A stretch of 63,954 nt of DNA, the filler included, from Lenisia limosa (lineage: Eukaryota > Protista > Breviatea), in NCBI GenBank assembly GCA_001655205.1. It is 18 parts of 18 records of this genome, joined end to end, with 100 filler letters (N's around TTAATTAATTAA, not from the genome) between each part and the next. Parts side by side here need not be neighbours in the genome. Positions count along the whole stretch, not along the records: positions 1 to 4,808 come from LPNZ01006166.1; positions 4,909 to 13,776 come from LPNZ01005109.1; positions 13,877 to 15,239 come from LPNZ01009326.1; positions 15,340 to 18,245 come from LPNZ01000274.1; positions 18,346 to 19,618 come from LPNZ01000714.1; positions 19,719 to 20,944 come from LPNZ01003308.1; positions 21,045 to 22,652 come from LPNZ01002458.1; positions 22,753 to 36,578 come from LPNZ01009155.1; 10 more parts are not named here. One strand, 5' to 3'. A model generated the notes under the pieces. The model had not been told where the DNA came from and searched no databases. It was given only the letters and a program-made list of their open reading frames with translations. This document shows, in pieces, positions 1 through 63,954 of the stretch. The translations under genes and the position numbers were made by a program. Positions within the stretch are counted from its first letter, which is position 1. Every line of letters starts with the position of its first letter.

Positions 1-515
1 GAGGGTAGAGGGAGTGTGTGTTTGAAGAGAGTGTGGATGGTTAATAATAGAGGAAGGAGTCCAGAATAGTCTACAGAATCGCTGTGGATAAAACCAAAGC
101 CTAACCACCTCCAAAAATGATAATACCAAACAAATAAAACCTAATCGCCAACCTCCTCATATCTTCAGCTATCTTTCTCTTTTCAATTTACCCACAACTA
201 TCAATCCAAAATTTCTCCACTAGTTTAGCCCCCAAATTTCACGTCCCCTCACTCTCAAATCTCCACAAGGCCAAAATCATATATGATATATAGCAATGAG
301 AAAAAAATATAATAAATATATAAGGTAGTAAGTATCTGGCCGAAGCCATCCACACCCTCACGCTTATAAGAGATACTGGATTTAGTATAATATTAATTCA
401 CCCAATCGTTTGCCTTACAACTCTGTGCACACTATCCTATACTATGTATTATCATATTTGTACTAATATAATTTTGCCGGCCATCCTCACACCCCCAAAT
501 CTCACGTCCACTCAC

Positions 516-3500
516 CCCCAGGATTTTTGGCGTCGCCACTTCCTGGCGATGCATATCAAGCCGTTTCTGCTCCATTGTCGACAGGCCTTCCATTTGCTTC
601 TTCCTCTTTTCCTCCTGTGGAGAGAGGGAGAGGGGGTTATAATCAGGCTAGCTTATTCAAAGATATTTTTTTATTTTTGAATCCTAATACGTATTGTCTC
701 TCTCTGAAAACTGTATAATATTATTTGCTACACTTGTTTTTCTGATATCAAATAGATCTACTATTGTTATGATGTAATAGTTAATAATAAACATAAAAAT
801 AGAAAGAGCAAAAAAGGTAACTCACCTTCATTTCCAACCAGTCCTCATAATCCCTCTTCCGTCTCAGCTCAACACGTGCAAGAAACTCGTCTTTCCGTCT
901 CCCGGATCTCATTTCCATCGCTTCCTAGACGATAAGGCTGGGTTGAAAGAACGATACCAAATTACACACAGTGTCGTGGAGCAAGAAACGGGAGTGGGGA
1001 TGGGGNNNNNNNNNNNNNNNNNNNNNNNNNNNNNNNNNNNNNNNNNNNNNNNNNACCATATTTAAAATTCACGAAAATACTACTGATAAGAAGAACAAAA
1101 CCGCCAATTTTGGAACAATATATTACTAGAATATAATAAAGTAGTCTTGCCATTTCAAATTGAAAAAAAAAAACTTCCGACCACGATAGTGTGTCGATGA
1201 TACATAATACCATTATACCATATATCATATATTTATAGGTATATACAACATCATTATATTTACCAAACTTGCGGATATAATTTCTGTATTTTTGGTGTAT
1301 ATTCACAATTTTTCATATGATGCATATTCACTATAGTTAAACCCTATGAATCATTACAATACACCTCTGCATAAAATGCAAATAATGCTATTCGATGGTA
1401 GAAACGATAAAATAAACTTCAAAAAAGCAATATCTGTTCATCGTGAAATGGAATCACACCAACTACGCAAATCCCCCCTACCCGCATAGCCATGACATAT
1501 GAGGCCGACTCCTTGAAAACATCAGGAACATCCTGGGGTTCCGGGGTGTGTCTTTCAGGCGAGGGGGAGCGCGACATTGAGCGCGCACGCAAACGGCCGA
1601 ATTCGTCAACCATTCCTGGGGGCGGGATTAAAATTGGAAAATTTATGAAATAAAAAAAAGCCCAAATCAACTCAGTTGGCTGACAACACACAAAGGTGGA
1701 GGGGTTGAAAGTTCTATAAAGCTTCGATGAATCGTAAAGCTTTTAAGACAGAATAAAAGTTACCAATACTCCTCCATCTGAAAAGTGAAAATACCTGATC
1801 GATTATTCGCAATTTCCTTCTTTCGTTCATACTCGGCTCTTTTCTGGGCAATTTCCTTTGCCTAGAAGCCATAAGTGGGTGGGGTGTTGACTTATTATGA
1901 TCCCATTACACATATGATATGTCATCGAGCATTTCAATTGCGATCGTATAGCATGCACATCTTAGCGAGTATATAGTATATTATATATTTTATTAGCTTT
2001 ATATGATATACTATAGATAAATGAATAAGATTGTACGTATTATAAATTATATAATCTGTTGATGAAACCTACTTGTTTTACCATGTCCTCTTTCTGCTTG
2101 ATAGCACCTAATGCGGTGGTAGGGTCCTGGAGTATTATATTTTGTTTGAAAGAAAATTGACTCAAAATTTGAGTTTTAAAAATGAAGCAGTCCACCACCA
2201 TATGCAACTTGACAGAATTCTATGTTTTGTGTTAAGAGAAAAACGAAACAAAAAAAAATTAAGCAAGAGAAAAGTGACTAGATATTTCAACTATTCGACC
2301 AAAGCAAGGCATACTACGTGTATTAATTATTATGTTATGTATTTCTTAACCCCAACCCCCAGCCAAATGCCAGCCAACAAATATGTTGAAGGAGAGAGAA
2401 GGGGTATGTTGGAGAAAAAAGAAGAGATATGTTTGAGGTGATAGCAGAGAGACAAGTCAGATATTGAAGGATGCCACAACCCACATTCAGTTTCGACTTT
2501 GGAGCGAAAATGGCCTCAGAATGTTTTCCTCCAGTGTGCAGGGAATGCTTGTGGAATTCGAAGCCAATTCGCTGGTTTTCCAAGGTCGTCTCGTCTTCTT
2601 CTAGAGATAGGGTGAAAAAAGTGGGAAATGTCAATTTTGTAATTCACAAAATTAAAGAGAAGTAGCAAAATAAGAATGGTAATAATAATGCAGTATACTG
2701 CAAATAGATCCTTTATTAAAATTCTCCTCGAGAGGAAGTGAAACAAACATTACTGGCGCCCCAGACCAAAGCTAGTTTCATGAGCGGCAGCGCCACAGTT
2801 GATCATATCCACTGCTGAGGCTGGCGCAGCGTCCTCTCCCAACCCCATTAACATGTACTGGTTCTTTGATCCTGAAAGGTGCGTAAAAACGGAAATGGGG
2901 ATGGATGAAAGTTATTTTAATAATATATAAATGACGGTCACTGTTATGATATGTTAAACTTGATTCTATTAGACGAGGTGGTGCGGTCACATCTTGATTT
3001 GTTATGTTAATATTTGTTTTCGCCTCAATTTTTAATGTAGAATAATCGATCAAGACTTGCTGTTCGTAGATGACCAACTAAAAAATATCTTCTATATCAT
3101 CCAAAATAGCTTCGGAATCATTTTGACCCCAAAATACCTTAATTTTGACCAATCCGAAATAATTAACACCTCAAATACCTTCAACAGCCTTGTCAACAAA
3201 GCCCTTGCGTCGCACGGCAGGTGCCATGCTATCCTCAACATAAGTGCTCCGGAGGTCATTGGGGGCGTACATGCGTTCCGGGACCTGGGTTTCTCCTTTG
3301 CGGAACCCAGATGTTTCTATTTCGATAATATCAACAGACATTAAAGAGAGCCCTCACATCCCAATTAAGCAACACTATTCAATATTAGTAATAATTATAT
3401 TCAACAGCCATTCCAGAGCCCAAATATCAAAACCAAGTACATCCAACTCTGTTGCTATCTTGTTGAAACAATATGATATGATACGTTATTTTCTTATTTA

Positions 3501-4462
3501 AATCATAAGATCTCTTAGAGTAAACACACAATGGTAAGTAGTTCAGTTGAACAATAAGAGGAAAATGACATAATATGTGTCCCATTTAGAAACCAAAACT
3601 ACTGAAGCCCCTCCCCCCAACCATGACAACCTTGAATGATCCTGGTCTTAGCCTTGAGCTTCTCCACTGCAGTCTTTGGTGTAAAAAAAGTTAAAAGCCC
3701 GAGAAAAGTTGACATGTTCCATTTCAACGAACCCAGAGTAAATAATATTATAAAAGACTATCGCTGACACGAAAAGTCGTGACATGGATCGGGCTTTATC
3801 TTTAGTCAATTGCGTCAAGACTTATCGCAGTCGTGGTATGATACGATATAAATACTGAATGTTCATGAAGGTATAGCATATCATAAAGTGACCGTGGCAT
3901 AGACGCCTTGAAAACCATCTCACCATTTGGTCATACCCAGGAATGATACTAGTATCGAACCCCTCTGAGAGTTTTGATTGCATTTGGCTGCTTAATTTAG
4001 CCATTCCATCTGTTGCGTTTACCTGAGAGGGTTATTTGTATTTCCACAGATGGTATGATCATATGACATACGTGAGTAGTAGATAGCACGAGGATTCACC
4101 TCAAGTGTATCAGAGTATCATTGAGCCTTGTGGCCAACTATCACAAGGTATCATGGAATTGCGTAAAAATGTTAGTTCACGCATTTGACAACAAAATAGA
4201 TCTGATTATGGTATTGGACAACGACAATGTGGAAAAGAGAAAAGTCTTAAGTGAACAAAATAAGGCCAACAATAAAATCCCAAGTGAAAAAAGAAACTCC
4301 CAGAACACAAACACCATACTTTTCTGAAGCCCAAGCCGGAACCACGGGGTTGTCTTTCACTGACCAGTAAGTATCCACAATCATGACAGTAAAAAAAAAT
4401 ACACAGGCTGTGGCAAGACTTGACCGCTTTTCTGAAGAAAAATCGGAATCATGAACACTAAA
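516..4462 (-). CDS. Multi-exon hypothetical charged/coiled-coil protein (partial)
   Basis: Mostly phase-compatible GT-AG exons on minus, e.g. TSGFRKGETQVPERMY...AVEG|SKNQYMLMG..., AKEIAQKRAEYERKKEIANNRS|GMVDEFGRLRARSMSRSPSPER...VMAMR|EAMEMRSGRRKDEFLARVELRRKRDYEDWLEMK|EEKRKKQMEGLSTMEQKRLDMHRQE. No family recognised. Confidence 0.65.
1628..1710 (-). repeat. Intron-3'-end element, module A
   Basis: ...GTTGTCAGCCAACTGAGTTGATTTGGGC(T)nATTTCATAAATTTTCCAATTTTAAT then CCCGCCCCCAG| exon. Confidence 0.85.
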
Positions 4463-4908
4463 AATACACACTTAGCTGAGGTAGAATATGAGGAGGGTAC
4501 ACAAGGGTGGAATTTCGCTCTGTTTTCAGAGAGATCTTGGATGTTGGTTGTTGCAATTTTGCTTTGTGGTATCCCTATGTATTATTTATTTTGTACCCCA
4601 ATTGCGTTTATAATTCGGACCTTTGTCTATAGTCACGAGACCTGTCATCATAGCGAGATTCGTGACGCCTTTCATCCCGTCGGCTTCGACTATCATGCTC
4701 GCGTCTGTCATATTAAGGGCTACTCTTGATCATTTATTATACATAATTTGATATAGGTGGAGGCACATGAGTGTGGGCACCCACATGAGTGTGGGCACTT
4801 TTTCATTTNNNNNNNNNNNNNNNNNNNNNNNNNNNNNNNNNNNNNNNNNNNNTTAATTAATTAANNNNNNNNNNNNNNNNNNNNNNNNNNNNNNNNNNNN
4901 NNNNNNNN

Positions 4909-4999
4909 TGCCTTCTTGAAGGTGTTAAGGAACAGGGCGTCACGGGCAGAGGATCGGACAATGTCCACAATACGGCCTTCGGGGTACCTCATCGCCATT
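4909..4999 (-). CDS. Possible first coding exon (MAMRYPEGRIVDIVRSSARDALFLNTFKKA), cut by spacer
   Basis: GC-richer, coding-like stretch starting at an ATG. Function not recognised. Confidence 0.35.
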
Positions 5000-5179
5000 A
5001 TTCTGTTCTACGAGGTTTGTTAGAGCGGGCACGGAAGCATAGTAATTTGTCTTTACTACTGGCATCAATGTATTAATTGGGTTAATTTATATGATAAATA
5101 TTATTTCTTGTTTCAAAAACAAGTTATTTGATTATAAAGGCTGGATTCCAATTAACTCTAAGTAATATAGATAAATGAA

Positions 5180-5255
5180 CAGTGACCGGGATGCGCCTTG
5201 CGATTTTTCTTGGTAAATTACAGAGCAAATCGGTCAAGACTTATCCAAGTAACTA
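5180..5255. mobile_element. Small CAGTG-ended TIR element (family T)
   Basis: CAGTGACCGGGAT...AGCAAATCGGTCAAGACTTATCC. Related copy at 13494-13560; single arms at 3809-3832, 57958-57991 and 58434-58463. Confidence 0.65.
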
Positions 5256-6597
5256 TATGTAGTACATCGATATATCCAAAACCTGGCATTTAAAAAGATG
5301 AAGCAAAAGCAAACACATCAACTTAAAAACATAAAGAGTATGACTGCTTTTTCATACAAAATTCCTTTGCCTTAAAACTCCATAATAACAGAATATTAAT
5401 TCATATCTACGAAGTATGCAGGCATATATATTAGTATACAGTATACATATATAGATATATATATACATGTATATATTTGTTAAAATAAGAATACACATAC
5501 CCCTTAGTGTAGAAAGCAATTCCAATAAATTCCTCGCTTACCCGCAAAATTGAGAGGGGAGAAGACTAATTACCTCAAAGTGGTCGAAGGGTCAAGGGTT
5601 TTTCCTGTCTATTTTTTTTTTGTCACTCACATATGGCATGCATGTCACACACACACATGAAAATCAANNNNNNNNNNNNNNNNNNNNNNNNNNNNNNNNN
5701 NNNNNNNNNNNNNNNNNNNNNNNNNNNNNNNNNNNNNNNNNNNNNNNNNNNACACACACACCGTAGTAAAATCTGTAGCATATTCATCCAAAATTGTCTG
5801 TAGTAGATAGATATCTGGCTCATTTTTGCTAAGTTCGGAATCGGAGAATCCGTAGCGGTAAAGATGGCGTGGACGGCTGTTTTGATTTCTCATCTCTGCA
5901 GCATAGAATGGTGCCAACACCTGCCCCCACCCTCATTGAAGAGGAAAAACTGGTGGTGGAGTCGTATTTATTGACTTCACTGCTAGACTATTTGCCATAT
6001 TTGGGATATCAATTGCTTTTCAAAATGCGAAGGTTCCTAATAAGGGACCTTGATGAGGTTGAGAATGAAATCAAGAGTGAAGATGACGACAGTAACGATG
6101 ACTATAATAGTGATTGTGATGAAAACAAGAGTGTTGAAGATACCCCACTCCTGTTATCTTCTATCCAATTCATTCCTTCACGAATAGCTTTACCGAATAT
6201 GTTATGTTCCTTCTCTTTGGACTGTTTATACTTTCGCAAATGACTAATCATGAAGATAAAAGCAATGAAGGTGAAGAGGACAAAGATGAAGTGACGAAGA
6301 GGAAGACGAGTGTCCTTATGATACTCTAGGTAATGGCTGGGGTTTTCATGAGATTATTTGTGATTCTTTGGAAAAGACAGTTTATGATACAAAACAAGTA
6401 AATATATATTCTAAAAACCAAGAGTTTCCACTTATTCATTTCGCCATTCTGTAATAGTTTGTTGATTCCTATTTACCGCACCACACCTCTCACAAAATCA
6501 ACCTAATACTCACTTGTGACAATATTTGTACTAATGGGATTTGTCCCCAAGAAACACATTGATATATTTCTCATTTCTGCGTTCTATCTCTCACACA

Positions 6598-6693
6598 TAG
6601 AGCTTCACTTGGTTAAAAAGACTGAATTTCCTGATAAATCCTCGAAAACTATAGATAATTTACCGATCTTTTTCAAAACGAAGTGAAGACCTA
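6598..6693. mobile_element. ~100-bp MITE (family M)
   Basis: Degenerate TAGGGCTTCACTTCGGTT ... AACCGAAGTGAAGCCCTA ends with the core AAGACTGAATTTCTCGATAAATCCTCGAAAA. Confidence 0.8.
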
Positions 6694-6739
6694 CACACAT
6701 AACAGAAAACTCTTTCAACATCATACGCCTCACGTGGCA

Positions 6740-7030
6740 GGTAGGGCATTACTAGAGGCTGAAGCCGAAGGCGACTACCATCCAGCTTAGAAAGCCTTGG
6801 ATAAAGGTACCGGTTAACGTAATCCCTGCTTACCTTAATCACGTTTTTAGGATGAACCCTCTTTACACAGGCGTTAGACAAGGGTCACGTTGAAATGGCT
6901 AGATTGCTTGTGGAATCCGGCTGCAACACTGAACTGGACATCAACTTGAGAAGAGCATTCGGTCTCGACAGTTTCCAAGATAACGGCGATCTCATCGACA
7001 CCATTCAGCTTCTGGCAGATCTTCACGTTC
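6740..7030 (+). pseudogene. Ankyrin-repeat gene fragment, apparently disrupted
   Basis: ALDKGHVEMARLLVESGCN is an ankyrin consensus. The preceding MNPLYT is one base out of frame, and the upstream exon has an in-frame TAG (HPA*KALDK). An acidic ORF at 5869-6243 may belong to the same gene. Confidence 0.5.
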
Positions 7031-7561
7031 TCCTGTTTTTGTTGTTTTCCCAGTCAGACTACTGCAAAAAAGCAAAATTTATTATTTCTCCCCAGAATAA
7101 CGACGACTCCTACCACTACGACCCCTACCACCACATATAGTCCGTGATATGACAAAAACAACTTTCATATTTGTAACAGTCATTTTCTGAAATGATGCTC
7201 CTTCATCCTCCAAATTGTTTAGTCTGACCAAGATCAATCAAGACTTCCAGCTGGTCAAATAAGGGGACGACAATACGTTGATTGGAGATGTAAATTTAAT
7301 ATTGTTGGGTTTTATTTAATTATTTATCCTGTTTCAGAGAAATACATGAATTAATACTTCCACCTTTTTTGAAAGAGAAGGACGTTCAAAAAAGCCCGAA
7401 AATATCGAGAAATTCAGTCTTTTTTTGAACCGAAGTGTAAAACTTTTATTGTGGGAGGATTCTTTTTAGGAAGAGTAGGAAGGCAACTTTTGTATGGATG
7501 CCAAATAGGTCCCAACCCCAGACCCGCCATAAGGCTCCCTTCAGAGAGCGCCAGGAGGGGG

Positions 7562-7630
7562 GGAGTACAATTGGAAAATTGATGAAACAAAAAACCCCCA
7601 AAAAATCAACTCTGTTGGCTGACAACAAGG
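7562..7630 (-). repeat. Intron-3'-end element, module A
   Basis: TTGTCAGCCAACAGAGTTGATT...TTTCATCAATTTTCCAATTGTAC followed by a C-run. Host exon not established. Confidence 0.75.
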
Positions 7631-7859
7631 GNNNNNNNNNNNNNNNNNNNNNNNNNNNNNNNNNNNNNNNNNNNNNNNNNNNNNNNNNNNNNNNNNNNNN
7701 NNNNNNNNNNNNNNNNNNNNNNNNNNNNNNNNNNNNNNNNNNNNNNNNNNNNNNNNNNNNNNNNNNNNNNNNNNNNNNNNNNNNTCGGATGACCCAAGTA
7801 GCAGTCAGTGGTGGTCAAAGGACCTCCCAGAGAAAGATTGGATTGTGGAAGAATGTGAA

Positions 7860-10800
7860 AGAAGAAGAAGTTGGCAAAAAATTGATCTTCACGGGATTTT
7901 TCAGCCTTCAGAGTCGCAAAAAGCAGTTGAACACCCAGCAGTTCGAACGTCTAAAATAATGAAGGAGGCTTTGTGAAAACATGCAAACTTGGAAAAGGGA
8001 TTTGTTCAAAGGAAAGAATGGATGGAAAGAGATATCTTCATTGGATAAACCACATAAGACAAATGCCTCGAAGTCATCATCACAAACAAGGGGCGAAAAA
8101 AATCATCCTTCATACCATTTACGTGAGGAGAAGGGGGACAAGCAGCGCAAGGCACCTTCATGATGAATCTAAAAGAATAAGAAATGCTACCACAAGTTGC
8201 GTTATAAGGAAAGAAGAAGGCATCAGAAGTCGGCAAAAAATTGGTCTTCACGGGTTAAATCAAGACAGTGAACCAGAAGTTCAGTTCTCATCAGAACCTT
8301 AGTATAATTACAATATAGTGCCTCTTCTCACCTCTGTTTCTCCCGTATCCGAGTTGGACAAAAAACAATTGAACACCCAGCAGTTCGAATGTCTAAAATA
8401 ATAAAGGAGGCTTGGTGAAAACATCCAACATGGGACAAGAAGTTGTTCAAAGAAAAGAATGGATGGAAAGAGATATCTTCATTGGATAAACCACATAAGA
8501 CAAATGCCTCGAANNNNNNNNNNATAACGTATTCCCTTCATACCTTTAGGATGACAATCGGAGGAAGGGGTCTCTGGACATGTCCTTTAGTACTGGAAGA
8601 ATTAGAAATGTTGAACACAAACTATTTCAAAAGGAAAGAAAGAGGCATCAGAAGTCGGCAAAAAATTGGTCTTCACGGGTTAAATCAAAGACAGTGAACC
8701 AGAAGTTCAGTTCTCATCAGAGCCCAAAGATTAACAAAAAAAAAAAAATCCACAGATTCCTCCCGACCTATTCTCAATATTGGCTAAGCAAGTTGTAACT
8801 CTTCTCCGGTTCGAACGTCTAAAATTATGAGAGAAGGGAGTGGTGGAAACATCCAATGTGAATGAAGAGATTGTTCAAAGGAAAGAATGGATGGAAAGAG
8901 ATATCTTCATTGGATAAACCACATAAGACANNNNNNNNNNCCGTTATCCCTCCATACCTTAGTATAAAATCAGAGGAAGGAGGGGACTCTGGACATGTCC
9001 ATTTGTCTACTGGAAGAATTAGAAATGATAAACAATAAAGTAATTCAAAAGGAAAGAAGAAGGCATCAGAAGTCGGCAAAAAATTGGTCTTCACGGGTTA
9101 AATCAAAGACAGTAAACCAGAAGTTCAGTTCTCATCAGAACCTTTGGAAAAAAACACCCACGGAACCCCTTCCCACATTCTCTCAAACTTGACAATCAAG
9201 CAATATCTTTTTGCACAGTCATAACGTCTAAAACTGTGAGATAGTACTTGGTGAAAACATCTTACATGAGACAAGAGAATGTTCAAAGGAAAGAATGGAT
9301 GGAAAGAGATATCTTCATTGGATAAACCACATAAGACAAATGCCTCGAAGTCATCATCACAAACAAGGGGCGAAAAAAAAGTCCTCGCTTCATACCTTTA
9401 TTACGACAACAATGCTATGCTTAAACGTAGTGTAACGTACAGGTGCTGTGGAAATTAGGGACGACAACAGAAAGGAAGGTCAAAAAAAGGCTAATTGAAT
9501 CAGGGTATAAGATGTTAAGTTATCTACACTCTGTGAGTTCAGTTGAACTATGCAAACATCACATTCACTATGAATCATCAAAATGAAAATCCCAATCACC
9601 TGATCACATCAGACACAATAAAGGGGTCACAGTTCCGGGGATTTTGCCAATATTGTCTGTCAGCGTTCATGACGATGGGAGTAGAATACGACCTAGGGGT
9701 CGTCAGAAAGACAAGAGAAAGGTGAAATATAAAGGAAAGAAGTCGGCATCAGAAGTCGGCAAAAAATTGGTCTTCACGGGTTAAATCAAAGACAGTGAAC
9801 CAGAAGTTCAGTTCTCATCAGAGCCTCATATGGAGGAAGGAGACGGGAGAATCATACTTTTTGAAAGGCGGTACTTCGGCCTGTGTGGAAGCGCCACTCT
9901 GAAGGACACAGGGGAGAAAAGCCTTTCGATGCGTGTAGTGACGTTCTAAAGAGTTAGAGAAGGTGGGCAATTGGTTTTAAAACGGGGAAAGAAGATGTTC
10001 AGTTTAAACTCATAAGAGGGTTCCTCAAATGTAATCAGAAGCAGAACTGTTTTTAGGCATCATAACAAAGAAGTCAGCAATTGTTAGGCAGCAACATACC
10101 TTGAATGAATCAAAAGTTGAAAAGAAGTGATCTCCTAATGAAAAGCGCCAGGACTACCTGGAGGGCACAGGGTAGAAAAGGGCTTGATGCAACAGTGACA
10201 TTCTAAAGAGTTAGAGAAGTTACACAATTGATATAAAACGGGGAAAGAAGATGTTCAGTTTAAACTCATAAGAGGGTTCCTCAAATATAATCAGAAGCAG
10301 AACTGTTTTTAGGCATCATAACAAAGAAGTCAGCAATTGTTAAGCAGCAACATACCTTGACTGAATCAAAAGTTGAACAGAAGAGGTCTCCTTGATCTAC
10401 AAAAAGTAAGAATTGGAAAAGAAAATGTAAGGGAAATGTTAATGTTGGTGATTCAGTTTAAACTCATAAGAGGGTTCCTCAAATGTAATCAGAAGCAGAA
10501 CTGTTTTAGGCATCATTATCAGAAGGAAATAGATGATAATTAGTACTTCACCTAAATAAATCCTCGAAAAATAATCGATTGTTAAAAGATCTTTTATCGA
10601 AGAGGAGTGAAGCCAAAACGAATGCTGAGAACACAAACCTTTTGAAAATGCACGTCTGGACTGTGCCTTGAGGCACGTCATAGAACGTCAATATACCTAA
10701 AGAGGTTAAGAAAGGCAAGAGGAGAGGGGGTTGAAAAAGCAAAGGAATGATCAGACGGAATCTGGCTTAGATGAGGTAAACACCATCGTAACAGTGAATA

Positions 10801-12330
10801 CCCTCCCGAAAGTAATCTTGGTCGTCATACGGGGAAAGAATGTACATCATATCATTGAGAAGAAAGGCAGATAACTCTCAGCTTACCCGAAAGAAAAAAA
10901 CGACTTCGCAACCGTGAGAGTTTCAGGAGCTGACACTCGAAAATCTTCCTTGTATCATGTTAAGGGGATTCTGAATGGTCGTAGCCCCTGAAGGGTGCAG
11001 GCTAAGGGAGTTAGAGAAACAGAAGGCGGGGGGATGACGAAGAAAGAATAATTGATTCAGTTTAAACTCATAAGAGGGTTCCTCAAATGTAATCAGAAGC
11101 AGAACTGTTTTTAGGCATCATTACGATGGAAAGTGACTTTTCTGGATGACCGCTTGCTTACCTGCGAAAGGTGCGTGGAGCAGTATGTTTCAGCGCAAAC
11201 ACCAGGTACCTGAATGGTGAGAATTGAAACTCAGACTAAGAGGCTTTAATAATGAAAATGATCAGACGGAATCTGGCTTAGATGAGGTAAACAACACCAT
11301 CGTAACAGTGAATACCCTCCCGAAAGTAATCTTGGTCGTCATACGGGGAAAGAATGTACATCATGTCATTGAGAAGGGGATTTGTAGAATATCAAGCATA
11401 CCTACAAGCTCATCTCGGGAATGGAGTGAGTTCTTTGGGGCTGGTGCACTTATCTTGCCACGAGAGTTTTCTAAACGAGTTATAACGGGAGACAAAAATG
11501 ATCAAAAAGAATAGGCGAAAGTGATTCAGTTAAATCTCATAAGAGGGTTCCTCAAATATAATCAGAAGCAGAACTGTTTTTAGGCATCATTACCAATCAC
11601 TAACCACTTATATTCGACCAACATACCATAGAGGGGAGGGTATCACCAAGGCATAAGGAATGATGATGTCATGCTGAAGGTGAGAACTGAATCTCGAATT
11701 AAGAGGCTTGAATAATGAAAATGATCAGACGAAATCTGGCTTAGATGAGGTAAACACCATCTTAACAGTGAATACCCTCCCGAAAGTAATCTTGGTCGTC
11801 ATACGGGGAAAGAATGTACATCATATCATGGAGAATAAACAGGATTTTGCTCTTGAACATACCTGAATTTGGAGTGGAGACACAAAATGGGTTCAATTGC
11901 TGCTCGACGCCGTTGTTCCAAGACTGGGGGGTTAGACGGGAAGAAAGAGAAGTAAAAAATGGCAATACGAGTGTGCTCTGTGTGTAAAACCAATCCTCAT
12001 GTATAAAATAGGACTGGGGCGGCAGATTTTATCTATCATTGCAAATAAGCATTTAAGTTTTAGTATTAAAAAGGGCCCACCATTTAGATTGGAACGGTGA
12101 TGAAATCGGAAAATCTTGAGTTTCCTTGGAGGGGTTCGCAGAGAGATTTCAAGTCTGAATAATGAGTTGCAGTTCAACTGATAAGCAGAATCGGAAAAAT
12201 TTTGTGCTCTGTGTGTAAAACCAATCCTCATGTATAAAATAGGACTGGGGCGGCAGATTTTATCTATCATTGCAAAGATAAGCGATAAATCAAAGGCAAC
12301 AAACCGAATCAAGTGGGGATCCTCTGTCAA
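7860..12330. repeat. Mosaic degenerate tandem/segmental repeat block
   Basis: Near-identical modules recur: GGATGGAAAGAGATATCTTCATTGGATAAACCACATAAGAC x4 (~8020, 8460, 8890, 9297); GGCATCAGAAGTCGGCAAAAAATTGGTCTTCACGGGTTAAATC x4 (~8219, 8644, 9061, 9746); AACTCATAAGAGGGTTCCTCAAATGTAATCAGAAGCAG x5 (~10007, 10263, 10461, 11065, 11535); TCAGACGGAATCTGGCTTAGATGAGG x3; a ~75-bp GTGCTCTGTGTGTAAAACC unit x2. Confidence 0.9.
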
Positions 12331-13337
12331 CTATGAAGAATTGGAAAGGGGTTCGAGATATGGCAAGTATCTTCAAAATTGACTCCAGAGAGGAGATGGA
12401 AGAGATGACAGCGTGCTGGAGGAGTGAGAGAGTGAGGGGAAATAATCAAAACAGGGAATGGGAATCATAAAAGACTCAGATTCCCGGTAAAACTGTCTTC
12501 ACTCTTGTTAGCAAGCATAAAACTTGCCCTACCAAGTTAGAAGTATCTGTTAAATCATCAATGTCCAAACAGAGCACCCCAATGCTCATTAAAACTAACA
12601 TGAAACACTGCTTTAGGGTCAACAGGGAAGCTCACAGGGTTTTTGACCAAACGCATGACATCTTTGAAACGGCCTTGTCCCTGATTTGGCCTCACCAACA
12701 ATCTATAACAGTCAAAAAATGTTTAATAACGAGAAGTACTTGATTCAACGAGGTAACTGGAGGGATTCCCTGAAAAAAATAGAATAACGTCTCACCTCAA
12801 TGGTGTATTGGATGTAGGAATTCACGAATTACATTAGTTCAGGTTCAAGGAACCAAAAAAAAGAAAGTTTTCAAAAAAATATTATTTTAAATACTATTCT
12901 AATTTCGTACATCACGTGCAACTGTGATTCCATCCATCCAGGTATATCATCTCTATCATCTTTTCCTTTGTTGTGTTTTGCTACCTTTGTGCAACCTTGA
13001 TCACCACATCAAAGAAGAAGATGATGATTGACTACGCAGAGTTCCTTCAACTGACCTCAAGGCTACTGAAGAGTCTTTCAGGTCAGCTTAAGATCTATCA
13101 GATCATGCCTGTCCTTTGATGGCGTCTGTCTCTGTCGCTTTCACGTCATTCTCCCTTTTTAGGAAAGTCTTCAACTGGACTTTTACAAGCTATGGCCCCG
13201 CCTACACCGCTTTATCAGTTGTATCCGGCCTAAGTGAGAGATATTATGTCATTTGCCATAACAATGATCCATGAAAAATAGAAGAGGAAGAGAGATAACC
13301 ACACTAAGCCATATCAGCCATGAATAATAAACCTGGT

Positions 13338-13776
13338 TTAGAAGTCGACGGGGACGGGAGCGTTGCCCTTGAAGTGGGTAGCAGCCTTGAGGGCCTTCTC
13401 GGCAACTTGGTCGGCAGTCAGACCGAAGAGACGGTAGAGCTCCTGGCAAGATCAGATAGCAAATATGTATGTGATATGATATGATATATTATACAGTGAA
13501 CGGGATAAGTGACCTATTTTATCATACAGCAAATCGGTCAGGACTTATCCCGGAGCAATGAATTCTCTTCAAGACTGTTCATATTAGAAACAGTCGTATC
13601 GTATTACAAGGGAAACTTTTTTTCGATAAAACAAAGGGTCTGACCTTGGCGGGAGCAGACAAACAAAACAAAGGGTCCAACCTTGGCGGGAGCAGACTGG
13701 CCGAAGGTGTCGATGCCGCAGTGGACATGGGCGTATTTGGCCCATCCCATGGTGGAGGAAGCTTCGACGGAGACAA
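13338..13776 (-). CDS. TKL: Transketolase, last two exons
   Basis: Spliced VSVEASSTMGWAKYAHVHCGIDTFGQSAPAK|ELYRLFGLTADQVAEKALKAATHFKGNAPVPVDF* matches the transketolase C-terminal domain (G-x-D-x-FG-x-S ... FG-x-T). Confidence 0.88.
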
Positions 13777-14004
13777 NNNNNNNNNNNNNNNNNNNNNNNN
13801 NNNNNNNNNNNNNNNNNNNNTTAATTAATTAANNNNNNNNNNNNNNNNNNNNNNNNNNNNNNNNNNNNNNNNNNNNTATTTGTTTATGATGAGGATGTTT
13901 TATTTGTTTATGATGAGGATGTTTTATTTGTTTATGGGGAAATAGAAAATGAATGAAGGAGGTAAACTGATGGCTTAATGAAAGTGTAGTTGCACCGTTC
14001 TCAC

Positions 14005-15185
14005 CTTTTCGACTGACACAAAGCAGAAGCGCTCGCGAAATCCAAGAAGCTAAAAGGCAGCGCCCAAGACGAAGTTGTTGGGGACTCGTCGTCGTCCATA
14101 TCAATCATTCTTCCCGAGGGCTTTCTGCTTATTTCAGCCACACTGGAGGATTCGAGGGTTTGATGGAAGGATTTGGGGAGGGACGCGCGGCTTCGATTTG
14201 CTCCTGAGCTTGACAGGGATGACAATGACGTATTTGCATCTGAGAGGGGGGGGGGGGGNNNNNNNNNNNNNNNNNNNNNNNNNNNNNNNNNNNNNNNNNN
14301 NNNNNNNNNNNNNNNNNNNNNNNNNNNNNNNNNNNNNNNNNNNNNNNNNNNNNNNNNNNNNNNNNNNACACCCAGACTCGAGAATTAGGGAAGTCAATCA
14401 TCATAAGGCAGTAAAGTGTAGGTTATGAGGATAAGATTTTCTATTTAGACAATAACGAGAACAACATTTCCCTGGTAAATCACACCGTAATTGGAGGGAC
14501 GGCGCGGTTCAGACACCTCAGCAGGGCCCAAAGTAGGTACAGACGAGACGCCGGGGGATTGACCATAGGAGAAGTCCGAACGGCAGCTGATGGGGCTTTG
14601 GGCCTAGGGGTGAGGGGTTATACGCTATACCAGATGGATAATAACTACAATAATTATACTATATGATATACTACTCTATGGTATATAATATCAGTGAATC
14701 ATATGATACTATAATATCGTATCATATACTATATCCTATGATTATCATATAGTATATGATAACACCATACAAAACTATACATAGGATATAAAATACATGT
14801 ATATGATATGCATATATGATATATACTATACTATAAGCAAGGAGAAATAAAAATGATATGATATGTATGTATTATGTATAGTATATCAAGGGCTTCACTT
14901 CGGTTAAAAAAAAAGACTGAATTTCTCGATAAATCCTTGAAAACTATTGAAATTTTCCCGAGTTTTTTTGAACCGAAGTGAAGCCCTAATAGTATATAGG
15001 AATATTAAGCGTGGTTATTGTCAGGCATCGACATCTACTAGCCCCAGACTCACAGAAGATTCACTGAGCGTGAGCGATTGCTGTGACATGTTCGAGTTGA
15101 TGCGGAGACCACGAGACATATTTGAGTCAACCAGAAGGGTTGAATGGTAAGGAGAATTGGAGAGCCGATGGACTGCAGGGGAGCG
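14005..15185 (-). CDS. Three exons of a Ser/Pro-rich hypothetical protein
   Basis: Phase-compatible exons RSPAVHRLS...SESS|AQSPISCRSDF...PSNY|DANTSLSSLSSSG...ALCQSK with canonical splice sites. Confidence 0.65.
14889..14988. mobile_element. MITE family M, near-complete
   Basis: GGGCTTCACTTCGGTT...AACCGAAGTGAAGCCCTA; intronic. Confidence 0.9.
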
Positions 15186-15198
15186 CTAAGGGGGGGAG

Positions 15199-15239
15199 GG
15201 TAAGGAAATTTATGAAACAAAAAACCCAAAATCAACTCT
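15199..15239 (-). repeat. Intron-3'-end element, module A 3' end
   Basis: AGAGTTGATTTTGGG(T)nGTTTCATAAATTTCCTTAC-CCTCCCCCCCTTAG| exon. Confidence 0.8.
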
Positions 15240-15445
15240 NNNNNNNNNNNNNNNNNNNNNNNNNNNNNNNNNNNNNNNNNNNNTTAATTAATTAANNNNN
15301 NNNNNNNNNNNNNNNNNNNNNNNNNNNNNNNNNNNNNNNGGGGGGGGGGGGGTGGAGAACGGGCTAAATAAATAGGGAGGGAGGAATGCACTGTTTTGTT
15401 GATATCGGCAAAAGACTGGTGAAAGAAGGCTCACAATCCCCCCAC

Positions 15446-18145
15446 AGAGAAACGCCCATCCACGGACGGTATGACACGGCACCGATGCAACCACCTTTAC
15501 AGTTAATGGAATGGTTGTTAGAACATGGGTAGCAGATAATCAAAGGAAATGGACAAGATTAAAATATCTAAAAAAGGAACAGGACAATAACCACTTGGGA
15601 TCATTGCCTCGTTTTTAGAAAAAAAATTTGAAAGGGAATCTTCACCAATTGTACTGATACTATGAAAAGTCTTGGAAAGACCCACGCGCCATATCACGGA
15701 CTAGAATCATTTCTAAAGGGCCCAGGATCCACTGTTCGTTGTTTCTTTTTGGAATTGGTTCACATATTTGTGAATAATAGGAATAAATATGCTCCTTCAT
15801 TGGCACATTTATCGTGCTTTTTGTTCAAGAGCAATTGTGCCAGAGGGACTCCAGGAGCTAGAAATTTTGCTGCGTTTTTTTTCTTCTTTATTATTGAAAA
15901 TATGATCATTGATCTTGTAATACTATTTCAAGAATTCGAGGATAAAATGTACCGTTTGGATCTCCACCAGCTTACATACATGTGTATGGACACCCTTAAG
16001 TTTGGCCCAGAACAGGAAGTATGATGGGTTGTTTTCGGGGATAGAGCAAGAAGCAATTGAGAAGCTAGGTCCAATTGCCGACCTGAAGGAGGTTAACCAC
16101 CCAGGTCCTCCTCTTATAGGCCTTACCTGCTGTATACTTGGGTTTGCGCCAGCAAATCAGGAGTAGGCTCGGGCTGAGTTTCCTGATTTGAGATTTTATT
16201 TTTATTGTTTCCGAATAAGACTAAATATATGACTGGGTTATTGTCAATTGTAATCCAATATTCAATCCGCTCAGGACCCATTATCTAGCACTGACTAGGC
16301 TCATGAGATTAAGGAGCAGTATTTGCTAAGTCCTTTAGGCTTGCAAAGGACAACGTCACCCATTTCACCTCTTTTTTTTACGTAAATGAATTTTAATGAT
16401 ACTATCGATGTTCCTGGTGGTGAGGATTTTCCAGGGAAGGAATCTTTAATGTTAATGAAAAATGAATGACCTTATTTGTAAAATAGTAAGAGAAGAAACA
16501 GAGACCGTTCAACCCATCTGGCGAGACTTCTTATATTGCAGTTTGTCTCCTCCAGTGACAACACGGTCTCATCCATTGCTGGGTCAGATTTCATGATTTT
16601 CTAGGATTTCTTAAGGAAAATTATCCTGGTCACTGTATACAGATGTATACAGTGAGTTACATAAGTAATGGCAAAAAGTTGTTCCTTATAACTTGTCGCA
16701 AAATAGGTCTTATTCTCTGAAAAGTTTGTCATTTTATTGGGTAAAAAACAATCAGGTTTCTCATCTCTTTTGAAGCAGATTGCTGCTTTTCCATCATATC
16801 TGATACAGAGTTGTGGATTTAACAAGAATCACGGTATTTGCTATCAAGTAGTAGAGCATGTTCATTCGGTTGAGCCACAAAATGGATCAAATTACACCAT
16901 TTTTTTATTTAGTGAACCCAAATTCGCCCTGGGAAGTCTTATTCTAGCGCAGATTTGTGTACGTTGAATCTTAAGCAGTTTTGTGAAGCACCTTGAATGT
17001 CACTATAAATTCCTTGATTGCTCCCATGACTATTCAATCTCGGTCAAACATATAAGGAAAATCATAGAGTGAAATTCCTTCATGTTACAAAATATCACAA
17101 GAAGTCAGTAAAATTGATAAAAAAAAAGAAAAGACTATCTTTCTAAGTCACGAAAAACTAGAGAGTAGATGTATTTGCTACAATAAAACAATCCAAACAA
17201 TACCCTTTTCTGGAACAGCGCAAGAATATCAAAAAATAACAATTTCCTCCCCCTCATCTCCCTCCCATTTCCATTTTCTTACTCCCTCACCTCATGAAAG
17301 ACGGCGCTGACAAAAAAAACAGCAACACCCGCATTCTGACGACTCCATCCACGGGCCATCAGAGGCATATAGAGATGTCGGATCTGGGGGGTGAGATCAT
17401 AGTGTTTCATTATGTGAAGGGTGAAACCATGTAGGTTGTTCAAAAACGAATACTCAAACACATCTTTGAAAGGAAAAGGTCTACTCTTGCGGTAAACTTA
17501 ATCCAAATAACTGATTATGTAAAATTGGCACAGGAATGTTTTATGAAATCCTGTCGGTGGTTTTAAACTAAGCAGAAAAATAAAATATATAAAAATATAC
17601 TAATTCAATTCCATTCAGTTACATGTAGGGCTTCCCTATTGTCCCAAAACCCTCCAAATTTCTCGATAAATCCTCGATACACATCGATATTTTACTGATC
17701 TTATTCGGACTGCACGGAAGCCCTAGTTATGTGTTTTCAAACCCTTGTGAGTTTCCAAAATTTTGGCAAAAAAGGTGCTTGAGGATCCCATGATTTATCA
17801 TAGTACCCCCCCCCCTCCTACGAAATAGCGCCACATTGGCAGGTTCCAAGTCCTCCAGAAAACTGACAGGGTAGTAGCGTTCCTTCAGAGTATTACAAAT
17901 AAGACACAGGATTGGACCAGAGCTGACAATCACGTTATTAGGGATACTTATGTTATCATATATTAAGACTGGTGAATTGAAAGGTTAGCGCCAACTGTAC
18001 AATACAATCAACCCCATCTCTCCTACCAGAAATCTAGGTAGAAGGAGCGGTCAGCAAAACGGGTAATTTCAGCAGCCAAGCCAAGATAGAGGTGGAAAAA
18101 GGCGTAAAAGCCAAGAAGCCAGATGTAAATGTTGGGGACTGCCAT
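15446..18145 (-). CDS. DGAT1: Diacylglycerol O-acyltransferase 1 (MBOAT), internal exons
   Basis: Spliced MAVPNIYIWLLGFYAFFHLYLGLAAEITRFADRSFYLDFW|NATTLSVFWRTWNLPMWRYF|IRHLYMPLMARGWSRQNAGVAVFFVSAVFHE|VVASVPCHTVRGWAFL. Contains the FYxDWWN-like motif and the catalytic His (FHE) of DGAT1/SOAT. Confidence 0.9.
15700..16172 (-). pseudogene. Decayed short-intron gene fragment nested in the 1.8-kb DGAT1 intron
   Basis: Exon-like ETQPEPTPDLLAQTQVYSR|SAIGPSFSIASCSIPENNPSYFLFWAKLKGVHTH|YYKINDHIF... with ~45-60-nt GT-AG introns. The frame breaks at an A-run. Confidence 0.4.
17626..17725. mobile_element. MITE family M, diverged (DGAT1 intron)
   Basis: TAGGGCTTCC...TTTCTCGATAAATCCTCGATA...GGAAGCCCTA. 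Confidence 0.75.
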
Positions 18146-18374
18146 CTAAACGGTGAAAACCCCAGTATTCTGAATATTTTGTGAGTAAAATGCCCTTAAA
18201 AGCCTGATGGTGTGGACGGCTTCGGCCAGATAACAACCTTGTTTTNNNNNNNNNNNNNNNNNNNNNNNNNNNNNNNNNNNNNNNNNNNNTTAATTAATTA
18301 ANNNNNNNNNNNNNNNNNNNNNNNNNNNNNNNNNNNNNNNNNNNNGGGAGGGGGATGCATTGGATACAATACGC

Positions 18375-19488
18375 CCCTCCCCACGCTTCCATTTTAGCCA
18401 TAGTCTCCAGTTCTATGGTTCGTGCTAAGGCGGCCGCAATGTCAGGGGCATTCTCAAGGTACTGTCCTGGGGAAATTTATGAAACAAGTAAAACGAAGGA
18501 AATTTCGATGAACATTGGAGTCAAGGTACTAATCACGAAAGGAATAATCAGAAACTCCAAACAAACAAAAAACAAAAGCAATGACAAACTAGGAGGGAGG
18601 GGGAAAGATTGTAAAAGTTGTGGAGAGTAAAATTGGACAATTTATGAAACAAAAAAGCCCAAAATCAACTCTGTTGGATGACAACTCACGACGGTTGAGA
18701 CCAACAAAACAAACAAAGCCCAGCCCAGGCCAGTCGCTTCTTCAGCACCGCATCCCGATTTTTACTATTTCAACCTGAGCTGTATCAACTGGTTGTGGTT
18801 CATATGGGGAACGCCAACACTTTTCCTGACAAGTCCTTTATACTTTTTACAATAATAGGTAAAATAACATTAATATAAATCAGCAATTCAAGCTTTAAAC
18901 AAATCATCCCTACCCTACTAACCAGTTTCCACTCCAACAGTCTTTTCACAGGGAAGTGCAACTTTGCCCTTTTGCGGAGCCTAAGAAATGAGCCTGTTTT
19001 TTAATAACTAGGTAGACCTTCACTTTCGGTTCCAAAAGACTGACAAAATATAGATACTTATCGAGTAATTCAGTTTTTTGGGAACCAAAATGAAGCCCTA
19101 TTACTAGGGCGTTACAATGGCCAGAAAAGACCGGAAAATATAGTGTGAATAATTGGGGCTTCCCTTCAGTCCCAACAAAGACAGAATTTTTCGATAAATC
19201 CTCGATAAATATCGATATTTTCACGGACTTTTACGGACCGTAAGCAAGCCCTTTGTAAAATAACACAAGAATAAATGTCCTTTTCGAGGGCAAGAAATTT
19301 TTTTTTCAAAAAATAGAGAACAATAGTTTATCGAGCATTCTCTTAACGGAGTGAAGCCTAACTAACAATGACACGACCAAACAATGTCTATTTTCTAGGT
19401 ATAACATTGACACCAATACTAACCACTGTTTCTTTTCTTGGTCTAGCCGCACGGCCGCCTCTGCCTCCTCTTCCGTCTCGTCCACCAC
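18375..19488 (-). CDS. Three exons of a hypothetical protein with an RGG-rich segment
   Basis: Phase-compatible GGRDGRGGRGGRAARPRKETV|APQKGKVALPCEKTVGVET|GQYLENAPDIAAALARTIELETMAKME. Confidence 0.65.
18468..18757 (-). repeat. Intron-3'-end element, modules A+B
   Basis: Full A, then B, then TGTTTCATAAATTTCCCCAG| phase-confirmed exon. Confidence 0.9.
19013..19360. mobile_element. Cluster of three family-M MITE copies in one intron
   Basis: Copies at ~19013-19100, ~19154-19252 and a partial at ~19300-19360. Confidence 0.75.
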
Positions 19489-19819
19489 CTAAATGAATTA
19501 AACTGGACAATTTATGAAACCTAGCCAACCCTCACAAAAGAAAGAAAAACAAAATAAAAAAAAAGCCAATAATACCCCTCCCCTCTTTTGCTTAAATGAG
19601 ACTCCCCTTCAAAGAACCNNNNNNNNNNNNNNNNNNNNNNNNNNNNNNNNNNNNNNNNNNNNTTAATTAATTAANNNNNNNNNNNNNNNNNNNNNNNNNN
19701 NNNNNNNNNNNNNNNNNNATTGCCCAGTGTATTCTAAGTACTGTGCGAGGGGTTTTCCTGAAATACTTTAAGAAACAATGTTAAAAATGCTTTCCTTATT
19801 TTTGGACACCAAATGGGAC

Positions 19820-20000
19820 AATACTTGACAATACTTAATTTGGACAATACTTGACAATACTTAATTTGGACAATACTTGCCAAATTAGGAAAGTACTTAA
19901 CTAATTAGGACAATACCTTCCTTATGAGGACAATACTTGCAATTTGGACAATACATAACAAATTAGATAATACTTACCAAATTGTTACAAGACTTACCCC
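19820..20000. repeat. Degenerate (GGACAATACTT/GACAATACTTAATTT)n minisatellite
   Basis: About ten ACAATACTT-like cores. Confidence 0.8.
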
Positions 20001-20023
20001 ATTAGGACAAGGACGTGGCACAG

Positions 20024-20734
20024 GTTGCTGTGGAGGCGATGGCCATGCTCTCGACCGTGGCTACGGAGCCAACCTCGGCGTATGTCAACATTCTTGGCCC
20101 GGTACTCAAGATCCTTATCGAACATGTGGGGGGTGGGGTATGGTCCTTTAAAACGATCCTGTATCTAGATCAGTACAAGCGCTCTTTGTTGTATCTAACC
20201 CCCTCAGATTTTCCCGGTAATTTCGAACCCGAACCTTCCACCCAACTCAAATGCTCGTCAAGAGTTCTACAACCTGTTAGCTTCCACCAAATAGGCTACA
20301 GGTCATGATCGAATATATCACAGTATACCTCTTATGAAACACGGTTTAAATTTTCAGCTCTTGATTTTACTGCTGTAGGCTCTACCACATCCTCCTCAAT
20401 AACTACAAAGTACTCACAAGGTGAGCGAGGATTGATTCAGACTTTGGCAAATACCCCCCCCCCCCCCCNNNNNNNNNNNNNNNNNNNNNNNNNNNNNNNN
20501 NNNNNNNNNNNNNNNNNNNNNNNNNNNNNNNNNNNNNNNNNNNNNNNNNNNNNNNNNNNNNNNNNNNNNNNNNNNNAACTTATTTGGCCTGCTTGTCCCC
20601 TCCAGGTATGCTGTTTTTGAAAGCTAGGACATGACATACATACAGTACATATTAAATGATTATTCCCTGTTCGAATTTCCATCACCCTGGTAGTGTCACA
20701 AGACTTTGCGGTGCTCTCGGAGAACCTTGGAAAT
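20024..20734 (+). CDS. Helical (HEAT/importin-beta-like) protein exons
   Basis: VAVEAMAMLSTVATEPTSAYVNILGPVLKILIEH|IFPVISNPNLPPNSNARQEFYNL|LYHILLNNYKVLT. The HEAT assignment rests on amphipathic pattern only. Confidence 0.55.
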
Positions 20735-20869
20735 GTAAGAGGGGTCCATGATATTGATGAGGGTACTGGATGAAGGAAACCGATACCGTATTTAAAATTT
20801 GTATTATTCGACCTTTACTCCAGTATTCTTCATCAAAATTAATTACCTTCGTTTATCCCCCCCTCCCCC

Positions 20870-20944
20870 CGTGATGTGATGCTGGGCTGCAGAAGCGACT
20901 GGTCTGGGCTTTGTTTATTGTGTTGTTATCAACCCTTATGTGTT
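20870..20944 (+). repeat. Element module A 5' part, sense to the plus-strand host
   Basis: GTGATGTGATGCTGGGCTGCAGAAGCGACTGGTCTGGGCTTTGTT...TATCAACCC; cut by spacer. Confidence 0.75.
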
Positions 20945-21057
20945 NNNNNNNNNNNNNNNNNNNNNNNNNNNNNNNNNNNNNNNNNNNNTTAATTAATTAA
21001 NNNNNNNNNNNNNNNNNNNNNNNNNNNNNNNNNNNNNNNNNNNNAGCGTCGTCCCAG

Positions 21058-21399
21058 GTTTACCTCGAGCTTTACCGTCAGACCGAAACAGGAAGTCTCC
21101 AGGTAAAAGGGGGGATGGTAACGGCCACATGATGTGCAATGTAACGACCTAGGTTGTACACCGAACTGAGGCAGTGAAGGCCGGCAACGGCGTGTGGAAG
21201 CCCTTCAGTGTCCCGTACTACTATCTCACAAATGCTAGTCCGGGTTTGCTGGGAGCTTATTGATTTCTATTCTTGATAAGAGATTGTGTACATTGTAAAA
21301 CGTTTGACACATCGTTCTAATTTTGTAGATTGGCCACTAGTGCTTGAAGTTATCCATTATTCTTCATCCCAGGACCACGAAGTAGTTTCAAGATGTAGA
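21058..21399 (+). CDS. Copine-type C2 domain exons
   Basis: VYLELYRQTETGSLQ|VVHRTEAVKAGNGVWKPFSVPYYYLTNASP|DWPLVLEVIHYSSSQDHEVV resembles copine C2B (V-H-R-T-E-V-x-K...P-V-W-K-P-F). Confidence 0.75.
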
Positions 21400-22762
21400 G
21401 TGGGGGGGGGGGGACACNNNNNNNNNNNNNNNNNNNNNNNNNNNNNNNNNNNNNNNNNNNNNNNNNNNNNNNNNNNNNNNNNNNNNNNNNNNNNNNNNNN
21501 NNTTCTTTCTGATTTTCCAAATATAGTCACAAAATTTACGTGCATTACAATTACTTTCTAATATAATGTCTACAACAGCAAGGATATCCACATATTACCA
21601 TTGACATGACAGACGAACTTCTCGAAGCTTGTCAGCGCAGAAGATGACATTCCCCTGTTCAAGGTCTCAAAATCGGGTGAGGAACAAAGGGTTGCAGGCA
21701 ACGGGCTGCAGATTCGGGCAAAAGGTTCATCTGGAATATTTTCTCAGATCTTCTTGGATCTTGAAAAAGATCTTTGAAATATTCTTGAGAACACTTTGAC
21801 CAGATCTGCAGTCCTCTGGCATCAGGCGGTATCCCCTAGTTTTATTGGGCATCAGGCGGTATCCCCTAGTTTTATTGGGCTAGTTTTTTCTTTGTCTCAC
21901 AAAGTACCTTTGTATTTAGCTCCACCACTGTAACGTTCCCTGATTTCTCAGGTGGAAAGGCAGAGAAAATCGGTTCTCTCGCAGCCAACGTCGTGTTGGA
22001 CAGACGGTTCAGGTGGGCAGTACACTCCCGTACAGTCTCATTCACCCCTCTCCCCCTCCAATTAAGTTGTCACTTTTCACCCCCTCCCCCCCTAGCTTCC
22101 TTGACTATCTTAATGGAGGCCTGAAACTCAGTTTAACCGTGGCAGTTGATATGTCTCTTCACAGGTTGGTAAGGGGGTTAATCGCGGTTGATCCATTATT
22201 AACCTTTTTCTTGCTTTTCTACAAGCTTTTGACCAAATTTTTCAAATTTCCTTCACATACATATGATACCGATATTCTTCCCGTCTGTTTTAGACTGTAT
22301 GAAAGCCTTGATTATTAGCCCAATTAACTGTCCTAGTGGTGACCGACAAGACCGCTCCAGCATGCATTTTGTCCATGGGTTTGGGGGGATGAGGTTGCTC
22401 TGGTCATCATTTGCAAGTCATCAAATCCCCCCCTTTCTTTGCTTAAGCCCTCATGTTTGTTGCAATCCAACAGAATTGTTTGCAACTCTCTTGTGTTTCT
22501 CAACTGTTAGTCAACAAAGTCGATTTTGGATTGTTTCAAAAATGTTCCATTTTTACCCTATCTCTCTCATTGGTTCGTAACTCTTTGATACTTTGTGTTT
22601 TTTTGGGGTTCTGTATTCTGTTTCCCTCTTTTATCCACAATTCAATTGTCAGNNNNNNNNNNNNNNNNNNNNNNNNNNNNNNNNNNNNNNNNNNNNTTAA
22701 TTAATTAANNNNNNNNNNNNNNNNNNNNNNNNNNNNNNNNNNNNNNNNNNNNTCATCCCTAG

Positions 22763-23606
22763 CTTTAGCGTCTATCGTGGAAAGACCCGTATATTCAAGT
22801 CACAGCCTTTGGTAAGGGAAGTGGCGTCTTTGAGTTTTTGAAAATAGCATCGTGTATTGTTTTGACCAAAAGACTTCTGCTGTAAAGCCAGGCAAGTCAG
22901 TGACTCTTGAAATGCCCCCGCTTCCTGTCTGTGAGGATATCAAGGTTGTTGTATTCACGAACAAGAAAGTAAGCTGAAGGTATTTATTAAATAGTCTTCT
23001 GTTTTTTTTTTTGTTTTTTTTCAATTTCACCGTTTTAGGAGAAAGTTTTTCACCTCTGGTTCCATACCTCTTTTGTTGAAAACCTTGAGCTGGTCATCCC
23101 GAAGTTAGAGCTTGACGGGAAGCCAAGGTCAGTGTCTTGTTTCATTGATTTCAAGGCACCAGTAGAGTTACTGATACGTGTAGCAAAGACAAAAACAACA
23201 AGATGTTCCCCAAAAATATGACCGTGACCCTCTCTTTTGAAGATAGGTAAGGAAATGTGTTGTGTTCCATGAGACAACATGTTCTTATCTTGATGTCACC
23301 CCTTTGTTTTGTTTTTTGTTGTTGTTTCGATTTCAATGTTTGATGTATGTTTTTTGTACAATTACTACTTTTTTGCTCAGCATCAGTATCTCCCCCGTTG
23401 ATGATTGGACCTTATTTCCTTGCAGTGAAATGCTGTCGCCCTTGGATATCAAAGACAACAATGAGGGAGAGGTTCGCAAATATATTTTCTTACTTGTCCA
23501 CCTACCATATTTATTGCTCATATTTTCGATCACGAGCATTCTTTTATCACTCTTTAAGGAGAACTTGGATTCTTCAGGTGATGATACTGATGCTGAAGAT
23601 CTTGAG
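22763..23606 (+). CDS. PTEN/tensin-type C2 domain plus acidic tail (3' part)
   Basis: FSVYRGKTRIFKSQPL|TSAVKPGKSVTLEMPPLPVCEDIKVVVFTNKK|EKVFHLWFHTSFVENLELVIPKLELDGKP|SKDKNNKMFPKNMTVTLSFED matches PTEN C2 motifs (LPVCGDIKV, F-H-F-W-x-N-T, L-x-K-x-x-L-D, KDK...F). Confidence 0.82.
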
Positions 23607-24282
23607 GTTAGGGGGTTGATACTGATGTCTTCAAAAGCATCTCTTATATAGCTAGTATATATGACTTGTATTTATGTCCTATATTACCCCTGCCTGCTTT
23701 GTTGGTAGCGGCTTTCTTTCACTGTGGTAAAAAAATGGAGATTGCATTATTATTATACTACCTGCTTTGATTAGTGCTCCAGAAGCGAATGTTTGTTTTC
23801 TGTCATCTTCTGTCATTTATTTTACCCCACCCCTGTTTTTTGATGGAAGGATTTGTTTTCTCTTTGACACTCTAGTTCGAAGATGGTGCAATGTTCGTGG
23901 AGGCTGGGGGATCAGGAAGCAGACGAGGGTCGCTCGCTGCCAAAAATTAGGGGATATTGGGACTCACGTATCCGTTTTTTCTAGTCTTATATTTTGTTCT
24001 TTTTATGTATTTTTCTGAGCTAATGTTTGAAACTTGATTAAAACACATAATAGAGATGAGAAATAAAACAAGGTTCTGTATCTGGCCCTAGCCGTCCAGA
24101 ACATCACGCTTCCCAATCACTGTGCCTCCCCAGCAAACGTTGTATAAAACTTAAGACACATGGTACTCTTGCTGTATAAAAATCCTAAAATGCCACATTG
24201 GATAAAGCGAGAAATTCATGATGGATGAGCATCAAGAAAACTGAAAAAAAAATGAAACAAAACATTGCAGCCACACAGCTGC

Positions 24283-26088
24283 TTAGGAAACAAATAAATA
24301 GGTGCTTGACAAAAGATCTGACGCATCTGATCAGGCAGACGAATTTGATGATAGTGACATTGCAGGGGGACACACCGAGGATGGGAGCGGTTGGGGACCA
24401 GTTGGTGATGCGAGTGGCTTGTCATTAACTAATGACGAGAGCTTGAGCTGAATTGGTAAATGATAACTAAGCAACGAAGTCATTGATGGACTAATAGACT
24501 TGACGTATCACACACATCCTTTCCCAACAAACCAAAGACTGGACGGCACTGCTCTTTGACGATTTGGCTTTTGTTTGGAGCGATTTTAAAGTACGTTGAG
24601 CCTTAGTCATTCGAAGAACGGCAGCCGACAGGTTCTGACGATACTCAGCAGCGTCACTATATGAGTGAGAAATGCCTCTATTCTGGCTACCCTCCAATGA
24701 TCTTCATCGCAACCTCGCATCGCACCTGTCTATCGCTTTCGAAAGCCGTAGTGCTGCAGCTCGTGCATCGTGCTTGATAAGTTAGAAGAGGACTGAGGTG
24801 AATTGGAGAGGTGCAATGACAGCACAGAAATAATATTAATAACAAAAAACACACCGTTCTCTTCTCCTGAAATTTGATACGATGACGAAGTTTTGATAAC
24901 TCAGGTTCAAACTTATTACGACTGGAGGTCTCACGGCTGATGCGGGACTGCTTCTCAAGGATTATCTGAATAGTCAATCTCAGAGAGAAAAAGGAAACTA
25001 AGCGGAGAAATTTCCTCCAGTATGATTTGCAGATAAAGAGGAGAGAGGTTATTTTGAGAGGGGGAATGGTGAATGAAGCAGCAATGGAGGGTGACAATGA
25101 GCAAAAAGTGGTCGGGTTCCTACTAAAAGAAAATTTTAAGAAGGTGAAACTTGTTGAACATATTTAAGGTAAGTATAATGTCGCTTAATCATATTAAACC
25201 GACACCTCAAAGTATCACATTCCAAGATCTTCAAGTGATCCCTTCTGGGAGCAAAATATGAAACACTCTAACCTGCTTTGTGAGTTGCTCAACACGTCGC
25301 TTGTTCTCATTAAGGTCGTTTACAAGGTTCTGAAGCACGGAACTAGGACTCTTCGAAGATGGAGAAGGAGCTGAAACAGTGACGTAACAAAATATAGATA
25401 AATTAGATTTATGTCAAAACTAATGTTCCCAAAAAGTGTCTCACAACTTGCAGACATTTCATAGTGGAGCATTTTAAGAAAAGAAACTTTAAGGTAACCC
25501 ATTGACCGTTTTTTTACAGAAAAAATCAAGAATTAACGTGAATATAAGCAGAATAAAACCAATCAGTAAAAAAAATAAAAATTTGCCCACAAACTTGGCT
25601 CGGAAAAATACTCCGAACCGCTAACCTTTCAAAGCAGCAGATGTCAATAACGGAGGCTCAAACGCCGCTTCTGCGTTACTGCTATTAACAGCAGCGAGAG
25701 GTGAGGGGAAGTATTGGGGCGACGCCATGTACGGTGACATTCCACGGCCTTGGGTTTGGAGGTAGGGAAATGATGAGGCCTGCGATGATGTGGTTGGTGA
25801 TGGCGTAGGACTTGGAGTAAACAATGTGTGGTTTTGTGGAAGCAGATGTGGAGGCGGAGAGGGAGAACTCGAAGACATTCGAAGCATGTTGTCATCAAAA
25901 AGATATTGTGGGAAATCTTGCAGATGCTGGCTCATCGAGGCGGTTGGAGATAGTGAAGGAGGCTGCATTATTCCTGTATGAACGTTTGGATTGTACTTAA
26001 GGGGATTCGAAGAGGTGGTCATAGCATCGGGATGATGTGCAGGGAACTGAGGGTAGGGAAACATTGGAATTGAGGGAGCTGCTATCAT
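24283..26088 (-). CDS. Pro/Ser/Gln-rich then coiled-coil hypothetical protein (one in-frame TGA near 24705)
   Basis: Long exon MIAAPSIPMFPYPQF...AALK followed by short-intron exons (SVLQNLVNDLNENKRRVEQLTKQ; IILEKQSRISRE...; ...DASDLLSSTYLFVS*). Confidence 0.5.
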
Positions 26089-27439
26089 GTCCTTATTATA
26101 CCAGCAGATGGATCCAAAAAAGAAAGAGAACGTGTCGGAATTTCTCGAAGTTTCTATACAGAGATCAGTCACTGACTCAGAAATAAAACTACCCAAAAGC
26201 TCTTCCCTCACTCTACAAAATAATAATATAGAATATTATGCAAAAAACAACCAGTATGCTTACTTTTCAAAGAAAAGAAAAATGAAACAGCTCGCTGCGA
26301 GATGCTCAAGCTAAAGTGGATATAAGGAATCCAATGTTCAATCTCTCAACTCCCAAGCTGATATAAAGTTACTCACAAAAATTATTAAACTCCAAGAAAA
26401 TTCAATTTAGAATTTTCAGAAGAATATAATCCGAACCTTTGGTTTTCTTCTAGAAGATACCTCTAGAATGCTCTAGACATGAAACTTACATAAGCCTTTG
26501 AGGCCCAAAAAAGTTTTAAAATTGAAGTGAGATGATGATATAGAGAGAGAGACAGTAAACCACTAACATCAACCAAAGTTACATCTAGGAGTTGCCTTCC
26601 ATTTATACTTTTGCAGTATCTTACCTAAGAATAAGAGTATTATTGTTCTTTAGTTTGATATTGGAAAGGTATTTTCTTTCTTACCACCTCTCCACAGTAT
26701 CCGCAGAATTATCGTGGATCCAATATCAATATATTTGATCGAGCATGATTACACTTCTCAAGGAATGGGTCTACTGTTTATCCATTGTTGCAATAGTTTT
26801 TGTGGGTTTGTGGGTTGGAATGATGTGAATGTGTGGTGTGATTCAAGTGTGATCTGGGTTGGAGATGGGAGGGTTGATGACTTGGGTGATATTGGGCGTA
26901 TGACTAGCTCCAAACCTTGTCACTTTAATGACGCTTTAATGAATAAGAATATTTTTATGGTTTTTTGGGGTACGTACGAACAATCCATAATTACAACAAA
27001 CGAAAGGATTTTAAGTTTCAAAGAGGTTTCTTGACGCTCCATATAGATATTACACTAGCAATCTTCAAAGGGATTCAATATCTAAAACAAGGTGAAGAAT
27101 ATAGGGAGAGTGGTTCGAAGCATTACAACATAGATTGAACCTCCAACTGGCAGGGAAGCTGACAATGTCTCGGACAGACTTTCGGGCAGCGTTTAGGTTG
27201 TCAGATGAAAAGAATGCTAAAAGCTCATGTGAGTTATGATAATCAAATCACAAAGAAGAACAAAATAAATATTAAATGCAGTTGTAAAAAAGAAGTAACG
27301 AGTATCCCACCAGTATGGGCTTGAATTATAGCTGAAGCTGCCCAAGAAGCGTCATCATAAATTGTGGGGGAGTCCGGGTCAACAACAATTGCCTAATAAA
27401 GTAAGCTTGTCACAAAGTCTTGATTGGCTGAACAAGGTG

Positions 27440-30400
27440 ACCCGACACCCACCCAGGGCTCCTTCGCCAGTGGAGAAGATGGAGTCACCAAAGCAGTAGA
27501 GAAAAGCTAATGGGTAAGAAAGCATAAGCAATATGACTGAAAAGGCTAAACTTCTGCTTACAGTGCTGTAATACTCCTGTGAGAACCCTTGACTTGGGAA
27601 AGCCAATTCCCCAGATCGTTCAACAGGGAACCGCTCAGAGAGTGTAGTAAATGGGCTGGGTAATCAAAAAATGGGAAGATCTTTAATCCAAGGCAGTTGT
27701 ATACCTCTCAATATTGGAACTGGTTTCCATGGTGTATAACTAGCCCATGTACCTGGTGCTACAATAATTCTCACTCACATATTAAGCATCGCGGCATCAA
27801 GACAGCCTGGGACACTGGCATTGCAAGCCTAACTCGTGAGAATAAAGGAAGAAAATAAAACGCTAAATAAGAACAACAACCTTTGTCTCTGCCATGATAC
27901 ACCCCAATACGTCAACGGCGTTCTTCATTTCAGGCCCAGAAATGGGTCTGAGTTCAGCAAGATCCGATATGGAGGTCAAAAGAGCCTTCGCCCATGGCTT
28001 TAGTTGGGCCTCGGATGTTGAGAGGCTGGGGTTGCTGCAAAGGTCAGAAAATGTGTCCCTTATGATGAATCATACTCGAAGATAGCCATGTCAACTGCAA
28101 GATGGAGCTTTACAGCGCTTCCAGCCTTGCTCAATGATAGAAGGGCCTCACCTGGGTTGTGACTCAAATTGCAAAACAAAACAGAACACATCTCCCCCTC
28201 TCCCCCTACAAGGAACAGAAACAGCGAGATGTGACGCCTTGGCTAAATATGTCATAACTCAAAACAACCAAGAAAACGAGACACTCACAATCAAGGGTAG
28301 GAACGCCTGAAAAAAGTGACTCAACATCATGTTGCATTGGGAAGGGAACAAACAGCATGTCGTGGTTTTCATAGAGGGAAGGGACATGGAGCTGAAGGGT
28401 GATGAGAAAAACATTGCTAGGGTATTCCAACACTCCAAGCTTACGGTTTTGAATTGGAAGTCGGGGAAGGGGATAGACACGGTGAAGGAGGGAGTAATAA
28501 GGGGCTGAGAGGTGATTCATTCGCATACAAGAATGCAATATAAGATCATAAAAACTTATTGGGAGATAAATCTGCACCTTGTCAAGAGAAGAAGCGTGAC
28601 TAGCCAGGTCGAGGAGAGCAAGGATTGACATTCCAACATCTTCACATTGCATTGTGGAGCTAAAGAGGTCAACTTCAAACTTCCGATGAATGCACAATAG
28701 CCCCCCTAACAGGACCGCAGGGTCGCAGTTGCCAATGGGCCGGCCGCTACACCCCATGACGGCAGGGGCATGGTAGTCGCTCGAGCGGTAGAGTAGGAAG
28801 AACTCTTTATATTCACGGCCTGAAAGATCAGCGAGTGATTGATCCACAATTTGACATTCAACAAGGTATTTACAACAGCACAATATTTCAAAATATTCTC
28901 AACGCAACCATACTTTTATCACTGCTTGGGTAACTATGAGTCTGTTCGAAGTGAGCTGGTATAGCAGAAGGAACGGTGGGTGAGATCAACTGAATGGGTA
29001 AATTAGTATGGTGGTAGATACGAACTTTGATATGCTTGGCTGGTAGTGTGACAGGAGCTGCTCGGCGCTTGAGGCTCTACAGAGATAAGTGACTGTGGGA
29101 AAATTAGTATTGATAAAGGGATTAATCTGGTCAAAGTCATCATATTTTATGATGTCGAAACATTGTGAGTTATTGATGCAGTATTTTATTTTATTTTTTT
29201 GACGGGACAACTCACCGTTAGGATTTTGACCTCGTCAGCCCTAATAACTTCTCTCACTGATCTTCCAATCGTTCCAGCAATATCGGGAACAGTGACATCT
29301 GAGCCTCGTCTCTCAATTTGGACCTAAGTGTGAGACAGAAACTAAAAAAAAGAATATAATTTTTTACACATACTGAAAGCTTGAAGCGGGCTACTGAAGA
29401 TCTCCATTCACCATCTTCGGACTTATTCGGTTCCGGCCCTTGAATAGCAATCAGCTATAAAGTTAAAGTAGATAAGAATTTTGGAGTAAAAACGCAAGCT
29501 CAACCCAAAAAAAAAAAAGATCCAATGCTGCGAACCCTAAAAGCGAGAGGAACACTATATGCACCGTTGACAAAGGAGACGTCCCCAACAAAGAGAAGGA
29601 AAGGCATTTCTAATGGAATGGATCGAAGGCACTCCAAGGAAGGCTAGAAAGTCAATTTCGCAATTTCGATGAAAAAGCCCCCCCCCCCCCNNNNNNNNNN
29701 NNNNNNNNNNNNNNNNNNNNNNNNNNNNNNNNNNNNNNNNNNNNNNNNNNNNNNNNNNNNGTTGCTGTCTGGGCTATTGAGAGAGTTCATCGTCCATTGT
29801 GATAGCGACCTAGTCTGTTAGCAGAAAATAATGTGGTGAAGAAACAATTGTAGGAAAAGCCTCACCATGACTCCGAGCGGGTACTAAAGCCCGGGTTCCT
29901 CGGGGCTGCCATTGAGACAATGGGCATGGTCATGTCAAGATCGCCTCCTAGATAGTCCCATGCTAAAAAGTAAGTTGTACCGCAAATATCCTACCATCCT
30001 CTCCGTGAAGGTAGTCGTAAACATCGTAGGGAACTGGGTCATGGTGCTCAGCCTCAAAGCTAGTGCTAATGGTGACATCATCACTTTGGGGGTCACGGCT
30101 TTGGCTCCGGGTGGTTCGGAAGGCTTCAGGGCTATAGTGTTAATGGTAAAGAGGTATGGGTCAACCTTCTTGTTCTTGTCTTCCGACCGCGTCCGGGGGT
30201 TCGAGCACCGCCTCTTCCTCTGCCACGCCCGCCAACTGCACCACCTCGCTTACGTCCACGTCCTTATTTCATAAGCACTAACGCTGGCTTGAAGGTAGTT
30301 CTTACCTCTCTTGCTCTTTGGCTGCGTATTTGGCCTGTACTCCATATCACTATCTTCCTCGTATCCCATACGGGCGGCTTCCCAGCCCTCAATGATCAAC

Positions 30401-33400
30401 TCTTCATCCCCTGAGAAGTTAAAGCGAAAAGACAGCAGCACTGTCTTCAAAGCTCACTTACCAGCCTTTCTCTTTTCACGCAAAATGACACGCTTCGCAT
30501 GCCGAATAGGTGAGTCCGGAACATAATCATCCGAAGAAATGTCAGCTTCATCACGAACCTGAATGTCAGTACAATTAAGGGGTGTCTTCACCCACCTTCT
30601 TGGTTCTCCCTCTCCCGGCCTTTTCCCTTGCCTTTGTTGCAATAGCAGCAGCCTTCTAAAGGTAATCAAAATAGCGACCACCATAAGAATTTTGCATAAA
30701 TGATTTTTTTTTTTTACTAGTCATAAATTGGTATCGATTCTTACATCAAGAGCAACACGGTTGATTTCATCTTCTGACATATTGGTGATAGAAGTTGTGG
30801 CTTTCTTTGATAGCAGTTCATCAACATCCAAACTAGCCTCAAGCAAACGCATCTCCTCTGCTCCACGTTTCTTCTTCTCAGCCTTTTCACGCTTTTTCTT
30901 CAACTTTCTCTCTTTATCAAGACGTATGTCAAGTTCTTCTGGGTCTTCCAAGTACTCAGCATCATCATCTTCAACTGGTGTTTCATCATCAACATACTCC
31001 TCATCTTCCTTTCCCGCTTCCACTTCTTCAAACTCTTCATGAGGATTTTCAAATTGAACTTTCTCTTTTTCCTCTTCCCTATCTACTTCACTCTCCTTTC
31101 CTCCTAGCTTCTCTTTCCGCTTCATACCTTCTTTCTCATCCTCCATCTCTGTATCCTCTTTTTCTTTTATCTTCTTCGTTTCTTCTGTTGGCTCTTCCTC
31201 TTTCGTCTCCTCAACCTCTTCCTTCTTCTTCTCCCCCCCCTCTTTTTCTTTTTTATTTTCCTCTTCATCCTTCTTCTTCGTTTCCTCTTCTTCCTTTTTC
31301 TTTTCCTCGTCTTCTTCCTTCTTCTTCTTTTCTTCTTCTTTCTTCTTCTTTTCAGCTTCTACCTTCTTCTTTTCCTCTGCTTCTTTTTTCTTTTTTTCCT
31401 CTTCCGTCTTCTTCTTTTCTTCTTCATCCTTCTTCTTTTCTTCTGCTTCCTTCTTCTTCTTTTCCTCTTCTTCATCCTTCTTCTTTTCAGCTTCTACCTT
31501 CTTCTTCTTTTCCTCTTCTTCTTTATTTTTCTTTTCAGCTTCTATCTTCTTCTTCTTTTCCTCTTCATCCTTCTTCTTTTCTTCTGCTTCCTTCTTCTTC
31601 TTTTCCTCTTCTTCATCCTTCTTCTTTTCTTCTGCTTCCTTCTTCTTCTTTTCCTCTTCTTTCTTTTTCTTTTCAGCTTCAACCTTCTTCTTTTCCTCTT
31701 CTTCATCCTTCTTCTTTTCTTCTGCTTCCTTCTTCTTCTTTTCCTCTTCTTTCTTCTTCTTTTCAGCTTCTACCTTCTTCTTCTCCTCTGCTTCCTTTTT
31801 CCTTTTTTCCTCTTCCGTCTTCTTCTTTTCTTCTTCATCCTTCTTCTTCTTCTCCTCTGCTTCCTTTTTCCTTTTTTCCTCTTCCTTTTCTTCTTCATCC
31901 TTCTTCTTCTCCTCTGCTTCCTTTTTCCTTTTTTCCTCTTCCTTCTTCTTTTCTTCTTCATCCTTCTTCTTTTCCTCCTCTTCTTCTTCTTTCTTCTTCT
32001 TTTCTTCTTCTTCCTTCATCTTCTTTTCTTTTTCTTTTCTTTTCTTTTCTTCTTCTTTCCTCTTCTCTGCTTGCTCCTTCTTTTTCTTTACCTCTTCTTC
32101 TTTCATCTTCTTTTCTTCATCTTCTTTTCTTTCCTTTTCTTTTTCTTTCATCCTCTCTGCTTGCTCTTTCTTTTTCTTCATTTCTTCTTCCTTTTTCTTC
32201 TTCTCTTCTTGCTTCAATTTCTGTGCTTCCATTCGCTTCTTCAACTCGGTTTCCCGGGCTTGCTTCTTCTCCTCAAGATACTTTCTCTTCAAATCAGCCA
32301 TCCGTCGCATATTATCGATTTTCAGCTGGTGTTCGGCCTTTTGCTTACGAAGCGACAGCATCTTCGGGGACAATGAACTTTCTGAGACTTTTTTCTTTTT
32401 AATTGGAGTAGCGAGATGTTCTGGATCTGATATCTTTTCTTCTTTTTGGGCAACATTTTGAGCTTCCTCAGGCTTTTTTACTTCCTCCTCTATTTTCATT
32501 TCTTCCTTCTTCTTTTCTTCCTTCTCCATTTTTTTCTTTTCTCCTAACTTCTTCGTTTCTTCTTCCTTCTTCTTTTTTACAGCTTCNNNNNNNNNNNNNN
32601 NNNNNNNNNNNNNNNNNNNNNNNNNNNNNNNNNNNNTTTTAATTTCTTCTTCTTTCTTCTTCTTCTCTTCCTCTTCCTTCTTTATCTCTTCTTTCTTTTT
32701 CATCTCTTCTTCTTTCTTCTTTTCCTCATCCACTTCCATTTTCTTCGTTTCCACTTCCTTCGTCCTCTCCTTAGGTTCTTTGCCCTTTTCCTCACCCTTT
32801 TGTTCCTTCACTGACTCTTTTTTCTTCTCCTCAGATTCCAGTTGGCGGGCAGCTCGAGTGACTCTTGGAACGATTTTCTTCGCTGCTGACGGTCGCGGCG
32901 TGTCCACGTGCATCTTTTTGGCCTTTTCCTTGATTGTTGCTTGCAATGGCTTCTTAAAAGACGGCTTTGGGATGTTAGGCTTTGTTTCTACTAGTTTCTT
33001 AGGTTCCACTGCTTCTACGGCCTTCAATTCTTTCACAGCCTCCTCAGCTTCTTCTTTCACCTCTGCCTCGGATGCTTGTCGGGGCTCATCCGATAACATA
33101 ACATCTTTAGCAGATGGGCGTGTCGCACGTACACTCTTCTTGGCTTTGGATGCAGGGCTGGCACGGGCAGGAGGCTTACGTTGCTTAGTTGGGGTACTTG
33201 GGAGTTCAGCATTCACTTTTGGTTCCTGACCAAGTTAACACGCTTGTAGAAACACAAAGCACTTTCCCCAATAACACAGTAAAATACCCCAACCAAACGA
33301 ATAAATATGCCCTTCAACCTCCCAAAAATGTGAAGTATTAACCGGCTGCCCACAGGTTGAGGCTTTTGTACTTTTAGCTTAGGCTTCTTTTTGATGTGAG

Positions 33401-34332
33401 TCAAGCACCCAGAATTGATAAGGAGCTGCTTTTTCTTCTCCTTGGGCAGTTTTGATGGAAGTTCCTAATGCATTGTAAGGTTTCCTTTTCAACATTTTCA
33501 TTTCATATCCAACATCCCTAACCTCATCTGCAGTATGGAATTGTGATGTCTTAGGCTTCAGCTCAATCATTTTGGATACCCAGGGCTGAGTTGGTGTAAC
33601 TGTTGATAGATATACCTGCCAAGAATAGCACACACAGCCACCACACACACACAAACAAACAAAAAAAAAAAAGAATACAATGGTAGTACAGTTCTTTAGA
33701 CTTACAAAGAGACGAGGGTGCGACTTTAGCGTGATCAAACAATCTTTCGCCAAATCATTTACCTGAGTCTGCAGAAGTGAGCAAAAGGTCAGAAGTGAAG
33801 ATGAAATATCTTTTGCAGGAAACGTACCTCAATGAATCTACGACTTTGGGTGACCTCCACCTTCACTGGCCCATCGTTGATCATGTGGGACTGAACAATG
33901 GCCTCTGAAAAGAAAGATGAATGTAATTTCTGCAACAGAAAAAAAGCACCCAACTTGATGTAACGGTTGACTGCACAAGAAGTGGTATAATAATGCCAGC
34001 TAGAGAGTTGAGAAGGAAAGACGCAACATTAACCCAATAGACATTATATTTAATGCAAACCATCGTCAGGAGCAGGGGAGCCAACGATTAGGTTGGCCTC
34101 TCGGTTTTCAAACAGTGTCACAACGCGCCTGAAAATGTTAGCTTTCCGCTTTCCAGTCTTAAATGTTCATTTACCTTTCACTTGAGTTGTAGATGTTTAG
34201 AATGCCGCCTTTCTCAACACCCTGAAGAGCTGAGATCTGTTGCTGTTCCAAAGTAGCCGCTGCAGGCTCTTCAATATCATTTAATTCTCCAGGAACGAAG
34301 AAAAGCACGCCTTTAGGCGAGCAATCCTTCAT
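27440..34332 (-). CDS. Very large multi-exon gene (~20 short introns) containing the K/E tract and an RGG segment
   Basis: Phase-compatible chain from MKDCSPKGVLFFVPGE... through VYLSTVTPTQPW..., the K/E exon, KAAAIATKAREK|VRDEADISSDD|DEELIIEGWE|RGRKRGGAVGGRGRGRGG|PEAFRTT..., PSLECLRSIPLE..., VQIERRGSDV..., to AELRPISGPEMKNAVD. Both ends show frame problems, and gaps interrupt the chain. Confidence 0.55.
30745..33225 (-). CDS. 2.5-kb exon encoding a Lys/Glu-rich repeat (single-alpha-helix-like)
   Basis: 831-aa ORF flanked by a CAG acceptor at 33226 and a GTAAGA donor at 30744. Repeats of EAEEKKKDEEEKKKK. Confidence 0.85.
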
Positions 34333-34742
34333 GATTCCTTTCACTAATTATCTTCAGCCTGGCAGAGATACTGCTGTACTGCTGTTGAGAGAAGTTTTCT
34401 ATATCAAGGCTGTCTTGAACAAGTCTGGTGGTAAAGCTGGCTGTTTGCTAAAAGCCCCTGGTGTAAAGAAATCTCGGGATCCAGGGGGCAGCAAAATCAT
34501 TGAAACCGGGAAATCAGTCCTCAACAACACCGTCTCATCAAAGGCCAAAGCACCGTTCTTCTAACCTTCTGACATCGTGCATCGACCTCNNNNNNNNNNN
34601 NNNNNNNNNNNNNNNNNNNNNNNNNNNNNNNNNNNNNNNNNNNNNNNNNNNNNNNNNNNNNNNNNNNNNNNNNNNNNNNNNGCAACCAGCAGGCCAGCAG
34701 GCAGCCACCCTAGAAAAGGCAGCAGCAACCAGACTTGGAAAG

Positions 34743-36176
34743 ATGGGGAACTTGTGTTCCAAACAAGTAAGGATTTCCCACCTACCAATTTACATATGTT
34801 TAGGCAGACCCTGAGAAGGAGCCCTTACTTCGTAGGCTGCCGTTTTTATTTCTGATTCACTGTCATCTTTATAAAATGTGTTACATTGTTTTTTAAAAAA
34901 TAAAAATAAAAGAAGAACATCAAAATGTAAGGTTTACAGGTAAAGTCGTTGATGTTTGGCTTTGAGTGTACTTTATTCCTGTTAGATGAGGGCCGCCCCG
35001 TAGTCATTGAACGGTATGTAACCTGCCCCCAATGTGGAAACCATTTCAACACAGAATCCTTGCCACCCACTGGGGCTGAACCTCTGATTGATTCCGTGGT
35101 GAGATTGGAATGTCAATCTTAATTGCTTCTTTTGTGACGGGGTGAATGCCCCGAGATATTTGGACTTCCACTCTTGATCCTCCGTTTTTTTTTCAATCCT
35201 CCCTTTGATCGATCCTCCCTTTTTACAATCCTCTGTTTGATTGATCGTCTTTACCTTTTTTGTTCCAGGAACGTTCACCATCAATCATTGATGAATCTGA
35301 TGCTGATAACAGTGCTGAAGAGGAAAAGGAGGAGTGGCTGAAGGTGAGAGAATTGTATTATGACAAATCAGACTGAGCGTCTGGTTGAAGAGTTCCGCTG
35401 TCGGTGTGCTGCCAGAGCCATCCAAAAGTACTGGAGGGACCACTGCGCTGCTGCCCACAGAGGTTGGTGGAGTTGTTTACTAATAATGCTGTAGTGCTTT
35501 CAGCAGTGATTTTGATCCAGTTTTGGGTACGGCGCCACTTGCAAAGCAAAATGATTCGTGAGAGGGAGGGACATGTCCTAAAATACAATTTTGTCTCTTT
35601 GTGTTTTCCTACCTTTAGGGAGAGAGAATGCTGCCTGAAATAAGGAATTAATCAATTAACAAATTTTAATACTCATTCTAAATAATATATTAAGTAAAAA
35701 AAGAACAGCCCAAAGTTAGGTCATGTGATAACTATTACAATGAAAAAATACACCAGAATTCAGAAAACAGGTTTGAAAATCATATTACAACGAGTGAGTC
35801 TTCTGAAACAATGAAGGTATAACGTTATTTAGTCCAAAAAGCAGTAATGAAGATTCAAGCGATATGGAAGGGCAGAGTCGCCCGGAGGATGTACGTGCAA
35901 TTATGTAGGGAGAATATTGTTAGTTCAAGAATTCAATAGGGGTGTTATCGTTATAATGAGGCATTAATTATCCAGGCAAGAGACGCTTCATCATTGAAGA
36001 GATCCTTGCTACCGAGAGGAACTACCTCAAGTCCCTCAGCGCCCTCATGGATGTGAGTATAGCGCAGTTGGATTCTTTTACGCTGCCCAGGTATTTGGCA
36101 CCCCGATGTCCAGTATGATGAAACCGTCGGAAGCCTCACAGATCTTTGGCAATATCAAAGCTATTTTAGAATTTTC
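34743..36176 (+). CDS. N-myristoylated IQ-motif RhoGEF (DH domain), 5' part
   Basis: Spliced MGNLCSKQ|ADPEKEPLL|HEGRPVVIERYVTCPQCGNHF...|...AARAIQKYWRDH|AVILIQFWVRRHL|LQKAVMKIQAIWKGRVARRMY|CKRRFIIEEILATERNYLKSLSALMD|VFGTP...QIFGNIKAILEFS. Three IQ-like motifs, plus the DH-domain E-x-L-x-TE-x-x-Y and IFGNI motifs. Confidence 0.85.
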
Positions 36177-37022
36177 GTAAGCTGAAAACCTGGGGTGTTT
36201 TGAGTGACAGAAACGAACATATTGACTGCGGACGATGGTTGAGAATTTATTGGCAGTCGTGCCTTTTTAACCTGCCCTTTTCGATATCGTTTTAACGTGA
36301 TGGTATTGACGCTTAACCAAGATAGTTGTTCAAAGTGGTAACTGTATAATTGCTGTATTGAATATCCGGGTTAATTGCTATATTGAATATCCGGGTTATA
36401 CAGTGAATAAAAAGGGGCCCAGTGCGTAAAAAGGGGCCCAGTTTTTTGAAAACGCTCATAAATGCACTTTTTCTGATCATGATTCAAATTTTCTCCAAAA
36501 CTAATTTGTAGGAAGATAAAAATGCAAAAAAATATTTCTTTATTTTTTTTCGAATGTCGAAAATTGTCGAAAAGTCCANNNNNNNNNNNNNNNNNNNNNN
36601 NNNNNNNNNNNNNNNNNNNNNNTTAATTAATTAANNNNNNNNNNNNNNNNNNNNNNNNNNNNNNNNNNNNNNNNNNNNCAGAATATCCATTATCTTGTGT
36701 GTGTGGGGGTAAAATACTGTTTTTGAATCAATAGACAAAAGAGAGAAACAAAAACCTGAGATAACACACGGTTGCAAACAATTTTACCAAATTCCATCAC
36801 CAAGGCAAATACCAAAACACAGACGTTTTCCAAAAAGACCACCAAGCTGGAATCGGCAGAAGATATCGAGAATGCCGGCCTATGTATTTTCCTTGTATCC
36901 CAGATAATTATTTTCCTTGTACTCCAGATTATTAAATGAATATGTTTTTTACCCCTAAATGATTATATGTCTTATGTATATATTGTTCTAGGTTTCAGAA
37001 ACGGCGGCGGCGGAGCACTCAC

Positions 37023-38508
37023 CTCCATCAAGCAACTCCATGTCGCAGAAGACCCGGGCCGGCTTGACTGCCGTTTTCACTGAAAGTGTCAGTTCTGCAG
37101 TAAAGTCTCTATTGGAACTAGGACTAAAGATCCGGCCGTTTCTGCAATAGAAAACTCTCTCGTACCTGAAATTAAGTCCTTTGTAAGTACTGATAGTTCA
37201 CAATAAACATACATAAGGAATGTACATGAAAAAAAGTGGCCAAATACATCCAGAAATGTAGGGAAGTCTTAATAATACTATATGAAAACAGGCCCCAACA
37301 TACCGTAATAGTGGCCAGAAGGCAGGCCCAGTCGCTGCACATGCTTGCAGGAGTGGTACGGGCTCTCTTCCTATTGGGAGTAAATATGAAGTCTTCACGG
37401 TGATGGGTTAGAAAGAATACACCATTTAACCGTACCCCCCCCCCCACAGTGTTATTTGGCGTGGTCTCAAGACGGCTCCATTGTTCGGACCAGCAGACAA
37501 GTGTTTCCTGCAGTCCGTTGTTATCCACTATCTGTAGCATTCCTGGGGGGGGGGGGGGGNNNNNNNNNNNNNNNNNNNNNNNNNNNNNNNNNNNNNNNNN
37601 NNNNNNNNNNNNNNNNNNNNNNNNNNNNNNNNNNNNNNNNNNNNNNNNNNNNNNNNNNNNNNNNNNNNNNNNNNNNNNNNNNNNNNNNNNNNNNNNNNNN
37701 NNNNNNNNNNNNNNNNNNNNNNNNNNNNNNNNNNNNNNNNNNNNNNNNNNNNNNNNTTAGAAACTCACTCAATACTCCATTCATCTCAGTCGGATATCCC
37801 CCCTTACCATTCATCTTAGTCGGAATTCACCTCTCCATTCATCTCAGTCGGATATCCCCCCTTACCATTCATCTCAATCGTACACGTCTGGAGTTCGGAC
37901 AAAGTAACCGTCGGTACTTTGAGGGCCGAAAACACCGCTGTTTCGGGGAAGTGGATTCCCAAGGGACTAACCTGGGGGGGGGGGGGTAAAATTGGANNNN
38001 NNNNNNNNNNNNNNNNNNNNNNNNNNNNNNNNNNNNNNNNNNNNNNNNNNNNNNNNNNNNNTGTTGGCTAGCAACACAGAACACGGATCATAAAGATGTA
38101 TTATCATTGTTTCATTGGGACCATCCGAGATTTAAGTAATTATTGAATTTTGAAAGCATATATTCCGCCTTGCATTTTGAGACGAACTCGATTTCAGTAA
38201 ATTTGTTCAAAACAATTACATGCATTCATTAATCCCCATCCACATTTGATTTTAAAGACAATATGATCCAACACTTCAATCAGAAATCATACTATTGATA
38301 TGATACACCAATCATCCAAGGCGGAATATTCTCTTCTAAGTCCCTCCGACCCCCTCCGCCAACTAATCCAATTGATGATCCTAGAGGCCTAGTAGAGGGG
38401 GGAAAGACTTGTCAATATTTCAACCCCTTGAACCCTCCCCACATTGATGTGTTGAAGACTCCACACGGATGCCGCCAGACATATGAGCGTGATCACAATC
38501 GCTTTCAT
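37023..38508 (-). CDS. Secreted protein with a fibrinogen-related/NEC-like motif (5' part)
   Basis: Signal peptide MKAIVITLICLAASVWS, then VSPLGIHFPE..., and EESPYHSCKHVQRLGLPSGHYY|VKTAVKPARVFCDMELLDGG, which fits SC...SGxY...VxCDM...GG. Confidence 0.7.
37985..38085 (-). repeat. Element module A spanning a gap, at the acceptor of the secreted-protein gene
   Basis: GTGTTGCTAGCCAACA-(N)-TCCAATTTTAC(C)nAG| exon. Confidence 0.65.
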
Positions 38509-39090
38509 CCTTATTGTTATTGATTCAACTATTCAAATGTTACTACACTTCTGTTTACGTGAATTTCCAGAATTTCTTGATCAGTTTAAATGTGGAGACG
38601 TCATGACGTCAGCATTTTTTTATTGCGGAAAGATCCAGAGGTGATCCGGGAAGCACAAAGTGTGCCAGTTTGTAGATATTTTCACATTTACACCCGCCCA
38701 GATCTCCAGATCTGGGCAAAGTTTGGGCAAAGTTGAACAATGCACAAATGTACATAAAACTAAAAAAAAAAAAAAAAATTCCGCAAACAGTTCGTCCAAA
38801 AGAAATAGCCACCATTGTGAATCGCATAAAATAGTGCAAAAAAAAGTTTTCCAACACTGTGGAATGAAATCATGATATCTTCATCAAGAGTACCAAGATA
38901 CTCAGCCCCAATCCTCCATGAATGGACAAGATACTCAGCCCCAATCCTCCATGAATGGACATCAAGATACATCAGCCCCAATCCTCCATGAACCGGGGAC
39001 TGTGGGTCTAGACAGCAAGATTACTTGAGGCGTGTTTGCGGAAGACTTGAATGTTCAGCTCCATTGCCGCTTTACCTATCTGGTAAACAA

Positions 39091-39303
39091 TATCTCTTAT
39101 AAGCGTGATGGTGTCGACGGCATCAGCCAGATACAACCTTGTTTAATTTCTCATCTCTACATAGCATATGATATGGTACACTGAATCATATAGTGGTAGC
39201 GTGCAATACTTGTATTTATCAAAGCCCTGGCTCAATATAAAAATGCAAACATATAGCTATCTATGATATATTATTATAAAGATTGGAAAAACAAGGTTGT
39301 GTC
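39091..39303 (+). repeat. Family H repeat (GGC-NNNN-GCC hairpin arm) with a short inverted partner
   Basis: TCTCTTATAAGCGTGATGGTGTCGACGGCATCAGCCAGATACAACCTTGTTT, with inverted AAACAAGGTTGTGTC at ~39288. Other copies at 333-372 (-), 18199-18245 (+) and 24065-24115 (-). Confidence 0.7.
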
Positions 39304-39319
39304 TCCAATCATACTAATG

Positions 39320-40125
39320 CTTTGGTCGTAGTAAATGACAAGAATCGAGGTGTTGGGTGTGAAGACATCCAAAAAGGCAGTGAACTTATCGGTGGATATT
39401 GACAGGCCTGCGAAGTAAGAGGGATATCGGGTATTGCGGATGAAGATTATTTTCTGATTTATGTGAGGTATGAAAGAACAATCCTCAATTTCGTTACAAA
39501 AAAGGAAAACATTTCATCTGTTGGTATTGTTAAGAACAGCTAAGGGCAACAAAGAAAGGGGTTGTGATACTTAATCGACAATTCCACTCAATTACATTCT
39601 TTCAAGGTGCAATGTTTGTTGGTGGGGGGGGGGGNNNNNNNNNNNNNNNNNNNNNNNNNNNNNNNNNNNNNNNNNNNNNNNNNNNNNNNNNNNNNNNNNN
39701 NNNNNNNNNNNGAGTTTGAACTGCTTCACGATATTACTCACCTTGGAAAGTAAAACGAGAGGGTAAAAATCATAAGTCAAGACTAAGGTTGGCTGATAAC
39801 ATGTCATGGTCATACCTTCTCAAATCTGTTTACATCTCGATGCTCCGCGGTACTGTGGTTGGCAACCTGGAGGAATGTAGCCCTAGGTGTAATTAAATAA
39901 TCATGATAAAACACTATGAATAACCTTTCTGTTTCACAACACACCTCTCCAATATATAATACAAATTGTATAATTTATGTAACTTCTTGCCCTCCCCCCC
40001 TCCCCTCTACAAAGTAACAGAATATCACAATCATTGCATAATAATGTGTATTAACCCCCCTCCCCCCTCCCCCCACCTCTCGAAAATGACGACCTCAGCC
40101 GCACCGGATGCGATGCAGAAACCTG
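39320..40125 (-). CDS. Exons of a hypothetical, possibly beta-propeller, protein
   Basis: GFCIASGAAEVVIFER|VANHSTAEHRDVNRFEK|VSNIVKQFKL...SLSISTDKFTAFLDVFTPNTSILVIYYDQSI. Family uncertain. Confidence 0.4.
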
Positions 40126-40410
40126 ATAAGGCCTTCTTCAACACCTCGATTTTGGGGATGAGGGTATAAACGATGTTGGACCACGCCTATATGCGAGTCA
40201 AAAAAATATCGCGGTTTGAAGCAGGGTTTCAAATGGGAAAGTTGTCTCGGATATCCGAAGCACGCTATTCTTTACTGTGCGTCGTATTGAACGTGAATCA
40301 CGCCACTTNNNNNNNNNNNNNNNNNNNNNNNNNNNNNNNNNNNNNNNNNNNNTTAATTAATTAANNNNNNNNNNNNNNNNNNNNNNNNNNNNNNNNNNNN
40401 NNNNNNNNTT

Positions 40411-43400
40411 ACAAGGCCAAGCTTCTTCAAGAAGTGGAGGCCGCTGAGGCTGAGAGGCGTCGTCAACTAGAAGAGTCCACTATTGTAGGTGTGTGGTTGT
40501 AGTTAACTTTTTGCTGTTGTTTAGCTCAAGGTGAAAATCGCCAAAAGCAAAAGAAGAAACCTCATGGTTTGTTGTATTTTCCTTTTCCCGCTTGATGCTT
40601 TCCTGCATTACCTGTTTGGTCTATTCTTACACACCTAGCAAGAACCCACAGGATTCACCCAGTTGCTGTCGATAAGCCTCGGCGAGGTATGTTGGCATTA
40701 TTATNNNNNNNNNNTCCTAATGGTATAGACGTTCAAGGTGAAAATCGCCAAAAGCAAAAGAAGAAACCTCATGGTTNNNNNNNNNNNNNNNNNNNNNNNN
40801 NNNCTATAATGGTATAGACGTTCAAGGTGAAAATCGCCAAAAGCAAAAGAAGAAACCTCATGGTTTGTTGTATTTTCCTTTTCCCGCTTGATGCTTTCCT
40901 GCATTACCTGTTTGGTCTATTCTTACACACCTAGCAAGAGCCCACAGGATTCACCCAGCTGCTGTCGATAAGCCTCGGCGAGGTATGTTGGCATTATTAT
41001 TCTTGTTGAGATTTAACCTTTTACTTTTCCGTATCACATGTTAATTAATAGCACAATTTTCCTGTCATATTTCGCGTGTTTTCTTTGAAAATCCTCACTT
41101 CTTTAGGAAAAAAGAAGTCTCGTTAACTATTTGTCATTTTTTTTTTGTTTGTTAGTGAGTCTTGATCTGTACATGTATATTTTGAAAAGAGTTTTGATTT
41201 ACATTTTTGGCCTGAAAGTTTTGTNNNNNNNNNNNNNNNNNNNNNNNNNNNNNNNNNNNNNNNNNNNNNNNNNNNNNNNNNNNNNNNNNNNNNNNNNNNN
41301 NNNNNNNNNNNNNNNNNNNNNNNNNNNNNNNNNNNNNNNNNNNNNNNNNNNNNNNNNNNNNNNNNNNNNNNNCTACATTAATAGTAGCAGTAAACAATAC
41401 AAAAAATAAATAAAAAAACATAAAAAAACATAAAAAAAGGCAATTTTTTTGATCACCAAGTGATCATGGTGATCTTGTCTAAAAATGCGTTTTTTTGACA
41501 ATTTTTCTTTGTAAATCATTACAAAGTATAGATGGGGTCCCTCAGCATGCGTTCAATTTTCACTAAAATTGCGCCACGCCTGCGCGCAGTTTTCTTATCT
41601 CAGAATTTTTGATTTTTTTTGTTCTCTATAACTTAGTTAACCAGTGTAAAACAGTTAGATATATATATTTAAGACAATTGGCACATTTCAGCTCCCAAAA
41701 GACTGTTTCTTTCATCCTCTGTGGCCCTCCTTGGAAAACCTTTAACAGATCTCGAAAGGTAAGAAATGATCTGCTCTCCCCTTCTTACTTTTAGGATTCT
41801 GAATCAGTATCATGTCAACTCGTGGGCGCAAACCTGCAAAAAATCACTTCCCTGTCACCCTTNNNNNNNNNNNNNNNNNNNNNNNNNNNNNNNNNNNNNN
41901 NNNNNNNNNNNNNNNNNNNNNNNNNNNNNNNNNNNNNNNNNNNNNNNNNNNNNNNNNNNNNNNNNNNNNNNNNNNNNNNNNNNNNNNNNNNNNNNNNNNN
42001 NNNNNNNNNNNNNNNNNNNNNNNNNNNNNNNNNNNNNNNNNNNNNNNNNNNNNNNNNNNNNNNNNNNNNNNNNNNNNNNNNNNNNNNNNNNNNNNNNNNN
42101 NNNNNNNNNNNNNNNNNNNATGACAGTGGCGCTTTCATCTTTCATGGAGAAAGAAAGGAAGCCAATTGAAAAAGTTGCCCTCAATGAGGCCGAGGAAACC
42201 TGTCGGAAGTTGCAATCTGTATGTGAGTTTGTTTATTTTCAAATAGATTGACAACATATTACTTTTCTAATTACCTTAGCTGGGTATCTCAATGAAGATT
42301 GAGAATATTGTGAGGAAGCTCCAGGAGAATGATTCAATGGGAAGAGGATCAACAACGAAAGCCAAGGCCATTAGAGCTGAAGCCAAGAAGCGTGTTCCTT
42401 CTGACTTGGATTTACAGCGCCAAGAAAAAACACAAGTATGGCTTCATTTATTCATTTGATTACTTACTAGTGAAAATCTGTAGTCGGTTTTATTATTGTT
42501 TCCTTTTGTTCCACTAATCAATGAAGCCTGAAAGTACCCTTATCATGGCGCACTAGCATTCGTGTAGCTAAGAAGATCAAGTTTGCCTCAGATTCCAAGA
42601 CTGCAGTTGACGCCAAGATGAAGGCCTCAATCAAGGCGTATGGTGTTGCAACCGCTGCCGAGGAACTCATCAAGACCCAAGTAACTGCCCTTCGCCACAA
42701 AATGGACAGAGGTGAAGACAGTGGTAGGAAGTAACTTTTTATTATTATACCAGTTTTTGTAACTATTTAAAACCCATCTTATTCATTTGTTTGATTTTGT
42801 CAAGTCATTGCAAGCCTCAATGAGCCATTTCCAGTTGAGCTCAAGTCATATCAGGCGGAGGCTGTGAAAACAGTTGATAATTACAAANNNNNNNNNNCCA
42901 GATATGCTTATTGTTGTGATAAATATTGTTTGATATTAAACTCACTTTGTCTTATGATTTTAGTGTATCCATCCATCTCCTTCAACTACCGAAATCCTCT
43001 CAATCATGGAATCATGGGTTTATTCATTGGAATGTTCAGCTCCTGACGTGTCAAATGAGAATCAACGCATCCTGTTTTATGATGAGAACGCGTGGATGAA
43101 AGGCGTGTTCAAGGACATGAAAGGTGATCCTATGGCCTCCGCTGTCACAGTTACTTCGATGTCTGGTGAGATTGTTTCCTCTGGTATCATTGTTGGATCT
43201 CCCCAGTTTGCCACGGCTGGAGACAAGCGAGAGAAGAAGGCAGCCCCATCAACCAAACCCTACCTGCCGAAGTTGTCATCTGCCGACACCCCTGAAGCCA
43301 AGAAGATACTCGAATGGATGAAGAATAACAACCCAATGGAGACGCCTGTCCTCTTTCCCCCCAAACCTGAATCAATTGAGGCGGCTGAAGATTGGAACAT

Positions 43401-43745
43401 GGTGGCAATTGGTGTCAACAGCAGTGCGTATTTTTCCACGAAGCCTTCTCTCCGATGTTTGAAATCCGTCTGCCGCAACAAGCGCTCTTCTTGCCATGAC
43501 CCATCGTCATGATCAGAGATGGGGCCCGCATTCAAGCGACCATTGAAGTATGATCGTCCATTGTCCTTCATACACGTACCTCCTAACCACAGAGTAGCTA
43601 TTTTGGCTCCAGGAGAGGTGGGTGCGCGTTTTACTGCTTTGACATCTATCTGACTTTCTTTTTTTCGAAGTTGAGTAATTACACTTAGGTTGTGTGCCAC
43701 ACCACTGATGTGAAGGAAAGCTCTCTCCGCCAATTGTCTTGTGAN
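40411..43745 (+). pseudogene. Short-intron gene of unknown family, copy 1 (stops/frameshift)
   Basis: NEAEETCRKLQS|LGISMKIENIVRKLQENDSMGRGSTTKAK...RVPSDLDLQRQEKTQ|PESTLIMAH*...AVDAKMKASIKAYGV...|LNEPFPVELKSY... then a long exon with an in-frame TGA at ~43510. Confidence 0.6.
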
Positions 43746-44193
43746 NNNNNNNNNACCATTCGAAGAGGTTTGCAAGTTGAGTTTTTGTAGACATGTTCAC
43801 ATTGCTCTATTACTTATAGTTCCCAGGTAATGCTTTAAGTAAGGTCGATAAAGCAAAACGGCAAGCGGTGAAGGCGGAAGCAAGAGCCACAAAAAAACAG
43901 AAGAGGAATAAATGAGTAAGCATACTATCTGTTGACAATGGCTTTATTGATTGAATGAATCTCTTGTGACATATTATACTCATCTATTTAGGTGTCTTTG
44001 AGATGTTTCTCTATAATTTGTGTGTAATTGAGGTTAAGTTGTAGGTTTATAAATATTATTGAAGAGTACTATCTGAACCTTCTTTTTGTTGCCTTCAGCC
44101 AGACCATTTTTATGTGCATTTTAACAAGAAAATCGGATGTTTTAAGAAAATGGTTGTATTAGAAGTAAAAAAGGATCATTCAGNNNNNNNNNN

Positions 44194-44915
44194 TAATTAA
44201 TGACGGTATTTAGGACCGATGATATCACATATGTGGGTCCTCAAAGCTCTGGACAGCATTCAAAATTCACCGGACACATCAAAACTCCCGGACAGCTTAA
44301 AGTTGACCCCTTGTATGGATCAAGGGTAGTGTTTAATACAAAACTGGTTCGACAGATATATAGAGAAAATGACCTCTTAATGTTCCCCAACTTTTTTTTT
44401 CAATTTTGAGCAAGTGTCAAAAATCCATGAATTTGGTCTCCGGGGGTGGCCCCTTTTGCCTTTTCACGGGATTGTTTTTTAAAATCTATCCCTCTTTTAG
44501 TGTTAAGAAACAAAAATTTGTACCTTCGGAGTAATTGGTTATGGATTCCCCCTTGCTTTGGTTATGTGATGGTGAATTTTGAGAGAAAAAAGTTCAAAAT
44601 AGTGCTTTCTACAAGGTCAAACTTTCCCGGATAGTTGCCATTTATCCTTGAATGTGGCCGATTATGACGGTTTTGGTTACTTTTGGCAGTTTAAGGGCCG
44701 CAAAAGGGTAGCCAAGTGACTTAATTTGGGTTTGAGCCAAGAATATGTAAAAATCGCATTCAATCCTGTGATTATGACTGAAATTACTTTCGAAAATAAC
44801 ATGAAAATGCAGTTTTTATACAAGCTGTCTGGGAGTTTTGATGTGTCCGGAGATTTTGAATGATGTAAGGAGCTTTGACAAAAATTGCTCACGGTCCTAA
44901 ACGGTGTCATTAATT
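44194..44915. mobile_element. ~720-bp non-autonomous foldback DNA element with ~110-bp imperfect TIRs
   Basis: Left arm AATTAATGAC..TTTAGGACCG...CAAAGCTC..CATTCAAAATTCACCGGACACATCAAAACTCCCGGACAGCTT. The right arm (44822-44915) is its reverse complement. TTAA lies at both outer ends. Confidence 0.75.
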
Positions 44916-45399
44916 TCTGAGGCATCTAAACTTCCAAAAATCTTCTTTTAAGTCATCATCCGTTATTTTTACGTACATAACTATGATGTGAACAAAGAAA
45001 AAGGGAAGACAAAAAAAAAAAAAAGGGTTGATCACNNNNNNNNNNNNNNNNNNNNNNNNNNNNNNNNNNNNNNNNNNNNNNNNNNNNNNNNNNNNNNNNN
45101 NNNNNNNNNNNNNNNNNNNNNNNNNNNNNNNNNNNNNNNNNNNNNNNNNNNNNNTTAGAGATAAAGAAAAGGATGTCATTTGGGTAAGGTAAAATTTGGG
45201 AATCTGCGCGCCACCGTGGCGCAACTTTTCTCTTTTTGCCATTATTTTTCTCTTTCAAAAACCTTTTTAGTTGGATTAAGCGTAGTAGAAGATCTTGTAT
45301 TATTATAATATACGTATTAACCTCACTTGGAATTAGAAAAACCTCCTCTTGGAAAAACCGTTTTGTTTCAGTGCCGATTTTCCTGAGCTTGGGAATGCC

Positions 45400-46319
45400 T
45401 GGGCTGGTGTTGACAAAGATTAAAATGAGCCCATCCTTACGTCCAGAGGAACATTTACCTCAAGAAGGCAATTGAGGCGTACTTAGCTTCAGATGCTGAC
45501 TCAGAACAGCCTAAAATAGCATTCCTCGATCAACCTTTAAGAAGTGTCTTGTGAAATTTGTTCACCACCGTGTTGTGAGAAACTCCCCAGAAGATTTTGT
45601 GTTCTTTGGAGACAGAAAGGGACGGAAACCACTCACACCAGCATCAGTCAAAGAAGCTGAAGAAACTTGCCGAAAGTTACAATCGGTAAGCCTTTTGATA
45701 TGTGTACATATTTTTCTGGAAATTTCTTAAAACTTAGCTCGGTGTTCCAATTCAGCTCGAAACCATCGTTGCCAAACTTCAAGAAAATGACGCTATGGGG
45801 AGGGGATCGGCAACCCAGGCAAAGGAAATCCGCTAGAAAGTTCAGAAACGTGTTCCCTCAGACCTTGATCGTCAACGGCAAGAGAAAACGCAGGTTAGTA
45901 CAATGATGGAGTTATATTAGTATTTTGATTTAAAGAATATGATTTTGTTATTCAGTTGCAAGAGAGCTATTTTGAAGGAACTGAAATAAGGGCTTTATAT
46001 ATTAGTTGCGATTGTAACTAATCCCCTTTGTAGCCTGAGAGCACACTGAAAATGGCTCGCCTGAACAACGCTGGACTTCGCAGTCTGCAAGGTTACTTCT
46101 CGTGATGCCAAAACTAAGGCTGCAATCCGTACTTACAGTGTTGCTGTGAGTATGGAAGAGGTGGTCTGGGTCCAAGTTTTTTGTCTAAGTTCAAAAATTG
46201 ACTCCAAAGACGAAGACGGTTTGTCAAGAATTTTCTTTCACAGCAATTTACAAATATATTATTTTATTGTTTCCAGCGAGTCCTGCCCCCATTCCCTTCC
46301 CAACTGAGCTAAAGCAGTA
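45400..46319 (+). pseudogene. Paralogous copy 2 of the same short-intron gene
   Basis: KEAEETCRKLQS|LGVPIQLETIVAKLQENDAMGRGSATQAKEIR*KVQKRVPSDLDRQRQEKTQ|PESTLKMAR...DAKTKAAIRTYSV...|ESCPIPFPTELKQY. Same intron positions as copy 1. Confidence 0.7.
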
Positions 46320-47752
46320 NNNNNNNNNNNNNNNNNNNNNNNNNNNNNNNNNNNNNNNNNNNNTTAATTAATTAANNNNNNNNNNNNNNNNNNNNNNNNN
46401 NNNNNNNNNNNNNNNNNNNTTTAAAAAGTGGGTACGGTTATGTGGCTGGGTACGGTTATGTGGGGTCACCTATATGTATTTATTTAGAATATAGTGATTT
46501 AAGGATTATGATAATATACTTATCATGTCTAGATTATAATATAATGATTTAGGGATCATGCTAGCATAATTTTTATTCTCAATTTCTTTTCGGTCCGATA
46601 TCCTTATTCTTTCAGGGATTACAACCTCAAGAAATGACCAACGGGGTGATTCACGTGGGTCTGGCCTGGGTACCATAAAAAAGTAACAAACAATATTTAC
46701 CAAAAAAGGTAAATATGATGTAATATGTATATTATGAAAAAAAAAATAAGAAAAAAAAAAGATTGGTTAAATATGTATCATAAAATATATAAATAATCTA
46801 GTATCAGCGCACTGAGCACACCAAAAATTACAATATCATGTCTGTATAATATGGAAAAAATGAAAGTTAGGAATATGAAATCTTTTGGTATCATTCTCCT
46901 TGGTGTTGTTTTATCGTTATCCTTGTTTATCATCATTCTCCTTGTTGTTGTTGCTGTTGTTTTCATTACCCTTCGGTGTTGTTGTTGTTTTTCATCATCA
47001 TCACCGTTACAACCATCATCATCATCACCATAATCATCAATACAGCCTCCAGCACCACAACAAACAAAAGCTGAAATGGCGAACAGCAACTATGTACCTC
47101 CCCCCTACGACCAACCCCAAGGCGCCCAAAACCCCGCATATGCCCCGATGGGCACAGCTCCGCGTAGGTCATGGTTGCTAAGATTCATATCCACAATCAT
47201 CCAAACTAAAGAAAAATAGAATAACGTTATTATTATCCGTATTTTCCACGGGTCCAAACTGGTTTCAATTATTAGGAAAAATGGACTACATTATATTTTT
47301 CGTTGGGCTTTGTGCAATTAATTGAAAAAATTATTTTAAAATCGGACATATTACAACGAGAACTCTATTCCAGACACTTTAATTTCTAATTTTGCCAATT
47401 AATTTCCTCAAAAAATTAGTTGCACTGAGTGCTAACTATTATACTGTAAAGGGAAATAATGTTGGCAATATTAAGTTCGTACTATGATGCAAAATAAGTT
47501 CATACTCTGATATAATGATGTAAGAGGCAAAACAGTTGACAATCATATGGAAACAATCATCCTAAACAAAAGATAACAACATCCCTACTCCCTTGTTTTC
47601 AATTTTCCTTCACTATCTCAATTTTCCTTCACTATCTTAGCCGCTGATGAGACCCTCCCCGATTACGACAACATTTTCTAGGGATTTTTTCATTCGTATT
47701 TCTTGGCTGGTGTTATTATTGCGCTGGTGTGAGTTTGTTTATGTATTGAATC

Positions 47753-48006
47753 TAGGGCGTCTTCCTTGTGGTCCCAAAAAAAGACCGGATCTCTCGATAA
47801 ATCCTCGATAAATTTTGATTCCAACTTTCAATAAATTTTGATTCCAACCCCCAGTTTTCAACAGATTCCAAGTCGATGCCCGGTATTGGAGTAAGAAGCC
47901 AGGGAAACAAATAAAAAATACCTTGGGATACCATTGAAAAAATTATCAACCTTTCTTCCCTCCTGACTAAGGCTTCACTTCGGTTCGAAAAAAGCCGGCA
48001 AAGCCC
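47753..48006. mobile_element. Two partial family-M MITEs
   Basis: 47753-47812 (left arm plus core) and 47967-48006 (internally deleted). Confidence 0.7.
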
Positions 48007-48359
48007 TGTTCAGGATGCAGGCGACTCTAGTAGGTATATCATAAACAACAATGAGACGTTCTATAGGATTCCCATGTAAAATATTTTGATTCCAGTTTCT
48101 AAGAATTCAGACGACGGCGTAGGATATCTCCAGTCTACAATTAGGGGTCCGGAATTCCCTAAATTTCCCTAAATTTCCATCAAATTCCATAAGTTTCCCA
48201 TGAGAAATGTGGGGATTTCCAACTTCTTCAAAATAATCCCAAGTAGATGCGCCTCAAATGAAAATAAAACATACATAATTAATAAATAATAAGAAACAAT
48301 ACACATAGCCTCGAGAGGGGAGCGTGCAGCAATAATCTCCTTTAATAACCAATTGATAC

Positions 48360-49352
48360 AATCCCTGGACCGGTTGGGAAGACTTCCTTGATTTCATTTG
48401 GAGAAACATCGATGATGTCAGCAATCTGATCGGGGAGGAGGGTAAGTAAAATGGAAAAATTTATGAAATAAAATTTTTTTTAGCCCAAATCAACTCTGTT
48501 GGCTGATAACACACGAGGGTTGATAACAACAAAACAAACAAACAGGCCAGTCNNNNNNNNNNTGGTAAAGGTACTAATCATGAACCGAATAATCTGAAAC
48601 TCCAAACAAACAATAGCAAACACAAGCAACCAACACTACTTGACAAAAACGACAGACACAAAAATAAAAACAAAAACAAGCCCGAGAATTGGAAAAAATT
48701 ATGAAACCAAAAAAGCCCAAATCAACTCTGNNNNNNNNNNNNNNNNNNNNNNNNNNNNNNNNNNNNNNNNNNNNNNNNNNNNNNNNNNACACGAGGGTTG
48801 ATAACAACAAAACAAAGCCCTGGTGGTAGCGCTAAAAAGTAAAAGAGGAGGAAATAACCAGACAAAAAGAAAGAAAATCTGATCAGATTGTAAGAAGAGA
48901 AAAGAAGAAAGAAATTAGAGAGAGGAAGTGGAGTTCAAATATTCAAATCCACAGATTTTATAAATAACACTATAGAATAGGTTAGCCCCCCCACCCCCCA
49001 AGTACCGTTTGTCCTGCCTCCGCATTGCACATGGAGTTGGCGTAAGAAAGATGAGTTGTAATACCGAAAAGTCGGCTTGGGTTACAGTCTGGGGGTGTTA
49101 CAGGTTATATGTAAAGTCAGTGTGGCGAGGAGGGTAAAACTGTGAAACAAAAAAGCACATACAATAAGTAGTCGGGGGTGGGTGGGAAGGGTTCTAATCC
49201 TTCCAAATAAGGAAATAACCTTTCCATAAAAGAAACCTTCCAAATAAGGCAGTGATCCCACCCTTGATAAGGAAGCCGAAATTGGTTGGGAGGACATTTG
49301 TCGGGTTTCGTCCAGATGTGCATTTGGCTTGGAGGGGCGCGGTAATGTCAAT
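48360..49352 (-). CDS. Three exons of a hypothetical protein
   Basis: Phase-compatible IDITAPLQAKCTSGRNPTNVLPTNFGFLIK|DCNPSRLFGITTHLSYANSMCNAEAGQT|IADIIDVSPNEIKEVFPTGPGI. Confidence 0.65.
48440..48820 (-). repeat. Element array A-B-A ending at an acceptor
   Basis: Two A copies around a B copy; ends TTTTCCATTTTACTTACCCTCCTCCCCGATCAG| exon. Confidence 0.9.
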
Positions 49353-49364
49353 CTGGGGGATGGT

Positions 49365-49575
49365 GGTAAAACGAAGGCAATTTTGAAGAAGATGCATAAA
49401 AGTACTAATTAAGAACCAAATAATCTGAAACTGCAAAGAGAAAAACAAAAACAAAAACAAAAAACTAAGTAACAACAAACACGAGCACCCAACGCTAAAA
49501 CAAGACAAAAACCAGATGACAAAAACACAAAAACAAAGCCCGAGTCGTAAAACGAAGGAAATTCCAATGAAGAAT
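49365..49575 (-). repeat. Element array B-B ending at an acceptor
   Basis: ...TTTCAGATTATTTGGTTCTTAATTAGTACT...AAATTGCCTTCGTTTTAC-CACCATCCCCCAG| exon. Confidence 0.85.
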
Positions 49576-50561
49576 ATTAGAAAATGACATATCATAATGC
49601 ATGTATTGAAATCAACTCTATGAGCTAGANNNNNNNNNNNNNNNNNNNNNNNNNNNNNNNNNNNNNNNNNNNNNNNNNNNNNNNNNNNNNNNNNNNNNNN
49701 NNNNNNNNNNNNNNNNNNNNNNNNNNNNNNNNNNNNNNNNNNNNNNNNNNNNNNNNNNNNNNNNTAAACACCCGGCCAAGATCTGAGTGATTAACAACAC
49801 GTGTTTTAAAATCTAAAGAAGTAGACTGCACCTATCTTATCAACTACTGTATCATATCACTTTTTGTATCATTTTCACAAGTCTGAATTACCATTTTCCA
49901 GGCAATGCTATGATACCACATATCTACTCCTATGACAATTGACCGACAAGTCACAATGATACTCTGGTACACTCGGGATGAACCCTCGTGTTATCTTCGT
50001 TCACAATTTCGATTAATTTCATCTCTGTACTTTAATATATTGTCGGTAGAAATCGATAATTTTCGAAGATTTATCGAGAAATTCAGTCTTTTTTCGAACC
50101 AGTGTTAAGCCCTCGTTATATGTAAATTATGACGAAAACCCCGACCTGTGATCATGATAGAGGCATGGAAATTGGCCACAATTTTGATCACATGCCCTTG
50201 GAAATTCGTGGCTGAACTGGCCTAAAATTGTCAGAATGTGACCGTACCGGACACGATTGACTCAACATATATACGTTGTATACGTATACTATGTACATAA
50301 TAAATCGACAAAGCTATATATACATGCATATAGATATAGATATCAATATATACATAGGTGACTATACATGAACGCGAACACTCCCATGAACGCGAACGCT
50401 TTTTAGAAACANNNNNNNNNNNNNNNNNNNNNNNNNNNNNNNNNNNNNNNNNNNNTTAATTAATTAANNNNNNNNNNNNNNNNNNNNNNNNNNNNNNNNN
50501 NNNNNNNNNNNTTCTTTGGGAAATCAAGACTTAACCCGGTCACTGTCCCCCCCCCCTCTAC

Positions 50562-52736
50562 CGTGATAAGATCGTCGTTGACATCAATTCCTTTCATTTT
50601 TACAAGAATAGGCGTGTAGAGAGCAGTGAGTGCCTCCTTTTGTCCTTCGACAATGTTGCTTGCCTTATTAGGGTTTTCTCCGACTCCCATCCGCACGTCC
50701 CCTGTGTAATCAGAAGAGGCATCGATGAAATTGAAGTCTGCCAAAAAAAAAAGAGTTGTTAGTTTTGATCAGTACCCCAATTTATGAAAAGACCATCATC
50801 TGTCCATTGTCCAACCAGAATATGAGATCTGCGTGATCGTTTCGAGGAAATCATCCATTGACACCTGAAAGAAAAATGAGACAACACAAAGAAAGCGTGA
50901 TTAGCTCAAAGAGAGAGTAAAGAGTAAGAAAGAGAGAATATGTTTTTGTGAGTCAACATGAGGGACAAAAAAATTGAGAACAAAAAACTGGAACCGGGAG
51001 TGCAGCTTTGTATTTTTTAATCTCATAAATTCCCATTTACCACACACATTCTAAACAGCTCTCAGCGCTATAGCTTCACTTTCGGTTCCGAAACAGCCGT
51101 AAAATATCGATATTTATCGAGGATGTCGAAAATTCAGTCTTTTTTGGAACTGAAAGTGAAGCTCTACTCAGCCCCCCCCCCCCCATGAACACATCCTCAG
51201 TAACACTCAGCGTCCTCCCACTGTTTCGGGTTCAGTAAGCAGTAAAGCAGTCCGTGTGGCTGAAACCCTGTTTTCGAGCTGTGAGAGGGGGGGGGGGGAG
51301 TAAAATTGGAAAATTTATGAAACAAAAAAAAACCAAATCAACTCTGTTGGCTGACAACACACGAGGGTTGAGAACAGCAAAACAAACAAAGCCCAAGGGG
51401 TGAATAACAAGGTAAAGATACCATAGCAGAGGAGGGGGATTAAGATGACAGAGGGGGGCAGGGGTGAAGCTACAATATCAGTGATCTTGAGGTTAAAACA
51501 GGAGAAATGCCACGTGAAAATGGCGAATCAATAACCGAAGGTTTTTTTGTTGTAATAATATTTATTCATCAAGCGAATATTACCCATTTATCAATATTCT
51601 AAACCCCAGCTTTAATATCCCCTCACCACTGCTTCATTGATAGCGGCATTTGAGGTCAGGATTGACACCTTCATAAAGTGAGTGGAAAAGAAAAAAGTAG
51701 CCCACTGATTTATGCATTCTTCCTGCAATGTAGAGGTCAGACCAAGTTGTCAGGTCTTTCAACAGGTCTGCTTCGGAGATGACACCATATTTGATCGTCT
51801 TGAGGGTGAATAGGGAGTGGCTGTGAAATAGAGAATATGCCAAAAAAAACCCTCAATATGGTTGGCTAAACCTTTGAAAACAGGAGCGCGTGGGGAAACG
51901 AAACCCCATGTTTCCAAAACAAAACAATGATCCAAATGATTCAAGGTCAGTCGTGAAGATTCCATAAATGACCAACCTTTCCTTTGAAGGGAACTAACGT
52001 ATTGTAGTAAAGACCAGGGCCTATTGACCCTAGAAACGACACTACTTTGGAGCCTTGGCGATTAGACAATGGCAATAAACAGGGGGTTTGCCCATTGATA
52101 GGATTAGGGCTTCACTTCGGTTCAAAAACGACCGGGAAAATATCGATAGTTTTCGAAGATTTATCGAGAAATTCATCTTTTTTCGAACCGAAGAGAAGCC
52201 CTAGTTGGGATAAGATGAGCATCACTTTCAGTTTCAAAAGAAGGATACATATGATATATAATTAGATATACTATATAATATGCATATACTTTATTTATAT
52301 ATCTATATATTATATATATATAATATGTCATTTGATATCATATGTATTTAAGCTCTGGATAAGGTAGTAAATGAGGANNNNNNNNNNCATGTCATGGACA
52401 CAGTTATTCTGAAATCCTTGAGGCATTTTTGAAAAGGTCACAACTAGGGCTTCACTTCGGTTCAAAAAAAAGAAGACTGAATTTCTCGATAAATCCTCGA
52501 AAACAGTCGATATTTTACCGGTATTTTTCGAAGCGAAGCTCTAGTTTCAACAAACGCCCCCGCCACCAAGAACAAACGCCCCCGCCACCAAGAAACTTTA
52601 AAGAAGAGTAGTGNNNNNNNNNNNNNNNNNNNNNNNNNNNNNNNNNNNNNNNNNNNNNNGGATTGGCAGCAATATTGCTGGCATGCCATTCATCAGCGTT
52701 CTTCACCCCAAAGACAAAATCCACCATTGCGGCTTT
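50562..52736 (-). CDS. TAM41: Mitochondrial phosphatidate cytidylyltransferase Tam41 (partial)
   Basis: [21 protein letters not shown]..., [15 protein letters not shown]|[31 protein letters not shown]|[14 protein letters not shown]|[19 protein letters not shown]|[17 protein letters not shown]|[17 protein letters not shown]. Hallmark IKYGVIS, LYIAGR, SYxGDxRM motifs. Confidence 0.93.
51071..51166. mobile_element. MITE family M (TAM41 intron)
   Basis: TAGCTTCACTTTCGGTTCC...GGAACTGAAAGTGAAGCTCTA. Confidence 0.8.
51298..51397 (-). repeat. Element module A at a TAM41 acceptor
   Basis: ...CCCTCGTGTGTTGTCAGCCAACAGAGTTGATTTGG(T)nGTTTCATAAATTTTCCAATTTTACT(C)nTCTCACAG|LENRVS. Confidence 0.92.
52105..52543. 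mobile_element. Two family-M MITEs in opposite core orientation (TAM41 intron)
   Basis: 52105-52203 and 52445-52543, both starting TAGGGCTTCACTTCGGTTCAAAAA. Confidence 0.9.
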
Positions 52737-53238
52737 CTATACCAGTTTAACAAGGCAAGTGTGTTGTCCTGCTAAGGGTCATCGTTATTTTATATATATA
52801 GTATATATACGCTTTTTTGACTAGGTAGGATAGGTCAGAGGGCAACTTCAAATGCATATACAATTATATATGATTTGATATATAGTATATACATATATAC
52901 TAGATATATATGACGAGGACCCTAAGTATGATGATATGCATGCTACTGAACGACAAGAGTCTTTTTTACATCGAGAATACCTAGGGGTTCCCTACGGTCC
53001 AAAAATGACCGAATTTCTCAATAGATTCTCGATAAATATCGATATTTAATCGGTCTTTTTTGGACCTAATAATACCACATAGTATATGAAAACTGTTCCA
53101 GAAAATTCATATCATATCATATACTATTGAGGATAATNNNNNNNNNNNNNNNNNNNNNNNNNNNNNNNNNNNNNNNNNNNNTTAATTAATTAANNNNNNN
53201 NNNNNNNNNNNNNNNNNNNNNNNNNNNNNNNNNNNNNA

Positions 53239-53650
53239 GGCCAGTCGCTTCTGCAGCCCCGCATCCCATCACTCCAACAAACAAAGCCCAGACCAATCGC
53301 TTGCTTCTGCAGCCCCCGCATCATCACTCCAGCAAGCAAAGCCCAGGCCAGCCACTTCTGCAGCGGGGACCCTCAATAAGAAAAATATATAAATAGAACC
53401 AAGCCCCTACGGTGCTCTGCTGATGTTGCTGATGTTGCTGATGTTGCTGATGCTGTGGCACAGGCAGTCTTTGGGGGAATGGAGTGCCAACTTCTATGGG
53501 CTGGAGCTGGGGGGTGTCAATAGAATGGAGGCGGATATGAGGCGCTGAGATGGAAACTAAGGAAATTTCGATGAAGATTATTTGGGTGAAAGTATTAATC
53601 ACGAACCGAATAATCTGAAACTCCAAATTAACACATATCAAACACGAGCA
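53239..53650 (-). repeat. Element pieces: three tandem A 5' ends (53239-53365) and module B at an acceptor (53553-53650)
   Basis: GGAGTGATGGGATGCGGGGCTGCAGAAGCGACTGG x3; B ends CATCGAAATTTCCTTAGTTTCCATCTCAG. Confidence 0.8.
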
Positions 53651-54345
53651 AAAAAGTATGTGAATATAATAATGGTTTAATATCGAAGGGGGGGTGAGGG
53701 TGTGTGTGAAGGGCTTCACTTCGGTTCAAAAAAGACCAGTAAAATATCGATAGTTTTCAAGGATTTATCGAGAAATTTAGTCTTTTTTTTGAACCGAAGT
53801 GAAACTCAAGGTGTGTGTGAATGAAATGGATCTGAGGAAGTGGGAGACAAATTGGCGAAAAAAAAAACAAAAACAATACCTGTGGGATGTTGGTCTTCGA
53901 GTTGTTTTGGGGGGAAAGTCGAGGAGTCAGTCTAGATACCTAGGAGGGAAATAAAACGAAGGAAAGTATTACCCGGGTGTGAAAATTAGATGGTGGGGGT
54001 TAAGCTGTTTTGCATTTGTAAGAAGTAAAATGTAAAATAGGGGGAACAGAGCCCCGAACTAACACAAAAAATCCTAAGAGAGGTGATTGGATGAATTATT
54101 GGATAATAGCGAAGGCATAATCACCCAGGTAAAAACAGTATTAATACCTATGTCGGCGATGAATTTCTTCATTTTATAACAAAAAGAAGACTAAAACAAA
54201 CAAAACGAAGACCAAAAGAAAGAAAATAGGAAAGAAAGACACAAGAACGAAAAGTTATAAAAACAGAACCAAACAACAAAAAATACAACAAAAAAATAAC
54301 AACAAACTAAATAACCCACTTGGAGAGGTTCGATACTTGACGGGT
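53405..54345 (-). CDS. Exons of a low-complexity (Q/H repeat) hypothetical protein
   Basis: Exon-like PHIRLHSIDTPQLQ...PQHQQHQQHQQHQQST with a canonical acceptor and donor. Phase link to the upstream exons not resolved. Confidence 0.35.
53711..53806. mobile_element. MITE family M
   Basis: GGGCTTCACTTCGGTTCAAAAAAG...TTTGAACCGAAGTGAAAC. Further partial or diverged copies at ~7380, 50045, 52982, 58549 and 61780. Confidence 0.85.
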
Positions 54346-54834
54346 GCTTCTTCATCTTCTTTGTGTGATGCAATCTTCATAGTTAAAGGGGGATGGTTTA
54401 GATGTGTTATTTGGGGATATTCAATATTTGTTACATTATTACGTGTTATTTAGGTGCACTCCTGCGTTATTCAGGTGTAGATCATATATTCCAGCGTGAC
54501 ATTGAGGATATTACAGCGTGGCATTAGGTACATTATTAAGTCTTCTTTGTGTGGCCACCATAAAATACACCACTGTTATACTCTGATGCTAGACCCTGCT
54601 ATGTTATACTCTGATGCTAGACCCTGCTATGTTNNNNNNNNNNNNNNNNNNNNNNNNNNNNNNNNNNNNNNNNNNNNTTAATTAATTAANNNNNNNNNNN
54701 NNNNNNNNNNNNNNNNNNNNNNNNNNNNNNNNNGGGAGTATCATTGAATCGATTAGTAAAGTGGGTAATATTACGTTTGTAAATTCCAAATTTTTAATTA
54801 ACTAGTCTAAGTGCGTTGGTCATGTTTGTGATTG

Positions 54835-55184
54835 CTAGTATTGATTTGTTTGTTTCAGGTGACTCTGTTGGTGGTTAGTATCTTCACCCCGATATTCATC
54901 ATCAGAATTTCCTTCGTTTCACTCCAATTTTCCTATTTTACCCTCCCCTTTCGCTGGAGAGGTGATGGAATGCGGTGCTGCAGAAGCTGGAGAGTGATGG
55001 AATGCGGTGGTGCTGCAGAAGCGACTGGCCTGAGCTTTGTTTTGTTGTTACCAACCCTCTTGTGTTGTCAGCCAACAGATTTTGGGCTGTTTTTTTTTAT
55101 ACATTTTCCAATTTACTCTTCAAAGGCTTGTTTTTGTTTTTGTGTTTTTGTCATCTGGCTTTTGTCTAGTTTTAGCGTTGGTTG
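54835..55184 (+). repeat. Element array B-A-B, sense to the plus-strand host
   Basis: B 3' end, A with a duplicated 5' end, then the B start running into a gap. Confidence 0.88.
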
Positions 55185-55355
55185 NNNNNNNNNNNNNNNN
55201 NNNNNNNNNNNNNNNNNNNNNNNNNNNNNNNNNNNNNNNNNNNNNNNNNNNNNNNNNNNNNNNNNNNNNNNNNNNNNNNNNNNNNNNNNNNNNNNNNNNN
55301 NNNNNNNNNNNNNNNNNNNNNNNNNNNNNNNNNNNNNNNNNNNNNNNNNNNNNNN

Positions 55356-55797
55356 GTAGCTGCAGCGAATTGCTTACAGGTCGGGCGGGGGTGGGGGTAA
55401 TCTGTGTGAAACAAGGGGTCTTCGATCTCGTACCTAGTAAATAACCCTTGTAGGTCTTTAACCATGACTCTGGCCCGCTCTTAGCATCGTCCCAATCCGC
55501 AGTCTTTGCAAGTGCCTGTCAGGTACTGTGGGATTTTTCTAATACAAAAGTCATTTGTTCACCCAAGCAGGTTACCCTTCCACCTTTTTTACCCTTAAAC
55601 AGTCTTTTGCCGATCCCCTGCTCCCTTGGGTCTGCGCCACCGCCTCAGAATGCCTTGGTACCTCTGAGTTCTCCCCAGCCCCCGTTTTACAAGCTCTTTC
55701 AGGGCTGTACGATCCTTCTAAAACGGTTGCATGGAAACTTGAATTGAAAGTTGAAGCTGGACTGACTGCTTTTGGTGGATTCATTTTGTGGATATGA
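55356..55797 (+). CDS. Last exons of a hypothetical helical protein
   Basis: Phase-0 chain VAAANCLQ|VFNHDSGPLLASSQSAVFASACQ|SFADPLLPWVCATASECLG...AFGGFILWI*. Confidence 0.55.
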
Positions 55798-56124
55798 TTC
55801 TGTTTCAAGCAGGTCATATTTATCGACCTTTATTTAGTGTATAAAAATCAAATAAGATGTGATGAACATCCTGAGCAACTTCATAAAATTTGTGTTAAAG
55901 TTGAAATATGATGACATCACCGTACTTTTTAGGGATGCCCTCTGATTATATTTTAAACTATCAATAGCGCCCCCCCCCCTCCCAATGGATTGGTTATAGC
56001 TTATGGGTCTGGGGTGGGACTTTCTNNNNNNNNNNNNNNNNNNNNNNNNNNNNNNNNNNNNNNNNNNNNTTAATTAATTAANNNNNNNNNNNNNNNNNNN
56101 NNNNNNNNNNNNNNNNNNNNNNNN

Positions 56125-56350
56125 NATATGTTGATATATTGATATGTTGATATATTGATATGTTGATATATTGATATGTTGATATGTTGATATGTTGATA
56201 TGTTGAGATATTGATATGTTGATATATTGATATGTTGATATATTGATATGTTGATATATTGATATGTTGATATATTGATATGTTTATATATTGATATGTT
56301 GAGATATTGATATGTTGATATATTGATATGTTGATATATTGATATGTTGA
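56125..56350. repeat. Microsatellite (ATATGTTG/ATATATTG)n
   Basis: 8/16-bp period running into a gap. Confidence 0.95.
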
Positions 56351-56758
56351 NNNNNNNNNNNNNNNNNNNNNNNNNNNNNNNNNNNNNNNNNNNNNNNNNN
56401 NNNNNNNNNNNNNNNNNNNNNNNNNNNNNNNNNNNNNNNNNNNNNNNNNNNNNNNNNNNNNNNNNNNNNNNNNNNNNNNNNNNNNNNNNNNNNNNNNNNN
56501 NNNNNNNNNNNNNNNNNNNNNNNNNNNNNNNNNNNNNNNNNNNNNNNNNNNNNNNNNNNNNNNNNNNNNNNNNNNNNNNNNNNNNNNNNNNNNNNNNNNN
56601 NNNNNNNNNNNNNNNNNNNNNNNNNNNNNNNNNNNATTACTTACATGTAATAATATATAATACAATAATATGGGGGGTGGGGAGGAGGCTCAAAAATGCA
56701 TTTAGTTTCGTTAAGTTTAAAGAAAAAACTCTCATCCACTCGCCTAATTTGTTTTCAG

Positions 56759-58851
56759 GCTATGGGCGTTCTCTTTGGCCGGCAAGTCTTAGTGTTCAAT
56801 TGCGACGAGGGAATTGACTTCAAGTCCATGGGCAGAATCTTCACCGGCATCGTAAAGGTATTCAGTTCCCATCCTTAACATGAATCGAGTATATCTTTAA
56901 GCCAATATTCTTCATCGAAAATTCCTTCACCCACCCTTTGGAGTGATGGGATGCGGTGCTGCAGAAGCGACTGGGACTTTTTTTTTTGTTGTTGTTATCA
57001 TCAATTTTCCAATTACCACCACCCCCTAGTCTGGAGCATGGGGCTGTTTCGACGAATTTAACCGGCTGGATGAAGAGGTGCTCTCCGCCGTCTCGCAGCA
57101 GATTCAGACGATACAGGTGCGGGGATATGTAAGGTTGTATGGTGGCAGGTGCGGGGATATGTGGCGGAAATATATCATAGGAGGGCATGAATGAAGTATT
57201 AATTAAAAGTAATTAACGATATTAGGCAAGAAAAGTACTGACAGGAATAAAGTTATTGAAATTCACGATTTTAGGCTGGCATCCGAGCTAAGTCCGCTTC
57301 CGTCCAACTCCTTGATCAAGAGATCGACCTCGATTCTAACTCCGCAATCTTCGTCACTTTGAACCCTGCCGGAAAGGTCTGGCTAGGATAGTAGATAGTA
57401 GATAGTATATTGAATTGTCTCGATATTCTATCATATGGAACTGAACTGAATTGAACTGAACTTTAATCGAAATGTCGTCATTTAGGGCTATGGATATTCT
57501 CAAACTCCTCTCCCCAAAATTGTAACATTGTACTTGATATTCCATCAAATTGAACTGAACCGAATTTTAACTGTAACATTTTTTAGGGCTACGGAGGCCG
57601 TTCGAAGCTTCCCGACAATCTCAAACTCCTCTTCCGACCCGTCGCCATGTCTCGTCCCGATAACGATCTAATTGCGGAAACAATGCTGTATTCCGAGGGC
57701 TTTAGATTTGCCAGTAGTCTGGGCAGGAAGGTATGCGGGGGAGGTAATTTTGCTCTTTGTATGTGTTTTTTTAGTTTCATAAATATNNNNNNNNNNNNNN
57801 NNNNNNNNNNNNNNNNNNNNNNNNNNNNNNNNNNNNNNNNNNNNNNNNNNNNNNNNNNNNNNNNNNNNNNNNNNNNNNNNNNNNNNNNNNAAGCAGTTGC
57901 TCTCTCCCCAACAGCACTATGACTGGGGTCTCAGGTGGGGGGTGTGAAGGGGTACAACAGTGACCGGGATAAGTTTTGACCGATTTGCTCTATGATTTCC
58001 CCAGAAAAATCGAAAATTTATCTCTGTAGATATGATGAAAAACATAAGCATATCATATAATATCTTAGATGTTGTTTGTTTGTGTATTTCACAAATTTTG
58101 CTTCATAAATGTTCTATTTTTGTACGCTGTATTGTGTTGCTGGATTGTTTCACAAATTTTCAATTTCTAATATTACACCCCCCACCAAGTATGGTAATTT
58201 GTTTATGGTATCCTTATGTATTTATTTGTTTCCTAGATTTCTAATGTATACAGTATATTTTTTCTCTTGCCCCCCCCCCCCACTCCCATTTTCATTATCC
58301 CCTTAGAGCGCTAAAAACCGTCCTGTCCGTCTCCGGCCAACTTCTCCGAGATATGGACCTGGCTGAGGATGTGGGGGGGGGNNNNNNNNNNNNNNNNNNN
58401 NNNNNNNNNNNNNNNNNNNNNNNNNNNNNNNNNTCAAATCGGTCAAGACTTTTCCTGGTCTGTATGTAGCAATGAGAAAAAAAAAACAAGGTTGTATCTG
58501 ACGGGGGATAGATATAATATAGTATGTATTGGAAGCAGAGGTTTATTTCAGTTCGAAAAAAAGACTGAATATCTCGATAAATCCTTGAAAACTGTCATTA
58601 TTTTGCAGAAAATTTTCGAATCGACATTCGATATAGTCTGTATTGGATGTGTGTGTTGGTAGGGGATAGGGATAATATCCCTGGTTGACTGAATTGAAAC
58701 GGGGTTGAAGATTTTAACTGATTTACATCATTACCATTGCAACGTCATACCATAATCCCCCTTAGCCTACTGAGGAAATCGAGGCTGGAATGGTTGTCAA
58801 AGCAATTCGAGTCAACACGCTGAGTAAACTCACCTTTGCAGATCATCGGAG
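56759..58851 (+). CDS. DYNC2H1: Cytoplasmic dynein-2 (IFT) heavy chain, AAA1 to AAA2 exons
   Basis: [33 protein letters not shown]|[29 protein letters not shown]|AGIRAKS...FVTLNPAGK|[39 protein letters not shown]...|[14 protein letters not shown]|ALKTVL...|...[34 protein letters not shown] and NTxSKxTF are dynein-2-type as I recall them. Confidence 0.9.
56938..57016 (+). repeat. Internally deleted module A at a dynein-2 acceptor
   Basis: TGGAGTGATGGGATGCGGTGCTGCAGAAGCGACTGG...TTATCATCAATTTTCCAATTAC-CACCACCCCCTAG|[10 protein letters not shown]. Confidence 0.9.
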
Positions 58852-59102
58852 GTATGTTGGTAAGAGTTTATCGTTTAATTTTTTGAACAATGCAGGTTTT
58901 TTTTTTATATATATATTAGTAAATAAGAGTCTTTTTGATATATAGGTGACCACCCAAAAACNNNNNNNNNNNNNNNNNNNNNNNNNNNNNNNNNNNNNNN
59001 NNNNNTTAATTAATTAANNNNNNNNNNNNNNNNNNNNNNNNNNNNNNNNNNNNNNNNNNNNCTCCTTTGTCGTTATTGACAACTTAGTCTTCTTCCCCCC
59101 AG

Positions 59103-59362
59103 AACAGACAAAGAAAGCAATTGCGGTTTTCAAGCGCGCCAGCAAAGCCGATCTTGCAGCAGGTCTTGTACTGGATGAAGCCTACAGCTTTAGACAATGG
59201 CCGTAAGTGGGGGGGTATGGTTTAGCTTTTTTTGTTGGTATATTATGTGTTTAGGTTACCATTTTTCATTTTATAATATGATGTCTCAGTGTGTTTCGCT
59301 CTGCAATGAATGAGCCGCCCGACGGACGAAGGATTGGCTCGAATGAAGCCTGTTATCTTGAT
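59103..59362 (+). CDS. Two exons of a hypothetical protein
   Basis: EQTKKAIAVFKRASKADLAAGLVLDEAYSFRQWP|VFRSAMNEPPDGRRIGSNEACYLD with canonical sites. Confidence 0.45.
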
Positions 59363-61039
59363 TGGTGGTGACTCATAAATATCTTTCGAGAAGTTCTGTT
59401 GGGTGGGGTTACCTTCTATTTGCCTTCTATATTTATTAGTTATAGTTATGTACCTACCTACACTTTAGTGAAAGCTAGAGAGCTTTTTAAGGGGTGTCAT
59501 CGATGAGTTAGCGAAGACACCGCCAACTACCAGCCATAAGAATATTCTTGAAAATTGATTAACCATCTTTACTATCCTCACTCACATGAAAATTGATTAA
59601 CCATCTTCACAATAGTATGAAATCGTTCCTATAACATGAGAATAATTCTTGATTTTAGTATAAATTAAACCCCATGCTTTCTCAGGTACATATTCCTGGG
59701 AAATATAACAAAAATAATCATTGCAAGTATTTCTGCAGGGGTGGCATTTGTAATTACTTAAAAGTTTGGGTGTGGCGTTGGTAAAATTTTCGCTATCTTA
59801 TATCCTATAAAACCGAGAGAAACAAGGTTTGAAACCTTTTCATCGGCGGCATCAAACATTACTGTGTTTTTTCCATCCAAAAGAGATCAATTTTCCCGAT
59901 AAACCCTCACAATATCGACAATCTATTGGTGTTTAAAGCTCAACATATCGAACTTGACATACCCATTCTCCCCATCCGACTTGTCGGGTGCGCCTGAGGG
60001 GTTCATTAACGTCACGTATGCGGCCAGAGCCGAAACGTAGCATATTATCAAAGTCGGCTTGGTTTTAGCCTGAGCATCTTGAAAAGATTTGCTGTATGAA
60101 GTCTCAATTTGTTTGTTTCCAATTGTATTTCATCTTGTTTTGAGAGAATAATTTAGCCGAAAAGCGTAAATTTGAATTTTGGGGGGGTTTATATGGACCA
60201 TATGGGCAATAGGCTTAAATACTAACTTTTTTTACCCCTATAAAGGACCATCTTTAGAAACGCAAAATTAGCAGGAGAACACGATTCTGAGGTTAGTTTT
60301 TTGTCAAATTGAAATTCTGATGAGATATAGCCCGAAACTTTTGTAATGATTCATCTTGATCAGCATGTTGGACGTTATGCCACGTGGAAAGCTATTCCTG
60401 CAGATGTCAAGGAGGCATATCTGCTTCATCAGTGTCGAAAATATAAAACTACTAGCGCCATCGCTGCATCAAAAGTAAGAAGGTGAATGTTTTTATTTCA
60501 CCAAACAGGGAGAAAAATGTTTCAGCCATCACTTCACAAAGTATATACCAGACTTTCGATATTGTGAGAATGGGGAAGCTGAATTATCCCTTCCTCAAAT
60601 CCACCCTCAGACCTTCCAAAGAGCTTATCTCAAATACTGCAAAAGTAACAACACTCTTTGTTTATCATTTAAATTTAGATTCCCCCCTTTTTCAACGTAA
60701 AGCNNNNNNNNNNNNNNNNNNNNNNNNNNNNNNNNNNNNNNNNNNNNTTAATTAATTAANNNNNNNNNNNNNNNNNNNNNNNNNNNNNNNNNNNNNNNNN
60801 NNNCACACACACAGAGGATAATACGTTACTTTTTGGTTTCTTCAAATCTTCATAGATATTGTAAAAAACGAATAGAGTATGTCTAGCAACGCCGTAGTAT
60901 GTGAGAATCCTATATTACACTATGCAAAGATGAGAAATAATAAATATAATAATAAAGTTACTGGCCAAAGCATACTTATGTCATTTCACCTAATAATTAC
61001 TTTACACACAGCTTTCTACATGCTCTTCCCCCCATCTAC

Positions 61040-62747
61040 CTTGAGGTTCATGAGGGCAGCTTCAAACTCCTCGAATCTCGACCTCCTCGCAGCCTCAATG
61101 GCGGCCAGTAGCTGGTCAATGGCTGATTGGATCTGTGGAGAGGGGGGGGGGGGTATAATTGGAAAACTAATGAAACNNNNNNNNNNNNNNNNNNNNNNNN
61201 NNNNNNNNNNNNNNNNNNNNNNNNNNNNNNNNNNNNNNNNNNNNNNNNNNNNATCAACTCTGTTGTCTGACAACACACAAGGGTTGATAACACCAAAACA
61301 AACAAAACCCAGGCCAGTCGCTTCTGTAGCACCGTGTAATGAATAATGGGGAGAGGGGTAATGGAAAATAAATGTGTATGGTGGGGGGTCAGGGGAGAAA
61401 ATATACAATACTATTTAAAACACTGATTCTTTTTTGTTGGATACACCATCTTAGTACCTATCCTACTGACCTTAAGATTGGAGTCGTTGAGAGCGTCCTT
61501 CGACACGTCATCAACACCGACAGAATCGCAGGTGGCAACAGCGGCAACTGCAGCGTTCAAAACCGGCCGTGTGGCATTGACGACTTGCTGGCGACTTGGC
61601 TCGAAGTTGATAGTCGACACACAGGCCTTGGTCACGGCCACGAGAGAACCGGTGCTATGGGCAGCGTCCTTGGCCTTGGCAACCACTTTGGCCTGATCGT
61701 CGTTGTCGGAAACCTTCGCTGCAGCGCCCTACGAGGGAGTAAAATGGGGAAACTTATGAAACAAAAAAAAGGCCTAAAATATCATAAAGTTGGTCGTAAT
61801 ATTTTAACGGTCTTTTTCGGACCGAAGTGGTTGAGGTTAGCTTATTTATGGTCTCTATCACTGGGTGTGAGAAGAATGTTTAATAAAGAAAGAAGACCTG
61901 ATCTATTGTAGAACAGGTACGCCAAGACGCTAATCATTTGTCTTACAATCGAATGGAGAGAAAACTTATAATATATATATATATAAAATAAAATAAAAAG
62001 GCACACAATAAACACAATAAAAACAGATATTGCTGGACCCCCCCCCCCNNNNNNNNNNNNNNNNNNNNNNNNNNNNNNNNNNNNNNNNNNNNNNNNNNNN
62101 NNNNNNNNNNNNGGCGGCAGCAACCCGCTTGACTGCGTTGATAACTTCCTAAAAAGGAAGGTTAGTAAACTGTGTACAAGACCAAAACAAATAGAGAACC
62201 TGTTTAATGATGCTGTGAAGGTGCGCATTCACTTCGGTTAGAAAAAAAACCGGGAAAATATGATAGTTGTCGGGGAAGTATCGAGAAATTCAGTCTTTTT
62301 CGAACCGAAGTGAAGCCCTACACATTTCCCTTGAATGTCAGCACATACAACATATTCTGATAAAAAAACCTTATACTTACCGAAAAAACCAACATATTTC
62401 CCTTCAAACCCAGTAGAACACTTTCAACCCTCAGAGTCCTCTCTCTAACAAAAAATTCGTCAATATATTCAGCAATTACAGCAGACTCGTTAATAATCCT
62501 CTCGCCATACTTAACAACAGCCCATAATCCCACCCACTTGTTGTCTAGCTGCTTCGACTTCCTGGCATGCAGCAAGGGCAAGAATCTGTGATGCTGAAAC
62601 TCCAATGATCTGGGGGTAGGGTCAAAAGGAGGGGTTAACTACAATGTCAAGAACTTTAAGAATGTCATCTAGGGCTTCACTTCGGTTCGAAAAAAGACTC
62701 AACCGAAGTGATGCCTTAACCTTGCCGCAGTGGACCGTTGTGAAGCT
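61040..62747 (-). CDS. TLN: Talin rod (R1-R2-like) exons
   Basis: SFTTVHCGK|IIGVSASQILALAACQEVEAARQQ|EVINAVKRVAAA...GAAAKVSDNDDQAKVVAKAKDAAHSTGSLVAVTKACVSTINFEPSRQQVVNATRPVLNAAVAAV...|IQSAIDQLLAAIEAA. Follows the talin STSQLVACTKVVAPTI...QEQLVEA pattern. Confidence 0.75.
61151..61335 (-). repeat. Element module A at a talin acceptor
   Basis: Near-full A spanning a gap; ends TTTTCCAATTATA(C)nTCTCCACAG|IQSAID. A second fragment at 61737-61772 ends CCCCATTTTACTCCCTCGTAG|GAAAK. Confidence 0.88.
62226..62320. mobile_element. MITE family M (talin intron)
   Basis: TTCACTTCGGTTAG...CGAACCGAAGTGAAGCCCTA. An internally deleted hairpin copy lies at 62670-62719. Confidence 0.85.
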
Positions 62748-63081
62748 CTATTAACAACTGATAAAATCTGGGGATAAGTTTAATAACTCTTAAAGATTCT
62801 GTACTTGAGCAGAGGAAGAGGGGGGGGGGGTGANNNNNNNNNNNNNNNNNNNNNNNNNNNNNNNNNNNNNNNNNNNNTTAATTAATTAANNNNNNNNNNN
62901 NNNNNNNNNNNNNNNNNNNNNNNNNNNNNNNNNTAACACGAAATCCTTACAAATGGGGGGAGGGGGGTAAAACCAAAGGTCTCATCTGCCTCACATTTAA
63001 TTTACTTGCCCTTAACAATTGTCTCACATTTACCTTAGAATGCCCTTTACCTACCAATTTCTTAACCTACCCCCTCAATAG

Positions 63082-63732
63082 GAGCCGCCATCACAGGCGC
63101 ATTCGTGGGCGTGTTCTGGAAGGCTGGGCTTTTCAGCCGAAAGAAGATCCCTGAAATGGATGACGCGACTTGTTGGAGGGGTGTGGTATATGCCTCCTTT
63201 GTTAGTCTTGACTTAATTTCAAAGGAAAATCTGGGGGGTTTTTTTTTCGGACTTGACTTATAGTATCATCAAAATCATTGCGCTTTTTTCAAATAAGCTG
63301 CCAACTATATTCCAGTCATATAATCAATAAACTAGGTAGTATATTTACTCTTTGCCTGATAGCATTTAAATCGCCATATTTGACGCGTTAGACGAAGATA
63401 AGATGTTCGTCGTTAATGACGATGAGTTGGGCCAAGATATTGAAATGACCGAACTGGAAGGTGGGGGAGGGGGGCTTTTCAGAGAATACTGCAGGAGCTT
63501 TCACAAACTCATTTTTGGATGAGAAGGTTCCCTTCTATTTCATGTGTGTTCGTGAAGGTTCTTTTTCTGTCGTTCTCTGTGGAGTGTATCTTTCTTGTAC
63601 AGTTACTGCCGGATCTATGATGCTAGTTTCTCATTTGCTTCACTGCAAAACAAAATATCTATCAGTTTATCTTGTATTTTACCTCGTTCAGAGGGTGTGA
63701 CGGACAACGAGTTTGTATGGGATATTTCCTAA
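63082..63732 (+). CDS. C-terminus of a single-pass membrane protein with an acidic tail
   Basis: GAAITGAFVGVFWKAGLFSRKKIPEMDDATCWR|DEDKMFVVNDDELGQDIEMTELE|EGVTDNEFVWDIS*; phase-compatible. Confidence 0.6.
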
Positions 63733-63954
63733 GTGTATTAGTGTTTTTCTGTGGTTTCTTCGATTTTTGGGGGTTTTGCTTTTTTGATATATTTTCTTCG
63801 ATGCAATATGGTGAAATGAGAAACAAGCAAGCATCTGGTTGAAGTTGAATATTCAGCCAATATTTGACCTGAAAGCTCTACACACACAGAAAAAAACTAC
63901 ATTGAAAGGGGGGAAACAATCGAAAAAGAGAGAAAAGAAACATGAAACAACAAA

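Follow-up and report, generated by a model that had tools for sequence, protein, structure and literature searches.

A Short Two-Module Repeat That Often Ends Just Upstream of Splice Acceptors in Lenisia limosa

In the 63,954-nucleotide stretch of Lenisia limosa DNA analyzed here (the window; 18 parts of 18 records of GCA_001655205.1, joined with filler N's), a dispersed repeat family lies in the sense orientation, and the 3' ends of its copies tend to fall shortly before a splice acceptor (Table 1). Beyond 12 of 15 outer 3' ends, the first AG was a YAG located 5–19 nt away, preceded by a tract with a pyrimidine content of 80% or more. The controls gave 15 of 162 for the remaining TTTAC motifs and 1766 of 17811 for positions taken at random (Fisher p = 4.5e-9); the 15 ends are those not masked by N and were picked by hand, and two of them (19497 and 53951) are short fragments noticed partly for their following AG. 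The three exceptions were 18471, where the AG is just 2 nt away and still serves as acceptor, 7565, where a C-run is followed by AAG at 24 nt as the first AG, and 22556, where the AG is 94 nt away. The placement shortly before a YAG that was proposed in the first-pass annotation was thus borne out, as was the sense orientation at every window locus with a callable host (the host at 7565 is not callable). Its description of the family as sitting at the 3' ends of introns does not hold for every copy, as some lie away from any acceptor.

Table 1. Copies of the repeat family in the window and the acceptors that follow them.
Position	Strand	Copy	Acceptor and host context
1628..1700	-	Module A, 3' half	AG 10 nt away; exon from 1616; in-frame join, no homologue
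7565..7628	-	Module A, then C-run without YAG	No evident acceptor; 5' part masked by N
15200..15239	-	Module A 3' end with small deletion	TAG 12 nt away; candidate acceptor
18467..18757	-	Nearly complete A, C-rich spacer, 3' part of B and A-end fragment, stacked	Acceptor CAG; RNA cover ends ~18467
19497..19524	-	A-end fragment, weak match	TAG 6 nt away; candidate acceptor
20811..20944	+	B end, C-run, A from 5' end	3' end lost in gap
22446..22556	+	Two decayed A pieces	Next AG 94 nt away
37986..38081	-	Module A across N gap	12-C run and AG after; candidate acceptor
48446..48822	-	Stack A-B-A in 580-nt intron 48426-49005	CAG 18 nt away; RNA contig exon edge 48425
49366..49581	-	B end, then full B with internal duplication	CAG 11 nt away; RNA contig exon edge 49352/3
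51300..51396	-	Module A in TAM41 intron 51279-51626	CAG 19 nt away; in-frame join
53238..53364	-	Three tandem copies, A 5' part	3' end lost in gap
53552..53650	-	Module B 3' part	CAG 5 nt away; candidate acceptor
53951..53972	-	B-end fragment, weak	TAG 9 nt away; host-type CTAAT upstream
54806..55184	+	Stack of B, A end, C-run, duplicate of A 5', full A and 5' part of B	3' end lost in gap
56892..57016	+	B end, C-run, A with internal deletion, in 172-nt dynein-2 intron 56858-57029	TAG 11 nt away
61153..61368	-	Module A across N gap, with A-end relic and C-run before it; talin intron 61133-61470	CAG 18 nt away
61739..61776	-	A-end fragment ahead of talin exon at 61728	TAG 8 nt away

The RNA shows that the downstream AG is used. 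Acceptors 48425 and 49352/3 are exon edges of a single RNA contig, and RNA cover ends at approximately 18467, near acceptor 18466, as judged from bin depth only; the comparison with sequencing runs covered two stretches (46420–50411 and 18346–18830). In-frame joins were found at 51278, 57030, 61132 and 61728 (TAM41, dynein-2 and talin) and, without a homologue, at 1616. Among the 12 acceptors named earlier, two are therefore supported by RNA and four by the reading frames of these three genes, whereas 15185, 19488, 37972 and 53546 are candidates. The gene models at 18466/19488, 37972, 53546 and 15185 did not close over the element-bearing intron, no Pfam family was found for 20 of the 26 exon references and no PDB match for the exon at 22094, and several host genes are defined by open frames and splice sites alone. 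U12-type splicing, whose branch motif the element ends resemble, was rejected in view of the donors GTACTT, GTATTC, GTCAGT and GTGAGG.

The family consists of two related modules, A (~137 nt) and B (~160 nt), which have similar first and last motifs in common. Profiles built from the copies matched the window 21 times for A and 10 times for B but never its reversed version, which upholds the two-module family described earlier but raises its loci from 16 to 18. Pairwise identity among the long A copies of the window was 80–91%. The depth of the DNA run suggests ~10^4 copies of A, an order of magnitude only, as summed contig depth is not copy number; the family probably has thousands of copies. 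Earlier, the 5' ends were described as variable and the 3' ends as fixed. Short 3'-only pieces of A in the window agree with this description, but genome-wide the 5' end of A is sharp, with 148 contigs of the DNA run leaving the element at a single point, and depth along A is approximately flat from 3' to 5'.

The element has no TIR, its best self-inverted local match being an internal hairpin, and the TSD signal did not exceed chance (p = 0.25 over 11 loci); the TIRs and fixed TSD of a MITE are thus missing. Neither the fold of the element nor the terminal hairpin of A (z = −0.8 to +0.2) exceeded that of shuffles or chance, respectively. Family M of the same window folds back (z = −5.6). The element matches no Rfam family, and of the eight matches in the window to the hammerhead core motif, none falls within a copy. 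Exact 24-mer and 27-mer patterns of the element had no match in JGI metagenome contigs or viral contigs.

C-runs adjoin the element on both sides, as seen in the consensus of loose ends from 89–148 contigs and in the window copies. Beyond the 3' end of A, 12–15 C's follow in the sense direction, as read from three sets of 135, 102 and 89 contigs (agreement ~0.5), and beyond its 5' end lies TTTAC with a C-run (148 contigs). Copies also occur in tandem or partial tandem: head-to-tail joints of 5' end to 3' end were found in 5 and 6 contigs of the DNA run, and stacks occur in the window at 48446, 54806 and 61153. No inverted copy was found in the window or among the 15 of 90 joints listed. In host introns, donors are followed by G-runs and acceptors are preceded by C-runs. 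In a hand-curated list of 31 C-runs, copies were found at 8 of 15 acceptor C-runs and at none of 16 sense-strand G-runs (p = 0.0008), although antisense copies could be masked at the G-runs adjoining N gaps (58381, 39634 and 21413). We relied on this list because the automatic sort (5 of 22 vs. 0 of 27, p = 0.014) was noisy, with 66 of 119 tracts unclassified and some misfiled. Because the C-run is the host acceptor tract, much of the position of the copies is explained by it, but not all. The objection that the element simply follows any poly-C tract is thus right in that C-runs flank copies genome-wide; it fails on the antisense-strand C-runs, and since these are unused, poly-C alone is insufficient for the pattern.

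Further analyses concerned the branch region. In 12 of the 13 cases, the AG-free zone ahead of the C-run belonged to the element, which is therefore likely to supply the branch point. Module A also carries TTGAT 47–65 nt upstream of the AG. Introns lacking the element had been thought to use CTAAT or CTAAC; a YTRAY was indeed found in the AG-free zone of 7 of 15, but the other 8 contained only motifs of the TTCAC, TTTAC or TTCAT type. By eye, conservation of the branch motif did not differ clearly between outer and inner copies. From the earlier idea of a mobile acceptor module supplying a U-rich tract and a TTTTAC branch point, we retain supply of the branch region, as suggested by AG use in RNA and by these zones.

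On balance, we consider it somewhat probable that the family is a non-autonomous, non-coding retro-element, moved by a Penelope-like (Chlamys-type) RT into acceptor C-runs, where it would replace the branch point that it displaces. The copying enzyme is a guess from anatomy, because a search of 150 of the 155 window ORFs of at least 70 aa yielded no RT, GIY-YIG or transposase. In the proposed mechanism, an endonuclease would nick the G-strand of a C-run, and the element RNA, through its C-rich 3' end, would prime reverse transcription at the nicked run, which would fix the orientation relative to that run. Sense C-runs would mostly be acceptor tracts because of the arrangement of host tracts described above. 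Insertion would shift the host branch point ~100 nt or more upstream, behind element-internal AGs, so that splicing would survive only via a branch site in the AG-free last 40–60 nt of the element, for which TTTTAC at −8 to −23, TTCAT, or TTGAT further upstream are candidates. The leftover C-run would be a target again, and copies would therefore stack. Antisense copies at donor G-runs may be absent either through purging, as the antisense strand contains YAGs and has a donor-like GTAAA at its start, or through insertion tied to the transcribed strand.

This reading is modeled on the Chlamys PLEs, which target (C)n, have head-to-tail non-autonomous copies, lack a hammerhead and leave undetectable TSDs (PMC8557442), and whose new insertions had a median of 128 bp and were all intronic, at (C)n (PMC9977147). 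Like the element described here, the non-autonomous Chlamys elements of Chlamydomonas reinhardtii (Chlamys-N4_cRei and MRC1) are short, and, as far as the available text shows, these accounts are silent on orientation, acceptor position and branch points (PMC8557442, PMC9977147, PMC9940879); Dataset S1 contains 13 Chlamys insertions with no orientation given (PMC9977147). Both are intronic, target (C)n, occur head to tail and show neither a hammerhead nor a discernible TSD, a likeness of anatomy, whereas the sharp 5' end, the absence of inverted copies from the window and the joints listed, and the ~10^4 copies set the present family apart. Canonical PLEs and retrozymes carry a hammerhead; the copies here have none, and Chlamys elements mostly have none either. 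We point out that the flat depth and sharp 5' end indicate less truncation than target-primed copying predicts, and that inverted copies, a hallmark of PLEs, are absent from the window and from the joints listed.

The same sharp ends and flat depth, together with the tandem stacks and the lack of TSDs, would suit a non-autonomous DNA element of the HUH (Helitron/Replitron) or tyrosine-recombinase (Crypton) type, inserted in fixed orientation at a C-rich target and left by purifying selection only as sense acceptor copies, which we regard as unlikely. In the available parts of the respective papers, HUH elements such as Replitrons and Helitrons are described as inserting orientation-specifically, usually without TSDs, as seen here (PMC10288648), and Cryptons as targeting a motif that resembles their own end (PMC9977147). 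However, those parts of the literature describe (C)n targeting for Chlamys PLEs and not for the HUH (PMC10288648) or tyrosine-recombinase groups, and the window contains many 3'-only fragments. The copies lack the terminal motifs, direct repeats and subterminal hairpin of Helitrons and Replitrons. Helitrons end in TC...CTRR, and no such ends were found.

Similarly improbable, in our view, is a retro-element that takes the spliced-out end of an intron as its template, with insertion coupled to transcription or splicing and homing to 3' splice sites, whose branch points it would exchange for its own. If this were true, the branch region would have been rebuilt in thousands of introns by a selfish, self-renewing acceptor module without a promoter. 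In a related version, to which we give slightly less credence, the template is an excised, debranched intron ending in element, C-run and YAG, which a host or parasitic RT copies into other acceptors; only sense acceptor copies would then reproduce, and no promoter would be needed. The element has no Pol III B box, A-box-like matches at the chance rate only (with the general A and B box patterns), no tRNA match and no poly(A) tail, all of which would fit this version, as would the identical 3' context of A, B and mosaics and the location of copies exactly at the end of an RNA that the cell already produces. Varied upstream intron sequence would be expected from such a template, in contrast to the single sharp 5' end of A, and no two copies have the same spacer between element and AG, so that the spacers look host-derived.

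More doubtful still is a SINE-like element that a sequence-specific LINE would mobilize and whose tail would be C-rich in place of A-rich. The element is short and non-coding, with a fixed 3' end, a defined 5' end and some 3'-only fragments, but it lacks a 5S or 7SL head as well as a tRNA-derived one, and its frequent head-to-tail stacks are a better fit to PLEs (PMC8557442); a tRNA/5S/7SL-derived SINE was rejected given the missing Pol III head, the C-run in place of an A tail and the TSD result. That the element created its host introns, as introners do, is very unlikely. Its best case is the dynein-2 intron: ~80% of it is element, and 65 related loci with the motif all lack an intron there, as would equally be expected of a new intron; this comparison is weak because only ~13 of 80 loci have any intron in the region, and the loci are mostly intron-poor and of unestablished kinship to the host. 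When the A and B profiles were run against the 80 dynein-2 loci, no credible match emerged; the only hits obtained (E = 0.036) are in coding sequence. The introner-like reading of the first-pass annotation fails on anatomy, since donors are lacking from all copies and the dynein junction retains its full exon sequence; in all host introns that were examined, the 5' part is unique and has a donor of its own, whereas introners are described in the available text as similar across their full width (PMC12403724). Least probable is the multicopy intron-encoded RNA also raised earlier, which the sense-only intronic location and the element's presence in 22 RNA contigs would suit, but which is opposed by the unremarkable fold, the missing Rfam match, the truncated, deleted and stacked copies, and a summed RNA depth of at most 90 (contigs listed, 2–19). 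RNA lacking a poly(A) tail would escape a poly(A) library.

The retro-element proposed here resembles introners in being a mobile repeat with splice-relevant sequence at high copy in introns, as far as the available accounts go (PMC12130899, PMC12403724); it differs in that it forms only the 3' part of the intron, lacking a donor and apparently also the AG, and seems to insert into introns that already exist. In mammals, splicing likewise shapes the location and orientation of persisting intronic retrotransposons, but, in the text available, these are scarcer near acceptors than near donors (PMC3088655), whereas the acceptor zone is the home of this family. The complementary simple repeats at the ends of fish (AC)m-(GT)n bridged introns, in the portion available (PMC4691745), recall the host G-runs and C-runs, a likeness to the host intron design and not to the mobile element. 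No report of a repeat restricted in sense to acceptors was found in the literature covered, which included few subscription papers.

The last 50 nt of an intron is where mobile elements are usually tolerated least, and a family of ~10^4 copies appears to live there. Should the branch point come from the element, many introns would have had a core splicing signal rewritten by a selfish repeat that did not create them, a route distinct from that of introners. Whether the sense bias of microsatellite-targeted retro-elements arises from the insertion machinery or from selection is testable in this host, as its C-runs, matched on both strands as acceptor C-runs and donor G-runs, provide a built-in control.

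The dispersed repeat, which is built of two modules (A and B), was found at 18 loci in the window by BLAST, motif scans and profiles. Module A is ~137 nt long, starts with TGGAGTGATGG and ends with CCAATTTTAC, and its long copies are 80–91% identical to one another; module B is ~160 nt long, begins with a GGGCTT-T-rich stretch resembling that of A, and ends with CCTTCGTTTTAC. Modules are stacked in a single orientation (A-B-A, B-A, or the end of an A followed by another A), often with a C-run in between, and the A/B profiles had no match in the reversed window at default settings (with filters disabled, the best E was 4.9). Parts of the window were compared with the assembled contigs of two runs of one study. 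Run X1 behaves as DNA (unique depth ~23–34) and is possibly the source of the window itself; run X2 is a poly(A) RNA library. The summed X1 depth was 178,000–390,000 over A and 13,000–46,000 over B; such sums are not copy numbers and are usable only as an order of magnitude, in which sense they suggest ~10^4 copies of A, in agreement with the density in the window, where there is a locus for every 3.3 kb of called sequence. Two possible decayed A copies (see table) were left out of the 18 loci.

The window is eukaryotic and intron-rich, with a GC content of ~38% and 67 N runs (17 of them spacer-type joins), and homology confirmed dynein-2, talin and TAM41 as host genes. The first-pass annotation had placed the 3' end of the repeat just before the YAG at 12 acceptors and described every copy with a callable host as sense, and this observation is confirmed. 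For 12 of the 15 visible outer 3' ends, the first AG belongs to a YAG 5–19 nt downstream, with a pyrimidine tract between. The same arrangement follows 15 of the remaining 162 TTTAC motifs and 1766 of 17811 positions drawn at random. Among the three misses, one is an acceptor 2 nt away, and those at 7565 and 22556 lie away from acceptors. Every copy with a callable host is sense. The proposed acceptors at 48425 and 49352/3 are both exon edges in a single RNA contig, and in the second compared stretch RNA cover, judged by bin depth, stops at ~18467; element-holding RNA contigs are shallow. The element-bearing introns of TAM41, dynein-2, talin (two) and the gene at 1616 give in-frame joins at the acceptors proposed for them, and four others of the proposed acceptors are putative.

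In sets of 135, 102 and 89 X1 contigs, 12–15 C's follow the 3' end of A in the sense reading (agreement ~0.5), and all three consensus lines carry an AG 2–10 nt past the C-run, a weak hint given that agreement. The 5' boundary of A, where 148 X1 contigs leave, is sharp and preceded by a C-run and TTTAC, and X1 depth is approximately flat along A, which tempers the earlier description of variable 5' ends. Head-to-tail joints were also seen among X1 contigs. Thus, copies are embedded in C-runs, and what precedes them is often the end of a previous copy or an older motif resembling a branch site. No target site duplication stood out among 11 loci (p 0.25).

Many host introns have C-runs before the acceptor and G-runs after the donor. 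Given that a donor G-run is a C-run read on the opposite strand, these tracts provide a built-in strand comparison, which bears on whether the element simply follows any poly-C tract. The C-run flanks agree with that proposal genome-wide, but the strands do not: a copy is present at 8 of the 15 C-runs before acceptors and at 0 of the 16 G-runs on the sense strand (p 0.0008; hand-made list, visible flanks), with at least three G-runs adjoining N gaps that may hide copies. A noisy automatic sort, which left 66 tracts unclassified, gave 5 of 22 versus 0 of 27 (p 0.014). Three copies of A were checked: the antisense strand has GTAAA at its start and one to four YAGs, and the sense strand is AG-free over its last 38–42 nt, so that selection against antisense copies is plausible; insertion tied to the transcribed strand is a plausible alternative. 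By analogy with an arrangement described in part of PMC4691745, the G-run and C-run of an intron could pair and bridge it.

At 12 of 13 element-bearing acceptors, the AG-free zone that precedes the C-run consists of element sequence. Splicing generally uses the first AG after the branch; if this rule holds, the branch lies inside the element. Candidate branch motifs are TTTTAC at -8 to -23, TTCAT near -30 to -40 and TTGAT at -47 to -65, and at acceptor 61728, where the AG-free zone is just 22 nt, the sole candidate inside it is TTTAC at -12. Element-free introns had been said to use CTAAT/CTAAC-type sites, but they are degenerate: YTRAY was found in 7 of 15, the other 8 have only TTCAC/TTTAC/TTCAT-type motifs, and TTTTAC therefore falls within the host's range. 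The 3' end of the element likely supplies the branch region.

No copy contains a donor, and the element is therefore not an introner, a creator of its host introns, by anatomy. One finding points towards an introner: the dynein intron is ~80% element, and its position is shared by 0 of 65 related loci, three of which have an intron 4 nt further on. The comparison base is thin, as only ~13 of 80 loci have any intron in that dynein region; the window's next intron is common to two. Readings as a structured RNA, a tRNA-derived or a terminal-inverted-repeat element find little support here: neither A nor B folds above shuffles (z -1.8 to +0.7, compared with -5.6 for family M, a separate MITE family), no copy matches Rfam or a tRNA or contains a hammerhead core, no terminal inverted repeats were found in the element, and Pol III boxes occur at chance rate only.

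Further features of the window
Feature	Position	Strand	Remarks
Possible decayed A copy beside C-run	58080-58186	+	Sense; profile E 7.7; ~130 nt upstream of dynein acceptor
Possible decayed A copy beside C-run	17726-17830	+	Sense; profile E 0.094
Donor-side G-runs (examples)	37435, 48986, 50547, 57946		
Acceptor-side C-runs (examples)	636, 14258, 37559, 58270		
Serial units of branch-like motif and C-run without AG	51400-51475, 22040-22095, 61350-61400		Located before acceptors; may be remnants of targets split earlier
Family M (MITE)	6598, 14885, 17626, 19020, 19154, 47761, 50034, 51069, 52103, 52445, 52983, 53706, 58537, 62219		~100 nt; long terminal inverted repeats; high copy in DNA run; mostly away from acceptors
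Inverted pair (~100 nt) around ~720 nt	44195-44915		Possibly a TIR DNA transposon derivative
Small dispersed repeat, one family	332, 18195, 24051, 39088		
Small dispersed repeat, another family	5198, 13521, 57959		
Cluster of box C/D snoRNA-like units repeated in tandem	7800-12300	-	Guide stretch of snR61/Z1/Z11 common to five copies; others weakly like U30, snR60; all under Rfam gathering scores
Open frame of 837 codons	30721-33234	-	One N gap inside; largely K/E-rich 21-24-nt repeats
Neighbouring genes	41700-43900, 45400-46300		Exon stretches look alike on visual inspection; the pair may be paralogous; Pfam gave no match

Among described systems, the nearest is that of the non-autonomous Chlamys elements (Chlamys-N), of the Penelope-like element (PLE) group of Chlamydomonas. 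According to the part of PMC8557442 consulted, Chlamys PLEs target (C)n and (CA)n, their non-autonomous copies lie head-to-tail, hammerheads are absent and target site duplications undetectable, and the hosts are green algae and a slime mould; in the part of PMC9977147 consulted, 13 new Chlamys insertions are described, with a median of 128 bp; every one lies in an intron, in keeping with the distribution of (C)n. Those parts of the two papers say nothing about the strand of the insertions, where they lie relative to the acceptor, or branch points. A scan of 150 of the window's 155 ORFs of 70 aa or more found no reverse transcriptase or endonuclease, and the Lenisia element is thus better said to work like a Chlamys-N element than to be one. 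C-run targeting is already known. No published report of sense-only acceptor occupation at such scale, or of branch-point replacement, was found in the literature searched. On balance, we lean towards a C-run-targeted, non-autonomous retro-element of the PLE type, the target of which is the acceptor tract of the host and the 3' end of which likely gives the branch region.
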